Shown in pieces: positions 1 to 41,399 of a DNA stretch of 41,399 nucleotides. The notes below the pieces were generated by a model. That model ran no database searches. It saw only the letters and a program-made list of their open reading frames with translations, and was not told the DNA's origin. The number at the start of each line of letters is the position of its first letter. Position 1 is the first letter of the stretch. The DNA is from Microbacteriaceae bacterium UBA963 (GTDB lineage: Bacteria; Actinomycetota; Actinomycetes; Actinomycetales; Microbacteriaceae). The stretch lies in assembly GCA_002292955.1 (NCBI GenBank), contig DBCH01000042.1, positions 537 through 41,935 on the forward strand, given 5' to 3'. Made by a program: the position numbers and the translations under genes.

Positions 1-419
1 CGTGGGTCACCCTTCCGGATGCGAGGTATCCAGCGCCGAGGGGCGGGTACTCCGTCGGCGCCGTCCACCCGAGGTTGAATCAGGCCGATGTCGGGCCGCT
101 CTCCGAGCAGGCGAATCGCGCGCGCCAAGAAATCGTTTCCGAGCAATCGTGCGTCGTCATCCAGAAAGAGCAAGTAGTCGCCCGCGACTCGAGGCACGCC
201 CGCGTTGCGGCCGGCAGGAATTCCCCGGTTCTCTGGCAGGCCCACCGCGGTCACGCCGCGAGGAAGTCCCCGCGGTTGCCAGCCGTTGCCCACCACCGCA
301 ATATCAATCGAGACGCCCTCCTGTGCCTGCACGCTCTCGATGGCGCGCGCCAGATCTGCCGGGCGCTGGCCCATGGTGAGCAGAACCACTCCCGCGGAGG
401 GAATGTGACTAGCGGACAC
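1..419 (-). CDS. Glycosyltransferase family 2, N-terminal part (the gene runs off the left edge of the window)
   Basis: My own minus-strand translation from GTG 419 (alternative ATG 374) reads VSASHIPSAGVVLLTMGQRPADLARAIESVQAQEG..GLPENRGIPAGRNAG..YLLFLDDDA. This is a typical GT2 N-terminus with a DDD (DxD) motif. It is absent from the ORF track because it has no stop inside the window. The + strand ORFs 2..379 and 75..434 are Arg/Pro-rich antisense artefacts. Confidence 0.7.
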   Translation of the reverse strand, partial: MSASHIPSAGVVLLTMGQRPADLARAIESVQAQEGVSIDIAVVGNGWQPRGLPRGVTAVGLPENRGIPAGRNAGVPRVAGDYLLFLDDDARLLGNDFLARAIRLLGERPDIGLIQPRVDGADGVPAPRRWIPRIRKGDP

Positions 420-1194
420 GCGTGCTCGACATGATCGCCACGAAGTGGCCAATGAGTGACAGCAGTGCGAGGGGCGTCATGATGAGCAGAAGCCACTGGC
501 TCGCCACCTGCTGACCCACGAAGATACCCACGAGAGCAAACGCGAGAGCCACGATGGTGAGCTCGACCGAGTGGAATAGCCGGTAGAAGGGGATGAACCG
601 TGCCACGCGGCGCAGGCGGCGCACCAACGAGCCCGTGGGAGCCTTCTCGGTCTGGGAGTCAGCGAGCTTGGCGAGTCCCGCGTGTGCGCGAGCCACGTGC
701 ACCATGTCGTTCAGGGCCTTGTTAAGCACAATAATGAGGCCAAGCAGTAGCCCGAGAGTGGTCCACAGGTATTCGGCGCCGCCCAGGGGCAGGGTGGCCG
801 CACGAATTCCCAGTGCGACGGGAATCAGCGCTTCGGTTGTGTAGTGCCCGACCTTGTCGAGAAAAACACCCGCGGGCGATTTTGTTTTACGCCACCGGGC
901 CACTTCGCCGTCGCTGCAGTCCACCAACATCTGGAGCTGTCCCAGGATCACGGCGAGAACGGGGCCCCAGATGCCCGGGATAAGGAGCGCAGCCGCGGTC
1001 GACCAGCCCACAAGAATCATCAGCCCGGTCACCGAGTTTGCGCTGAGTGACGTGCGCAGGAGGAGCCAGGTGAGATACGGCGAGAGATCGCGCAAATAGA
1101 GCGACGCTGTCCAGTGTTCGGCGTTGGCCCGCAGGCGCACCTCCGGCGGCTGCGTAACACGACGCAGTTGAGCCAACGACGTCGGTTTCGTCAC
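409..1194 (-). CDS. CDP-alcohol phosphatidyltransferase family membrane protein
   Basis: 261-aa polytopic membrane ORF. The motif DCSDGEVARWRKTKSPAGVFLDKVGHY fits the family signature D-G-x2-A-R-x8-G-x3-D. It overlaps the downstream GT2 start by 11 nt and sits 3 nt after the upstream GT2 stop. Confidence 0.75.
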   Translation of the reverse strand: MTKPTSLAQLRRVTQPPEVRLRANAEHWTASLYLRDLSPYLTWLLLRTSLSANSVTGLMILVGWSTAAALLIPGIWGPVLAVILGQLQMLVDCSDGEVARWRKTKSPAGVFLDKVGHYTTEALIPVALGIRAATLPLGGAEYLWTTLGLLLGLIIVLNKALNDMVHVARAHAGLAKLADSQTEKAPTGSLVRRLRRVARFIPFYRLFHSVELTIVALAFALVGIFVGQQVASQWLLLIMTPLALLSLIGHFVAIMSSTRVR

Positions 1195-1197
1195 GCG

Positions 1198-2256
1198 CTA
1201 CCTTCCTGTGGATGTCGTGACGTTGGGGCTCAACCGGGCCATTCCCAGCAAGAAGCCCACACCCCACGACACGTGAATACAAGGCAAGACTATGAGAAAC
1301 CAGAGGCTGGCGCGAAGACCGAGGCCCCGCGTCGACGTCACGGTTGCCAGAACCACGAACAGCGCATAGGCAGCCGGCAGGAGCCAGAACCAGGCAAGGA
1401 AGGGCGTCGACCCAGCGAGAGCTTGGGCAATACCCGCAATTCCGAGAAGCGTTCCCGCGATGATTCCCAGCACGGCCACCGGTGGAACCAGGTAGCGCAG
1501 TGATCCGCCCGTGCCGTTGCGGCGCGTGAGGTCCGCGCGCCACAGGCCCGTCGCAAACATCTGCCGCACCAGCTTGCGCACGCTCGACCGCGGCCGATAC
1601 GTGACACGCAGTTCCGGCGTGAACCACACCGTGCCGCCCGCGCGGCGCAGTCGCTGGTTGAGCTCCCAGTCTTGTCCGCGCTTGATGTTCTCATCAAAGA
1701 GGCCGACCGCCTCGATTCGTTCACGCTGAAAAACGCCCAGGTAAACCGTTTCGGCTTCTCCCGCGGGGCCACCCACGTGCAACCGAGTTCCGCCGAGTCC
1801 CACGCGCGTTCCGTAGGCACGCGCAACGGCCTGCTCGAACGGGGTCTGTCCCTGAGCGTCCATAATCCCGCCCACGTTGTCGGCGTCGGTGTCGAGAATC
1901 GTTTGCACGGCGATGCGCGCGTAATCGACCGGAAGCACCGAGTGGGCATCAACGCGAACGATGATGGGCTGCGCGGAGTGGCGAATCGCGAGATTCAGCC
2001 CGGCCGGCGTCGATCCTTCGGGGTTCTCAATCACTGTGATGCGCTTGTCACGCTTACCCAACGCGTCGACCAAATCGTTGGTGCCGTCGATGCTCGGCCC
2101 CACCGCAATGGTGATGTCCCAATCTCCGGCAAAGTCCTGGGCAAGCAGACTCTCCACCGCATTGGTGACGTGCGCCACATCGTTGAGGACGGGCATCACG
2201 TACGAGACTCCCGGCAATGACTGAGGGTTCGCTGGTGTGGCGCGCGTGCGCGACAT
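1198..2256 (-). CDS. Glycosyltransferase family 2 with C-terminal transmembrane segments
   Basis: 352-aa ORF. The GT2 N-terminal fold signature is VSYVMPVLNDVAHV..AQDF..ITIAVGPSIDGT..VRVDAH, and the C-terminal third is hydrophobic. The overlapping ORFs in other frames (887..1627, 1338..1952, 1672..2220) are compositional artefacts. Confidence 0.85.
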   Translation of the reverse strand: MSRTRATPANPQSLPGVSYVMPVLNDVAHVTNAVESLLAQDFAGDWDITIAVGPSIDGTNDLVDALGKRDKRITVIENPEGSTPAGLNLAIRHSAQPIIVRVDAHSVLPVDYARIAVQTILDTDADNVGGIMDAQGQTPFEQAVARAYGTRVGLGGTRLHVGGPAGEAETVYLGVFQRERIEAVGLFDENIKRGQDWELNQRLRRAGGTVWFTPELRVTYRPRSSVRKLVRQMFATGLWRADLTRRNGTGGSLRYLVPPVAVLGIIAGTLLGIAGIAQALAGSTPFLAWFWLLPAAYALFVVLATVTSTRGLGLRASLWFLIVLPCIHVSWGVGFLLGMARLSPNVTTSTGR

Positions 2257-2303
2257 TTCGTTCCTCGCAGCCGGTGAAGGGATGAGCTTTAGCCTACCAA
2301 AGC

Positions 2304-2351
2304 GACAAAAAGAGAATCGGGGCCACCCCCTTGCCTAGGGCGGCCCCGATT
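2304..2351 (-). terminator. Candidate intrinsic terminator downstream of htrA
   Basis: Inverted repeat AATCGGGGCC (2315-2324) / GGCCCCGATT (2342-2351), with three further inner CCC/GGG pairs. It lies 10 nt after the htrA stop. On the minus strand it is followed by CTCTTTTTG (complement of the A-run at 2306-2310). Confidence 0.5.
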
Positions 2352-2361
2352 GGGCACTGGT

Positions 2362-3798
2362 CTACCTGAATGTTCCCAGTGTGACGGTGATTGTTTGCGG
2401 CTTGCCTCCGCGCACAATCACGAGGTCTGTTGTGGTTCCTGCAGCCAGACTACGAATTGTGGCTGTGAGATCGCTGGAAGATGAGATCGGCACTCCGTTA
2501 ACCGTCACCACGATGTCGCCGGGCCGAATACCCGCCTTGTCGGCCGCGCTACCCGCAACAATCTCCTTGACCACGGCTCCCACCGAGGTGCTGTCCTTCT
2601 GACGTGCCTGGTCACTCACGGTGGCGCCGAGTAGCCCGTGGGTGGCGCTACCCGTGGCAATAATCTCTGTGGTCACCCGCTTGGCCAGATTGGACGGGAG
2701 AGCAAATCCCACGCCGATGCTTCCACCCGAGCCCGCAATGGCCACGTTGATACCGATGAGTCGTCCCTGGGAATCCAGCAGTGCGCCACCGCTGTTGCCG
2801 CGGTTGATGGCGGCGTCGGTCTGAATTACGGGAATGGCAATTGACTCTTGCGTCGCCTGCGTCTCTCCTTGACCCTGTCCAAAGTCAAACTGGAAGAAGT
2901 CGAGCGGGTTATCCTGATCGGGCGTTGTCGAATCCGACTGGTCGGGAACGGCACTGCTGCCGATCTGAATGCTGCGGTTGAGCGCGCTGACGATGCCGGT
3001 GGTCACCGTTCCCGCGAGTCCCAGTGGAGCGCCCATGGCGATGGTGACATCGCCCACATTGAGTTTGCTCGAATCGGCCCACTCTATGGGAGTCCAGTCC
3101 GTAACCCCATCCACCTTCAAGACGGCCAAATCAACCGTGGGGTCGGTTCCCACCAGTTTGGCGTTGTAGAGAAGTCCCCGGCTATCTTCGACCTGCCAGA
3201 TTGCCTCGTTAGTCGCTCCTGAGAGCGTCACCACGTGAGCGTTGGTCACGATGTAACCGTCACTCGAGATGATGACACCCGAACCACTGCCACCGGATGT
3301 GGCGGTGGAGACCTTGATGGTCACCACGCTGGGAGACGCCTTCGCGGCGACGGCCGAGATGTCGGTAACCGCTGACGCGTTGTTGATCACGACGCCCTGC
3401 TGGGGGGTGACGGCCGCAGTCTGCTGAGAGGAATCCTGTGTGATGAGCACGGCGATGCCGGCGCCCGAAGCACCGCCAAGGACGGCGCCCACCGCGAGGG
3501 CGGCCACGAGGGGCACGGCCAGACGACGGGAGCGGGCGTTGCCTTCGGGCGCGGCCGATGGTGATGACGAGGGAGATGACGAGGGAGGAACGGATGCTGC
3601 TACCGATGCGGCTGCAGCTGCGGCCGTTGCCGATGAAGATGTGCTCGAACTCCGGGGCCGGCGGGTGGCCTGCGGCTCAGTCGAGGTTGCGCGCTCACGC
3701 GCAGCCTTGGCGCGCGACGCGGGCGCTTGCGCACCTCCCGACGAATTCTCTGCGGGGGTCGGCGGAACCGGTGTGATGTCATCGGGTGTTTGCGACAT
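2362..3798 (-). CDS. htrA: HtrA/DegP-family trypsin-like serine protease with C-terminal PDZ domain, membrane anchored
   Basis: Motifs TNAHVV (His), DLAVLKV (Asp) and GNSGGALLD (Ser), plus a PDZ-like C-terminus (GAVVKEIVAGSAADKAGIRPGDIVVTVNG). The N-terminus is Ser/Ala/Pro-rich with one TM helix. I chose the start at ATG 3798 (MSQTPDD) because GAAAGGAG lies just upstream. The track ORF extends to 3936. Confidence 0.9.
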   Translation of the reverse strand: MSQTPDDITPVPPTPAENSSGGAQAPASRAKAARERATSTEPQATRRPRSSSTSSSATAAAAAASVAASVPPSSSPSSSPSAAPEGNARSRRLAVPLVAALAVGAVLGGASGAGIAVLITQDSSQQTAAVTPQQGVVINNASAVTDISAVAAKASPSVVTIKVSTATSGGSGSGVIISSDGYIVTNAHVVTLSGATNEAIWQVEDSRGLLYNAKLVGTDPTVDLAVLKVDGVTDWTPIEWADSSKLNVGDVTIAMGAPLGLAGTVTTGIVSALNRSIQIGSSAVPDQSDSTTPDQDNPLDFFQFDFGQGQGETQATQESIAIPVIQTDAAINRGNSGGALLDSQGRLIGINVAIAGSGGSIGVGFALPSNLAKRVTTEIIATGSATHGLLGATVSDQARQKDSTSVGAVVKEIVAGSAADKAGIRPGDIVVTVNGVPISSSSDLTATIRSLAAGTTTDLVIVRGGKPQTITVTLGTFR

Positions 3799-3889
3799 GG
3801 GGGTGCTCCTTTCAAGCACCTTTAGACTCACGCACCAATATGTGCGAATGCTATGACAAATCTGAAAGTGCTCTGGGAGTTTATCCGAG

Positions 3890-4912
3890 TCAGCCGAGGG
3901 CCCCGGAACAGCCCGCGGTGCGACGCGTCGCCCCACACGGCGCGCTCACCAAAGCGCGGTCGAAGCGGGCGGTCACCAGTGTGGCCGGACCGGACTGTGC
4001 CGTCACCTCGCCCGAAACTTCTTGCCACGAAAAACCCGAGAAGCGATAGCTCACGCGGTAAACGGCCTCGACTCGGGCGGTGTAGGTTCCCGGACTCACA
4101 TACGTGTGTGACGTGGGTGTGGTTGAGAACTCGCGGACGCCGGCCGCCTGCCAGGTTGCGCCGGGGCTGGTCGTAGAGGCACTGGTGCCATCGCCGAAGT
4201 GCCAGCGGTACCCGGCCGGATCGAAGGCGACCTCGACGGGCAGACCCAGCACCGTTCCGGCGAGCACGTGACGGCGCGCGCCCGCCAGCATGTTCGTGGG
4301 CAACCCGGCTACGGTCCACCCCGCGGGCTGGGTGGCGATGGTGGGGTTCTCGGGAACAAAGCGCTGCAGGTCTTCAAGGTTGGCCTCGGGGACTTCCGGT
4401 TGGTCAGGCGTTGCCGGTTGTCCGGGTCGGGGGCAGAACCAGGGCCAGACTCGAAACAGCGCGCAGACGGCAAAGGTGACGTCACCGACAAAAACGGGGT
4501 GCGGGTCGATGCCGAACCGAAACGGGCCACGGTATCCGTCGCTCCCCGGGGTCGCGGGACTGCCGGGAACACCGGGTTGGCCAGGAAAGCGTATGCCCGC
4601 CCAAATGTCGAGGCCACCGTTGGAGATACCTGCTCCGTGGCATGCCGTGCCCGGAGGACAGGCGGCGGTGCGTGCAGCAGCGGCCCGATCGAGTGCCAAA
4701 GCAGCGTGCGGAGACGGGTCGCTGAATGCCAGGGCACACAGGGTGATGAGTGTGATGAGCGACGATGACATGAGCACACGTGCCCACGAGCGACGCACGC
4801 TCACCCGGGGCGCCCCGCGGGAGGGGGGTCGGAACATGGCACGAAAGCGAAGCGTCGACATCATGGTCGCGACGGTAACGGCCAGCCGGCTCGCGCGGCT
4901 GCGCCTATCCAC
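3890..4912 (-). CDS. Hypothetical secreted protein with PKD-like C-terminal domain
   Basis: 340-aa ORF with a signal-peptide-like segment (RRSWARVLMSSSLITLITLCALAFS). There is a Pro/Gly-rich middle region. The C-terminal motif FGDGTSASTTSPG..HTYVSPGTYTARVEAVY resembles PKD domains. The start is uncertain (4912, 4864 or 4837). Confidence 0.55.
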   Translation of the reverse strand: MDRRSRASRLAVTVATMMSTLRFRAMFRPPSRGAPRVSVRRSWARVLMSSSLITLITLCALAFSDPSPHAALALDRAAAARTAACPPGTACHGAGISNGGLDIWAGIRFPGQPGVPGSPATPGSDGYRGPFRFGIDPHPVFVGDVTFAVCALFRVWPWFCPRPGQPATPDQPEVPEANLEDLQRFVPENPTIATQPAGWTVAGLPTNMLAGARRHVLAGTVLGLPVEVAFDPAGYRWHFGDGTSASTTSPGATWQAAGVREFSTTPTSHTYVSPGTYTARVEAVYRVSYRFSGFSWQEVSGEVTAQSGPATLVTARFDRALVSAPCGATRRTAGCSGALG

Positions 4913-4920
4913 AGGGAGGG

Positions 4921-5862
4921 TTAGACCGAAACGCCCAGACGCAGCAATATGGTGTCGACGTCCTTGCCCATCTGCCAGATCAGATCATCCAGGGAATCGA
5001 ATTTGAGCATCCCGCGGATGTAATCGACAAACTCGATCACCACAATCTGTCCGTAGAGGTCGCCCGGGGGGCGAATGCAGTGGGCCTCCACAACGCGGTC
5101 GCGTTCGCCCTCAATCGTCGGGTTGGTGCCGACGGAAATCGCCGCAGGGTAGCGACTACCGTCTTCCGTGATCAACCAGCCCGCGTAGACGCCGTCGGCG
5201 GGCATGAGGCCGGTGGCCTCGCGTGACAGGTTCGCCGTGGGGTAGCCCAACTCGCGCCCCTTCGCTTCGCCGTGCACGACCTCACCCTGCATTGCGTGGG
5301 TTCGACCCAAGACGCGCGCCGCACTCGTGACATCGCCGCCGATGATGAATCGTCGCACGAGCGACGACGAGATGCGGTCACCGGACTCATCGGAGACGTC
5401 GTCCACCACGACAACGTCGAAGCCGTGGAGGGTCCCCAGTTTCCGAAGCGTATCGACGTCACCTTCGGCATTGTGGCCGAATCGGAAGTCCTTGCCCACA
5501 ATCACGCACTGTGCGCCCAAACCGTCGTTCACGATCTGGCTGACGAAGTCGGCGGGGCTGAGGCTCGCGAGTTCATCGGTAAAGGGAAGCACGAGGCACG
5601 CTTCGACACCGGTCTGCCCGATGAGCTCAACGCGACGACTCGCTCCCGTGATGTCCAGCGGCACGCTGTCGGGGGTGAAGAGACTCGCCGGGTGTCGATC
5701 GAACGTGACCACCACTGCGTGAAGACCCCGGTCCTCGGCGATCTGCCGAGTTTTCTGGATCATCTCAACGTGCCCCCGGTGAATGGCGTTGAACTTTCCC
5801 ACGGTAATCGCGGAGGGCTTCATTCGATGACCCAGTTCGGCCAGAGAACGCGCAACAATCAT
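4921..5862 (-). CDS. ribF: Bifunctional riboflavin kinase / FMN adenylyltransferase
   Basis: 313 aa. N-terminal nucleotidyltransferase motif VGKFNAIHRGH. C-terminal riboflavin kinase motifs (GRELGYPTANL, GVYAGW, AISVGTNPT). Canonical position next to truB. Confidence 0.92.
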   Translation of the reverse strand: MIVARSLAELGHRMKPSAITVGKFNAIHRGHVEMIQKTRQIAEDRGLHAVVVTFDRHPASLFTPDSVPLDITGASRRVELIGQTGVEACLVLPFTDELASLSPADFVSQIVNDGLGAQCVIVGKDFRFGHNAEGDVDTLRKLGTLHGFDVVVVDDVSDESGDRISSSLVRRFIIGGDVTSAARVLGRTHAMQGEVVHGEAKGRELGYPTANLSREATGLMPADGVYAGWLITEDGSRYPAAISVGTNPTIEGERDRVVEAHCIRPPGDLYGQIVVIEFVDYIRGMLKFDSLDDLIWQMGKDVDTILLRLGVSV

Positions 5863-6251
5863 GTTCGGCCTTCCTTTCGCGAGCGTGTGTACAGATAAAA
5901 CATACCGACCGCAGGCAGCACGAGGGGAACAAACAGATATCCCCGGCCAAATGCCGACCAGACCGTGTCTTGCGGAAACAGTTCGGGGTCGCTCAAGCTC
6001 ACGATGCCCACCACGAGAACGCCCACCAGTTCAATCGTGAGCGTGACCCACCCCACGACGCTCCAGCGACCGCCACCTCGAATCAGCGCGATGGTGGCAA
6101 CAAGGTAGACAACGGCCGAAAACGCCGAAAGTGAGTACGCGAGCGGTGCCTCAGAGAACTTTGTGGCTATTTGAAAGCCCGATCGCCCCAAGGCAGCAAC
6201 GGTCAACACGAGGTAGACCACCAGGACAAGAACCCATGCGCCGCGCTTCAC
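5859..6251 (-). CDS. Small polytopic membrane protein, unknown function (about 4 TM)
   Basis: Hydrophobic ORF. I place the start at GTG 6251, which forms a GTGA overlap with the stop of the upstream gene. Its own stop overlaps the ribF start (ATGA at 5859-5862). The track ORF extends to 6344, which would overlap the upstream gene by 97 nt. Confidence 0.55.
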   Translation of the reverse strand: MKRGAWVLVLVVYLVLTVAALGRSGFQIATKFSEAPLAYSLSAFSAVVYLVATIALIRGGGRWSVVGWVTLTIELVGVLVVGIVSLSDPELFPQDTVWSAFGRGYLFVPLVLPAVGMFYLYTRSRKEGRT

Positions 6252-6622
6252 GAACCGTCGCCCTGAAGAAACCAAATCTGGCTCATCCGGTAGAGCATCA
6301 CGGCGATTGCGAGCATTGCGACCCCGAGCACCACGGTGCTCCAACGCGAGCGATCGGCGAAGGCCCAGAAGGCCGCACCCAATGGAATGAGGAGGGCCGT
6401 GACCAGATAGAGGTAGAACTCAATAAGACTGCCCGTGGGCTGATTGCCGGTGAGTGGCGCCGAAATCGTGACGGCCAACTGCACGATGAGGAGGAGTTCG
6501 ATAACGCCGGCAAAGCCCATGGTGAGATCGTTCGGGCGCCAGCCCACAAGTCCCAAGATGATGGCCAGCGTGCCCCCGGCAACGGCAACCGCCAGTTGCA
6601 CCCAGAGAAACCACTCGATCAC
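6248..6622 (-). CDS. Small polytopic membrane protein, unknown function (about 4 TM)
   Basis: 124-aa hydrophobic ORF. The GTG start at 6622 overlaps the truB stop (GTGA at 6619-6622). Confidence 0.6.
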   Translation of the reverse strand: MIEWFLWVQLAVAVAGGTLAIILGLVGWRPNDLTMGFAGVIELLLIVQLAVTISAPLTGNQPTGSLIEFYLYLVTALLIPLGAAFWAFADRSRWSTVVLGVAMLAIAVMLYRMSQIWFLQGDGS

Positions 6623-7548
6623 GGCGACTCCTGAGACATATTGAAGAGGATGCTCACTCGCGCTGCCTGAGCGTCCACGAGCCCTCTCAGCCTACCTTCG
6701 GGCGATATGGCGGCGAACCTGCCCTCACCGGGGGCGGTGAGTTGAGCAGCCCGGCCGTGGCGCAGGTGTACGTCCTCGTCCGCGTCAAGCTGCCACCGCG
6801 GAAAGATGCGGCCGGCCGCATCCGCGGGTTCCAGGAGACGCGCGGACGTCAGGCTCGTGGCCTCGTCGGAGGGAAGAGTGTCGTCCAACACCAGGGCCTC
6901 GGCGATGTCGAACGGGCCCACCCGAGTGCGCCTCAGTGCCGTGAGGTGGCCACCCACTCCCAGCCGAAATCCGAGGTCGCGAGCGAGAGCGCGAATGTAG
7001 GTTCCCGATGAACAATCCACGACCACGTCGACATCAATCCCGTCATCCGTTCGATGAATGCCCGTGATGTCGAAACGCGACACCGTGACGGGACGCGGCT
7101 CGAGAGCAACCGTTTCACCCTCGCGCACGCGGGCATAGGCGCGCTTGCCGCCGACCTTGATGGCGCTCACAGAACTCGGCACCTGCATAATCTCGCCCGT
7201 GAGCGTGGCGACAGCGGACTCAATGTCGGTGTCGGCCACCCGGGCTAGCTGCTCGCTCGGGGCGCGACCGAGGGTTTCTCCCTCGGCATCGTCAGTAGTC
7301 GTGGATTCACCGAGTCGAATGGTCGCCGTATAGGTCTTGTCGAGGCCCACAAAGAACGTGAGAAGCCGAGTTGCGCCGTTGATACCCATTACCAAAAGGC
7401 CGGTCGCCATGGGGTCGAGAGTTCCCGCGTGCCCCACCCGTCGGGTCGACAGGATGCGACGCAGCCGGGAGACAACATCGTGACTCGTGAGACCCGGCGA
7501 CTTGTCGACGAGCAGAATGCCCGGAGCGGTAAACGAGGGTGAGGCCAC
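6619..7548 (-). CDS. truB: tRNA pseudouridine(55) synthase
   Basis: 309 aa. Catalytic-Asp motif GHAGTLDPMATGLL and the LVDKSPGLTSHDVV N-terminus. Conserved neighbourhood rbfA-truB-ribF. Confidence 0.92.
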   Translation of the reverse strand: MASPSFTAPGILLVDKSPGLTSHDVVSRLRRILSTRRVGHAGTLDPMATGLLVMGINGATRLLTFFVGLDKTYTATIRLGESTTTDDAEGETLGRAPSEQLARVADTDIESAVATLTGEIMQVPSSVSAIKVGGKRAYARVREGETVALEPRPVTVSRFDITGIHRTDDGIDVDVVVDCSSGTYIRALARDLGFRLGVGGHLTALRRTRVGPFDIAEALVLDDTLPSDEATSLTSARLLEPADAAGRIFPRWQLDADEDVHLRHGRAAQLTAPGEGRFAAISPEGRLRGLVDAQAARVSILFNMSQESP

Positions 7549-7577
7549 GCCTTCGATTATCGCTTGCCCGCGTGGTT

Positions 7578-7583
7578 TAGGCT
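7578..7583 (+). promoter_or_regulatory. Candidate -10 hexamer (TAGGCT) for a leaderless glycosylase transcript
   Basis: A TANNNT hexamer ends 6 nt before the GTG start at 7590. No Shine-Dalgarno sequence is present in the 41-nt divergent intergenic region. Confidence 0.35.
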
Positions 7584-7589
7584 CACACC

Positions 7590-8465
7590 GTGGCTGACGA
7601 GAATGCCGCGGATCAGGTTCGCGCGTGGTTCGCCCGCGAGGGGCGTGCGCTGCCGTGGCGCGGCGATGACGTCTCGCCGTGGGGTGTGCTCGTGAGTGAA
7701 TTCATGCTGCAGCAGACTCCCGCAGCACGTGTCATCGCGCCGTACCTTACGTGGATGGAGCGGTGGCCCACTCCCGCCGCCCTCGCCGCCGCGTCTGTCG
7801 GAGATGCCGTGCGCGCGTGGGCCAACCTGGGCTACCCGCGACGGGCCCTGTGGCTGCACGCGTGTGCCGTGACCATCACGGAATCCTTCGACGGACGAGT
7901 TCCCAGCGACGTTGCTGAGCTTGAAAAGTTACCGGGCATTGGCCCCTACACTGCCAGAGCCGTGGCGGTGTTTGCCTTCCGGGCCCACGAACCCGTGGTC
8001 GACACAAACGTGCGTCGCGTCATTGCCCGGTGGCATCACGGTCGCTCCGACCAGGAATCACCGTCGGCCAAGCGCGACCACGCCGACATGCTCGCGCTCA
8101 TGCCCCCGCCTGCCCAGTCGCCCGAGTTCAATGCCGCGATGATGGAGCTCGGCGCACGCGTGTGCACCGCACGGGCTCCACTGTGTGCCGAGTGCCCCCT
8201 GGCGCGAACGTGCGCGTGGCGGAATGCGGGCTACCCCGACACCGGGGCACGCGGGGCCACCAAGCAGGCGCGATATGACGGCAGCGATCGGCAGGCTCGC
8301 GGAGCGCTACTTGCGGTGTTGAGGTCAGCGCCTGGGCCGGTCACTCGCGCCGCGCTCGAGCGTGCCTGGGCTCAGGCCGCTCAGCGCGACCGAGCACTAA
8401 TTAGTCTCATTGACGACGGGCTCATTCTGCCCCTCGCTCGCCAGCGCTTTGAGTTGCCGAGCTAG
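7590..8465 (+). CDS. HhH-GPD / 4Fe-4S base-excision DNA glycosylase (MutY/Nth family, adenine glycosylase-like)
   Basis: 291 aa. N-terminus LPWRGDDVSPWGVLVSEFMLQQT. HhH motif LEKLPGIGPYTARAV. Cys cluster CTARAPLCAECPLARTCAW. The C-terminal about 70 aa do not look like an obvious NUDIX-type MutY domain. Confidence 0.82.
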   Translation: MADENAADQVRAWFAREGRALPWRGDDVSPWGVLVSEFMLQQTPAARVIAPYLTWMERWPTPAALAAASVGDAVRAWANLGYPRRALWLHACAVTITESFDGRVPSDVAELEKLPGIGPYTARAVAVFAFRAHEPVVDTNVRRVIARWHHGRSDQESPSAKRDHADMLALMPPPAQSPEFNAAMMELGARVCTARAPLCAECPLARTCAWRNAGYPDTGARGATKQARYDGSDRQARGALLAVLRSAPGPVTRAALERAWAQAAQRDRALISLIDDGLILPLARQRFELPS

Positions 8466-8899
8466 GCCGACGGATCCGCTTCGCGCGGCTTGACGTACGG
8501 GTCTTCGTCGCCGGCGTACGCCGCCGCCTGCGCGAGTCTTTCCACCTCGGCGTCGGCGGCAGCCGCTTTGGCCAGGAGATCGTCGATGGTCTTTGACGAT
8601 TCGGGCAGAGCATCCAGAATCAACTCAATGGTGGGCGTGAGTCGGATGGTCAGATTGCGCCCCACCTCGCCACGGATACGACCGGTGTTAGCCGTGAGAA
8701 TGCGAGCCGCTTCGGCGCGCTCATCGTCGTTGCCGTAGACGGTGAAGAAGATGGACGCGTGCTGCAGATCACCGGTGACCCGGACATCGGTGATGGTCAC
8801 AAAACCGAGGGGTTCTTTGATGACGCCGCGCTCGAGCGCCTCGGCCACAATGACCTTGATGCGCTCGGCCAGCTTTCTGGCTCTTCCGTGATCAACCAT
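8462..8899 (-). CDS. rbfA: Ribosome-binding factor A
   Basis: N-terminus MVDHGRARKLAERIKVIVAEALE..ITDVRVTGDLQHASIFFTVYG, typical of RbfA. It has the acidic C-terminal tail common in actinobacteria and sits downstream of infB. Start chosen at ATG 8899 by N-terminal similarity; the track ORF begins at 8944. Confidence 0.88.
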   Translation of the reverse strand: MVDHGRARKLAERIKVIVAEALERGVIKEPLGFVTITDVRVTGDLQHASIFFTVYGNDDERAEAARILTANTGRIRGEVGRNLTIRLTPTIELILDALPESSKTIDDLLAKAAAADAEVERLAQAAAYAGDEDPYVKPREADPSA

Positions 8900-8924
8900 G
8901 AGAAATCCGTTTAGTGAGAGACGT

Positions 8925-8975
8925 GTGGGGGTGAAGGAGGGCATGCTGCGGGTTGTGCGGCGTGCCCTCCCCCAC
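8925..8975 (-). other. GC-rich interrupted stem-loop between infB stop and rbfA start
   Basis: Outer arms GTGGGG (8925-8930) / CCCCAC (8970-8975). Inner arms GAGGGCA (8937-8943) / TGCCCTC (8963-8969). 19-nt loop. No T-run follows on the minus strand. Confidence 0.4.
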
Positions 8976-8977
8976 AG

Positions 8978-11644
8978 CTAGACGCGGGGCTTCTCGACGA
9001 GCTCGATAGTCTCGATCTCGTCGCCGATCTGGAGGTCGTTGAACTTACCCAGACCGATACCGCACTCGAAGTCGGTCTTGACCTCCGAGGCGTCGTCTTT
9101 GAAGCGCCGCAGCGACTCGATGGCCAGGCCATCGGCCAACACGATGCCCTCGCGAATAACGCGCGCTTTGGCGTTTCGCGTGATTGTTCCGCTGCGCACA
9201 ATACATCCGGCGATGTTGCCGAACTTGCTCGAACGGAAGATCTCGCGGATCTCGGCCACACCCGACTGCACCTCTTCGAACTCGGGCTTGAGCATTCCCT
9301 TGAGCGAGTTCTCGATGTCTTCGAGTGCGTTGTAAATGACGGAGTAGAACCGGATGTCGACTCCCTCGCGAGCGGCGCGTTCGCGCGCCTTCGTGTCGGG
9401 ACGCACGTTGAATCCGATGATGACGGCGCTGTCCACCGTGGCGAGGTTCACATCGCTCTCGGTGACCGCACCCACACCGCGGTGGATGATGCGCAACTGC
9501 ACGCTGTCGTCGACCTCGATCTTGAGGAGCGACTCTTCGAGTGCCTCGACGGCACCCGAAACGTCACCCTTGATGATGAGGTTGAGCGACTCGACCTTGC
9601 CGTCTTCGAGGGCCTTGGTGAAGTCCTCGAGGCTGATGCGCTTGCGCGCCTTGGCCAGCAGGGCGTTGCGCTGCACCGCCTCACGCTTTTCGGCAATCTG
9701 ACGAGCCGTGCGGTCTTCTTCGGTGACGAGGAGGGTGTCACCGGCCCGCGGCACGCTCTGCAGGCCCTGGATCTGTACCGGACGCGACGGCGTGGCAACT
9801 TCGACAGGAACGCCGTGTTCGTCGCTCATGGCACGCACACGGCCGTACGCCGTACCCGCAACGATGGCGTCTCCCACCCGGAGCGATCCCGACTGGATGA
9901 GCACCGTGGCAACCGCACCGCGACCCTTGTCGAGACGGGCCTCGATGGCGATACCGCGGGCGTCCTTGTTGGGGTTGGCGCGCAGGTCAAGACCGGCGTC
10001 GGCGGTAAGCAGGACCGCATCGAGGAGCTGGGTAATGCCCGTGCCCTCGCGCGCCGACACATCGACGAACATGACGTCTCCGCCGTACTCCTCGGCAACC
10101 AAACCGTACTCCGTGAGCTGCTGGCGCACCTTGGCGGGGTTGGCGTCGGGCTTATCGACCTTGTTCACAGCAACCACGATCGGTACGTTGGCGGCCTGTG
10201 CGTGGTTCAGGGCCTCTACCGTCTGAGGCATGATGCCGTCGTCGGCGGCCACCACAAGGATGGCGATGTCGGTCACCTGCGCACCGCGGGCACGCATGGC
10301 GGTGAACGCCTCGTGACCCGGGGTGTCGAGGAAGGTGATGCGACGGTCGACACCGTCGTGGTTGGCGTGTACCTGGTAGGCACCAATGTGCTGCGTGATG
10401 CCACCCGCTTCGCCTGCCACGACGTCGGTTTGACGGATCGCATCCAGCAGGCGCGTCTTTCCGTGATCAACGTGACCCATGACGGTAACGACCGGCGGAC
10501 GAATTTCGAGCGTCGATTCGTCTTCGTCCTCGAGTTCGGCCTCGAGATCGATGTCGAAGTCTTCGAGAAGCTCTTTGTCTTCGTCTTCGGGGCTGACGAC
10601 CTGGATTTTGAAGCCCAGTTCGGCACCGAGAATCTCGAAGGTTCCCTGATCGAGTGACTCGGTTGCCGTGGCCATTTCACCGAGGTGAAAAAGCACGGTG
10701 ACGAGATCGCCGGGGCTCGCATTGATTTTCTCAGCAAAGTCGGCGAGCGACGCACCGCGGCGCATGCGAACGGCCGTTGTTCCATCGCCGCGAGGAACCT
10801 TCACACCGCCGAGCGACGGCGCCTCGCGAAGTTCGTATTCGGCCCTCTTAGTGGCCTTCGACTTCCGCGATTTACTCTTTCCGCCGCCCTTACCAAAGGC
10901 TCCGGCTGTTCCGCCGCCGGGGCCACGGCCACGACCGCCACCACCACCGGGACGACCCGCAAAACCGGGGCGACCAGGAGCTCCGCCGGGTCCTCCGGTG
11001 CCAGCACCGGGGCCGCCACCGAATCCGGGGCGTGAGCCGCCGGGGCCGCCGGAACGACCCGGTCCACCGGCGCCACCCGGACGTGCCGGGCGACCGAAGG
11101 TGCCGCGCTCTCCAGGAGCGCCCGCGCTGCCGGGACGTGGTGCCATGGGTCGGGGAATATTCGAGGGACTGGGATGTGTGCCCATGCCCTGAGTCGACGC
11201 GAAGGGGTTGTTGCCCGGGCGGGGTCCCGCAGGGCGCGTACCCATGCCCTGAGTCGATGCGTAGGGGTTGTTGCCGGGGCGTGCGCCGCCGGGCTTGGAG
11301 GCCTCGGTGGCAGCCGGGGAATCACCCGGGGCGTCAGTCACGGGTGCAACCGGAGCTGCGGGCGCGCTTGGCTCGGGGACGACTGCCGGAGGCTCAGCTA
11401 CGGCCTCGGCAGGAGCCGCGGAAGCAGTGGTCTTGGTTGCCTTCGCTGCGGGCGCAGAGTCTGCGGGTACGGGCTTGAGCCCTTCCGCCTCGAGCGCAGC
11501 GCGAAGTTTGCGCGCCACCGGCGGTTCGATTGTCGACGCCGAGGTCTTGACGAATTCGCCAATCTCCTTGAGCTTGGCGAGGGCGGTCTTTGAGTCGATG
11601 CCGTACTCGGCAGCAACCTCATGTACGCGTGGTTTTCCAGCCAC
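8978..11644 (-). CDS. infB: Translation initiation factor IF-2
   Basis: 888 aa. G-domain motifs [13 protein letters not shown] and NKVD. Long Pro/Gly/Ala-rich N-terminal region. GTG start at 11644 preceded by AGGAGAA. Confidence 0.97.
11181..11280 (-). repeat. Imperfect 60-nt-period in-frame duplication inside the IF-2 low-complexity region
   Basis: 11181-11220 and 11241-11280 match at 37 of 40 positions. They encode RPGNNP(Y/F)ASTQGMGT twice. Confidence 0.9.
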
Positions 11645-11650
11645 AATTCT

Positions 11651-11681
11651 CCTGTCTTATGATCCAGACCCATAAGACAGG
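11651..11681 (-). promoter_or_regulatory. Perfect 10-bp stem-loop abutting and partly covering the infB Shine-Dalgarno sequence
   Basis: CCTGTCTTAT (11651-11660) and ATAAGACAGG (11672-11681) are exact reverse complements separated by an 11-nt loop. On the mRNA the 3' arm reads ATAAGACAGG, followed by AGAATT and the GTG start, so the AGG of AGGAG lies inside the stem. Confidence 0.55.
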
Positions 11682-11766
11682 GTTGGACCATTCTTAGCGG
11701 ACGGTTCTCATTTCGAGCCGCTCATTAGTTGTCCATTGCCATTCAGCCTTGTCGTTAGTGGAATTC

Positions 11767-12027
11767 TCACCCACGGGTGTCGGTGAGAGATTGCCAATGC
11801 TGGTTGAGGTGCGCCGTGTCTGGCGCGTTGTGTCGAAGTGCCCGGGAGAATGCTCGCCGCGCGATTGCCTGCTCCAGACACTGTCTGTCGGCATGCAACC
11901 ATGCGCCGCGCCCGTGTGCCGCTGAGGACGTATCCACAACCACACTGCCCCCGACAACAACAAGCCTCACGAGTGATGACCTGTCAGCAGTCGAACGGCA
12001 TCCGATGCACGTTCTTACAGGATTCAT
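11767..12027 (-). CDS. YlxR/DUF448-family RNA-binding protein
   Basis: MNPVRTCIGCRSTADRSSLVRLVV is the hallmark YlxR N-terminus. It occupies the conserved position between nusA and infB. ATG 12027 is preceded by GAGGGGG. The track ORF starts at TTG 12042. Confidence 0.8.
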   Translation of the reverse strand: MNPVRTCIGCRSTADRSSLVRLVVVGGSVVVDTSSAAHGRGAWLHADRQCLEQAIARRAFSRALRHNAPDTAHLNQHWQSLTDTRG

Positions 12028-12084
12028 TCTACCCCCTCGCAACAGCCTCGGCGGTCGAGCCCGGTCGGCTTCGACGCTCGAGCC

Positions 12085-13083
12085 TTACGACTCCATTACC
12101 GAGTCGGGCTGGATATCGATCTTGGCGCCCGTGAGCTTGGCCGCGAGGCGGGCATTCTGGCCATCTTTGCCAATGGCCAGGGAGAGCTGAAAATCGGGGA
12201 CGAGAGCGCGAACGGCCTTGAGGTTGGCGTCGATCACAAACGAACTGCTGACCTTTGCCGGGGACAGCGCATTGCCCACAAAAGTGGCGAGGTCAGGCGA
12301 GTAGTCGACAATGTCGATTTTTTCGTCGTTCAGCTCCTCGGTCACAGCGCGCACGCGACGGCCGAGCTCGCCGATGCAGGCGCCCTTGGCGTTGATGGCG
12401 GGGTCGTTTGCCTTGACCGCAATCTTGGTGCGGTGCCCCGACTCGCGCGCGAGCGACACAATCTCAACAAGTCCGTTAGCAATCTCAGGAACCTCCAGCG
12501 CAAAGAGCTTGCGAATCAGCTGGGGGTGCGTGCGCGACACAGAAACCTGCGGACCCTTGTTGCCCTTGGAGACGGACGTGACATAAAAGCGCATGCGCTT
12601 CCCGTGGGAGTAGTCCTCGGTGGAGACTTGCTCCTCGGGAACCATGATGGCCTCGACCGTTCCCAGATCGACGTGAATCATGTGCGGATTCGAGCCCTGC
12701 TGAATCACGCCGGCGACGATGTCGCCCTCTTTGCCCTTGAACTCGCCCAACACGGCCTCATCGGCAATGTCGCGCATGCGCTGATTGATGACCTGCTTAG
12801 CCGCGTGTGCAGCGATGCGCCCAAAGTCGTCGGGAGTCGCCACGCTCTCGCCCGTGAGGTTTCCCTCGTCGTCGCGCTCGATGGCAAAGATGGTGACGAT
12901 GCCCGTCTTTCGGTCGAGTTCCACGCGCGCCTCGGGCACCTCATCGGGGTCGGCACCGGGAATCTGTGTGACGTGCTTCTGGTAGGCCGTGAGAATGGCC
13001 TGCTCAATGATGATCACCAGCTCGTCGAACGGGATGCCCTTTTCGGATTCCATGAGCTTGAGAACTCTCAAATCGATATCCAT
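12085..13083 (-). CDS. nusA: Transcription termination/antitermination factor NusA
   Basis: 332 aa. N-terminal domain (LKLMESEKGIPFDELV), an S1 region (GDIVAGVIQQ) and two KH regions (..GACIGELGRRV.. and ..SLAIGKDGQNARLAAKLTG..). AGAGGAG lies upstream of ATG 13083. Confidence 0.95.
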   Translation of the reverse strand: MDIDLRVLKLMESEKGIPFDELVIIIEQAILTAYQKHVTQIPGADPDEVPEARVELDRKTGIVTIFAIERDDEGNLTGESVATPDDFGRIAAHAAKQVINQRMRDIADEAVLGEFKGKEGDIVAGVIQQGSNPHMIHVDLGTVEAIMVPEEQVSTEDYSHGKRMRFYVTSVSKGNKGPQVSVSRTHPQLIRKLFALEVPEIANGLVEIVSLARESGHRTKIAVKANDPAINAKGACIGELGRRVRAVTEELNDEKIDIVDYSPDLATFVGNALSPAKVSSSFVIDANLKAVRALVPDFQLSLAIGKDGQNARLAAKLTGAKIDIQPDSVMES

Positions 13084-13188
13084 GACGGACTCCTCTATTC
13101 ATACCTGCGCTCGTGACGTGCACCACCGATGGGGTGAAGTGTCAAGCGTAACCGACGAAGGTCGGTCGAGAAAAACACAAAATTGCGC

Positions 13189-14955
13189 CTAGCTGGCGGT
13201 GAGGTACGTCACCGCTTCGGCCACCGGCACCTGGGTGCGCTTGTCGGATCGACGGTCCCACACCTCGACGAGACCCTCGGCGAGACCCTTGCCAACGATG
13301 AGGATGGTGGGGATGCCCACAAGTTCGGCGTCGCCAAACTTGACTCCCGGAGACACCCTGGGTCGGTCATCGAGCAGCACCTCGAGCCCCGTCGCTTCGA
13401 GTTCGGCCGACAGCTGGCTCGCCATGGCAAAGACGTCGTCCTCTTTGCCGGTGGCAATCACATGGATATCAAACGGAGAAACCTGCGGCGGCCAGATGAG
13501 CCCCTTCTCGTCGTTGTTGGTCTCGGCAACCACCGCAAGGATTCGGGTCACACCAATTCCGTATGAGCCCATGGTGACGGTGGCGAGTTTTCCGTCTTCG
13601 TCCTGGACCTTGAGACCCAACGCCTCGGCGTACTTACGACCGAGCTGAAAGACATGCCCAATCTCCATGCCGCGTGTGATCGATACGGGACCGGAGCCAT
13701 CGGGGGCGGGGTCGCCGTCGCGCACGTCGGAGCACTCAATATTGCCGTCGGGAAAGACGTCACGGCCGATCACAACGTTCGTCACGTGGGCATCGACCAC
13801 GTTGGCGCCGGTCAGCCAGGCGGAACCCTCAACCACGCGCGGATCGACGAAGTAGCGGATCCTGCTCGAGCCACGCTCGCCCAAGAACTGGCCGGCTTCT
13901 GACCACGGGCCGATGAATCCGCGGACCAGGTTCTTGTTCTTGGCAAAGTCAGCGTCGGTGGCCGGTTCAACGGCAGCGGGCGAGAAGAACACCTCCACGC
14001 GACCGAGATCAACCTCGCGATCGCCGGGAAGTCCCACCACCACGAGCTCGCGCGTGCCGTCGAGATGGGTGAGAGCGAGGACAACGTTCTTGAGTGCGTC
14101 GGTGGCATGCCACGAAGAGCCTTCGCGCGGATATGATGCGGTCATCAGCAGGACGAGCTGCTCGATGCTGCCGGCTCCCGGAGTGCTGACCACAGCGGCG
14201 GCAGGCTTGTCGGTAATCGACTCGGCCGGCGGAGCGACAGTGCGGAAGGCCTCCACGTTGGCGGCATAACCGGCTGCGGTGCTCACGAACGAGTCTTCGC
14301 CCACCTCGGTGGGGTGCAGGAACTCCTCCGATCGCGAGCCGCCCATTGCCCCTGCGTCGGCCTGAACAATCACATAGTCGAGACCGAGCCGGGCAAAAAT
14401 GCGCTCATAGGCATCGCGCTGGGCCTGATAGCTCACGGCGAGTCCCTCGTCGGTCACGTCGAACGAGTAGGCGTCTTTCATGGTGAACTCGCGCCCGCGG
14501 AGCAGCCCCGCGCGGGGTCGTGCTTCATCGCGGTACTTGTCTTGAATCTGGTAGAGGCACACGGGCAGGTCTTTGTAAGACGTGTAGAGGTCCTTCACAA
14601 GAAGCGTGAACGCCTCTTCGTGGGTGGGCGCGAGCAGGTAGTCGGCGTCTTTGCGGTCCTTGAGACGAAAAATGCCATCGCCGTATTCGTCCCAGCGGCC
14701 GGTGGCCTCATAGGGCTCCTTCGGAAGGAGTGCAGGAAAATGTACCTCCTGAGCACCGGCGGCCGCCATTTCCTCGCGGATGATGCGCTCAACCTTTGCC
14801 TTGACCCGGAGCCCCAGCGGGAGCCACGCAAAAATGCCCGGGGCCTGGCGGCGGATGTATCCGGCGCGCAACAGCAGCCGATGGCTCGTCACCTCGGCGT
14901 CGGCCGGGTCTTCTCGAAGAGTCCGAAGGAAAAGGTGTGAAAGAAGGGTAGGCAC
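13189..14955 (-). CDS. proS: Proline--tRNA ligase (bacterial type with editing insertion)
   Basis: 588 aa. N-terminus [29 protein letters not shown]. Class II motifs (FRDE-like [25 protein letters not shown]; GSYGIGVTR). Confidence 0.95.
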
Positions 14956-14964
14956 GCCTCAATG

Positions 14965-16233
14965 TTAGGCGGTGGGCGCACCCCGAGTGCGCGCACGCAC
15001 GATGAGCACCGTGCACGTCACTCCCACCGTGAGCGCAATGGTGACGGCGCTGAGTGCACCGTAACCGATCGCGGACAGGGTGAGCCCCGCTGCGGCGCCC
15101 GCTGCGGCAGCCGTGAGGCTCATGAGTGTGTCGGAGAGACCCTGCACGCTCGGGCGATCTTCGGGAGTCACACTTTCCGTCAGCAGTGCTGACGCGGCAA
15201 CGGTAGCGGCCGACCAACCCAAACCGAGCAGAATCATGGAAATAACGATGGCGGTCATGTCGTGCGGCGCCAGGGCGTTCAGGACGAGGGCAGCCAGCAG
15301 AATCACCTGCCCGAGCACAATTACAGAAATGCGACCCCAGCGATCCGCTAACCATCCGAACAGTGGCGAGAAAGCATACATACCGGCTGTGTGAAGGCTC
15401 ACGGTAAGCCCGATGAGCGGGAGGATGACGTTCATCATGGACAGGTGAACCGGCGTCATCGACATGATGCCCACCATCACTCCGTGGCTGAGGGCCAAGG
15501 CAACCACCGCGGCGGCGGCCATGGGAGTTGCCCTCAGAATGCCGAAGGCGGCCCCGATGCTGCGCTTGGTGGAAGGAACCTCCACCCCATCGCGAACGCG
15601 CTGAGCGCGTGCCTCGAGCAGAGGGTCGGGACGGAGGCCGATCGCATAAAAGACCACACCGACCACATAGAAAAAAGCAGCTATGACAAAGGCCCCGGCC
15701 AGGGACGGGAGTCCGAGCGAAAGCCCGAGACCGTCTCCGGGACCCACCAGGTTAGGGCCAATCACCACACCCACAGTGGTCGCCCAGACAACGAGCGAGA
15801 GGTCGCGGGCTCGGGTTGTCGGTTGCGCGAGATCTGTGGCCGCAAAGCGCGTCTGAAGGTTGACCGCATTTCCCGCACCCACAAGAGCGATGCCCACGAT
15901 GAACAGCGGGAAAGACTGAGCGAGATCCGCTGCGACCACAATGGTCGACCCGGCGGCCGCGATGAACAGCCCCAGAGACAAAGCCCACCGTCGACCCCAC
16001 CGGTTGGCGTAACGCGCGAGGGGAAAGGCGAGAATCGCCGTTCCGAGTGTGGCGAACGTGGCCGACAGGCCACCCAGAGCCGGGGAGCCGCTGATCTGGA
16101 CGGCCATGAGCGACCCGATGGAGAACGATGCTCCCGTGCCAAGGGCGCCCAAAACCTGCCCGATGGCGAGCACGGTGAGAATTTTACGTTGCAACCCCCG
16201 ACGGGTCGCGAGTAACGAACTCATGGAATTCAC
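14965..16233 (-). CDS. MFS transporter (12 predicted TM)
   Basis: 422-aa hydrophobic ORF with the MFS loop 2-3-like motif (ARYANRWGRRWAL; second half LADRWGRISV). Confidence 0.82.
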   Translation of the reverse strand: MNSMSSLLATRRGLQRKILTVLAIGQVLGALGTGASFSIGSLMAVQISGSPALGGLSATFATLGTAILAFPLARYANRWGRRWALSLGLFIAAAGSTIVVAADLAQSFPLFIVGIALVGAGNAVNLQTRFAATDLAQPTTRARDLSLVVWATTVGVVIGPNLVGPGDGLGLSLGLPSLAGAFVIAAFFYVVGVVFYAIGLRPDPLLEARAQRVRDGVEVPSTKRSIGAAFGILRATPMAAAAVVALALSHGVMVGIMSMTPVHLSMMNVILPLIGLTVSLHTAGMYAFSPLFGWLADRWGRISVIVLGQVILLAALVLNALAPHDMTAIVISMILLGLGWSAATVAASALLTESVTPEDRPSVQGLSDTLMSLTAAAAGAAAGLTLSAIGYGALSAVTIALTVGVTCTVLIVRARTRGAPTA

Positions 16234-16234
16234 G

Positions 16235-17386
16235 TCACGAGGACGTAATAACCTGCACCGATCCGGTTTCTGACGCCGGCATCTCGGCCGCGAGACGATT
16301 GGCCTCTTCGATCAGCGTGGCCACAATTTCTGATTCGGGAACGGTCTTGATGACCTCGCCCTTCACAAAAATCTGCCCCTTACCGTTGCCGGAGGCCACA
16401 CCCAGGTCGGCCTCGCGGGCTTCGCCCGGTCCGTTCACGACGCAGCCCATCACGGCCACCCGCAGGGGAACGCTCATTCCCTGAAGTCCCTCGGTCACTT
16501 GCTCGGCGAGTGTGTAGACATCGACCTGAGCCCGACCGCAGCTGGGGCACGACACGATTTCGAGTTTGCGCTCGCGCAGGTTGAGTGACTGGAGTATCTG
16601 AAGTCCCACCTTGACCTCTTCGGCCGGCGGCGCCGAAAGCGAGACCCGGATGGTGTCGCCGATTCCCTCGCCGAGCAAAATGCCAAAGGCCGTTGCCGAC
16701 TTGATGGTGCCCTGAAAGGCCGGACCGGCCTCAGTGACGCCGAGGTGGAGGGGCCAGTCACCGCGCTCGGCGAGCATGCGGTACGCCTTCACCATGATCA
16801 CGGGGTCGTTGTGCTTCACCGAGATTTTGAAGTCGTGGAAGTCGTGTTCCTCAAAGAGACCGGCTTCCCACACCGCGCTTTCCACGAGCGCCTCGGGAGT
16901 GGCCTTGCCGTACTTCTCGAGCAGGCGCGGATCGAGCGACCCCGCGTTCACCCCGATGCGCAGGCTCACCCCGGCCGCCTTCGCGCGTGCAGCAATCTCG
17001 CCCACCTGGTCATCGAACTTTCGAATGTTGCCCGGGTTCACCCGAACCGCGGCGCACCCGGCATCGATGGCCGTGTAGACGTAGTTGGGCTGAAAGTGAA
17101 TGTCGGCAATAACCGGGATCTGGCTCTTCTTCGCGATGATGTGCAAAACTTCGGCATCTTCTCGGGTGGGCACAGCCACCCGCACAATGTCACAGCCCGA
17201 TGCCGTGAGTTCGGCGATCTGCTGCAGGGTGGCATTGATGTCGGTGGTTGGCGTGGTGGTCATCGACTGCACCGAGACCTGAGCATCACCGCCAACCAGA
17301 ACTTTGCCCACCTTGATCTGGCGCGACACACGACGGGGGGCAAGAGTTTCAGGCTTTGCGGGTATTCCGAGATTGACGGCAGGCAC
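16235..17386 (-). CDS. ispG: 4-hydroxy-3-methylbut-2-en-1-yl diphosphate synthase (MEP pathway)
   Basis: 383 aa. VQSMTTT, RVAVP and the C-terminal Cys ligands SCPSCGR .. [10 protein letters not shown]. Conserved dxr-rip-ispG neighbourhood. Confidence 0.95.
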
Positions 17387-17410
17387 GTGCCCAGCCTACG
17401 ACGAATCGGG

Positions 17411-18718
17411 CTAGAAAATGATGACCGGCTTGACGATGTCGGCGTAAATCAGCAGAGCGCTCATGCCAATCATGATGACCACGACCACGAGCGTGATGGG
17501 CATGAAGCGCGCAATGTCTACTGGTCCGGGATCTGGTCGTTTGCGCAGGCGCGCCCAACCGCGGCGGATGAGCTCCCACAGGGCCCCGGCAATGTGACCG
17601 CCGTCGAGCGGCAACAGGGGAATGAGGTTGAAGACGAAGAGAGCCACATTGAGCGAGGCCAGAATACCCAGGAGCGACACGACCTTGCCGTCTGTCGTGA
17701 CCTGGTTTGATCCGGCGATGTCGCCCGCGACCCGGCCGACACCGACCACGGAGATGGGGCCGTCGAGCTGGCGCTCTTCGGGGCCAAAAGCTGCCTCGCC
17801 CACCTCCACCAGCCGTTGCGGCAGATTCAGGATCATGTTCGCGGTTCCGGTCACTGTTTGCCCGACCAGTGGGAAGGCGGCCGTGACCGGTTGGGCCACC
17901 ATATCGGTGACCGGCGAGATGCCCACGAAACCTACCCGCTGAGTGACCGCGTCACCGTCGGGACCGGTGACGACGGCGCCATCGTCACCGAAGACCGGAC
18001 GCGACACCTCCACGGGAGTAACCGGAATCGTGAGCGTTTCGCCGGACCGCTCCACAGTGAACCCGAGCGTGTTGCCGGCAGCCGGCACGATGGCCGTCGA
18101 CACTTGATCCCACGCGCTCACGGGGGCGCCGTTGATGGCCACAATGGTGTCACCCGGCTTGAGGCCGGCGAGTGCGCCGGGCGCGTCGGGGGTAGTCGCT
18201 GAACACGTCTCGGATGCCTCAATGCACGTCGATACGGAGCTCAGGGTATTTGTGGCCTGAGGCATGCCGAAGCCCACGACGATGATGGCGAACAGCACAA
18301 ACGCCAGCACGAGGTTCATGAACGGACCACCGAACATGATGATGATGCGCTTCCACACGGGGAGGCGGTAGAACAGCCGGTCGGGCGCCACGTTCTCGGC
18401 GCTCTCAGCACTGGCGTCGCGCGCATCCTGGACAAGTTTGCCGAAGAAGCTGCGGGAACCCGACTTTGCCCGCGACTTTCCGGGAGGGAACATTCCCGCC
18501 ATCGAGATGTAGCCGCCGAGCGGCAGCGCCTTGATGCCGTACTCGGTCTCGCCCCACTTTTTGCGCAGCAGTGTGGGGCCAAAACCGATCATGTATTGCG
18601 CCACGCGTACTTTGAAAATCTTGGCCGGAATGAGGTGGCCCAGCTCGTGCAGGCCAATAGACAGCGAGAGCCCGATCAAGAAGATGAGCACACCGAGGAG
18701 GAAGGGAAAGATATCCAC
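17411..18718 (-). CDS. M50-family site-2 (RIP) zinc metalloprotease with PDZ domain
   Basis: 435 aa. HELGH in the first TM helix, a central PDZ-like segment (LKPGDTIVAINGAPV) and C-terminal NLIPLLPLDGGH. Orthologous position to mycobacterial Rip1 / E. coli RseP. Confidence 0.9.
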   Translation of the reverse strand: MDIFPFLLGVLIFLIGLSLSIGLHELGHLIPAKIFKVRVAQYMIGFGPTLLRKKWGETEYGIKALPLGGYISMAGMFPPGKSRAKSGSRSFFGKLVQDARDASAESAENVAPDRLFYRLPVWKRIIIMFGGPFMNLVLAFVLFAIIVVGFGMPQATNTLSSVSTCIEASETCSATTPDAPGALAGLKPGDTIVAINGAPVSAWDQVSTAIVPAAGNTLGFTVERSGETLTIPVTPVEVSRPVFGDDGAVVTGPDGDAVTQRVGFVGISPVTDMVAQPVTAAFPLVGQTVTGTANMILNLPQRLVEVGEAAFGPEERQLDGPISVVGVGRVAGDIAGSNQVTTDGKVVSLLGILASLNVALFVFNLIPLLPLDGGHIAGALWELIRRGWARLRKRPDPGPVDIARFMPITLVVVVIMIGMSALLIYADIVKPVIIF

Positions 18719-18802
18719 CCGCCGAGACTACGCCGAATGTCTGACAGTTTCCCGCACAGCGTCCGACGTTATCAATCCCGTGTCAGCGTGCCCGGGAAGC
18801 CG

Positions 18803-19576
18803 TCAGAAGTCGAAGAGCAGGAACCCGGGAGCGTGGAAAACGGAGACCAGACCGGTCGCCGAATCAGAGCATGCTTCAAGAACACGCCCCGTAAAGAGGC
18901 CCCCCTGATCCGGATCATCAAATCCGGAAGACGCATCCCGCTCAATCACATAACAGCTTGTGGTGTCGGTGATTATCGACGAGTCGTCGGCATATTCCAC
19001 GAGGACTGAAGCGGGTTGCCCCACAGCTATTCCTTCGGGAGTCGACACCGCAATCGGACCCTGTGCGGCACCTCGGGCCCAGACGTTATAGGCGCGCAAG
19101 AGGGAGTCGGGCGCATCCCAACCCGGTCGCTCCGAGATGAGCACGAAATTCTCCCAGCGATACTCCGCCAAATACGTGCTCCGCTCAAGAGAACTCAGAT
19201 CCGTAACAACCGGAGCGGATCCAAAAGCAGTTTCGAGATCAGCAACCACGAGTGCGGGGTCGTCGGTCAGTAAGTGCGCCCACATCACCTCGCCCGCGCT
19301 GTTTTTGAGAACAAGATTTGTCACCGAGACCTCGAGTGACTCTGGCACGGGAGTGGGGGTAGGAGTCGAAGAGGCCGAAGGCGAGATGCTGGGGCTGGGC
19401 GCCGCAGTGGGAGCTTGAGTGAGAATCCACGGCCGCCAGAACAGCAGTCCGGCAATGACAATCACCACAGCAAGCGCGCCGGCCAATAACCCGATGATCA
19501 GACCCCGACGCGACCTCGCCCGCTCGGGAGCCGGCTGACTGCCCCCCGGTGGTGCCTCTTCGCCCATCTCGCTCAT
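18803..19576 (-). CDS. Hypothetical single-pass membrane protein with Pro/Ser/Thr linker and extracytoplasmic domain
   Basis: The ORF has a TM helix (LIIGLLAGALAVVIVIAGLLFW), a PSPSISPSASSTPTPTP linker and a C-terminal domain of about 170 aa with no motif I recognise. The start is uncertain: 19576 (MSEMGEE) avoids overlap with dxr, while the track start 19642 would overlap dxr by 43 nt. Confidence 0.5.
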   Translation of the reverse strand: MSEMGEEAPPGGSQPAPERARSRRGLIIGLLAGALAVVIVIAGLLFWRPWILTQAPTAAPSPSISPSASSTPTPTPVPESLEVSVTNLVLKNSAGEVMWAHLLTDDPALVVADLETAFGSAPVVTDLSSLERSTYLAEYRWENFVLISERPGWDAPDSLLRAYNVWARGAAQGPIAVSTPEGIAVGQPASVLVEYADDSSIITDTTSCYVIERDASSGFDDPDQGGLFTGRVLEACSDSATGLVSVFHAPGFLLFDF

Positions 19577-19599
19577 GGGAGGCAGGATACCGCCGAGTG

Positions 19600-20694
19600 T
19601 TAGTTTCTGGCAATGGCCTCGCGTGCGTGCGCTCTGGCCCACGCATCCGCATCGAACAGAACCTCACGCGACAGCTCGCCTTGGGGCCCCGAGTGCGCCT
19701 CGACAACGCGAGAAACAGTGTCGACGATGTCGGTGAAGCCCAACCGACCGGCGTGAAAAGCCAGCACGGCCTCTTCGTTAGCGGCATTCATCACCGCGGG
19801 AAAGGTGAGACCTGCCGAACCGACCGACTTGGCGAGCGCCACGGCGGGGAACGCCAGTTCATCCAGAGGCTCGAACGTCCAGGTGTGCGCGGTGCTCCAG
19901 TCCACTGCCTCAGCCGCGTGGGCCACGCGATGCGGCCAGTCGAGACCCAGCGCGATGGGAAGCTTCATATCGGGCGGCGAGGCCTGCGCCATCGTGGAGC
20001 CGTCAACAAACTCCACCATGGAGTGGATGACGGACTGCGGATGCACGGTCACCGAAATGTCGGCGTAGTCGATGCCAAAGAGCAGACTCGCCTCGATCAC
20101 CTCGAGACCCTTGTTCATGAGGGTGGCCGAGTTGGTGGTGACCATGAGGCCCATGTCCCACGTGGGATGCGCCAGGGCCTGCTGAGGAGTGACGTCGCCC
20201 AGCTGGTCGCGGGAGCGACCGCGGAACGGTCCGCCGGAAGCCGTCAGGATGAGACGACGAACCTCGGCGTGCGTGCCCGAGACGAGGCACTGTGCGATGG
20301 CCGAATGCTCGCTGTCCACGGGCACAATCTGCCCGGGCGATGCGGCGCCCATCACCAGTTTTCCGCCGATGATCAAGCTCTCTTTGTTGGCCAGCGCCAG
20401 GGTCATTCCCCGTTCCAGCGTGGCGAGCGTGGGGCCCAGCCCCACGGCCCCCGTCATGCCGTTCAGAACGACATCGGCATCGACCGTGCGCACGAGTTCC
20501 TCCGACGCGTCGGCGCCCAGCGCGGTGTGAGTCACACCGAACGCTCGGGCCTGATCGGCCACCATGTCGGCCTGCGAACCGGCCGAAAGACCCACCACCT
20601 GGAAACGGTCCGGATTGGCGGCAATCACCTCGAGGGCTTGCGTGCCAATAGAACCGGTGGAACCCAAAATGATGACGCGGCGCACGTTACTCAT
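19600..20694 (-). CDS. dxr: 1-deoxy-D-xylulose 5-phosphate reductoisomerase (MEP pathway)
   Basis: N-terminal NADPH motif [15 protein letters not shown], then LANKESL, DSEHSA and NAANE. Start placed at ATG 20694 ([17 protein letters not shown]). The track extension to 20769 would overlap gabT. Confidence 0.93.
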
Positions 20695-20725
20695 CTTTGC
20701 ACCACCGGGATGGTTATTTCGCTCG

Positions 20726-20731
20726 TAGAAT
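20726..20731 (+). promoter_or_regulatory. Candidate -10 hexamer (TAGAAT) for a leaderless gabT transcript
   Basis: TAGAAT ends 6 nt before ATG 20738. There is no SD, and the divergent gap to dxr is only 43 nt. Confidence 0.4.
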
Positions 20732-20737
20732 TGACCC

Positions 20738-22084
20738 ATGACGACAACTGTTGAGATTTCGGCGGGCATTGCTCAAGAACGGCTGATTCGCACGGCCATT
20801 CCCGGCCCCAAGTCGCAGGCCATGCACGCGCGCCGCGCCGAAGTCGTGTCCACCGGTGTGGGCGCTGCCCTGCCGGTCTACATTGCCGAGGCACACGAGT
20901 CCATCGTGGTCGACATCGACGGCAACCAATTCATTGACTTCGCCTCGGGCATTGGTGTCACCACGATTGGACACACCGACGACGCTGTGGTTGCCGCGGT
21001 TGCCGAGCAGGCAGCTCTGTTCACCCACACGTGCTTCACCGTCACCCCTTACGAGGGCTACGTGCGCGTTGCCGAGCTGCTGGCCCAGCACACGCCCGGT
21101 AACCACGCCAAGCGCACGATGCTGTGCAACTCAGGCGCCGAAGCGATTGAGAACGCCGTGAAGATTGCCCGCAAGTTCACCGGAAAGAACGCCATCGGTG
21201 TGTTGGACCACGCCTACCACGGTCGCACCAACATGACCATGGCGATGAACTTTAAGAACAGCCCCTACGCCACCGGCTTTGGCTCGCTGGGCACCGCGGT
21301 GTTCCGCGCCCCCAACTCCTACCCGTACCAGGACGGACTCTCGGGCGAGGAAGCAGCCGAGCGCACCATCTGGTACTTCGAGAAGCAGGTCGGTGCCGCA
21401 GATCTGGCCGCCATCTTTGCCGAGCCCATTCAGGGCGAGGGCGGCTTCATGGTGCCGGCCGAGGGATACCTCACCCTGCTCCAGGAATGGTGCCACAAAA
21501 ACAATGTGGTCTTTGTTGCCGACGAGGTGCAGAGCGGCATGGCGCGCTCGGGCACCTACTTCGCCTCGGAGGGCTTTGGCCTCGTTCCCGATCTGATCAC
21601 GGTGGCCAAGGGCATTGCCGGTGGAATGCCGCTCGCCGGAGTTGTCGGCCGCGCCGACATCATGGATGCGGCTCACCCCGGAGGGCTCGGCGGTACCTTT
21701 GGCGGAAACCCCGTCTCGTGTGCGGCGGCCGTCGCGGTGTTCGAACAGATTGAGCGACTCAACCTGCTCGGCGAGGCACAGCGCGTTGAGAAGACGCTGA
21801 CCACCGGACTGGCAGCCCTGCAGAAGAAGTACCCGATAATCGGGGATATCCGCGGACGTGGCGCCATGATTGCGATGGAGCTCGTGGTTCCCGGAACAAA
21901 GAAGCCAGATGCCGCTGCGGTCAAGCACCTCGTCGACGTGGGTTTCCAGAACGGACTGCTTCTGCTCAACGCCGGCACAAACTACAACGTGCTCCGGTTC
22001 CTGCCGAACGTTCGCATGACGGACGAACTCATTGCGGACGCCCTCAGCGTTCTCGACGACGCCCTCGCCAGCTACACGAAGTGA
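20738..22084 (+). CDS. gabT: 4-aminobutyrate aminotransferase (class III PLP-dependent aminotransferase)
   Basis: 448 aa. IPGPKSQA N-terminus, [13 protein letters not shown], the PLP-lysine context [13 protein letters not shown], and GGTFGGNP. Confidence 0.85.
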
Positions 22085-22094
22085 TGCGACTCTC

Positions 22095-23210
22095 ATGCGC
22101 ATCGGTGTTCCCGCTGAGGTAAAGAACAACGAGTTCCGCGTTGCGCTGACACCGAGCGGTGTGCACGACCTTGCGTTGCACGGCCACGAGGTGACGGTTC
22201 AGTCGGGTGCCGGCATCGGCTCGGGCTTCACCGACGCCGACTTCGTGGAAGCCGGTGGCCGAATCGCGGACGACGTTGCTGCCGTGTGGGACTCCGCCGA
22301 GCTGGTCCTCAAGGTCAAAGAGCCTCAGCCGTCGGAATTCTCCAACCTGCGCGACGACCTCGTGTTGTTTACCTACCTTCATTTGGCCGCCGAGGCCGAA
22401 CTCACCCGAGCGCTGTGTACGGCCGGAACAACGGCACTCGCCTACGAAACCGTGCAGGCCGCCAACGGCACACTTCCCCTATTGGCGCCCATGAGCGAGG
22501 TGGCCGGGCGACTGGCCCCCCTCGTTGGCTCGCATGCCATGCTCGCGCCCCAGGGCGGGCCCGGGCTTCTGGTGTCGGGCGTCCCCGGAACGCACGCCGC
22601 GCACGTGGTGGTGCTCGGGGGTGGCGTGGCCGGAACGAACGCCATTCAAATGGCCGTGGGAATGGGCGCACAGGTGACGGTGCTCGACACCAACCTCGCT
22701 CGACTGGCGCAGCTTGATCTCGCCTTCCATGGCCGCGTCAACACCATCGCGTCGAACGCCCTCGAGATTGAACGCGCGGTGTGTGCGGCCGATCTGGTCA
22801 TCGGCGCCGTACTCATCCCCGGTGCGAAAGCGCCCAAGCTCGTGTCGAACGACCTCGTCGCGCGCATGAAGCCGGGAAGCGTGCTGGTGGACATCGCCGT
22901 GGACCAGGGGGGCTGCTTCGCCGACACCCACCCGACGACCCACGCGGATCCCACCTTCGCGGTGCACGGGTCAATCTTTTATTGTGTGGCCAACATGCCC
23001 GGCGCTGTTCCCCACACCTCAACGCACGCACTGACGAACGCGACCCTGCCGTTCGTGCGCCGGGTGGCAGACCTCGGTTGGCGGGATGCGCTCAGCGAGG
23101 ATGCGGCGTTGCGTTCCGGCCTCAACACGTGGGCCGGGAAGGTCACTAACTCGGCCGTCGCCGAAGCACACGGCATGGCCTTCACCCCGCTGGCCGAGGT
23201 CTTCGGCTAG
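22095..23210 (+). CDS. ald: Alanine dehydrogenase
   Basis: MRIGVPAEVKNNEFRVALTP N-terminus and the NAD fold VVVLGGGVAGTNA. Start at ATG 22095; the track ORF begins earlier, inside gabT. Confidence 0.93.
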   Translation: MRIGVPAEVKNNEFRVALTPSGVHDLALHGHEVTVQSGAGIGSGFTDADFVEAGGRIADDVAAVWDSAELVLKVKEPQPSEFSNLRDDLVLFTYLHLAAEAELTRALCTAGTTALAYETVQAANGTLPLLAPMSEVAGRLAPLVGSHAMLAPQGGPGLLVSGVPGTHAAHVVVLGGGVAGTNAIQMAVGMGAQVTVLDTNLARLAQLDLAFHGRVNTIASNALEIERAVCAADLVIGAVLIPGAKAPKLVSNDLVARMKPGSVLVDIAVDQGGCFADTHPTTHADPTFAVHGSIFYCVANMPGAVPHTSTHALTNATLPFVRRVADLGWRDALSEDAALRSGLNTWAGKVTNSAVAEAHGMAFTPLAEVFG

Positions 23211-25870
23211 GGGCCTGCCGGTAGCGCGGCCCGCACGTAGGAATCATCGGCCTCGAGAACCACAACGCTGTTTTCCAGTGGTGGCGGGATTCGGCGCATG
23301 TCACGTCCCACGTAGCGGGCTGTAATCCGCGCGACGCCGTGCCAGACCAGGGGCTCCTGTCTCACGCGGCGTCTCATCTCGTCAGAGAGCGTGAGGGCTT
23401 GCTCGGGCGTGAGCGCGTGGAGGAGAACTCTTGTTGCAGTGGCCGCCTGATGAGCCGACCACAACTCAGGTTCGTTGGTGAGCACCACTGCTCGACGACC
23501 CTGTAGCACCTCGGACAACGTGGGCAAAAGGTGCGTTCCCGCACGGCCGCGTCGGCCGAGAGAGAGCGCAGAGAGCTCGGCTGGGTCCAGACTCGGCCGC
23601 GTGAGTTGAACCGTGTCACCCCCCATCGCACCGCGTCCGGGATAGCGGGAACCAAGATCGATTCGGGTTCGCACGTGTCGGGTCACCGTACTGAGCGCGG
23701 GCTCATCCCCCGACGTTGAGAACACCAAAAATCTGCCCCGACCGGGACCCTCGCGCGCCACACGCTCGAGAGCCGCAACGAGATCATCGAGTGCGTCGTC
23801 CGGTGTCAACCGCACAATCGCATCGAGCCCGTCGACCACCACCAGTTCCGGTTGGTGGGTGGGGCTCTGGTCACACTCCCGCGCAGCGTTGATGAGGGAA
23901 TCCCACGCGAGTGCAGGATGAACAGGTACGACCAACACTTTTCCTGAGTCTGCCGCGCGTCCCCTGTCGGGTGCGTCCTGATGGCTCAAGCGCCGGTGTG
24001 TCATAGCCTCACGCCTGATGTTCTGAAGCAGGGTCGTTTTTCCCGAACGCGGCCCGCCCACTACCCACAGGGCGCCGTCTCGCTCCGGCAGGTAGTCGAG
24101 CACCGACCAGCGCGTGGTGACGAGATCCTGCCTCAGGCCAAGCAGGAGCCCCTCCGGGCATTCCCCCGCGGAATGGGCAAGGTCGGTTACGGTCGTCTCC
24201 GACAGCTCTTTCGGCAACTCGGGCCACCACAACCGCCAGTCGTCGGCCGGAGCGGCCGCCGTCCACCGGGCAGCCGCCTCAAGAGTCGGCGCATCCACGC
24301 ACACCGGATTAACAGTGTCAATGAGCCCCGACGGTCGGCGCACGTAAAGCAGACGGGGCGTTGACGCAAGATCCGTGGGCGAGCGTTGCACTGTTGCGCC
24401 CAGCAGATAACGAGCATCGTCGTCACCCACGGGAGTCAGGCACAGTCGCGTCTGGGCGTTGACCAGCAGGTCATCTCCAAAGGCGCCGGCCGCCCGCTGG
24501 GTTGCCACGGCGAGATGCACACCGAGAGCGCGACCACGTGAGGCCACATCGGCAGTAATGCGGCGGGCGTCGGGAACAACGTCACACAGTGCGCGAAACT
24601 CGTCAATCACAATCAACAGGCGCGGGATGCGGACCGCGCGGGGCAGAGCGGAAATGTCGGTGCACCCTGCGTCACGCAACACGGTTTCGCGGCGGGCCAT
24701 TTCTGTTCGAATCCCGGCGAGGGCGCGCAGCACGTCATCACCGTCGAGATCCGTGGTGATTCCGGCGTTGTGAGGCAGTGACGCCACGCGGGTGAACCCA
24801 CCTCCGCCCTTGAAGTCGATGACGGCAAATCGAAAGCGCTCGGGCGGGTGTGCTGCGGCCATGCTGGCCAACAGTGCCACGAGCGTCTCGGTCTTACCGC
24901 TACCCGTGGCACCGGCCACGAGCATGTGCGGCACGTCGGTGCTGACCTCGCCCCACACCGGTGTCGGACCAGCGAGAGCATCAGTCCATCCCAGAATGCC
25001 CCTCACGTGACTGTGCTCGGGTCGCGGATCATGCTCATCGGCGCCGGGAGCATCGTTGCTCAACAACTCGACTCCCCTCAACTCGACCGCCGACATTTCG
25101 CCCGTCATCACTTCGCGCAGGTCACTCAGCGTGGGAGACGCGTGGCGAAGAGCGCGGGAGGCCTGGAGTTCGCGTTGGGCGCGGGTAGCGTGCGCCTCGG
25201 AGACTTCATCCACCAAAACGGCAACCGCGTCCAATGGCGTGCGCACATCTGTCAACTCCGCCCACCCCCGCTCCCCCAGTGTCAGTAGCAGCGTTGTATT
25301 CGCGGGAATCTCTGATCGGTGAGTAGCGTGGCTGATACTGCCAACCTCGGCGCCACTTCCGTTCCAGGCCCGGGTGAGGGTCAGGGCCCGGGCGACACGC
25401 TGACGCGCCTCCGGCGGACCCAGAACGCACACGTGTGCGTCGAGAGGAATGAGAACGGGACGTCGGCCCGGATCGAGCCCCACTCGGAAAGCGACCGGAG
25501 CTGCTGGACCCGCCCCGATGTCACGGGCGGCGGGGCGGTGGTGACCGTGGTCGAGGAGGTCCGCCAGGCTGGCATGTTGCCGGCGCGCCCTGCCGGCCTC
25601 CTGCTCGACTTCGTGCGCGCGCTGTTGTTCCGTCTCACGCTGCGCCCGAGTGGCATCCTCGGTTGCCACGCGCTGAGCCGCCCGGCCCTGTCGGCGGGCG
25701 TCAGCCAGAGAAGCCACCATGGCCACCGGGCCCATAAGAGCGAAAAGCATCATCGCCGGCGATGACGACACCCACCACATGACCAGAGCAAAGCCGAGCG
25801 GAACCAACAGCGAGAACAGCGGGACGGGCGTAACGCGAAGACCAGTTTTTCGGGAAGCCTCATGCGTCAT
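23207..25870 (-). CDS. FtsK/SpoIIIE-family membrane ATPase with two P-loop modules (EssC/EccC-like architecture)
   Basis: 887 aa.
- Two N-terminal TM helices (residues about 15-55), then a charged Arg/Glu/Gln-rich segment.
- Module 1: Walker A GATGSGKT (24890-24913) and Walker B LLIVIDEF (24596-24619).
- Module 2: Walker A GGPRSGKTT (24032-24058) and a Walker-B-like ELVVVDGLD (23822-23848) with no Glu after the Asp.
I verified all motif coordinates by back-translation. Confidence 0.85.
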   Translation of the reverse strand: MTHEASRKTGLRVTPVPLFSLLVPLGFALVMWWVSSSPAMMLFALMGPVAMVASLADARRQGRAAQRVATEDATRAQRETEQQRAHEVEQEAGRARRQHASLADLLDHGHHRPAARDIGAGPAAPVAFRVGLDPGRRPVLIPLDAHVCVLGPPEARQRVARALTLTRAWNGSGAEVGSISHATHRSEIPANTTLLLTLGERGWAELTDVRTPLDAVAVLVDEVSEAHATRAQRELQASRALRHASPTLSDLREVMTGEMSAVELRGVELLSNDAPGADEHDPRPEHSHVRGILGWTDALAGPTPVWGEVSTDVPHMLVAGATGSGKTETLVALLASMAAAHPPERFRFAVIDFKGGGGFTRVASLPHNAGITTDLDGDDVLRALAGIRTEMARRETVLRDAGCTDISALPRAVRIPRLLIVIDEFRALCDVVPDARRITADVASRGRALGVHLAVATQRAAGAFGDDLLVNAQTRLCLTPVGDDDARYLLGATVQRSPTDLASTPRLLYVRRPSGLIDTVNPVCVDAPTLEAAARWTAAAPADDWRLWWPELPKELSETTVTDLAHSAGECPEGLLLGLRQDLVTTRWSVLDYLPERDGALWVVGGPRSGKTTLLQNIRREAMTHRRLSHQDAPDRGRAADSGKVLVVPVHPALAWDSLINAARECDQSPTHQPELVVVDGLDAIVRLTPDDALDDLVAALERVAREGPGRGRFLVFSTSGDEPALSTVTRHVRTRIDLGSRYPGRGAMGGDTVQLTRPSLDPAELSALSLGRRGRAGTHLLPTLSEVLQGRRAVVLTNEPELWSAHQAATATRVLLHALTPEQALTLSDEMRRRVRQEPLVWHGVARITARYVGRDMRRIPPPLENSVVVLEADDSYVRAALPAGP

Positions 25871-25906
25871 GCATCGAGGTCACCACGTTGCGAGAGCCCG
25901 ACGCGT

Positions 25907-25922
25907 CGCCTGTCCACAGGCG
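25907..25922 (-). other. GC-rich stem-loop in the 72-nt gap between the Zn-ribbon-FHA gene and the FtsK-like gene
   Basis: CGCCTG TCCA CAGGCG (6-bp stem, tetraloop). It is extendable by GCG/CGC with one bulged T. No T-tract follows on the minus strand. This is the only sizeable non-coding gap inside the nine-gene block. Confidence 0.4.
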
Positions 25923-25942
25923 CGCAGGCTGCAGCGTGCTCG

Positions 25943-26602
25943 TTACTGAACGGTGAAGGACTGGTCGCCGATGCCGACCGAGGCTCCCGGCCTCAGAATC
26001 ACGCGCTCGTGGGGCGCGAGCCGCTCGGCGGCAATTCCCGGCATGCTCACCACGGTGCCGTTGGCACTGTCCAGATCGGTCACCATGAGCCCCTCAGCCA
26101 ATGCCTCAACCCGCAGGTGCGTTTTGGAGACCGTCTTGGACGGGTCGCTCACCACGATGAGGTGATCCCAGGTTTCGTTGGCCGGGGCCACCGGCATGCG
26201 ACCGATAAGCCCCCGCCCCACCACCTGAGCTCGCTCACCGGTACTGAATACGAGCGTGAATGCCGTAGCGACAGCCGCGGGCGTCTCTGTGGGCATCGAT
26301 TCCGACGGCCCGGGCACTGCTACAACTGGCGCGGCTACAACCGGCTCAGCTACAACCGGCTCAGCAATTACCGGGGCAACGGCCACCGGCTCAGCAACCG
26401 CGGCAGCTGCAACCGGCTCAGCAACCACGGGAGTCGCAACCGCAGCTGCGGGAGCACTCGTCGCTGGTGGATCTACTCGTCGAACACTCGTCTCAATCGG
26501 TGAGCCAAACTCGGGAACACTCGCCCCACACTCCCCGCAAAAGTAAGCACCTTCCGGGAGGACTTCCCCACAGACATCACAGGTTGGGTCGCCAGTTGCC
26601 AT
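25943..26602 (-). CDS. Zinc-ribbon + low-complexity (A-E-P-V)n linker + C-terminal FHA domain protein
   Basis: 219 aa. CDVCGEVLPEGAYFCGECG (CxxC-N10-CxxC, 26528-26581). Ala/Pro/Val/Glu linker. FHA signature GRGLIGR..SKTHLRV..VTDLDSANGT. Confidence 0.8.
   Translation of the reverse strand: MATGDPTCDVCGEVLPEGAYFCGECGASVPEFGSPIETSVRRVDPPATSAPAAAVATPVVAEPVAAAAVAEPVAVAPVIAEPVVAEPVVAAPVVAVPGPSESMPTETPAAVATAFTLVFSTGERAQVVGRGLIGRMPVAPANETWDHLIVVSDPSKTVSKTHLRVEALAEGLMVTDLDSANGTVVSMPGIAAERLAPHERVILRPGASVGIGDQSFTVQ
26334..26426 (-). repeat. In-frame short tandem repeats encoding the AEPV linker
   Basis: Perfect 15-bp tandem pair GCTACAACCGGCTCA at 26334-26348 and 26349-26363. Degenerate ACCGGCTCAGCAA copies follow near 26385 and 26412. 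Confidence 0.85.
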
Positions 26603-26615
26603 GACGCCATGTTAC

Positions 26616-28739
26616 TCAGCGACGTGCGCGACGACCAATGAACGACCACAGCGCTAATCGTCGCGCGAGACGCTGTCGACGCGTCAATCCGGTCATCAAC
26701 TCGTTTTCAAGGTCGCTGACAACAAGCCACGCGTTGCGCGCGTCGGCCGCCACGAGAGGATCCGCGGTGTACTCGGCGCGGTCAATGAGGAAAGCCAGTT
26801 GGGGGGCGTCCGGTACCTGAACGTTCGAAACAAGCTCTCGGTTGGTGGTTGACGCCGTCACCACATATCGGGCATCGATGAGCACATCGGCGGCCTGATC
26901 TCGGGCGCCCATGATCCGTTGCCGTGCATTTCCCCCACTCTGCCGCCGCCGACGCCGCCACGCTTTCGCGACCACGATGCACAGGGGAGGCACCATGAGC
27001 AACGCGCCCACGGCAGCGACCCCAGCCAGAGCTCGGAGAATGCCGAAGACGACACCCCACAGAGGATCTGTGTCATCGGTGTCAGCCTCCTCATCTGACT
27101 GTGGGGCCTGCGCGCCCCTAACCTGAGACACATCGGCCGGAGGCGGGTCAACGACCGATTGTGGCGGCGACACCCGATTCGGGTCGTCCGGGGGTGCGTC
27201 CGGGATGGGACGCGACTCGGGAACCGGGTCGATGGCCACCCAGCCGTCACTCGTGTTGACCTCAACCCACGCGCTCAGCTGTGAACCGATGATTTCTGTG
27301 GCGTTCTCGGGGACAACAAAACCCACCGCAACGCGCGCGGGGAATCCCACCTGTTGCGCGAGCAGCGCGGCAGCCACCGAGTACTGCTCGGCGTCGCCAA
27401 TCATGAGTTTGTCGGTGAGCAGCGACGTGATTCGCTCGGCCGAATGCCCGCTTCGTGAGGGCGGCTCGTCGGCTCCGCCATTACTGACATAGCCGTTCTG
27501 GAGGAGTGAGCCGAGCACGGCGACGAGTCGCTCACCGGGTTCTGCCGACGCCTCGCTGTGAGTCGCCACATAGGCCTGCACTCCCGCAGGCTCATCGGTT
27601 ACCACGGTGCGATCCGTGCCCGGCGTGGCGGTGGCCAGTCGGGCGAGATTCGTGGGTTCGATTCCGGGACCGGATACTCGGTACCGGAAACCCTGGGACA
27701 GCCCATTGAGGTCGATGGCGGTTTGCGCCGTGGGGCTGTAGTAGAGCGAGCCGATGCCCGTTCCGTTTGTTTGCATTCCGGCGAGGTCTCCTCGCAGCGG
27801 CAGCCACGGTCCGGTGAGCTGCTCAATCGTGATCTCGGCCGCGTCGGGGTCAACACCGTCGGCCAGGGCGTATCCCGATTGCCGGGTAAAGTCGCCGTCC
27901 GGCGTCCACACCGAATAGCTCACTCCGTCGTAACGCGAGAGCGTGGCAAGGGTCAGCATCTCGCCCGTCGTTGCGTTGGTCACACTGAACATTGGCACCT
28001 CGGCGAGGTCGCCTACTTCGTACGCGCGGAACGCGGAGAGGGGTGAGGGCAGCGAGGCTTCGTCGAGGGTCGGTGACACCCGTGAACGCCAGACTTCGGG
28101 GGGCGCGGTCATCGACAGTGCCACGCCCGCCGCCACAGCACCCACGACAACGGTTGCCCCGATGGCCGTCAGCTTGCGCATCACTCCCCCGGGCGTTGCG
28201 CTCAGCAGCGCCACGAGAACCGTGACAGCGATCAGCGCACCGGATACCACGGCAAAGCGCGGGTCGGCAAGACCGAGCCAGATGGCCACACCGGTCACCG
28301 CAATTCCCGGAACGAGGGCCAACGCGCGCCGGGCAACGGCAGCAGCGAGAACTACCGCCAGTGCCGAGCCGACCAGCGACAGCATGAAGACCGGCACGAG
28401 AAGTGCCCCGAACGAGCCCACGGGTGGCGTAATGGTGACAATCTGCTTCCAGCCCTCAACAGCTCCGAGAAAGAGCGCTTGCTCTCCGCCGAGCGTCGGA
28501 ATGACCCGCCACAGTGCCTGCTGTGGCACGGCGAGGGGTACCCCCGTCACGGCAAAGATCAGCACAAGACCCATGGGCAGTGTCCACCACGGCCACCGAC
28601 GACGCGTCACAATGGCGGCCACTGCGGCTCCCAAGACACTGCCGGCAACAACCGTCACGACAAACTCGGGCGTCTGAAAAACGGGCCACAGCGGTGTCAA
28701 CCCGAGCGCGACCACGAGCACGCCAAACGCGGCCATCAT
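26616..28739 (-). CDS. TgpA-like polytopic membrane protein with extracytoplasmic transglutaminase-fold domain lacking the catalytic Cys and His
   Basis: 707 aa. About 6 N-terminal TM helices, a large loop and one late TM (residues about 560-590). The core region is GDAEQYSVAAALLAQQVGFPARVAVGF..LSAWVEVNTSDGWVAIDP (27228-27398). It aligns with the canonical G-x-C-E-x-[FY]-A..G-I-P-A-R..H-A-W-V-E-V..G-W-x-x-x-D-P, but has Ala at the Cys position and Ser at the His position. The ATGA start overlaps the DUF58 stop. Confidence 0.8.
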   Translation of the reverse strand: MMAAFGVLVVALGLTPLWPVFQTPEFVVTVVAGSVLGAAVAAIVTRRRWPWWTLPMGLVLIFAVTGVPLAVPQQALWRVIPTLGGEQALFLGAVEGWKQIVTITPPVGSFGALLVPVFMLSLVGSALAVVLAAAVARRALALVPGIAVTGVAIWLGLADPRFAVVSGALIAVTVLVALLSATPGGVMRKLTAIGATVVVGAVAAGVALSMTAPPEVWRSRVSPTLDEASLPSPLSAFRAYEVGDLAEVPMFSVTNATTGEMLTLATLSRYDGVSYSVWTPDGDFTRQSGYALADGVDPDAAEITIEQLTGPWLPLRGDLAGMQTNGTGIGSLYYSPTAQTAIDLNGLSQGFRYRVSGPGIEPTNLARLATATPGTDRTVVTDEPAGVQAYVATHSEASAEPGERLVAVLGSLLQNGYVSNGGADEPPSRSGHSAERITSLLTDKLMIGDAEQYSVAAALLAQQVGFPARVAVGFVVPENATEIIGSQLSAWVEVNTSDGWVAIDPVPESRPIPDAPPDDPNRVSPPQSVVDPPPADVSQVRGAQAPQSDEEADTDDTDPLWGVVFGILRALAGVAAVGALLMVPPLCIVVAKAWRRRRRQSGGNARQRIMGARDQAADVLIDARYVVTASTTNRELVSNVQVPDAPQLAFLIDRAEYTADPLVAADARNAWLVVSDLENELMTGLTRRQRLARRLALWSFIGRRARR

Positions 28740-29956
28740 GCGGTGGCTCGATTTCTCGAGAGCAGCTTGGTGAGATCGTCCAAACGACCAATCGTTCCGA
28801 GGGTCAACCGGCCCGACGTGCGCATTCGGGGCGCTGATTCAACAGCGCAGCGCAGAGCCACGACCTCCACGCCGGCACCAAACGGCAGCGATGCCTGTTC
28901 AATCTCCGGCACACCGGCCACCGATCCGGTCACCGCAAAAACGACAGAGACATCGGCGGCGACGTTTGCCGCCAGAGGGGTGAGCCCAACCAAGGGCAAA
29001 CTGTTCGTAGTGAGAACTATCCCGGCGATCTCATCCAGGAGGCGCGCCGGTGAGACGCTCGTGAGCACGCTCATCGTTTCGCCACTCGTCGGGGCCGCAC
29101 GGCCCGAGCGCGCCGGAGTGCTCGAGACACTGGACCGAGAAACGGCGAACATCACGTCACGGCTGTCGCGCAGTGCACGCACCCCCAGGGAGGCGGCCGT
29201 GGAAACGGCGAGTTCAAACTCGGCGTCATCCGCATAGGCCTCGAGACGCGTGTCCAGGAGAATCAACATGCGCGAGCGACGGGTTTGTTCGTACTGACGA
29301 ATCATGAAGCGCCCCGTCTTGGCGCTCGACTTCCAGTGGATGTGGCGCCGATCGTCGCCGGGCACGTACTCGCGCAGGGCGTGGAACGACAGGTCCGAAT
29401 CTGTCAGGTCGCGCGAAGCCTCGCCCTCGAGGTCGCGCACGAATCCCGCACTCAGCGGCGGCAGGTTCGCCGTGGTGGGGTGCACCACGACCTTGGCGGT
29501 ACCCGGCAGGGCAACCGAGCGACGGTAGAGGCCAAACGGATCGCGGCGCACAACCGAAATGGGACCGAGAGGAATCACCGTGCGACGTGGCGCTTCGACC
29601 GTGAGAGTCTTTTCGTGGACCGCACCAACGTTCACGCGCGGTATGCGCTCGGTGACCGTGCGTGCGCCCACGGGTATATCAAGGTCGGTTGCCGAGGTGG
29701 CCCGTCGCGCGGGGCTGACGAGTCGCAAGCGCACCTCCGCAGCGCTGCCGGGCAGCACGCGATAGACCTCAGCGTCAAAGGCCACGGCCAGCAGAGTCCT
29801 TCTGCGCAGGACGGTGAGTCCGAGGAGCGACACCAGCGCGAGTGCCACACCGAGCATCACAACCTCGCGCCAGGCGAGGCTGAGTCCGGCGAGCAGGCAC
29901 GCCACAGTGACCGACCAGACAACCCAGCCGGTTACGGTGACCCACCTCAACAACAT
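28736..29956 (-). CDS. DUF58-family protein (degenerate vWA-like), two N-terminal TM helices
   Basis: 406 aa. Hallmark DUF58 motifs RRDPFGLY and FHALREYVPGDDRRHIHWKSSAKTGRFMIRQYE, followed by MLILLD. Sits immediately downstream of MoxR, as in other MoxR-DUF58 pairs. Confidence 0.85.
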   Translation of the reverse strand: MLLRWVTVTGWVVWSVTVACLLAGLSLAWREVVMLGVALALVSLLGLTVLRRRTLLAVAFDAEVYRVLPGSAAEVRLRLVSPARRATSATDLDIPVGARTVTERIPRVNVGAVHEKTLTVEAPRRTVIPLGPISVVRRDPFGLYRRSVALPGTAKVVVHPTTANLPPLSAGFVRDLEGEASRDLTDSDLSFHALREYVPGDDRRHIHWKSSAKTGRFMIRQYEQTRRSRMLILLDTRLEAYADDAEFELAVSTAASLGVRALRDSRDVMFAVSRSSVSSTPARSGRAAPTSGETMSVLTSVSPARLLDEIAGIVLTTNSLPLVGLTPLAANVAADVSVVFAVTGSVAGVPEIEQASLPFGAGVEVVALRCAVESAPRMRTSGRLTLGTIGRLDDLTKLLSRNRATA

Positions 29957-29974
29957 CAGAAAGCCTGGGCTTGC

Positions 29975-30955
29975 TTACGCCTGACGAACGGGGGTGTCGA
30001 TAAGAATCTGACTCATCACGCTCGTGGCAGTGACGCCGTCGAACTCCGCCTCGGCGTCGAGCACGAGACGATGGGCAAAGACGGCATCGGCCAAATCCTT
30101 GACGTCGTCGGGCGTGACAAAGAGGCGACCCGCTGAGATGGCCGCGACGCGAGCCGCCCTTGTCAGAGCCAGGGCCCCGCGCACGCTCACGCCCAGGCGA
30201 ACCTCGGGGGCCGACCGCGTGGCCTCGGTGAGGCGCGTGATGTAGTCGAGCACCTCGGGGGCAACGTGAATTCCTTCCGCGAGCGCAGCCATCTTGGTGA
30301 CCATCTCGGCCGTCACGATGGGCTCAACGTCGGCGACGGCACGAGCCGAACGCGAGGCGAGAATGTTGACGGTCGCAGCGTGGTCCGGGTACCCCAGGGA
30401 TGTTTTCATGATGAAGCGGTCGAGCTGTGCCTCGGGTAGTCGATACGTGCCCGCCTGCTCGATCGGATTCTGGGTTGCGACGACCATGAACACCTCCCCC
30501 ACCTCGTGCGTTACTCCGTCGACGGTGACCCGGCGCTCTTCCATGACCTCGAGGAGTGCTGACTGCGTCTTAGGGCTAGCCCGGTTGATCTCGTCGGCCA
30601 GCACGATGTTGGCGAAGATGGGGCCCTCGTGAAAGGTGAAACTGCCCTTCTTCTGATCAAAGATGCTCACTCCCGTGATGTCGCCGGGCAAGAGATCGGG
30701 AGTGAACTGAATCCGGGAGTGCGAACCCTTGACACTCTGTGCCATGGCCCGCGCCAGTGAAGTCTTTCCCGTGCCCGGATAGTCCTCAATCAACAGGTGG
30801 CCCTGGCTGAACATCGCCACAAAGGCCAGGCGGATCACGCGGGCCTTGCCCACGACAACCTGATCGACATTGTCAACCAGGCGATCAAAAACGCTCGCGA
30901 AACCCGCGGCCTGCTCATCGGTGACGGGGGTGGGGGTGCTGTCATTCTTTGCCAT
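29975..30955 (-). CDS. MoxR-family AAA+ ATPase
   Basis: Walker A EDYPGTGKTSLARAMA. Walker B and sensor VLADEINRASPKTQSALLEVMEE. FTPDLLPGDITG. Start at ATG 30955 (MAKNDST). The track ORF continues to 31189, but that stretch lies inside the giant upstream gene. Confidence 0.92.
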   Translation of the reverse strand: MAKNDSTPTPVTDEQAAGFASVFDRLVDNVDQVVVGKARVIRLAFVAMFSQGHLLIEDYPGTGKTSLARAMAQSVKGSHSRIQFTPDLLPGDITGVSIFDQKKGSFTFHEGPIFANIVLADEINRASPKTQSALLEVMEERRVTVDGVTHEVGEVFMVVATQNPIEQAGTYRLPEAQLDRFIMKTSLGYPDHAATVNILASRSARAVADVEPIVTAEMVTKMAALAEGIHVAPEVLDYITRLTEATRSAPEVRLGVSVRGALALTRAARVAAISAGRLFVTPDDVKDLADAVFAHRLVLDAEAEFDGVTATSVMSQILIDTPVRQA

Positions 30956-30983
30956 GGTGCATATTCTCTTCTGCTGAGGGCGG

Positions 30984-33900
30984 TTATTCGCCGAAGGTGG
31001 GTACGGGAATCGTGGCCGAGCCGCCGGCGGCGCCGCAGACGCCCTCGGCCGTGCAACCGCGAATGGTGATGGTGAACGGATTGGCGAGGTCGCCGGTGGG
31101 GGCATCAAACGTGAACGAACTGGCGGTGGCAACGTCGGCGACGAGATCGAACCAGCTGGCGCCGATCTGAACTTGCCAGACCGCCACAAGCGCTGCGGCG
31201 CGATCGACCGTGGGAGACACCACGGTTATTCGTGTCGTGCTCGCGTCGAGCGCGGTGAGGGTTGCCTCTCCGTAGGAGGCGGTACCGGGAACCGTCGTGA
31301 CCGTGACACTCGTGACGTCGCCGGCGCATCCCCACGGGGTGACCGCATAGACGGCGAACCAGTAGGTGCCGTCGGCCAACGGCTCGGAATCGCTCCAGGT
31401 GGTGGCCGTCGTGGACGCGGTGGCACCGGTCGCGGGGTCGGCGGGACACGAGGCTGACACCTCACTCGAACTGCGCCACACGTAGTAGACGGGTGCCTCC
31501 GGTGCGCCGCGCCTGTCGGCTGCCGACCACGACAGGTTCATTCCCGACGCATCCGCGCTGAGCCCCCCGCCCCACACCGGCGGGCCGGCGGCCGTCACCG
31601 TGGCCGACGTCTGCCAGTTCCAATCGAGAGTGTCTGAATCGTTGACAGCGGCGACGCGCACCGAGTACGCCGAACCCGCTCGACCCCAGTAGGTGGGAAT
31701 CGACGTGTCGCTCGCGGCCGCCCGCAGGTCGGCGATCAACCCACCGTCCTCGTAAATCTCAACGCGGTAGCCATTCACGGCGCTCGCCCCCGTGGGCGCG
31801 GAAACGGCTGCCCACGACACGTCGATACCGCCACCCGCCGGTCGGGCGCTGTTGTAGTTGACCCTCGACACCGTGACCTCGGCGGGAGCGGGCGGCGAGC
31901 GGTCCGCACCCAGCGGTTCGCTCCATGGACTCGGCGCCGACGTACCCACACCGTTAATCGCGACCACCTGGAAGCGGTACTTGGCTCCCGTGGGCAGTCC
32001 GTCCAGGGTGCACACGGTTGCCGCGCACGTGCGGGTGTAGCCGCCGTCACTGGTCACGACATACTCGGTTATCGGAGAATTGTTTCCCGCGGGAGCCGCC
32101 CAGCTCAGCGTCAGCTCACCGTTCACAAAGCCCGCGGCGCGCACGGGCACCGTGGGCGAATCCGGAACATCCTGGATTGCGATCGTCACCACGCCCCACG
32201 AGTAGCGATCAGGATCGTTGGTGGCATCGGCCACTTCGTACTGCAGGGTGACGTCTGCCGCTCGGGCAGACTCGGCCACCACCACGTTGAGTCGGGACTT
32301 GTCCGGTGAGGGCAACACCGTGACGCCCTCGGGCAGATCGGCCGTATCCGTGCCGCGAACCGCGATGACCCGCAGTGGCGTGTTGGGGAACGGGTTGGTG
32401 GCCTGATCATTGGCGAGCACGTCCACTTCGACCGCCGAGCCGCGACGAACCGTTGCGGTGTCGGACTGCGGAACGGCGAGCGGCCGCGTCGACGGCACAA
32501 TCGCGATGAGCACGGTACCCGCCTTTCCCTCGCTCACCGCATCGGACGGTGTCACCTCGAGGGCGAGGGTGGATCCCTTCACGGCCCCCGGCGCTGCCGT
32601 GATGGTGAGGTTTGTCCCCTCAATGCGTGTCGTGACGCCCTCGGTGGAGCCGCGCAGGCGGAACGTCAGCTCGCCAACGTTCTTGGCGTAGGGGTAACGG
32701 GTAATCTTCACCAGATCGATTTCTTTGGTCGAATCCGGCTCAAGATCAATCTGGGTGTCCTGAAGCACCGGCGGTTGGTTGCCACGCGGCGTGACCACGA
32801 TGGGTAACACAATCACCGCGCGACGACCCTCGGGATCATCGACACTCGAACCGTCGGTGACCTCGAACGAGAGAGACGCGGGACCAAAATAGAGATTCTC
32901 GCTGGTGTACTCAACCGTTCGGTCATCAATCACCAGCTGGTCGCCATTGGCGTGCGTGGCCCGAACCGTGTCGTTCGACGTGAGACGCACCTGCTTGCCC
33001 CCGGCGGCCGTGACGTAGTCGTTGATGTTGATGCGCACCGTTTTCTCGCTCGCGACCGTAATGGGGTCGACTCCCAGTTTCACCTGCGGCCGCGCATCGT
33101 CGGTGCCGGGAACCCAGACAAACGCGTACGACACGATGGACGGATCATCGGGGTGGGTGACGCTAAAGGGAATCACCTGAGATTTCTGACCCACCGTGAC
33201 ACGAATCTTGTTGCCCGATTCAACCCGGGCATTCCCGGGATATCCGGCCACGATGCTCGGGGTGAGCGTGCGAACATCGCCATCCGCCCAGAAGGCGTTG
33301 GCGAGCGGATCCACGACAACCTCGCTGCGCGTGAGAATCTCGGTGAGGGCCACCACGCTGTCGCTCAGCACGGGAGCGTTGAGGGGCGCATCGCTGCGCA
33401 CGTCTAGCGTGATGAAGCTCGAGGCCGTCCCCGCCACATCGTTGGAAATTTCATAGATCAGCCCGTACGTGCCCGGCTGATCGGGCACCATGATGAAGAC
33501 CTGGTTTGCCAGGATTTCTGCCGTGATTCCCGGAGTGGTGGGTTCAACCGAGGTGATGGTGAGCGGACGACGTCCCGGGTCGCTGTCGTTGGCCAACGGA
33601 TCAACCACGATGGTGCGCCCCGGTCGCACCACTACGGCGTCGGGCGCCGCCGAGGGCGACGTTGACCCTGTGGCCACGGAGGCGATGCCCACGCGGATGA
33701 CCCCGCTGGCCTCCGCTCCGAATCCGTCGAGGACGGAGTACAAGAACACGTCTGTTTCCGTTGCATACGGACCGGCCTCGTACTCTATCCAGTCGGCACC
33801 CACCGCGGTCACGGCACCCTTGGTGGGATTCGAGGCCAGACCTGCGAGCTGAACGTTGTCGCCATCAGGGTCAGCTTTGGCCAGCGGCAGGGGAATGCGA

Positions 33901-36590
33901 ACCGTCGTGCCGGCTACCACCCGCGCGGTCACGTCAAGGGGCTGCGGCGCACGATTGCTCGCCGCATCGCGCGGTCGCACCGTGATAGTCACGACGCCCG
34001 TGGCCCACGCACCGTTATCGGCAATAACGCGATACGCCGCCGAATAGGTTCCCGCCTGTTCCGGGGCGAGGTAGCGAAGTTGTTGTGCCGTGGCAAACAG
34101 GAGACCGGCGCCCGCGGGAACCTGCTGATCGAGCTGCGGGGCAAGCGTCAGCACTCCGCCCGACGGATGCACATCGTTGGCGAGCACGGGAATATCAACC
34201 ACGTTCCCCGCACGAACCGTGGCGGCATCGGGAACGGCAATGGGCGGCAACGCTAGGGTCGGCGCGGCAGCCTCAACGACAGCGACCTGACCATCCGCCG
34301 AGGCGACACCGTTTGACACCCGGTAAGAGATTACGTGCACCCCGGCGAGGGGTCGCAACAGTGTGACGCGAATGAGGTGGTAGTCCACAACCTCGGCGCG
34401 CACATCCGCGGTGTTTCCTCCCGACGTGAGTCCGGTGACCACCAGGACACCCCCGCCGGGATCAACGTCCGTCGCGGTCACGTCCACCGTTCGCGTCTGC
34501 TGCAGACCCACCACGACCTGATGGGGTGCGGTGAGCGGCACCGAGTTCGCGCTGGGGCGCTCCACGACGTCGACCCGCACGAGACCCGAGCCGTTGCTGC
34601 GACCGTCGCTCACGGCGTACGTGACGTAGTAGGTGCCAAGCCGAGAGGGCGTGATCGAAAACGTGAAGTCGTCAAACTGCGGGACGATGTCGAGTCCCCG
34701 AACGCTCGGTACGCCCGTGAGGCTCACGGCGCTCGCGCCACCGCGCACGCGATCTGCGGGAGATACCGTGAGCGCTTCGTTGGGATAGGCCAACACGGCA
34801 AAAGCATCCGCCCGAAGCCCCACAGCCGAACCCGGCTTGACGGCTACTGTCACGGCACCGAAGCCGCTGGCAAGGCCGTCTGACACTTCGAGATCGATGC
34901 GCGCCGTGGTGCTCGCCGCACCCGAGTCAATAAACGACAGCCTGCCCCCCGGGGTAAAGCTGACCACCCCACCCGATGTCGTGCTCGCTTGCGCCAAGTG
35001 GATCGGATCGCCATCGGGGTCAATCCAGTCGCCGAGCACGCTGAGGGTGGCCTGCCCCCCGGACGCCACTTCGGCCTCCGTTTGACGCACCTGCTGCGGA
35101 GGAGAATTCTCTTGCGCGCCCCGCACGGTGACCGAAACAACAGCACTCGCCGTGCCGCCGCGTCCGTCATCGATGGTGTAGCTAAAGTCCACGACGCCCG
35201 ACGCGTCGGCGCTCAGTGCGAGGCGCACCGAGGTTCGGTCCGGCGCGATATCTACCGTGGCCTGAGGACTCGATGGAGGTGAGACGGCGGTCACCACGAG
35301 CACGTCACCGTTGGGGTCAAAGTCGTTGAGGAGCACGGGCAAGAACGTGACGCGCTCGGCGCGGGCGCCAAAAGCATCGTCTCGGGCAACCGGAGGTTGC
35401 GGCAACGGATCGAGGGTTTCGGTTCCCGTGTCGTCGGACACCACCGTTTGCTCCGTGGTTTGTTCGCTCAACAAATCGTCCCAGTTGTCGATGAGATGAA
35501 CACCGTCCTGGAGTGTCCACGAGGCCCCCGACGCTGTGTCGTTGAGCGCCAGCACACCGCCGCGCTCACGAATCTGCAGTTGCGCCCCGGAGTTCATTCC
35601 GTCGGCGTCGATATTCGACGCCACCATGCCCGGGCACTGCGAGAAGACGGTGCCCTGCGACCACGCCGCGAAGAGGCAGCCGTCCTGCTCGCGCGGCGCG
35701 GCGGGTCGACCCAGCGCCTCCTGCTCAATAATCGGGGTGACCTTTCCGCCGAGGGACACCCGGACCAAACCGTCGGCGAAGGCGATCGTCGCCTCGGTGG
35801 CAGTGCGCGACGGTTGAGCGAGCACCCCCTGAGTCGGAGTAATCGAGCTGTCTGCCAGGTTCACCTCGCGCCCGGGAAGAAAGAGATAACCCGCCGTGGG
35901 GTCGAGAACGGCCCACGCGCTGCCGACCACCGTGACACCGACCTGCTCGGCAGAGAGGGTCCGGGAAAGTGACTCGATCCGGGGCGGCGCGGCCTGTGAC
36001 ACGTCGACCGTGGTCACCGAGGAGTCTGCGACGCTCACCCCCACGAGGAGGCCACCGGGTTCGACCGCGATCTGCGACTTTGGTCCCACCGAGAAGCGGG
36101 CAGGAGCGCGCGCGTCAAACGAGTCGATCGACTTGAGGGGCACCACCCACACATCGCCCGTCTCCGCGGCGTGGGCCACCACAAAGTCATTGGTGAGCAC
36201 GACATCGGTGGCGCCGGCCGGAAGAGCCACGGGAGTCATCAGCGTGTTGGTGCGCTCGTCTACCGGCGTAATTGTGTGCTTGGCATCGTCGATGAGGAAG
36301 GCCGCCGTGGGTGACTGCAGTACGTCGATCAGGTCGGTCTGGGCCGCAACGATGCTGCCGAGTTCCTGGATGCGCGTGTTGGCCCGACCGAGAGCCTCCC
36401 GATCCGCGCTGGTGACCCACACCGCGCCGTCGGTGGCATTCACTCGGGCCGCGGTGAAACCGGAAGCCAGCACAATGCCGGCAATCAGTGCCACGACAGC
36501 CACAATCGCCACGACAACGGGAAGAAGAACGCGGACCCGTCTCACGGCCGGGCCTGCAGCGCCGCTCACGCTCGACCTCGCCGACGCCAC
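30984..36590 (-). CDS. Giant (1868 aa) N-terminally membrane-anchored surface protein
   Basis: - Short basic N-terminus and one TM helix (VLLPVVVAIVAVVALIAGIVLA, 36459-36530).
- An N-terminal region of about 350 aa with no motif I recognise.
- About 11 Ig/cadherin-like repeats of about 98 aa each carrying (V/L)L-x-N-D-x-D-P-x-G-like motifs (LLNDFDPNGD, VLGDWIDPDGD, VLANDVHPSGG, PLANDSDPGRR, VLANDQATNP).
- C-terminal FN3 signatures (LTLSWAAP..ITEYVV..YRFQVVAINGVG; IDVSWAAV..GYRVEIY..YSVRVAAVN; NLSWSAA..YYVW..YWFAVYAV).
- No LPXTG.
GTG start at 36590, or the GTGA-coupled GTG at 36569. Confidence 0.85.
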   Translation of the reverse strand: MASARSSVSGAAGPAVRRVRVLLPVVVAIVAVVALIAGIVLASGFTAARVNATDGAVWVTSADREALGRANTRIQELGSIVAAQTDLIDVLQSPTAAFLIDDAKHTITPVDERTNTLMTPVALPAGATDVVLTNDFVVAHAAETGDVWVVPLKSIDSFDARAPARFSVGPKSQIAVEPGGLLVGVSVADSSVTTVDVSQAAPPRIESLSRTLSAEQVGVTVVGSAWAVLDPTAGYLFLPGREVNLADSSITPTQGVLAQPSRTATEATIAFADGLVRVSLGGKVTPIIEQEALGRPAAPREQDGCLFAAWSQGTVFSQCPGMVASNIDADGMNSGAQLQIRERGGVLALNDTASGASWTLQDGVHLIDNWDDLLSEQTTEQTVVSDDTGTETLDPLPQPPVARDDAFGARAERVTFLPVLLNDFDPNGDVLVVTAVSPPSSPQATVDIAPDRTSVRLALSADASGVVDFSYTIDDGRGGTASAVVSVTVRGAQENSPPQQVRQTEAEVASGGQATLSVLGDWIDPDGDPIHLAQASTTSGGVVSFTPGGRLSFIDSGAASTTARIDLEVSDGLASGFGAVTVAVKPGSAVGLRADAFAVLAYPNEALTVSPADRVRGGASAVSLTGVPSVRGLDIVPQFDDFTFSITPSRLGTYYVTYAVSDGRSNGSGLVRVDVVERPSANSVPLTAPHQVVVGLQQTRTVDVTATDVDPGGGVLVVTGLTSGGNTADVRAEVVDYHLIRVTLLRPLAGVHVISYRVSNGVASADGQVAVVEAAAPTLALPPIAVPDAATVRAGNVVDIPVLANDVHPSGGVLTLAPQLDQQVPAGAGLLFATAQQLRYLAPEQAGTYSAAYRVIADNGAWATGVVTITVRPRDAASNRAPQPLDVTARVVAGTTVRIPLPLAKADPDGDNVQLAGLASNPTKGAVTAVGADWIEYEAGPYATETDVFLYSVLDGFGAEASGVIRVGIASVATGSTSPSAAPDAVVVRPGRTIVVDPLANDSDPGRRPLTITSVEPTTPGITAEILANQVFIMVPDQPGTYGLIYEISNDVAGTASSFITLDVRSDAPLNAPVLSDSVVALTEILTRSEVVVDPLANAFWADGDVRTLTPSIVAGYPGNARVESGNKIRVTVGQKSQVIPFSVTHPDDPSIVSYAFVWVPGTDDARPQVKLGVDPITVASEKTVRININDYVTAAGGKQVRLTSNDTVRATHANGDQLVIDDRTVEYTSENLYFGPASLSFEVTDGSSVDDPEGRRAVIVLPIVVTPRGNQPPVLQDTQIDLEPDSTKEIDLVKITRYPYAKNVGELTFRLRGSTEGVTTRIEGTNLTITAAPGAVKGSTLALEVTPSDAVSEGKAGTVLIAIVPSTRPLAVPQSDTATVRRGSAVEVDVLANDQATNPFPNTPLRVIAVRGTDTADLPEGVTVLPSPDKSRLNVVVAESARAADVTLQYEVADATNDPDRYSWGVVTIAIQDVPDSPTVPVRAAGFVNGELTLSWAAPAGNNSPITEYVVTSDGGYTRTCAATVCTLDGLPTGAKYRFQVVAINGVGTSAPSPWSEPLGADRSPPAPAEVTVSRVNYNSARPAGGGIDVSWAAVSAPTGASAVNGYRVEIYEDGGLIADLRAAASDTSIPTYWGRAGSAYSVRVAAVNDSDTLDWNWQTSATVTAAGPPVWGGGLSADASGMNLSWSAADRRGAPEAPVYYVWRSSSEVSASCPADPATGATASTTATTWSDSEPLADGTYWFAVYAVTPWGCAGDVTSVTVTTVPGTASYGEATLTALDASTTRITVVSPTVDRAAALVAVWQVQIGASWFDLVADVATASSFTFDAPTGDLANPFTITIRGCTAEGVCGAAGGSATIPVPTFGE
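32169..35402 (-). repeat. Protein-level tandem array of about 11 Ig/cadherin-like modules of about 98 aa within the giant gene
   Basis: Module starts are near residues 397, 496, 588, 682, 781, 879, 979, 1070, 1167, 1270 and 1369. Each opens with a Pro-rich P-x-A/V-x-D segment followed by an N-D-x-D-P-type motif. The copies are divergent and there is no long DNA identity, so the array is ancient rather than recent. Confidence 0.6.
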
Positions 36591-37528
36591 GGTCGGCGTC
36601 GATAGGGAACAACGTCGGCGAGCTGCGTTTCACCCCCGGAGGGGGCAAGGGCATCTAGGTAAACGGGAACATCAATCTGTGTTTGCGCGATGCCCAGCTC
36701 CGCCTCGACCGCTTGCAGATCTCGCGCAAACGCCAACGCCGACAGTGGTCGCGTGAGCGGATCCAGGGACAGGCTGCGCGTCAGCAATTGACGCAGGGAG
36801 TCGGGCACATCCACCCGGTCGATGTCGGCGGGCTTGCCCTTGAGGATGCGCCCCGCAATGACACCGGGCGCGTTGTCGCGACCGGTGCGCTCGAACGGTG
36901 TGCGCTGCGCGAGCAGCGAGTACAGGGTGGCCGCCAGAGAGAAGATATCGGTGGCAACGGTGCCCGTGGTGTCCTGCGAGATGATCTCCGGTGCCGACCA
37001 CGGCACACTCAGGCCCTGCGCATCGCCGCGGTCCGAGGCAGCCACCGTGGCGGCAATACCAAAGTCACTCAGCACCGCGTGCCCGTAGGTGGTGAAGAGA
37101 ATGTTGGCCGGTTTGAGGTCCCGATGCAGCACATTGGATCGGTGGGCGGTCTCGAGTGCCGAGGCCATGCGCACTCCCGTACGCAGCACCTCGGGCACCG
37201 AAATGCGCGCCGTGCGATACGTGTCCCCGTAGCCGGACGGACAGTACTCCATGACGAGGTAGAGCCGTCCGTCGGCCGCCACCCCAGCGTCGAAGACGGT
37301 GAGGATGGCGGGATGTGTGCTCACGTGTGCCATAAGACGAGACTCGGCCACGAACATTTGAGTTGCCCGTGGATTTACCGTATCCGAGAGGAGAACTTTG
37401 ACCGCAACCTGACGGCGCGGGAGGTCCTGCTCGTAGAGAAACACGTCGGCAAAACCGCCCGAGCCGAGGGCTCGGACAAACGAAAACCCGCTGAGAACCG
37501 GAGGCTCGGTGGGAATGCGCCGGGCCAT
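36566..37528 (-). CDS. Hanks-type Ser/Thr protein kinase, catalytic domain only (no TM or sensor domain)
   Basis: LGSGGFADVF Gly-loop, VAVKVL Lys, HRDLKPANILF, DFGIA and SAPE. The C-terminal tail is short and basic. Start at ATG 37528 (4 nt after the PP2C stop) or GTG 37546 (14-nt overlap). The stop overlaps candidate starts of the giant gene. Confidence 0.9.
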   Translation of the reverse strand: MARRIPTEPPVLSGFSFVRALGSGGFADVFLYEQDLPRRQVAVKVLLSDTVNPRATQMFVAESRLMAHVSTHPAILTVFDAGVAADGRLYLVMEYCPSGYGDTYRTARISVPEVLRTGVRMASALETAHRSNVLHRDLKPANILFTTYGHAVLSDFGIAATVAASDRGDAQGLSVPWSAPEIISQDTTGTVATDIFSLAATLYSLLAQRTPFERTGRDNAPGVIAGRILKGKPADIDRVDVPDSLRQLLTRSLSLDPLTRPLSALAFARDLQAVEAELGIAQTQIDVPVYLDALAPSGGETQLADVVPYRRRPWRRRGRA

Positions 37529-37532
37529 GGGA

Positions 37533-38372
37533 CTATCCCGTCTCACCGGGCGGGGTCACGGCGAGCACGTCGATTACAACGACGGTGATGTTGTCGCGCC
37601 CACTGTTGCTGAGCGCGTTCTTGAGGAGCTCGTGAGCGGCCTCCTCGGCCGTGGCGGTCGTGACGAGAAAGTGTTCAATGCCCACATCGGTAATTTCTTT
37701 GGTGAGCCCATCAGTACACAGCAACACGCGCGACGCTGGCACGAGCGGAAAGGTCGAAAACTCGGGCACCGGGGGTTCCATGAGCCCGACGGCACGCGTG
37801 ATCACATTTGCGTGCGGGTGAATGTCCGCTTCGTCGCGCGTGATTGAACCGGCATCCACCAGCTGTTGCACCACGGAGTGGTCGCGAGTCAGTTGCTCGA
37901 GAACGCCGTCGACGAGACCGTAAACCCGAGAATCACCGATATTAAACACCGCCCACTCCAGGCCACCTTCGGCGAGCACCAGTGCCGCACCGGTCACTGT
38001 CGTGCCGGCCGACCGCTGTGCGTCGCTGACCTGAGCGCCCAAGTCGGACACGGCCCGCTCGAGCGCCGGCTGGACATCGTCGATATTGGCAAAACCGTCG
38101 CTCTGCAGCTCCGCCAGTCGCGAGACCACTGCGCCGCTGGCGATATCACCCGCCGAGTGTCCGCCCATGCCGTCGGCCACCGCAAAAACGGGACACGCAG
38201 CCACAAAGCTGTCTTCGTTGGCCGAGCGGTGCAGTCCCACATCGGTGGCTACGGCCCACGAGATCGTGACGGTGGCGCCGGTAACGGAGTCGCGCACGGT
38301 GTGCCCCGTGGTGTTGACTCCGATAGCGGTCACGACTCGATACTCCCCTGCAAATAGGTTTCCCCGCTGCAC
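37533..38372 (-). CDS. PP2C-family Ser/Thr phosphatase
   Basis: NEDSF, AVADGMGGHSAGDIAS, NIGDSRVY, LLCTDGL and GRDNITVVVIDV. The GTG start at 38372 lies 5 nt after the FHA gene stop. The exact start is uncertain because several in-frame GTGs follow. Confidence 0.9.
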   Translation of the reverse strand: MQRGNLFAGEYRVVTAIGVNTTGHTVRDSVTGATVTISWAVATDVGLHRSANEDSFVAACPVFAVADGMGGHSAGDIASGAVVSRLAELQSDGFANIDDVQPALERAVSDLGAQVSDAQRSAGTTVTGAALVLAEGGLEWAVFNIGDSRVYGLVDGVLEQLTRDHSVVQQLVDAGSITRDEADIHPHANVITRAVGLMEPPVPEFSTFPLVPASRVLLCTDGLTKEITDVGIEHFLVTTATAEEAAHELLKNALSNSGRDNITVVVIDVLAVTPPGETG

Positions 38373-38377
38373 GGGCC

Positions 38378-39046
38378 TCAGATCTGAGAGTGCGACCGAG
38401 CGGGGATAACCATAATTCTACCGCTGTGCCCAAATTCCACGGTCGCCTCGCCGGTCGTTGTGTAGGTCTCCCGCGGACCGAGACGACGCGGGGTCTGACC
38501 GGGCACGCGAACGCGCGTTCCATTGGCCGACCCGAGGTCGGTTATGACGACTCCAGCGCCCGTCTGTTCCAGCATCAGGTGAGACGCCGACACTTCGCGA
38601 TCATCTCCCGGCCACGACAGCAAGAGCACGCGTTCTTGGGGTCCGAGGGGTGTGCGGGGAGCACGTCCCAACACAATGGGGCGATGCAGGGTGAACTCTT
38701 GGCCACCGGGTTCCCGCAAGCGGGCGCAGGTCTCGGGGTCCGGGGCAGTCGAGATGCGGGGAACGACGCGAACATCGGTGAGGTCGTCGACCGGTTGAGC
38801 TGTTCCCGCGGGTGCTCCCACAACGACAGTGGACTCTTCGATGATGACGGTGTCGTCACCAGCGGCTATCCGCGTCTGATCGTCACGCAGGGTCGTGATG
38901 TCGCGCACGGTGTCGTCCGCAACGATCAAGCGGGTCGTTTCTGCGCTCAGGCGGGTCGTTTCTGCGCTCAGTAGCGTCGCGTCATCCAGATCGTCATCCA
39001 GGCCGTCATCCAGCTCGTAATCTGCCCCGTTATCCGCCATGTGCAT
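38378..39046 (-). CDS. FHA-domain protein with acidic, Thr-containing N-terminal region
   Basis: 222 aa. N-terminus DYELDDGLDDDLDD, then a duplicated LSAETTR. C-terminal FHA signature VLGRAP..SASHLMLE..VITDLGSANGTRV. First gene of the block. Start at ATG 39046 or ATG 39040. Confidence 0.8.
   Translation of the reverse strand: MHMADNGADYELDDGLDDDLDDATLLSAETTRLSAETTRLIVADDTVRDITTLRDDQTRIAAGDDTVIIEESTVVVGAPAGTAQPVDDLTDVRVVPRISTAPDPETCARLREPGGQEFTLHRPIVLGRAPRTPLGPQERVLLLSWPGDDREVSASHLMLEQTGAGVVITDLGSANGTRVRVPGQTPRRLGPRETYTTTGEATVEFGHSGRIMVIPARSHSQI
38930..38971 (-). repeat. Perfect in-frame 21-bp tandem duplication (two copies) in the FHA gene
   Basis: GCGGGTCGTTTCTGCGCTCAG occurs at 38930-38950 and again at 38951-38971 with no mismatch. 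It encodes LSAETTR twice. Confidence 0.95.
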
Positions 39047-39052
39047 ACTTTA
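39047..39052 (-). promoter_or_regulatory. Candidate -10 hexamer (TAAAGT) for a leaderless transcript of the nine-gene block
   Basis: On the minus strand TAAAGT abuts ATG 39046 and ends 6 nt before the second ATG (39040). No SD is present upstream of either ATG. Confidence 0.3.
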
Positions 39053-39073
39053 TGTTGTGGGGTCGCCCGCATG

Positions 39074-39093
39074 TTTATTTGCTTGCCAACACG
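39074..39093. promoter_or_regulatory. Palindrome TGCCAA-N8-TTGGCA in the divergent intergenic region (candidate operator)
   Basis: Exact 6-bp inverted arms at 39074-39079 and 39088-39093. They lie within the 111-nt gap between the FHA gene and the aminotransferase gene. Confidence 0.25.
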
Positions 39094-39157
39094 CGGCTTG
39101 GCAGAATCAAGGGGGAAGCAAACGGCCCCCGACAACAACGCGGGCCGACGGAGAGAT

Positions 39158-40588
39158 ATGAGCCTCGAAACCCACCACAGCGTCGCCCTCGATCACGAGG
39201 GGCTCGTGACGGGCGATTTCCGTCAAGACAACGACGCCCTGCAGACCAAAGCGCGCGACCACCTGTGGATGCACTTCACCCGCCAGTCGAACATGCACGA
39301 GATGGGTGTGCCCATCATTGTTCGCGGCGAGGGCCACACCATCTACGACACTCAGGGGCGTTCCTACATCGATGGGCTCTCCGGCCTGTTCACCGTAAAC
39401 GCGGGCTACGGTCGTCGTCGCCTTGCCGAGGCCGCCGCCAAGCAGATGGAAGAACTCGCCTTCTTCCCCATCTGGTCTTACGCACACCCGTCTGCCATCG
39501 AGTTGGCCGATCGGCTTGCCGATTACGCTCCGGGCGACCTGAACCGCGTCTTTTTTGCGACCGGCGGTGGCGAGGCAAACGAGACGGCGTGGAAGCTCGC
39601 TAAGCAGTACTGGAAACTTCAGGGCAAGCCCATGAAGACCAAGGCAATTGCCCGGTCGGTCGCGTATCACGGCACTCCCCAGGGGGCACTCTCTCTCACC
39701 GGAATTCCGGCGATGAAGCAAATGTTTGAGCCGCTCGTGCCCTCGGCTCACCACGTGGCCAACACCGACTTCTATCGAGCCCCGGAGCACGGCGACGACC
39801 TGCTGGCCTTCGGTCAGTGGGCCGCTAACCAGATCGAACAGGCTATTTTGTCTGAAGGGCCCGACACGGTTGCCGCGGTATTCCTCGAGCCGGTGCAGAA
39901 CGCGGGCGGATGTTTGACCCCGCCGCCCGGATACTTCCAGCGGGTTCGCGAGATCTGCGACAAGTACGAGGTGCTCTTGGTGAGCGACGAAGTGATCTGT
40001 GCGTTCGGTCGCATCGGCAACATCTTTGCGTGCACCACCTACGACTTCGTGCCCGACATGATCACATGCGCCAAGGCCATGACGAGTGGCTACTCGCCCA
40101 TTGCCGCCACGATTATCTCCGATCGCATCTACGAGCCTTTTAGCACGGGCAAGGTCACCTTCCCGCACGGATACACGTTTGCCGGCCACCCGGTTTCGGC
40201 GGCTGTAGCGCTGGCCAACCTCGACATTTTTGACGAAGAAGATCTGTGCGGAAACGTGCGCCGCAACAGTCCCCTGTTTCGCGCCGAACTCGAGACGCTC
40301 CTCGACAACCCCATTGTGGGGGATGTGCGGGGCGACGGCTACTTCTTTGCCCTCGAGTTCGTCAAAGACAAGGCCACCAAGCAGACCTTCGACGCCGATG
40401 AGCGCGAACGTCTGCTGCGCGGCTTCCTGTCCACCGCCGTGTTTGATGCGGGTCTGTACTGTCGAGCCGACGATCGCGGAAACTCGGTTCTCACCCTCGC
40501 GCCGCCGCTGACCACCGGCCCCAAGGAGTTTGCCGAAATCCGCGAGATTCTGTCGGACGTGTTGACGCGCGCCCTCGAGGTCATCTAG
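39158..40588 (+). CDS. Class III PLP-dependent aminotransferase (omega-amino acid / diamine transaminase-like)
   Basis: Start at ATG 39158, preceded by GGAGAG. Motifs LWMHFT, GGGEANETA, DEVICAFGRIG and the PLP-lysine context MITCAKAMTSGYSP. The track ORF begins earlier, at 39041. Confidence 0.88.
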   Translation: MSLETHHSVALDHEGLVTGDFRQDNDALQTKARDHLWMHFTRQSNMHEMGVPIIVRGEGHTIYDTQGRSYIDGLSGLFTVNAGYGRRRLAEAAAKQMEELAFFPIWSYAHPSAIELADRLADYAPGDLNRVFFATGGGEANETAWKLAKQYWKLQGKPMKTKAIARSVAYHGTPQGALSLTGIPAMKQMFEPLVPSAHHVANTDFYRAPEHGDDLLAFGQWAANQIEQAILSEGPDTVAAVFLEPVQNAGGCLTPPPGYFQRVREICDKYEVLLVSDEVICAFGRIGNIFACTTYDFVPDMITCAKAMTSGYSPIAATIISDRIYEPFSTGKVTFPHGYTFAGHPVSAAVALANLDIFDEEDLCGNVRRNSPLFRAELETLLDNPIVGDVRGDGYFFALEFVKDKATKQTFDADERERLLRGFLSTAVFDAGLYCRADDRGNSVLTLAPPLTTGPKEFAEIREILSDVLTRALEVI

Positions 40589-40677
40589 CCTCTTTCACTT
40601 GCGTTTCTCACCGGCGTTGATCTGAGGCACTATCGTCGCGTCCGGAGAGGCGAAGCGGCGGAGTATTCTTCCCGTCG

Positions 40678-40683
40678 TAGGGT
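40678..40683 (+). promoter_or_regulatory. Candidate -10 hexamer (TAGGGT) for a leaderless tspO transcript
   Basis: A TANNNT hexamer ends 6 nt before ATG 40690. No SD is present. Confidence 0.35.
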
Positions 40684-40689
40684 AAACCT

Positions 40690-41232
40690 ATGTGGGGTAA
40701 TCGGCACGAGTTTCATCCGGGTTTTTACGGCGAACGAGAGTCCGGGGTTCGAGCCGTCGTGGGTGGCATTGCCTTCGTTGCCATTGCCTGGCTGGTGGGT
40801 ATTCTCGGATCCCTCAGCACAATCGGTAACGTCACCGGATGGTATGCGCAGGCGGACAAGGCTCCGTGGACTCCGGCCAACGAAGTTTTTGGTCCTGTCT
40901 GGTTGGCTCTCTACACGATCATGGCGGTAGCCGCCTGGCTGGTCTGGCGCGAACGGGGAAGCTTCTTTCGACGGCCCGCGCTCATTCTCTATGTCACGCA
41001 ACTCGCGCTCAACGCCGTGTGGACTCCGGTTTTCTTTGGCGCCTACCCCCTCGCCGGAAGTGCCGCGCTCTGGTGGGGAGTCGTGATCATTCTGCTTCTG
41101 GATGCCGCGGTCCTGGCCACCATGTTTGCGTTTGCCCGGGTATCCCGCGCCGCGGCGTGGATGCTCGTTCCCTACTGGATCTGGGTGCTGTACGCCACCA
41201 CGCTGAACGTCTATCTCGCCGTCAACAACTAG
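40690..41232 (+). CDS. tspO: TspO/MBR family tryptophan-rich sensory protein
   Basis: 180 aa with 5 TM helices. WYAQADKAPWTPANEVFGPVWLALYTIMAVAAWLVW and the Trp-rich C-terminus WMLVPYWIWVLYATTLN are characteristic. Confidence 0.85.
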   Translation: MWGNRHEFHPGFYGERESGVRAVVGGIAFVAIAWLVGILGSLSTIGNVTGWYAQADKAPWTPANEVFGPVWLALYTIMAVAAWLVWRERGSFFRRPALILYVTQLALNAVWTPVFFGAYPLAGSAALWWGVVIILLLDAAVLATMFAFARVSRAAAWMLVPYWIWVLYATTLNVYLAVNN

Positions 41233-41304
41233 CGCACGGCTAAGCCATCAACGGGTTCCCCGTCACGCGTGCGACCCCGCGTGCCGACCCGTAACCTTGA
41301 GCGC

Positions 41305-41399
41305 ATGACGGCTCGTGTTTACTCCTGCATTTACTCATCGCCCGTCGGGCCGATTGAACTCGTCGAATCCGACGGCGCTCTGTCCCACGTTCGACTCCT
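41305..41399 (+). CDS. Probable methylated-DNA--protein-cysteine methyltransferase, N-terminal fragment (runs off the right edge)
   Basis: My own translation is MTARVYSCIYSSPVGPIELVESDGALSHVRL. The SP(V/I)GP(I/L)xL motif and length match Ogt/MGMT N-termini. TAACCT ends 7 nt upstream of the ATG. Only 31 codons are visible. Confidence 0.45.
   Translation, partial: MTARVYSCIYSSPVGPIELVESDGALSHVRL

Follow-up and report, generated by a model that had tools for sequence, protein, structure and literature searches.

A block of nine co-directional genes from a freshwater lake Microbacteriaceae MAG probably encodes a pathway of the Esr (PFNA) type that senses threats at the envelope, with an EccC-like ATPase joined to it. 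The assignment draws on architecture and on homology both to the PFNA operon of Bifidobacterium and to further loci in actinobacteria; for the Esr (epibiont sensing and response) pathway, known from Schaalia odontolytica (Wang et al., bioRxiv Sept 2026, PMC13622651), the comparison used its published description only. The block is a real, conserved and no longer uncharacterised system. A first-pass annotation, made from the sequence alone, had termed it uncharacterised and pointed to similar bifidobacterial neighbourhoods with no functional study. Those neighbourhoods exist as the PFNA operon, with which the core is collinear, and a functional literature is available for both PFNA (PMC8430577) and Esr (PMC13622651), whose component list the block matches.

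The block occupies positions 23207–39046 on the minus strand of the window (the whole 41,399-nt stretch of DNA analysed), in the order FHA, PP2C, STPK, giant surface protein, MoxR, DUF58, TgpA-like, Zn-ribbon-FHA and FtsK-like (Table 1). All nine open reading frames are present at the coordinates listed, and the profile-HMM annotation recommended by the first pass backs its gene list, order and every domain call (Pfam and NCBIfam). The operon-like packing it described is confirmed by junctions recomputed from the coordinates: +5, −14 (+4 from an internal ATG), −25 (or −4) and +28 nt from FHA to MoxR, then +18, −4 (ATGA), +13 and +72 nt from MoxR to the FtsK-like gene. Its claim of no internal terminator hairpin holds in substance, a scan giving 16 weak consensus matches (10.7 ± 3.9 expected by chance), all inside coding sequence and none in the eight junctions. 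Hydropathy agrees on four predicted membrane proteins: the giant, DUF58, TgpA-like and FtsK-like products. At the 5′ end of the block, the divergent intergenic region is the only non-coding gap of appreciable size and is presumed to be its promoter region. Scanning 22000–40500 for promoters found no match to the sigma-70 consensus, which is uninformative in a 64% GC actinobacterium.

Table 1 Features of the nine-gene block (window coordinates).
Feature	Coordinates	Strand	Basis
EccC/EssC-like ATPase (FtsK-like), 887 aa	23207..25870	-	NCBIfam sub-threshold EssC/EccC; PDB; AF2/Foldseek
Zn-ribbon (CxxC...CxxC), Pro/Ala/Val-rich linker, FHA protein, 219 aa	25943..26602	-	Pfam
TgpA-like polytopic membrane pseudo-transglutaminase, 707 aa, EsrD/TGM-like	26616..28739	-	TgpA_N + Transglut_core
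DUF58 (vWA-like) membrane protein, 406 aa	28736..29956	-	DUF58 4.7e-12; hydropathy: N-terminal TM hairpin
MoxR-type AAA+ ATPase, 326 aa	29975..30955	-	AAA_3 7e-63; AAA_lid_2
Giant surface protein, 1868 aa, EsrA/FN3-like	30984..36590	-	Pfam; repeat count; homology
Eleven tandem Ig-like (Big_9 / Cadherin_4) repeats of giant, residues 399-1473	32172..35396	-	Iterated self-profile search; Pfam Big_9 5.4e-57
Seven-bladed β-propeller of giant, residues ~56-367	35490..36425	-	AF2 model + Foldseek
Hanks-type Ser/Thr kinase, 326 aa, EsrE/Pkb2-like	36566..37546	-	Pkinase 2.9e-40
PP2C Ser/Thr phosphatase, 279 aa, EsrF-like	37533..38372	-	PP2C_2 2.6e-12; Stp1-type 4.4e-58
FHA protein 1, 222 aa, EsrG-like	38378..39046	-	Pfam FHA; sequence
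Divergent intergenic region, between first FHA gene and class-III aminotransferase gene	39047..39156	.	Sequence; Pfam of flanking gene

The giant surface protein is predicted to form a filament, N-terminally anchored or secreted, in which a seven-bladed β-propeller is followed by ~13 Ig/FN3 domains. It is laid out as an N-terminal TM/signal anchor, the propeller, 11 Big_9/cadherin-like Ig repeats, at least two FN3 domains (~residues 1490–1650 by Pfam) and ~220 C-terminal aa, where inspection of the sequence found no LPXTG motif. Hydropathy gives one N-terminal TM and the AF2 model a helix at residues 17–41; this hydrophobic signal/anchor of its own suggests Sec-dependent export. Pfam and PDB sequence searches with the N-terminal domain returned no match, and the propeller was resolved solely by an AF2 model built with representatives from an exhaustive search (pLDDT 88, pTM 0.80, ~28 strands). 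Every Foldseek match of this model in the PDB is a β-propeller, the best being the YVTN propeller 1L0Q. The domain is common to 558 cluster representatives, N-terminal in the full-length (~2000-aa) ones, and is presumably the ligand-sensing tip of the giant. It diverges fast, at 22–40% identity versus ~65–75% for MoxR within the family. Over 1705 aa, the giant shares 33% identity with a Georgenia protein.

The signalling components retain their functional residues: the kinase HRD, DFG and APE motifs and the PP2C catalytic motifs are intact, and both FHA proteins keep the phosphothreonine-binding positions. Hydropathy finds no TM segment in the window kinase, unlike most orthologues. The N-terminus of FHA protein 1 is disordered, acidic and rich in Thr and carries 'SAETTRL' twice in tandem (the gene contains a 21-bp tandem repeat at 38926–38971); the FHA domain of this protein lies at the C-terminus and shows the canonical GR / SxxH / NGT residues. 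The linker of the Zn-ribbon-FHA protein is encoded by 27–30-bp repeats at 26319–26442, and its gene sits where other genera carry the FHA domains of FHA-EccC fusions. This protein is probably an EsrG-like output or adaptor.

The triad of MoxR, DUF58 and a TgpA-type transglutaminase is known from other bacteria, for example at the P. aeruginosa tgpA locus, alongside other MoxR operons of the MRP type. MoxR, DUF58 and a TgpA_N/Transglut_core polytopic protein have the same order there and in the window, where, unlike the tgpA locus, they are embedded in a kinase/phosphatase/FHA/filament/EccC context. MoxR and DUF58 make up a cytoplasmic AAA+/vWA-like pair, DUF58 being one we take as vWA-like by its Pfam clan. 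The generic AAA_3 score of MoxR lies far above its bpMoxR score (coordinates use the ATG start; the longest ORF extends to 31189). At the MIDAS position DUF58 reads 'DTRLE', not DxSxS, a motif that varies among orthologues. Hydropathy of the TgpA-like protein gives ~6–7 N-terminal TMs and one at 572–590. Aligning it to P. aeruginosa TgpA (6G49), which has a Cys-His-Asp triad, places Ala at the catalytic Cys ('GDAEQY') and Ser/Thr at the His (Ser in 'SAWVEV'), with the Asp retained. Both Cys and His are absent in all of the transglutaminase-like homologues examined (240/240), in agreement with the pseudo-transglutaminase call made earlier. The protein is predicted to be a polytopic pseudo-enzyme with an extracytoplasmic transglutaminase-fold domain, and the universal loss of Cys and His in the 240 would argue against covalent filament anchoring in these lineages.

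The EccC-like ATPase is built from two TMs, a stalk, a D1 domain whose Walker A/B motifs are invariant, a D2 that is degenerate and, at the C-terminus, a small α/β domain; it has neither fused FHA domains nor a complete D3. From its conserved motifs, D1 is predicted to be active. EccC 4NH0 is the best PDB match by sequence (5.7e-37) and the best Foldseek match (6.5e-27) of an AF2 model with pLDDT 79.7. We rejected a FtsK/SpoIIIE DNA translocase or conjugation FtsK, whose motor scores 4e-11 in sequence and 6e-16 in structure against these EccC values; the P-loop domains are tandem rather than a single motor, and Pfam gives no match to a gamma or wHTH domain. Like EccC, EssC and YukB, the window protein combines an N-terminal pair of TMs with a stalk and FtsK-like P-loop domains in tandem, and T. 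curvata EccC, EccC5, EssC and YukB are its best matches in sequence and structure. It differs from the type VII ATPases in having two, not three full, ATPase domains, with D2 degenerate. Its FHA association is like that of firmicute EssC, but the FHA is a separate gene; the EssC/EccC-like identity first suggested is upheld, with FHA in trans. A complete ESX or T7SSb locus is ruled out for the window; the first pass had already judged the block not to be an ESX system. An HMM from six WXG-like proteins of related loci detects no WXG100-like ORF at E ≤ 10 among all window ORFs ≥50 aa, and EccB/D/E, MycP and EsaA/EssA/EssB are missing from the Pfam matches of the products of the 29 longer window ORFs.

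The order of the block is not chance. STPK-giant-MoxR-DUF58-TGM recurs in 51/51 Microbacteriaceae loci with enough upstream flank, and FHA and FtsK follow in 51 of the 65 with enough downstream flank, at a protein identity of only ~35%; the genes flanking the block vary between genomes. A gene-neighbourhood check had been suggested at the outset, and homologues in this family are indeed syntenic, not scattered. The FtsK-like gene is missing or a remnant in 14/65 loci, all retaining giant, MoxR, DUF58 and TGM. At least 557 genome stretches of Microbacteriaceae species encode a TGM relative. Georgenia has the same gene order, with a single FHA-EccC fusion replacing the last two genes. In Demequina and Isoptericola, the block is joined to WXG100-type loci, the Isoptericola block being partial (giant, PP2C, kinase and FHA-EccC; MoxR-DUF58-TGM are not in the stretch read). 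The ATPase of other genera is a full FHA-EccC beside WXG100-type substrates.

Homology to PFNA extends over the full length of the core products, the pkb2-fn3-aaa-atp-duf58-tgm genes lying in the same five-gene order on one strand in two Bifidobacterium loci. With tblastn, the giant and the FN3 protein of Bifidobacterium are 29% identical across 1654 aa (E 1e-149); identity is 57% for MoxR (to aaa-atp), 32% for DUF58, 26% over 717 aa for TGM, 39% for the kinase and 32% for PP2C (to prpC, the gene after tgm). B. adolescentis TGM matches window TGM at E 7e-30. Common to both systems are a 4-nt DUF58/tgm overlap, a transglutaminase-like protein that has lost its Cys and His, and a giant (~1900–2030 aa in PFNA) whose two FN3 domains lie close to residue 1500. 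PFNA loci come with or without prpC, a hypothetical gene and fha as accessory genes; the window also has PP2C and FHA, but upstream of the kinase, whereas PP2C follows tgm in Bifidobacterium. Bifidobacterium loci are without the Zn-ribbon-FHA and EccC-like genes, both found in the window. The eight PFNA genes are co-transcribed, Pkb2 phosphorylates the MoxR ATPase in vitro and FN3 binding assays have been performed (PMC8430577).

The Esr pathway of oral Actinomycetales senses parasitic Patescibacteria and controls Esx secretion, as shown genetically (PMC13622651). Its parts are described as a propeller-tipped filament with ~14 Ig-like domains and no LPXTG, a MoxR, a vWA-like protein, a transglutaminase-like anchor, a Ser/Thr kinase, a phosphatase and an FHA output with a disordered Thr-bearing region; such pathways are often EccC-linked or -fused, and EsrG occurs in zinc-finger variants and in fusions to EccC. 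When esrD is deleted, EsrA is lost to the supernatant, and Thr phosphorylation of EsrG requires EsrA (genetic and phosphoproteomic evidence). The preprint catalogues 3502 pathways and names neither Microbacteriaceae nor Bifidobacterium in its main text (PMC13622651).

Judging from its homologues, Esr in Schaalia and PFNA in Bifidobacterium, the filament would use its propeller tip to detect a surface target—an epibiont, a phage or some other cell, with 'epibiont' extrapolated from oral Schaalia. The TgpA-like protein would hold the filament at the membrane, probably non-covalently because its Cys-His dyad is lost, and the MoxR/DUF58 pair may set or reset the conformation of the membrane complex. 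The kinase, opposed by PP2C, would phosphorylate threonines of disordered regions (for example, the ETTRL repeats of FHA protein 1), marks that the FHA proteins would read. The Zn-ribbon-FHA protein could either gate the adjoining EccC-like ATPase, akin to the post-translational control of secretion proposed for Esr2 (PMC13622651), or act on transcription via its zinc ribbon.

The first-pass annotation had instead seen a phosphorylation-gated, ATP-driven machine that exports, assembles or remodels the giant or the envelope; in such a model the EccC-like and MoxR ATPases would be the motors and the giant their cargo. The general idea of the first pass, a surface protein and a secretion-type ATPase tied to Thr-phospho-signalling, is sustained; a machine of this kind is the weaker reading and looks unlikely. 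Four membrane proteins and two ATPases share one tightly packed operon, MoxR proteins are assembly chaperones (PMC12067865), and the release of EsrA upon EsrD loss in Schaalia implies that part of the block serves surface retention (PMC13622651). However, the giant brings its own N-terminal signal, and the FtsK-like gene is lost or decayed in some Microbacteriaceae and absent in Bifidobacterium, where the rest is kept. FHA-EccC proteins beside WXG100-type substrates point to small helical cargo, not an 1868-aa filament, and the Schaalia filament is the sensor of the phospho-relay rather than its cargo (PMC13622651). Comparably improbable is a general sensor of envelope integrity and homeostasis of the cell's own wall, like other MoxR-DUF58 operons, with a Thr-phospho-relay adjusting wall synthesis. 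It would fit a block set in the housekeeping core (nusA-infB-rbfA-truB, dxr, ispG, proS) and nearly universal across a free-living family, and the Esr1 regulon of Schaalia includes cell-wall polysaccharide genes (PMC13622651). Rapid propeller/filament divergence and the positive selection reported in PFNA genes (PMC6803598) are, by contrast, typical of molecules facing other organisms; the Schaalia response distinguishes two epibiont species (PMC13622651), and links between the system and type VII-like secretion loci recur.

PFNA itself is described in the literature as a host-cytokine sensor found only in Bifidobacterium, without orthologues elsewhere, in which the FN3 domains of the giant mimic cytokine receptors, bind TNF-α/IL-8 and signal via the kinase. 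The window block is homologous, its FN3 domains occupy the same position, and recombinant bifidobacterial fragments bind TNF-α in vitro (PMC10688814, PMC12607495). We nevertheless regard this function as very improbable here: the window comes from a lake, the block occurs in soil, plant and glacier genera without an animal host, and the claimed restriction to Bifidobacterium is contradicted by the Microbacteriaceae stretches, by the Demequina and Georgenia blocks and by the partial Isoptericola block. Cytokine sensing is contradicted as a general function by this distribution and could survive at most as a secondary role peculiar to the gut bifidobacterial lineage.

MoxR-vWA ternary conflict systems (Kaur, Burroughs, Iyer, Aravind, eLife 2020, PMC7159879) resemble the Esr-type block in combining a MoxR and vWA-like pair with a sensing component, kinase/FHA and occasionally FtsK-like domains, and for both a role in gating responses to biological conflict has been proposed. 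The ternary systems have VMAP/iSTAND and fused effector/toxin domains, none of which is in the window block; a VMAP ternary system is ruled out by the lack of a VMAP or iSTAND component in Pfam searches of the block. According to the Esr authors, that study did not detect Esr clusters (PMC13622651). Known anti-phage defence was likewise rejected, PADLOC giving generic kinase (mad6, PD-T4-6) and FtsK-domain (mad8, SspH) matches and no signature proteins.

Four points go beyond the literature: the apparent identity of PFNA with Esr, presence in free-living freshwater bacteria, Cys-His loss across all 240 homologues, and a shortened EccC-like ATPase without type VII genes in the window. Patescibacteria are common in the freshwater habitat, and the system is now placed in abundant free-living Microbacteriaceae living there. 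It is tempting, if doubtful as a whole, to propose that the Microbacteriaceae Esr/PFNA sensor is hard-wired to a two-domain EccC-like ATPase without a canonical type VII apparatus. The ATPase might then be an FHA-gated motor exporting a non-WXG effector, or a signalling ATPase, the transglutaminase an obligate pseudo-enzyme scaffold and bifidobacterial PFNA the same microbe-sensing pathway. Should PFNA and Esr prove to be one system that extends to this freshwater family, the cytokine-receptor reading of PFNA would need rethinking, and freshwater members of the Microbacteriaceae would be candidates for epibiont hosts or targets. The short ATPase and separate FHA gene also offer a simpler setting for FHA gating of type VII-type ATPases.

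Compared with Esr itself, the window departs in several respects. The TgpA-like protein has the family and fold of EsrD but not the Cys-His dyad, which does not fit the covalent anchoring proposed for EsrD; of the two FHA proteins, neither has the pseudophosphatase N-domain of EsrG1; and the kinase, unlike that of Esr, is without a TM segment. Around its short, free-standing EccC-like ATPase, the 41-kb window offers neither an esx substrate nor core genes, and the host is free-living in freshwater rather than oral. The likeness nevertheless spans the pathway. An exported giant with a terminal propeller, a run of 11 Ig and at least two FN3 domains and no LPXTG corresponds to EsrA; MoxR and DUF58 to the MoxR and vWA-type partner; the kinase and Stp1-type phosphatase to EsrE and EsrF; and the two FHA proteins, one with a Thr-rich repeat N-terminus and the other with a Zn-ribbon and low-complexity linker, to EsrG. 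The block has a core collinear with PFNA and the parts of Esr. The two appear to be a single system, and the window supports treating their literatures, one of which reads PFNA as a host-cytokine sensor, as one.

Nine genes run in a row on the minus strand (table below), and profile searches of the ORF listing against Pfam and NCBIfam upheld every domain call and the gene order of the first-pass annotation. Junctions recalculated from the coordinates are the same as those it gave (+5, −14/+4, −25/−4, +28, +18, −4, +13 and +72 nt); terminator-like matches in the block stay near chance level (16 against 10.7 ± 3.9) and none falls in a junction, and the membrane topologies stated earlier agree with hydropathy. 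On its 3′ side a plus-strand alanine dehydrogenase gene converges on the block, and the stops of this gene and of the FtsK-like gene share 4 nt, leaving no space for a terminator between the two; the 5′ neighbour is a divergent class-III aminotransferase gene. The remaining window genes are housekeeping (nusA, infB, rbfA, truB, ribF, proS, ispG, rseP and dxr). An HtrA-like trypsin/PDZ protease gene and, upstream of it, a PKD-domain ORF form another exported pair, apparently unrelated to the block.

Features of the window and of compared loci, with identities of block proteins to Bifidobacterium locus L083
Locus	Feature	Position	Strand	Length	Match in L083
Window	Nine-gene block	23207-39046	minus		
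Window	FHA protein	38378-39046	minus	222 aa	
Window	Tandem duplication, first FHA gene	38926-38971		21 bp	
Window	PP2C	37533-38372	minus	279 aa	32%, to the gene immediately following tgm
Window	Hanks-type Ser/Thr kinase	36566-37546	minus	326 aa	39%
Window	Big_9/Cadherin_4/fn3 giant protein	30984-36590	minus	1868 aa	29% over 1654 aa, E 1e-149
Window	MoxR AAA_3 ATPase	29975-30955	minus	326 aa	57%
Window	DUF58 protein	28736-29956	minus	406 aa	32% over 399 aa
Window	TgpA_N + Transglut_core protein (TGM)	26616-28739	minus	707 aa	26% over 717 aa
Window	Zn-ribbon + FHA protein	25943-26602	minus	219 aa	
Window	Imperfect tandem repeats, Zn-ribbon-FHA linker	26319-26442		27-30 bp each	
Window	FtsK_SpoIIIE protein	23207-25870	minus	887 aa	
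Window	Shared stop nucleotides, FtsK-like/alanine dehydrogenase	23207-23210		4 nt	
Window	PKD-domain ORF	3890-4912		340 aa	
Window	HtrA-like protease gene	2362-3936			
L005	Kinase gene	1196-2161			
L002	Kinase gene	969-2075			
L017	Kinase gene	292-1725			
L027, L039, L043, L065, L076	Enlarged FHA gene and short ORF (Frigoribacterium)	~12200-15100			
L085	Pfam-WXG100 protein	18291-18587			
L086	Pfam-WXG100 protein	6248-6541			
L088	Pfam-WXG100 protein	14596-14889			

When an alignment of TgpA-like homologues served as the seed of a genome scan, at least 557 stretches matched, and 80 loci were kept. Nearly all are labelled Microbacteriaceae or its genera, a few only Actinomycetota or Actinomycetales, and one Acidobacteria; the nearest two are freshwater Microbacteriaceae MAGs (Lake Mendota, 97% identity; Loclat, 94%). 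The contig from the MAG labelled 'Acidobacteria bacterium' (L052) carries a typical Microbacteriaceae-type block with 35% TGM identity, and has probably been misbinned. All 51 loci with ~10 kb of upstream flank have the kinase and giant genes ahead of MoxR–DUF58–TGM, and PP2C and the first FHA gene also lie upstream wherever the flank extends that far. Downstream counts were taken on the 65 loci whose sequence continues for 4.2 kb or more beyond TGM: 57 have an FHA gene adjoining TGM, and 51 an FtsK-like gene encoding 700 aa or more, which is missing in nine (Leifsonia, Curtobacterium and others) and shrunk to a remnant of 280–337 aa in five, all Frigoribacterium. In these five the FHA gene after TGM has grown to ~600–670 aa, and the short ORF that follows, weakly similar to the FtsK-like protein, looks like ATPase decay or remodelling. 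Identities between loci are low (TGM ~35%, giant ~42%) and neighbouring genes vary from genome to genome; that gene order is kept at such identities, amid changing flanks, indicates an order under selection and a block with defined ends. The block is a genuine, strongly conserved feature.

In the giant protein, the first 400 aa match no Pfam family and no PDB sequence. An exhaustive HMMER search found 558 cluster representatives of this domain, 31 of which served as input for an AF2 model comprising a TM helix and then ~28 strands (pLDDT 88, pTM 0.80). Foldseek matches of the model in the PDB are β-propellers without exception, the best being the YVTN propeller found in an S-layer protein from an archaeon, and the propeller-region domain is N-terminal in full-length representatives (~1900–2100 aa). 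Eleven Ig-like repeats follow downstream, then at least two FN3 domains.

With the active-site register verified against PDB 6G49, all 240 retrieved homologues of TGM (EsrD in Schaalia, below) were found to lack the TgpA catalytic Cys and His; the Cys site holds Ala, Gly, Gln or Glu in 120 Microbacteriaceae-type proteins and Ser in 120 Bifidobacterium proteins. Loss of both residues makes covalent cross-linking by TGM unlikely in these lineages. The DUF58 protein has 'LLDTRLE' (residues ~231–241) at the usual vWA/DUF58 DxSxS MIDAS site, and the high variability of this site among orthologues renders metal-dependent ligand binding doubtful. Three Bifidobacterium proteins (P0143, P0144 and P0145, ~1214–1221 aa) combine DUF58 and Transglut_core; they may be true DUF58–TGM fusions, hinting at physical contact, or single-base frameshift artefacts, as the ATGA overlap of the two genes would allow.

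The kinase of most Microbacteriaceae (~475–526 aa) has a TM segment and a ~90-aa ectodomain with two Cys, that of Aurantimicrobium-type genomes (368 aa) a C-terminal tail anchor, and that of the window and its nearest relative (321–326 aa) no TM, its Arg-rich tail ending precisely at the expected TM start. This series shows a stepwise reduction. The duplication in the first FHA gene (96% identical) is recent and places two copies of 'SAETTRL' in the disordered N-terminus. GarA/OdhI-type proteins contain ETTS motifs and, by analogy, the doubled segment is a plausible candidate phospho-acceptor. Tandem repeats encode the Pro/Ala/Val-rich linker of the Zn-ribbon–FHA protein, so that its length probably differs between strains.

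By sequence and by structure, the FtsK-like protein is nearest to T. curvata EccC, EccC5, YukB and EssC (AF2 pLDDT 79.7; Foldseek 6.5e-27 for EccC versus 6e-16 for the FtsK motor). Across 20 homologues the Walker A, Walker B (DE) and QR motifs of the first ATPase domain, D1, are invariant, whereas D2 is degenerate, with Lys replaced by Arg in six and the catalytic Glu absent. Remoter homologues are FHA–EccC fusions of 1450–1550 aa; the window ATPase is collinear with them over TM, stalk, D1 and D2 but lacks their ~230-aa FHA region and ~450 C-terminal residues. Georgenia has the window order with its final two genes fused (PP2C, FHA protein, kinase, giant, MoxR, DUF58, TgpA, FHA–EccC), and Isoptericola places giant, PP2C, kinase and FHA–EccC beside WXG100. 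The Demequina block adjoins a WXG100-containing locus; Curtobacterium has a block without ATPase and, elsewhere, an FHA/WXG100/T7SS_signal/EssC-like locus. The window itself contains no WXG-like ORF, bearing out the absence of WXG100 claimed earlier. Beside FHA–EccC genes, three Pfam-WXG100 proteins have 'DGF', 'SGY' or 'SGF' in place of W-x-G at the turn, recalling the FXG variant of AesB (PMC13622651). Loci L086 and L087 also contain a trio of genes encoding 180–220 aa each.

The first-pass annotation suggested that the block may be a machine that exports, assembles or remodels the giant protein or the envelope. Export or assembly of the giant is less likely, because the giant carries a signal or anchor of its own and many lineages dispense with the ATPase while keeping the rest of the block. 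What is observed here is domain architecture, topology, the state of the motifs, gene order and homology; the signalling route itself is suggested by experiments in Schaalia and B. longum. A propeller-tipped filament, held by the pseudo-transglutaminase, would detect a surface event, with MoxR/DUF58 conditioning the membrane complex; kinase and PP2C would set the level of Thr phosphorylation, and the FHA proteins would read it, passing one output to the neighbouring EccC-like ATPase and possibly a second to transcription via the zinc ribbon.

Nor is the block uncharacterised, as had been proposed. In Bifidobacterium, the PFNA operon consists of pkb2-fn3-aaa-atp-duf58-tgm, to which prpC, fha and a hypothetical gene may be added; in B. 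longum GT15 its genes share a transcript, and the MoxR ATPase is a substrate of the operon's kinase in vitro (PMC8430577). B. adolescentis tgm, translated from the supplement of that paper, is 27% identical to the window TGM over 529 aa (E 7e-30), and two Bifidobacterium loci were set against all window proteins (figures for L083 in the table). PFNA FN3 proteins (~1950–2030 aa) have two FN3 domains near residue 1500, as does the window giant. Judged by these similarities, the window core is homologous to PFNA and comes from a free-living bacterium, which contradicts the Bifidobacterium-only range claimed for PFNA as well as a general host-cytokine function.

The epibiont sensing and response (Esr) pathway was defined in Schaalia odontolytica (bioRxiv preprint, 9 Sept 2026; PMC13622651). 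EsrA has a Sec signal, an N-terminal WD40-class β-propeller, 14 Ig-like repeats and no LPXTG; deletion of esrD, encoding a predicted transglutaminase, releases EsrA into the supernatant; EsrE is a kinase, EsrF a phosphatase, and MoxR and a vWA protein are also included (PMC13622651). EsrG, the FHA output protein, has a disordered region in which a Thr becomes phosphorylated in an EsrA-dependent manner, and it occurs in 13 architectures, zinc fingers and EccC fusions among them; ~40% of the 3502 pathways counted adjoin esx genes (PMC13622651). The EsrA propeller, which leaves no Pfam trace, is recovered as a predicted fold in the window giant by AF2 and Foldseek and, by analogy of its parts, the window block matches the Esr pathway. 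PFNA and Esr appear to be the same system described under two names, and the block belongs to this family, experimentally characterised in 2018–2026. For specialists, three points stand out: this apparent identity of PFNA and Esr, the pseudo-enzyme state of the transglutaminase, and a truncated ATPase with no type VII partners in the window. The known systems thereby gain a free-living member from fresh water, whose output is split into a Zn-ribbon–FHA protein and a short EccC-like protein.

Follow-up and report, generated by a model that had tools for sequence, protein, structure and literature searches.

The last gene of a nine-gene operon in Microbacteriaceae bacterium UBA963 very probably codes for a P-loop ATPase that is anchored in the membrane and descends from EccC, the motor of actinobacterial Esx (type VII) secretion, that is, for a D3-less paralog tied to Esr, the "epibiont sensing and response" system of Schaalia odontolytica. 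The protein retains two transmembrane helices, the post-transmembrane region, a conserved D1-type module and a degenerate D2-type module; D3 has been lost. The operon is of the bifidobacterial "PFNA" or "Esr" threat-sensing type, which the initial annotation of this DNA had not recognized. Since that operon type has already been described, what is new here is the D3-less EccC relative as its last gene. Our reading of the whole is that this protein may be an FHA/phospho-gated, EccC-derived output motor of the Esr operon with a non-WXG client, and we put its probability at roughly one half. The stretch of DNA analyzed, here called the window, is 41,399 nucleotides long, and its features are collected in Table 1.

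Table 1. Coordinates of the operon genes, in order of transcription, and of the regions of the ATPase
Feature	Position	Strand	Basis
First FHA protein (EsrG-type), acidic Thr-rich N-terminal region	38378..39046	-	Pfam
EsrF-type PP2C phosphatase	37533..38372	-	Pfam
EsrE-type Ser/Thr kinase, 326 aa, HRD and DFG motifs, no TM helix	36566..37546	-	Pfam; hydropathy scan
EsrA-type giant surface protein, 1868 aa: signal-anchor helix, then Big_9, cadherin-like and FN3 repeats	30984..36590	-	Pfam; hydropathy scan
EsrB-type MoxR AAA+ ATPase	29975..31189	-	Pfam AAA_3, E 1.2e-62
EsrC-type DUF58 protein	28736..29956	-	Pfam
EsrD-type TgpA_N + transglutaminase-like membrane protein, 707 aa	26616..28739	-	Pfam; nine hydrophobic segments
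Zn-ribbon + FHA protein (EsrG-type output protein), 219 aa	25943..26602	-	Pfam FHA and Zn_Ribbon_1
Esr-linked EccC-derived ATPase (very probable), 887 aa	23207..25870	-	ORF; Pfam FtsK_SpoIIIE, E 7.4e-27; AF2 model, pLDDT 78.7; closest fold EccC 4nh0
ATPase: two transmembrane helices, residues 16–34 and 38–56	25703..25825	-	Hydropathy scan; helices in AF2 model
ATPase: stalk helix and post-TM domain, residues 58–285	25016..25699	-	Homologous to TM-to-D1 region of ~1500-aa Esx ATPases
ATPase: module 1, residues 286–540, K326, D423-E424, GRALG and TQR motifs; D1-type, predicted active	24251..25015	-	Invariant in 21/21 orthologs; profile scores
ATPase: module 2, residues 570–762, P-loop GGPRSGKT, Walker B VVVDG; D2-type, degenerate, no catalytic Glu	23585..24163	-	Ortholog alignment; profile scores
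ATPase: C-terminal alpha/beta domain, residues 780–887, no P-loop, in D3's place	23210..23533	-	Model pLDDT 91.9; family motif

Architecture of the ATPase

The ORF is uninterrupted. A hydropathy scan placed both transmembrane segments ahead of the ATPase modules, as had been proposed, and the motifs first noticed were all recovered. Module 1 carries a canonical Walker A (VAGATGSGKTE, with K326 in GATGSGKT) and Walker B (LLIVIDEF, with D423-E424 in VIDEF), while the P-loop of module 2 (VVGGPRSGKTT, K611) is followed by a Walker B in which Gly comes after the Asp (ELVVVDGLD, D680-G681). Pfam FtsK_SpoIIIE covers residues 313–460 of module 1 only, and module 2 gave merely weak generic P-loop matches. 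The statement that there are only two modules is correct for the P-loops, of which there are two; the missing piece is specifically D3, the module on which EsxB docks in EccC, according to the title of PDB 4n1a.

These motifs are not chance occurrences, because they recur in the orthologs, here the window and 20 further loci (n = 21). GxTGSGK[ST] and hhhhDE of module 1 are kept in every one of them, which speaks for an active motor like D1 of EccC. At module 2 the picture is different: the residue after the Walker B acidic residue is Asp in 17, Gly in three and never Glu (one sequence reads ED-L), so that none has an Asp-Glu pair there. Only 10 of the 21 retain the Walker A Lys; Arg stands in its place in eight and Val, Thr or Leu in three. 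Module 2 thus looks regulatory and not catalytic, in line with the earlier suggestion of a hydrolysis-poor module.

Beyond what the initial annotation described, a structured domain of 110 aa (~780–887) follows module 2. It bears a family motif, GDPDxW...hhhDGC...R...PPP. Pfam assigned it to no family and Foldseek returned nothing at E<=0.001; the top eight rows of a VIA comparison were all FtsK/HerA-type ATPases, though with Z of only 5.6–4.8. A profile of this domain found no significant match in the ~1500-aa ATPases (whole-sequence E >= 0.014, single stretches <=2.6 bits).

Kinship with type VII motors

The best Foldseek match to the ATPase model is EccC 4nh0 of T. curvata (E 2.4e-26), to which VIA aligned 556 residues (Z 30, rmsd 6.2). 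The family profile scores 267 bits on this structure (E 2.9e-78), of which the alignment to D1 gives 158 bits, versus 99.8 bits (E 1.3e-27) on FtsK 2ius. Taken separately, the module 1 profile reaches 259–289 bits on D1 of eleven ~1500-aa paralogs, 171–173 on Streptomyces EccC and 107–110 on true FtsK; the post-TM profile matches all eleven of the ~1500-aa ATPases tested along its length (25.8–88.8 bits); and the module 2 profile finds its best match in their D2 (52.7–108.6 bits, versus <=29.8 bits on D3). When 50 ATPase modules were placed in a tree, module 1 of all 21 Esr-linked proteins fell into a single group (support 95/88) nested among the D1 modules.

Of the features of EccC and EssC, the N-terminal transmembrane helices followed by a stalk/DUF region are present, as is a D1 module with Walker A Lys and Walker B Asp-Glu. 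Three tandem modules D1-D2-D3 were not found, there being two P-loops of which the second matches D2, nor does the gene lie beside WXG100 substrates and T7SS membrane components. The NCBIfam scores are below the cut-offs for TIGR03924 (130.3 vs 509 bits), TIGR03925 (99.3 vs 347) and TIGR03928 (131.9 vs 778). The nearest relatives are the ~1500-aa, FHA-fused ATPases of the same bacterial family, with which our protein shares both transmembrane helices, the post-TM region, D1, a degenerate D2 and an association with FHA. It differs from them in being ~600 residues shorter, in having neither D3 nor a fused FHA, and in possessing its own C-terminal domain; moreover, they adjoin WXG100 or toxin-like genes, whereas the short ATPase does not.

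The Pfam family name, FtsK_SpoIIIE, might suggest instead a DNA translocase, either like FtsK/SpoIIIE or like the conjugative TraB/TcpA proteins. Module 1 does have the same ATPase fold as the former (Z 26–27.5), FtsK and TcpA are good single-domain matches (VIA, Z 24–27.5), and an FtsK pair joins the tree beside the Esr-linked sequences, although its branch is 3.09 long and the support only 81/72. Neither a 4TM nor an alpha or gamma domain was detected in the ATPase at E<=0.01, whereas such domains are present in true FtsK of relatives (all three in one complete genome, G070; alpha and gamma in another, G029), and a separate FtsK is encoded on another contig of the source genome. In profile scores EccC D1 leads by at least 150 bits, and the operon sits in a fixed chromosomal setting free of mobile-element genes. 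A DNA translocase is thus extremely improbable; by sequence the ATPase belongs with those of the T7SS.

An Esr operon ending in an ATPase gene

The nine co-directional genes are separated by gaps or overlaps of <=72 nt, in the order FHA, PP2C, kinase, giant Ig/FN3 surface protein, MoxR, DUF58, transglutaminase-like, Zn-ribbon-FHA and ATPase; Pfam analysis of these ORFs reveals homologs of EsrA to EsrG, the full set, in one cluster. The true start of the MoxR gene is likely near 30958, because its relatives align only from residues 68–103.

The Esr threat-sensing pathway was put forward in 2026 as a defence sensor widespread among Actinobacteria (Wang et al., bioRxiv 2026, PMC13622651), the mode of action of its FHA output being left open there. 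According to the same source 40% of 3502 Esr pathways adjoin esx genes, EsrG-EccC fusions exist, and the FHA output protein EsrG is proposed to control EccC, the FHA domain of EsrG2 modulating EccC in Schaalia Esr2. As described there, Schaalia Esr, and especially the Esx-linked Esr2, shares with our operon the giant surface protein, MoxR, DUF58/vWA, transglutaminase-like, kinase, PP2C and FHA output genes, as well as an EccC-type ATPase gene adjoining that for the FHA output. Here, in contrast, the ATPase is the D3-less short form and the sole esx-like gene, with no adjacent EsxA/B or Aes-type substrates. Supplemental Table 3 of that paper includes a locus of Amnibacterium flavum that has these nine genes between the same flanks; the product of its ninth gene (888 aa, "TM+TM+FtsK_SpoIIIE+AAA") is left unnamed as a "hypothetical protein." The PFNA operon of Bifidobacterium (pkb2, fn3, aaa-atp, duf58, tgm, prpC, hyp, fha; PMC8430577) has the same core genes in the same order, as do the B. 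longum rows of that table. An FtsK-type gene is not among them, and "FtsK" and "SpoIIIE" have no occurrence in PMC8430577 and PMC6803598. As far as these sources go, then, the ATPase is neither a named nor a required Esr component.

Among 20 family loci chosen from a list of matches, all nine genes are collinear in 15. Three have the ATPase gene after the core but are incomplete (one cut by a contig end, two without some FHA or PP2C matches), and two retain only Zn-FHA and ATPase, or PP2C and ATPase. At 12 of 16 further loci, mostly from Microbacterium, the PP2C gene is directly upstream of the ATPase gene. The latter thus travels with Esr genes, coming after the transglutaminase-like gene in most relatives; in five complete relatives without the ATPase, none had a match to the operon's transglutaminase-like protein. 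It is kept even in streamlined genomes of 1.4–1.8 Mb without other Esx machinery. Of ten Esr-type clusters with a giant-protein gene from other families, only two have an FtsK-type gene in the ~6 kb fetched downstream, so the ATPase is not needed for Esr function in general.

The Zn-ribbon-FHA protein, whose gene lies 72 nt upstream of that for the ATPase, has its CxxC...CxxC and the FHA residues GR, SxxH and N conserved in 15 orthologs. The initial annotation was right in placing a free-standing FHA gene there; its view of the pair as a split EssC architecture we reject. On the second FHA protein of the operon the Zn-FHA profile reaches 47.1 bits, as against 6.2–16.0 bits on the N-terminal fused FHA in six of eleven ~1500-aa ATPases, the other five giving no match at the thresholds used.

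Control, client and role of the motor

Like EccC, the ATPase would probably be a hexamer driven by module 1, with module 2 as a nucleotide-dependent or purely structural regulator. The motor would probably be switched by the phospho-threonine circuit of the operon (kinase, PP2C and two FHA proteins), the Zn-ribbon-FHA protein encoded just upstream being the most direct candidate for the switch. Precedents for FHA control of such an ATPase are the fused FHA of the ~1500-aa paralogs in related genomes and the reported EsrG-EccC fusions. The link from FHA to ATPase is made here from gene adjacency and analogy with these fused forms, and we propose FHA-gated export tentatively, at somewhat less than even odds. 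Through the ATPase the sensor would then act post-translationally, in the manner suggested for Esr2 and EccC in Schaalia (PMC13622651). If zinc-finger forms of EsrG act on transcription, as the same paper suggests they may, the ATPase would be a separate output.

As one alternative, the ATPase might be a minimal type VII motor exporting the WXG100 protein of the genome. As initially claimed, the window (contig C103) has no WXG100-like ORF; a six-frame PF06013 scan of the whole assembly at E<=1 (genome 77% complete) gave a single match above cut-off, at C92:1326-1574 (46.5 bits), unlinked to the ATPase. This ORF carries W-T-G and a C-terminal Y-A-E-M-E, which by eye we take to be the WxG and YxxxD/E signals. 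In addition, four complete small genomes (G070, G155, G029 and G079) contain no EccC-like ATPase other than this one and true FtsK, and each has one WXG100 gene. That gene, however, is 267–984 kb from the ATPase, the EsxB-docking D3 is absent, and WXG100 genes occur in all five complete genomes without the ATPase, one of which (G111) shows true FtsK only. In the larger genomes WXG100 genes are found 1.6–5.5 kb from the ~1500-aa paralog in three of five checked, and the closest placeable WXG100 match to an Esr-linked ATPase (G094) is on another contig. Export of the single unlinked WXG100 protein is therefore improbable. The T7SS membrane partner families EccB, YukC/EssB and YukD were each found in none of five genomes, so that no export channel is accounted for, which weighs against an export role.

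The operon's giant surface protein, named initially as one candidate client, co-occurs strictly with the ATPase within one operon and might thus be exported or anchored by it. It has, however, a classical N-terminal signal-anchor helix (residues 21–39), its Schaalia counterpart EsrA has a predicted Sec signal and depends on EsrD for retention (PMC13622651), and bifidobacterial and other clusters produce the giant protein without such an ATPase. We consider this role very unlikely. The client of an FHA-gated, EccC-derived motor would rather be a protein that the lineage-specific C-terminal domain recognizes, or a membrane part of the Esr complex itself, than a WXG100 protein docked on D3.

Alternatively, the ATPase may have no export role, being an ATP-driven scaffold or remodeller in the Esr membrane complex, which resets or assembles, for example, the giant sensor, DUF58 and transglutaminase-like proteins, or a largely regulatory relic. 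D3 is absent, as are the known T7SS membrane partners, the other membrane proteins of the operon are all conserved neighbours, and Kaur et al. (2020) list FtsK-type domains, predicted to be inactive there, among the output domains of MoxR-vWA conflict systems. Esr clusters of other families, on the other hand, work without the ATPase (PMC13622651). The invariance of the module 1 catalytic motifs also runs counter to such a role. Protein export is the known role of an EccC D1-type motor. We regard a non-secretory role as possible but rather doubtful.

For annotation, a label of "FtsK/SpoIIIE" or "EccC" on proteins of ~900 aa implies neither chromosome segregation nor WXG100 secretion. The short ATPase is a natural minimal case of an EccC-type motor tied to Esr without D3, nearby Esx substrates or known T7SS partners. 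If it is an FHA-gated motor, it would offer a simple system for phospho-threonine switching of a T7SS-type ATPase; if its role is non-secretory, it would be an example of secretion-motor re-use. We might also suggest, as a less likely and speculative extension, that a T7SS motor has been turned into a dedicated signalling output; having shed D3 and the WXG100 substrates, it may have ceased to secrete Esx proteins, and D1 under phospho-FHA control would move a new class of non-WXG client through the membrane or mechanically remodel the Esr sensor complex. Were that so, it would be the first T7SS-type ATPase through which a surface threat sensor carries out its response.

The operon and its known counterparts

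The ATPase is encoded by the last of nine co-directional genes, which are separated by gaps or overlaps of no more than 72 nt. The cluster is bounded at this end by a convergent alanine dehydrogenase gene, and genes for an aminotransferase and TspO lie beyond its start.

Genes of the operon, in order of transcription
Gene	Product	Position	Strand
1	FHA protein	38378–39046	-
2	PP2C phosphatase	37533–38372	-
3	Ser/Thr kinase	36566–37546	-
4	1868-aa protein; N-terminal signal-anchor helix, Big_9, cadherin-like and FN3 repeats	30984–36590	-
5	MoxR AAA+ ATPase	29975–31189	-
6	DUF58 protein	28736–29956	-
7	Membrane protein; TgpA_N and transglutaminase-like	26616–28739	-
8	Zn-ribbon-FHA protein	25943–26602	-
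9	ATPase	23207–25870	-

The core of this operon is that of the bifidobacterial PFNA operon, which in PMC8430577 comprises pkb2, fn3, aaa-atp, duf58 as well as tgm, followed by prpC, a gene for a hypothetical protein and fha. FtsK and SpoIIIE are named nowhere in PMC8430577 or PMC6803598 (0 occurrences each). The pathway was named Esr, for epibiont sensing and response, by Wang et al. (bioRxiv 9 Sep 2026, PMC13622651). In that preprint EsrA is a giant surface sensor retained by the transglutaminase-like EsrD, EsrE is the kinase, EsrF the phosphatase and EsrG a Thr-phosphorylated FHA output protein. By the preprint's own count of esx genes these adjoin 40% of 3502 Esr pathways; EsrG-EccC fusions occur sometimes, and post-translational modulation of EccC by the EsrG2 FHA domain is proposed. 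The Amnibacterium flavum locus in its Table S3 agrees with the window in all nine genes and in the flanks (TspO, aminotransferase and alanine dehydrogenase), the last gene product being an 888-aa 'TM+TM+FtsK_SpoIIIE+AAA' protein labelled 'hypothetical protein'. Among the rows listed from that table the term 'FtsK' occurs at least 25 times and 'EccC' 0 times. In the literature searched we found no description of an FtsK/SpoIIIE-type ATPase in a MoxR/DUF58/transglutaminase/FHA/PP2C cluster. The operon itself, as PFNA and Esr, and the idea of FHA control of EccC are already known.

In the present DNA the flanks at 22032–23210 and 39041–41232 (alanine dehydrogenase, class-III aminotransferase and TspO) match those given for the Esr locus of Amnibacterium flavum in the PMC13622651 table, and the operon therefore occupies a conserved chromosomal site in Microbacteriaceae. 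As listed, the MoxR reading frame shares 206 nt with the end of the giant-protein gene; alignments with its relatives begin only at residues 68–103 and there is a Met at residue 78, which probably puts the true start close to 30958. The kinase has 326 residues with intact HRD and DFG motifs and no TM helix. In most other genera the kinase domain is approximately 650 nt away from the giant-protein gene; EsrE of Amnibacterium is 470 aa long and has a TM helix. The membrane anchor of the kinase seems to have been lost in the genus of UBA963 and in some other small-genome relatives.

The core of the transglutaminase-like protein reads ...GDAEQYS... and ...LSAWVEV...GWVAIDP, with Ala and Ser where the transglutaminase motif has Cys and His. 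On this reading by eye the protein seems to be without the catalytic Cys and His. The covalent anchoring role that PMC13622651 proposes for EsrD may not hold for it.

The ATPase and its relationship to EccC

The reading frame of the ATPase is open throughout and specifies 887 residues. The initial annotation had described two TM helices preceding two P-loop modules, the second without the catalytic Glu, and each of these features was recovered. Hydrophobic helices lie at residues 16–34 and 38–56; module 1 has canonical Walker A (GATGSGKT, K326) and Walker B (VIDEF, D423-E424) motifs; and module 2 has the P-loop GGPRSGKT (K611) and the Walker B sequence VVVDG, with Gly681 at the place of the Glu. 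Pfam calls FtsK_SpoIIIE for module 1 only (E 7.4e-27), module 2 giving weak, generic P-loop matches. When the four parts of the protein were compared with hhalign, modules 1 and 2 had only the P-loop in common (22 columns, probability 81%), and the N and C parts matched no other part.

The Walker A Lys, Walker B Asp-Glu and GR...TQR motifs of module 1 are kept in all 21 orthologs. Only 10 of the 21 keep the Walker A Lys of module 2; 8 have Arg in its place and the other 3 have Val, Thr or Leu. After the acidic position of the module 2 Walker B motif there is Asp in 17 and Gly in 3, one sequence reads Glu-Asp-Leu here, and an Asp-Glu pair was found in none (0/21). The acidic D683, three positions past the Walker B acidic site, is present in 21/21; EccC D3 has the same downstream-acidic pattern (VVDDYE in the profile alignment). 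Module 2 was earlier seen as regulatory and poor in hydrolysis but nucleotide-binding. The first part of this view is supported by the frequent loss of the Lys and the missing Asp-Glu, with the reservation that D683 may contribute to catalysis; as to the second part, module 2 in many relatives may not bind nucleotide in the usual mode. In the Microbacterium homolog P0033, residues 629–709 give a Pfam match to Barstar (26.8 bits, cut-off 23.4). This match covers the conserved AWD...hhhhDD stretch within module 2 and lies outside the C-terminal domain; it is probably a chance resemblance.

An AlphaFold2 model built from 20 relatives (pLDDT 78.7) runs from the two TM helices through a long helix to a domain at residues 125–245, module 1 (289–535), module 2 (575–760) and a small C-terminal domain (785–885). 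The structure that it matches best is the cytoplasmic portion of Thermomonospora curvata EccC (Foldseek E 2.4e-26; VIA Z 30, rmsd 6.2, 556 residues aligned); EssC ranks after EccC, and FtsK aligns with a single module only. The family profile likewise scores EccC at 267 bits versus 99.8 bits for FtsK, and the NCBIfam EccC and EssC models match the ATPase far under their cut-offs.

The family has three FtsK-type classes. One is true FtsK, which carries alpha and gamma domains (in the genome G070 also the 4TM domain). A second comprises ATPases of approximately 1500 aa that contain three P-loop regions, and 3 of the 5 fetched showed a fused FHA domain. The third is the short Esr-linked form. Toxin-like genes adjoin the five long ATPases fetched, and WXG100 genes lie 1.6–5.5 kb from the long ATPase in 3 of the 5 genomes checked. 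The neighbours at these loci (L157–L161) carry Abhydrolase_8 (alpha/beta-hydrolase), ADP-ribosyltransferase-exoenzyme-like and T7SS_signal domains, and are probably polymorphic Esx toxins.

Module-wise profiles were built from the 21 short-form orthologs. That of module 1 scores 259–289 bits on D1 of eleven long ATPases, 171–173 bits on Streptomyces EccC and 107–110 bits on FtsK, while the profile of the region following the TM helices matches its equivalent in 11/11 long ATPases (25.8–88.8 bits). The module 2 profile corresponds to D2 of the long ATPases (52.7–108.6 bits) and not to D3, on which it reaches 29.8 bits at best. A maximum-likelihood tree of 50 modules places all 21 module 1 sequences of the short form in a single group among D1 (support 95/88); the branch of the FtsK pair is 3.09 long and weakly supported, and the placement of this pair is unreliable. 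Taken together the profile, structure and tree results show the short form to be an EccC derivative that has lost D3 and the fused FHA domain. From crystallographic work on EccC, EsxB is said to dock on D3. It is this module that was crystallised with a substrate signal peptide (title of PDB 4n1a). Two other readings of the ATPase, as a DNA translocase and as an exporter of the giant protein, were considered and rejected.

The C-terminal domain, folded alone, has a pLDDT of 91.9 and carries the family-wide motif GDPDxW...hhhDGC...R...PPP. Pfam gave no family for it at E≤1 in 21 orthologs, Foldseek no match at E≤0.001, and its profile no significant match to the eleven long ATPases. In a VIA search over approximately 48,000 chains the top eight rows were all FtsK/HerA-type ATPases, EccC and EssC D3 among them, at Z 5.6–4.8, which is below the level that the tool calls reliable. 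The domain may be the stripped remnant of a third module, a vestigial D3; given the low Z and the lack of Foldseek and Pfam matches this stays a suggestion.

The FHA neighbour and the WXG100 gene

The Zn-ribbon-FHA protein is indeed encoded directly upstream of the ATPase, at a distance of 72 nt. Its GR, SxxH and N residues, presumably the phospho-threonine-binding set, are kept in 15 orthologs. It had been regarded as a split-off version of the FHA region of EssC. Its FHA profile, which scores 47 bits on the first FHA protein of the operon, gives 6–16 bits on the fused FHA of 6 of eleven long ATPases and no match in the other 5. It is therefore an EsrG-type protein and no such split-off piece. 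Action of this FHA domain on the adjoining EccC-type motor would agree with the model in PMC13622651, and is proposed here from adjacency. A complex prediction for ATPase residues 58–887 and the FHA domain of the Zn-ribbon-FHA protein (residues 100–219), both with alignments, scored 0.02 (mark 0.32), which speaks neither for binding nor against it.

When the entire assembly was scanned in six frames with the WXG100 model (E≤1), the absence of a WXG100 gene from the window was borne out. The genome has a single such gene, which lies on contig C92 with a sensor histidine kinase gene on one side and groEL on the other. Its reading frame (L001, C92:1314–1601) specifies 95 aa with W-T-G and a C-terminal Y-A-E-M-E. 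Four complete small relatives also have one WXG100 gene each, 267–984 kb from the ATPase, so that WXG-like substrates are not found near it in a complete genome; no other EccC-like protein was found in these four. WXG100 was found in nearly every family genome (194 of 201), including some without any EccC-like ATPase, and in 5/5 complete genomes without the short ATPase, one of which (G111) shows only true FtsK. EccB, YukC/EssB and YukD were each found in 0/5 genomes, with positive controls in C. glutamicum or B. subtilis. Since WXG100 is kept in ATPase-less genomes and lies far from the ATPase in the four small relatives, the WXG100 gene is independent of the short ATPase.

Conservation of the link between the ATPase and Esr

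With the ATPase as query, 188 of 201 Microbacteriaceae genomes gave matches at E≤1e-20, a count which includes the longer paralogs. Twenty loci of 20 kb, chosen from that match list and not at random, were queried with the nine proteins of the window. The full set of genes is collinear in 15; in 3 the ATPase follows the core in an incomplete locus (one at a contig end, two without some FHA or PP2C matches); and 2 have only Zn-FHA and ATPase or PP2C and ATPase. A search of a wider contig set with the ATPase reached relatives no closer than the Microbacterium level, along with many unrelated FtsK genes. Of 16 loci of this set, mostly Microbacterium, 12 have a PP2C gene directly upstream of the ATPase, the rest of the cluster not being nearby. 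At L006–L020 (Microbacterium and relatives) and L132 the PP2C is the only Esr-type partner of the short ATPase. The Microbacterium pairing points to phospho-control of the ATPase itself.

Sixteen loci in other families were found through the transglutaminase-like protein. Ten of them have the giant-protein gene, and in only 2 of these ten does an FtsK-type gene lie within approximately 6 kb downstream; three other-family loci show the bifidobacterial gene order without the ATPase. The ATPase is also missing in five complete genomes of 1.3–1.7 Mb, in which the transglutaminase-like query found 0/5 matches.

What is newly characterised is this absence of the short ATPase where the transglutaminase-like protein of the operon found no match, its independence of WXG100, and its nature as a distinct, D3-less EccC paralog coexisting with full-length Esx ATPases. 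Its collinearity in relatives, its rarity in other families and the co-absence thus make the ATPase a lineage-typical accessory of Esr and not a universal part of it.
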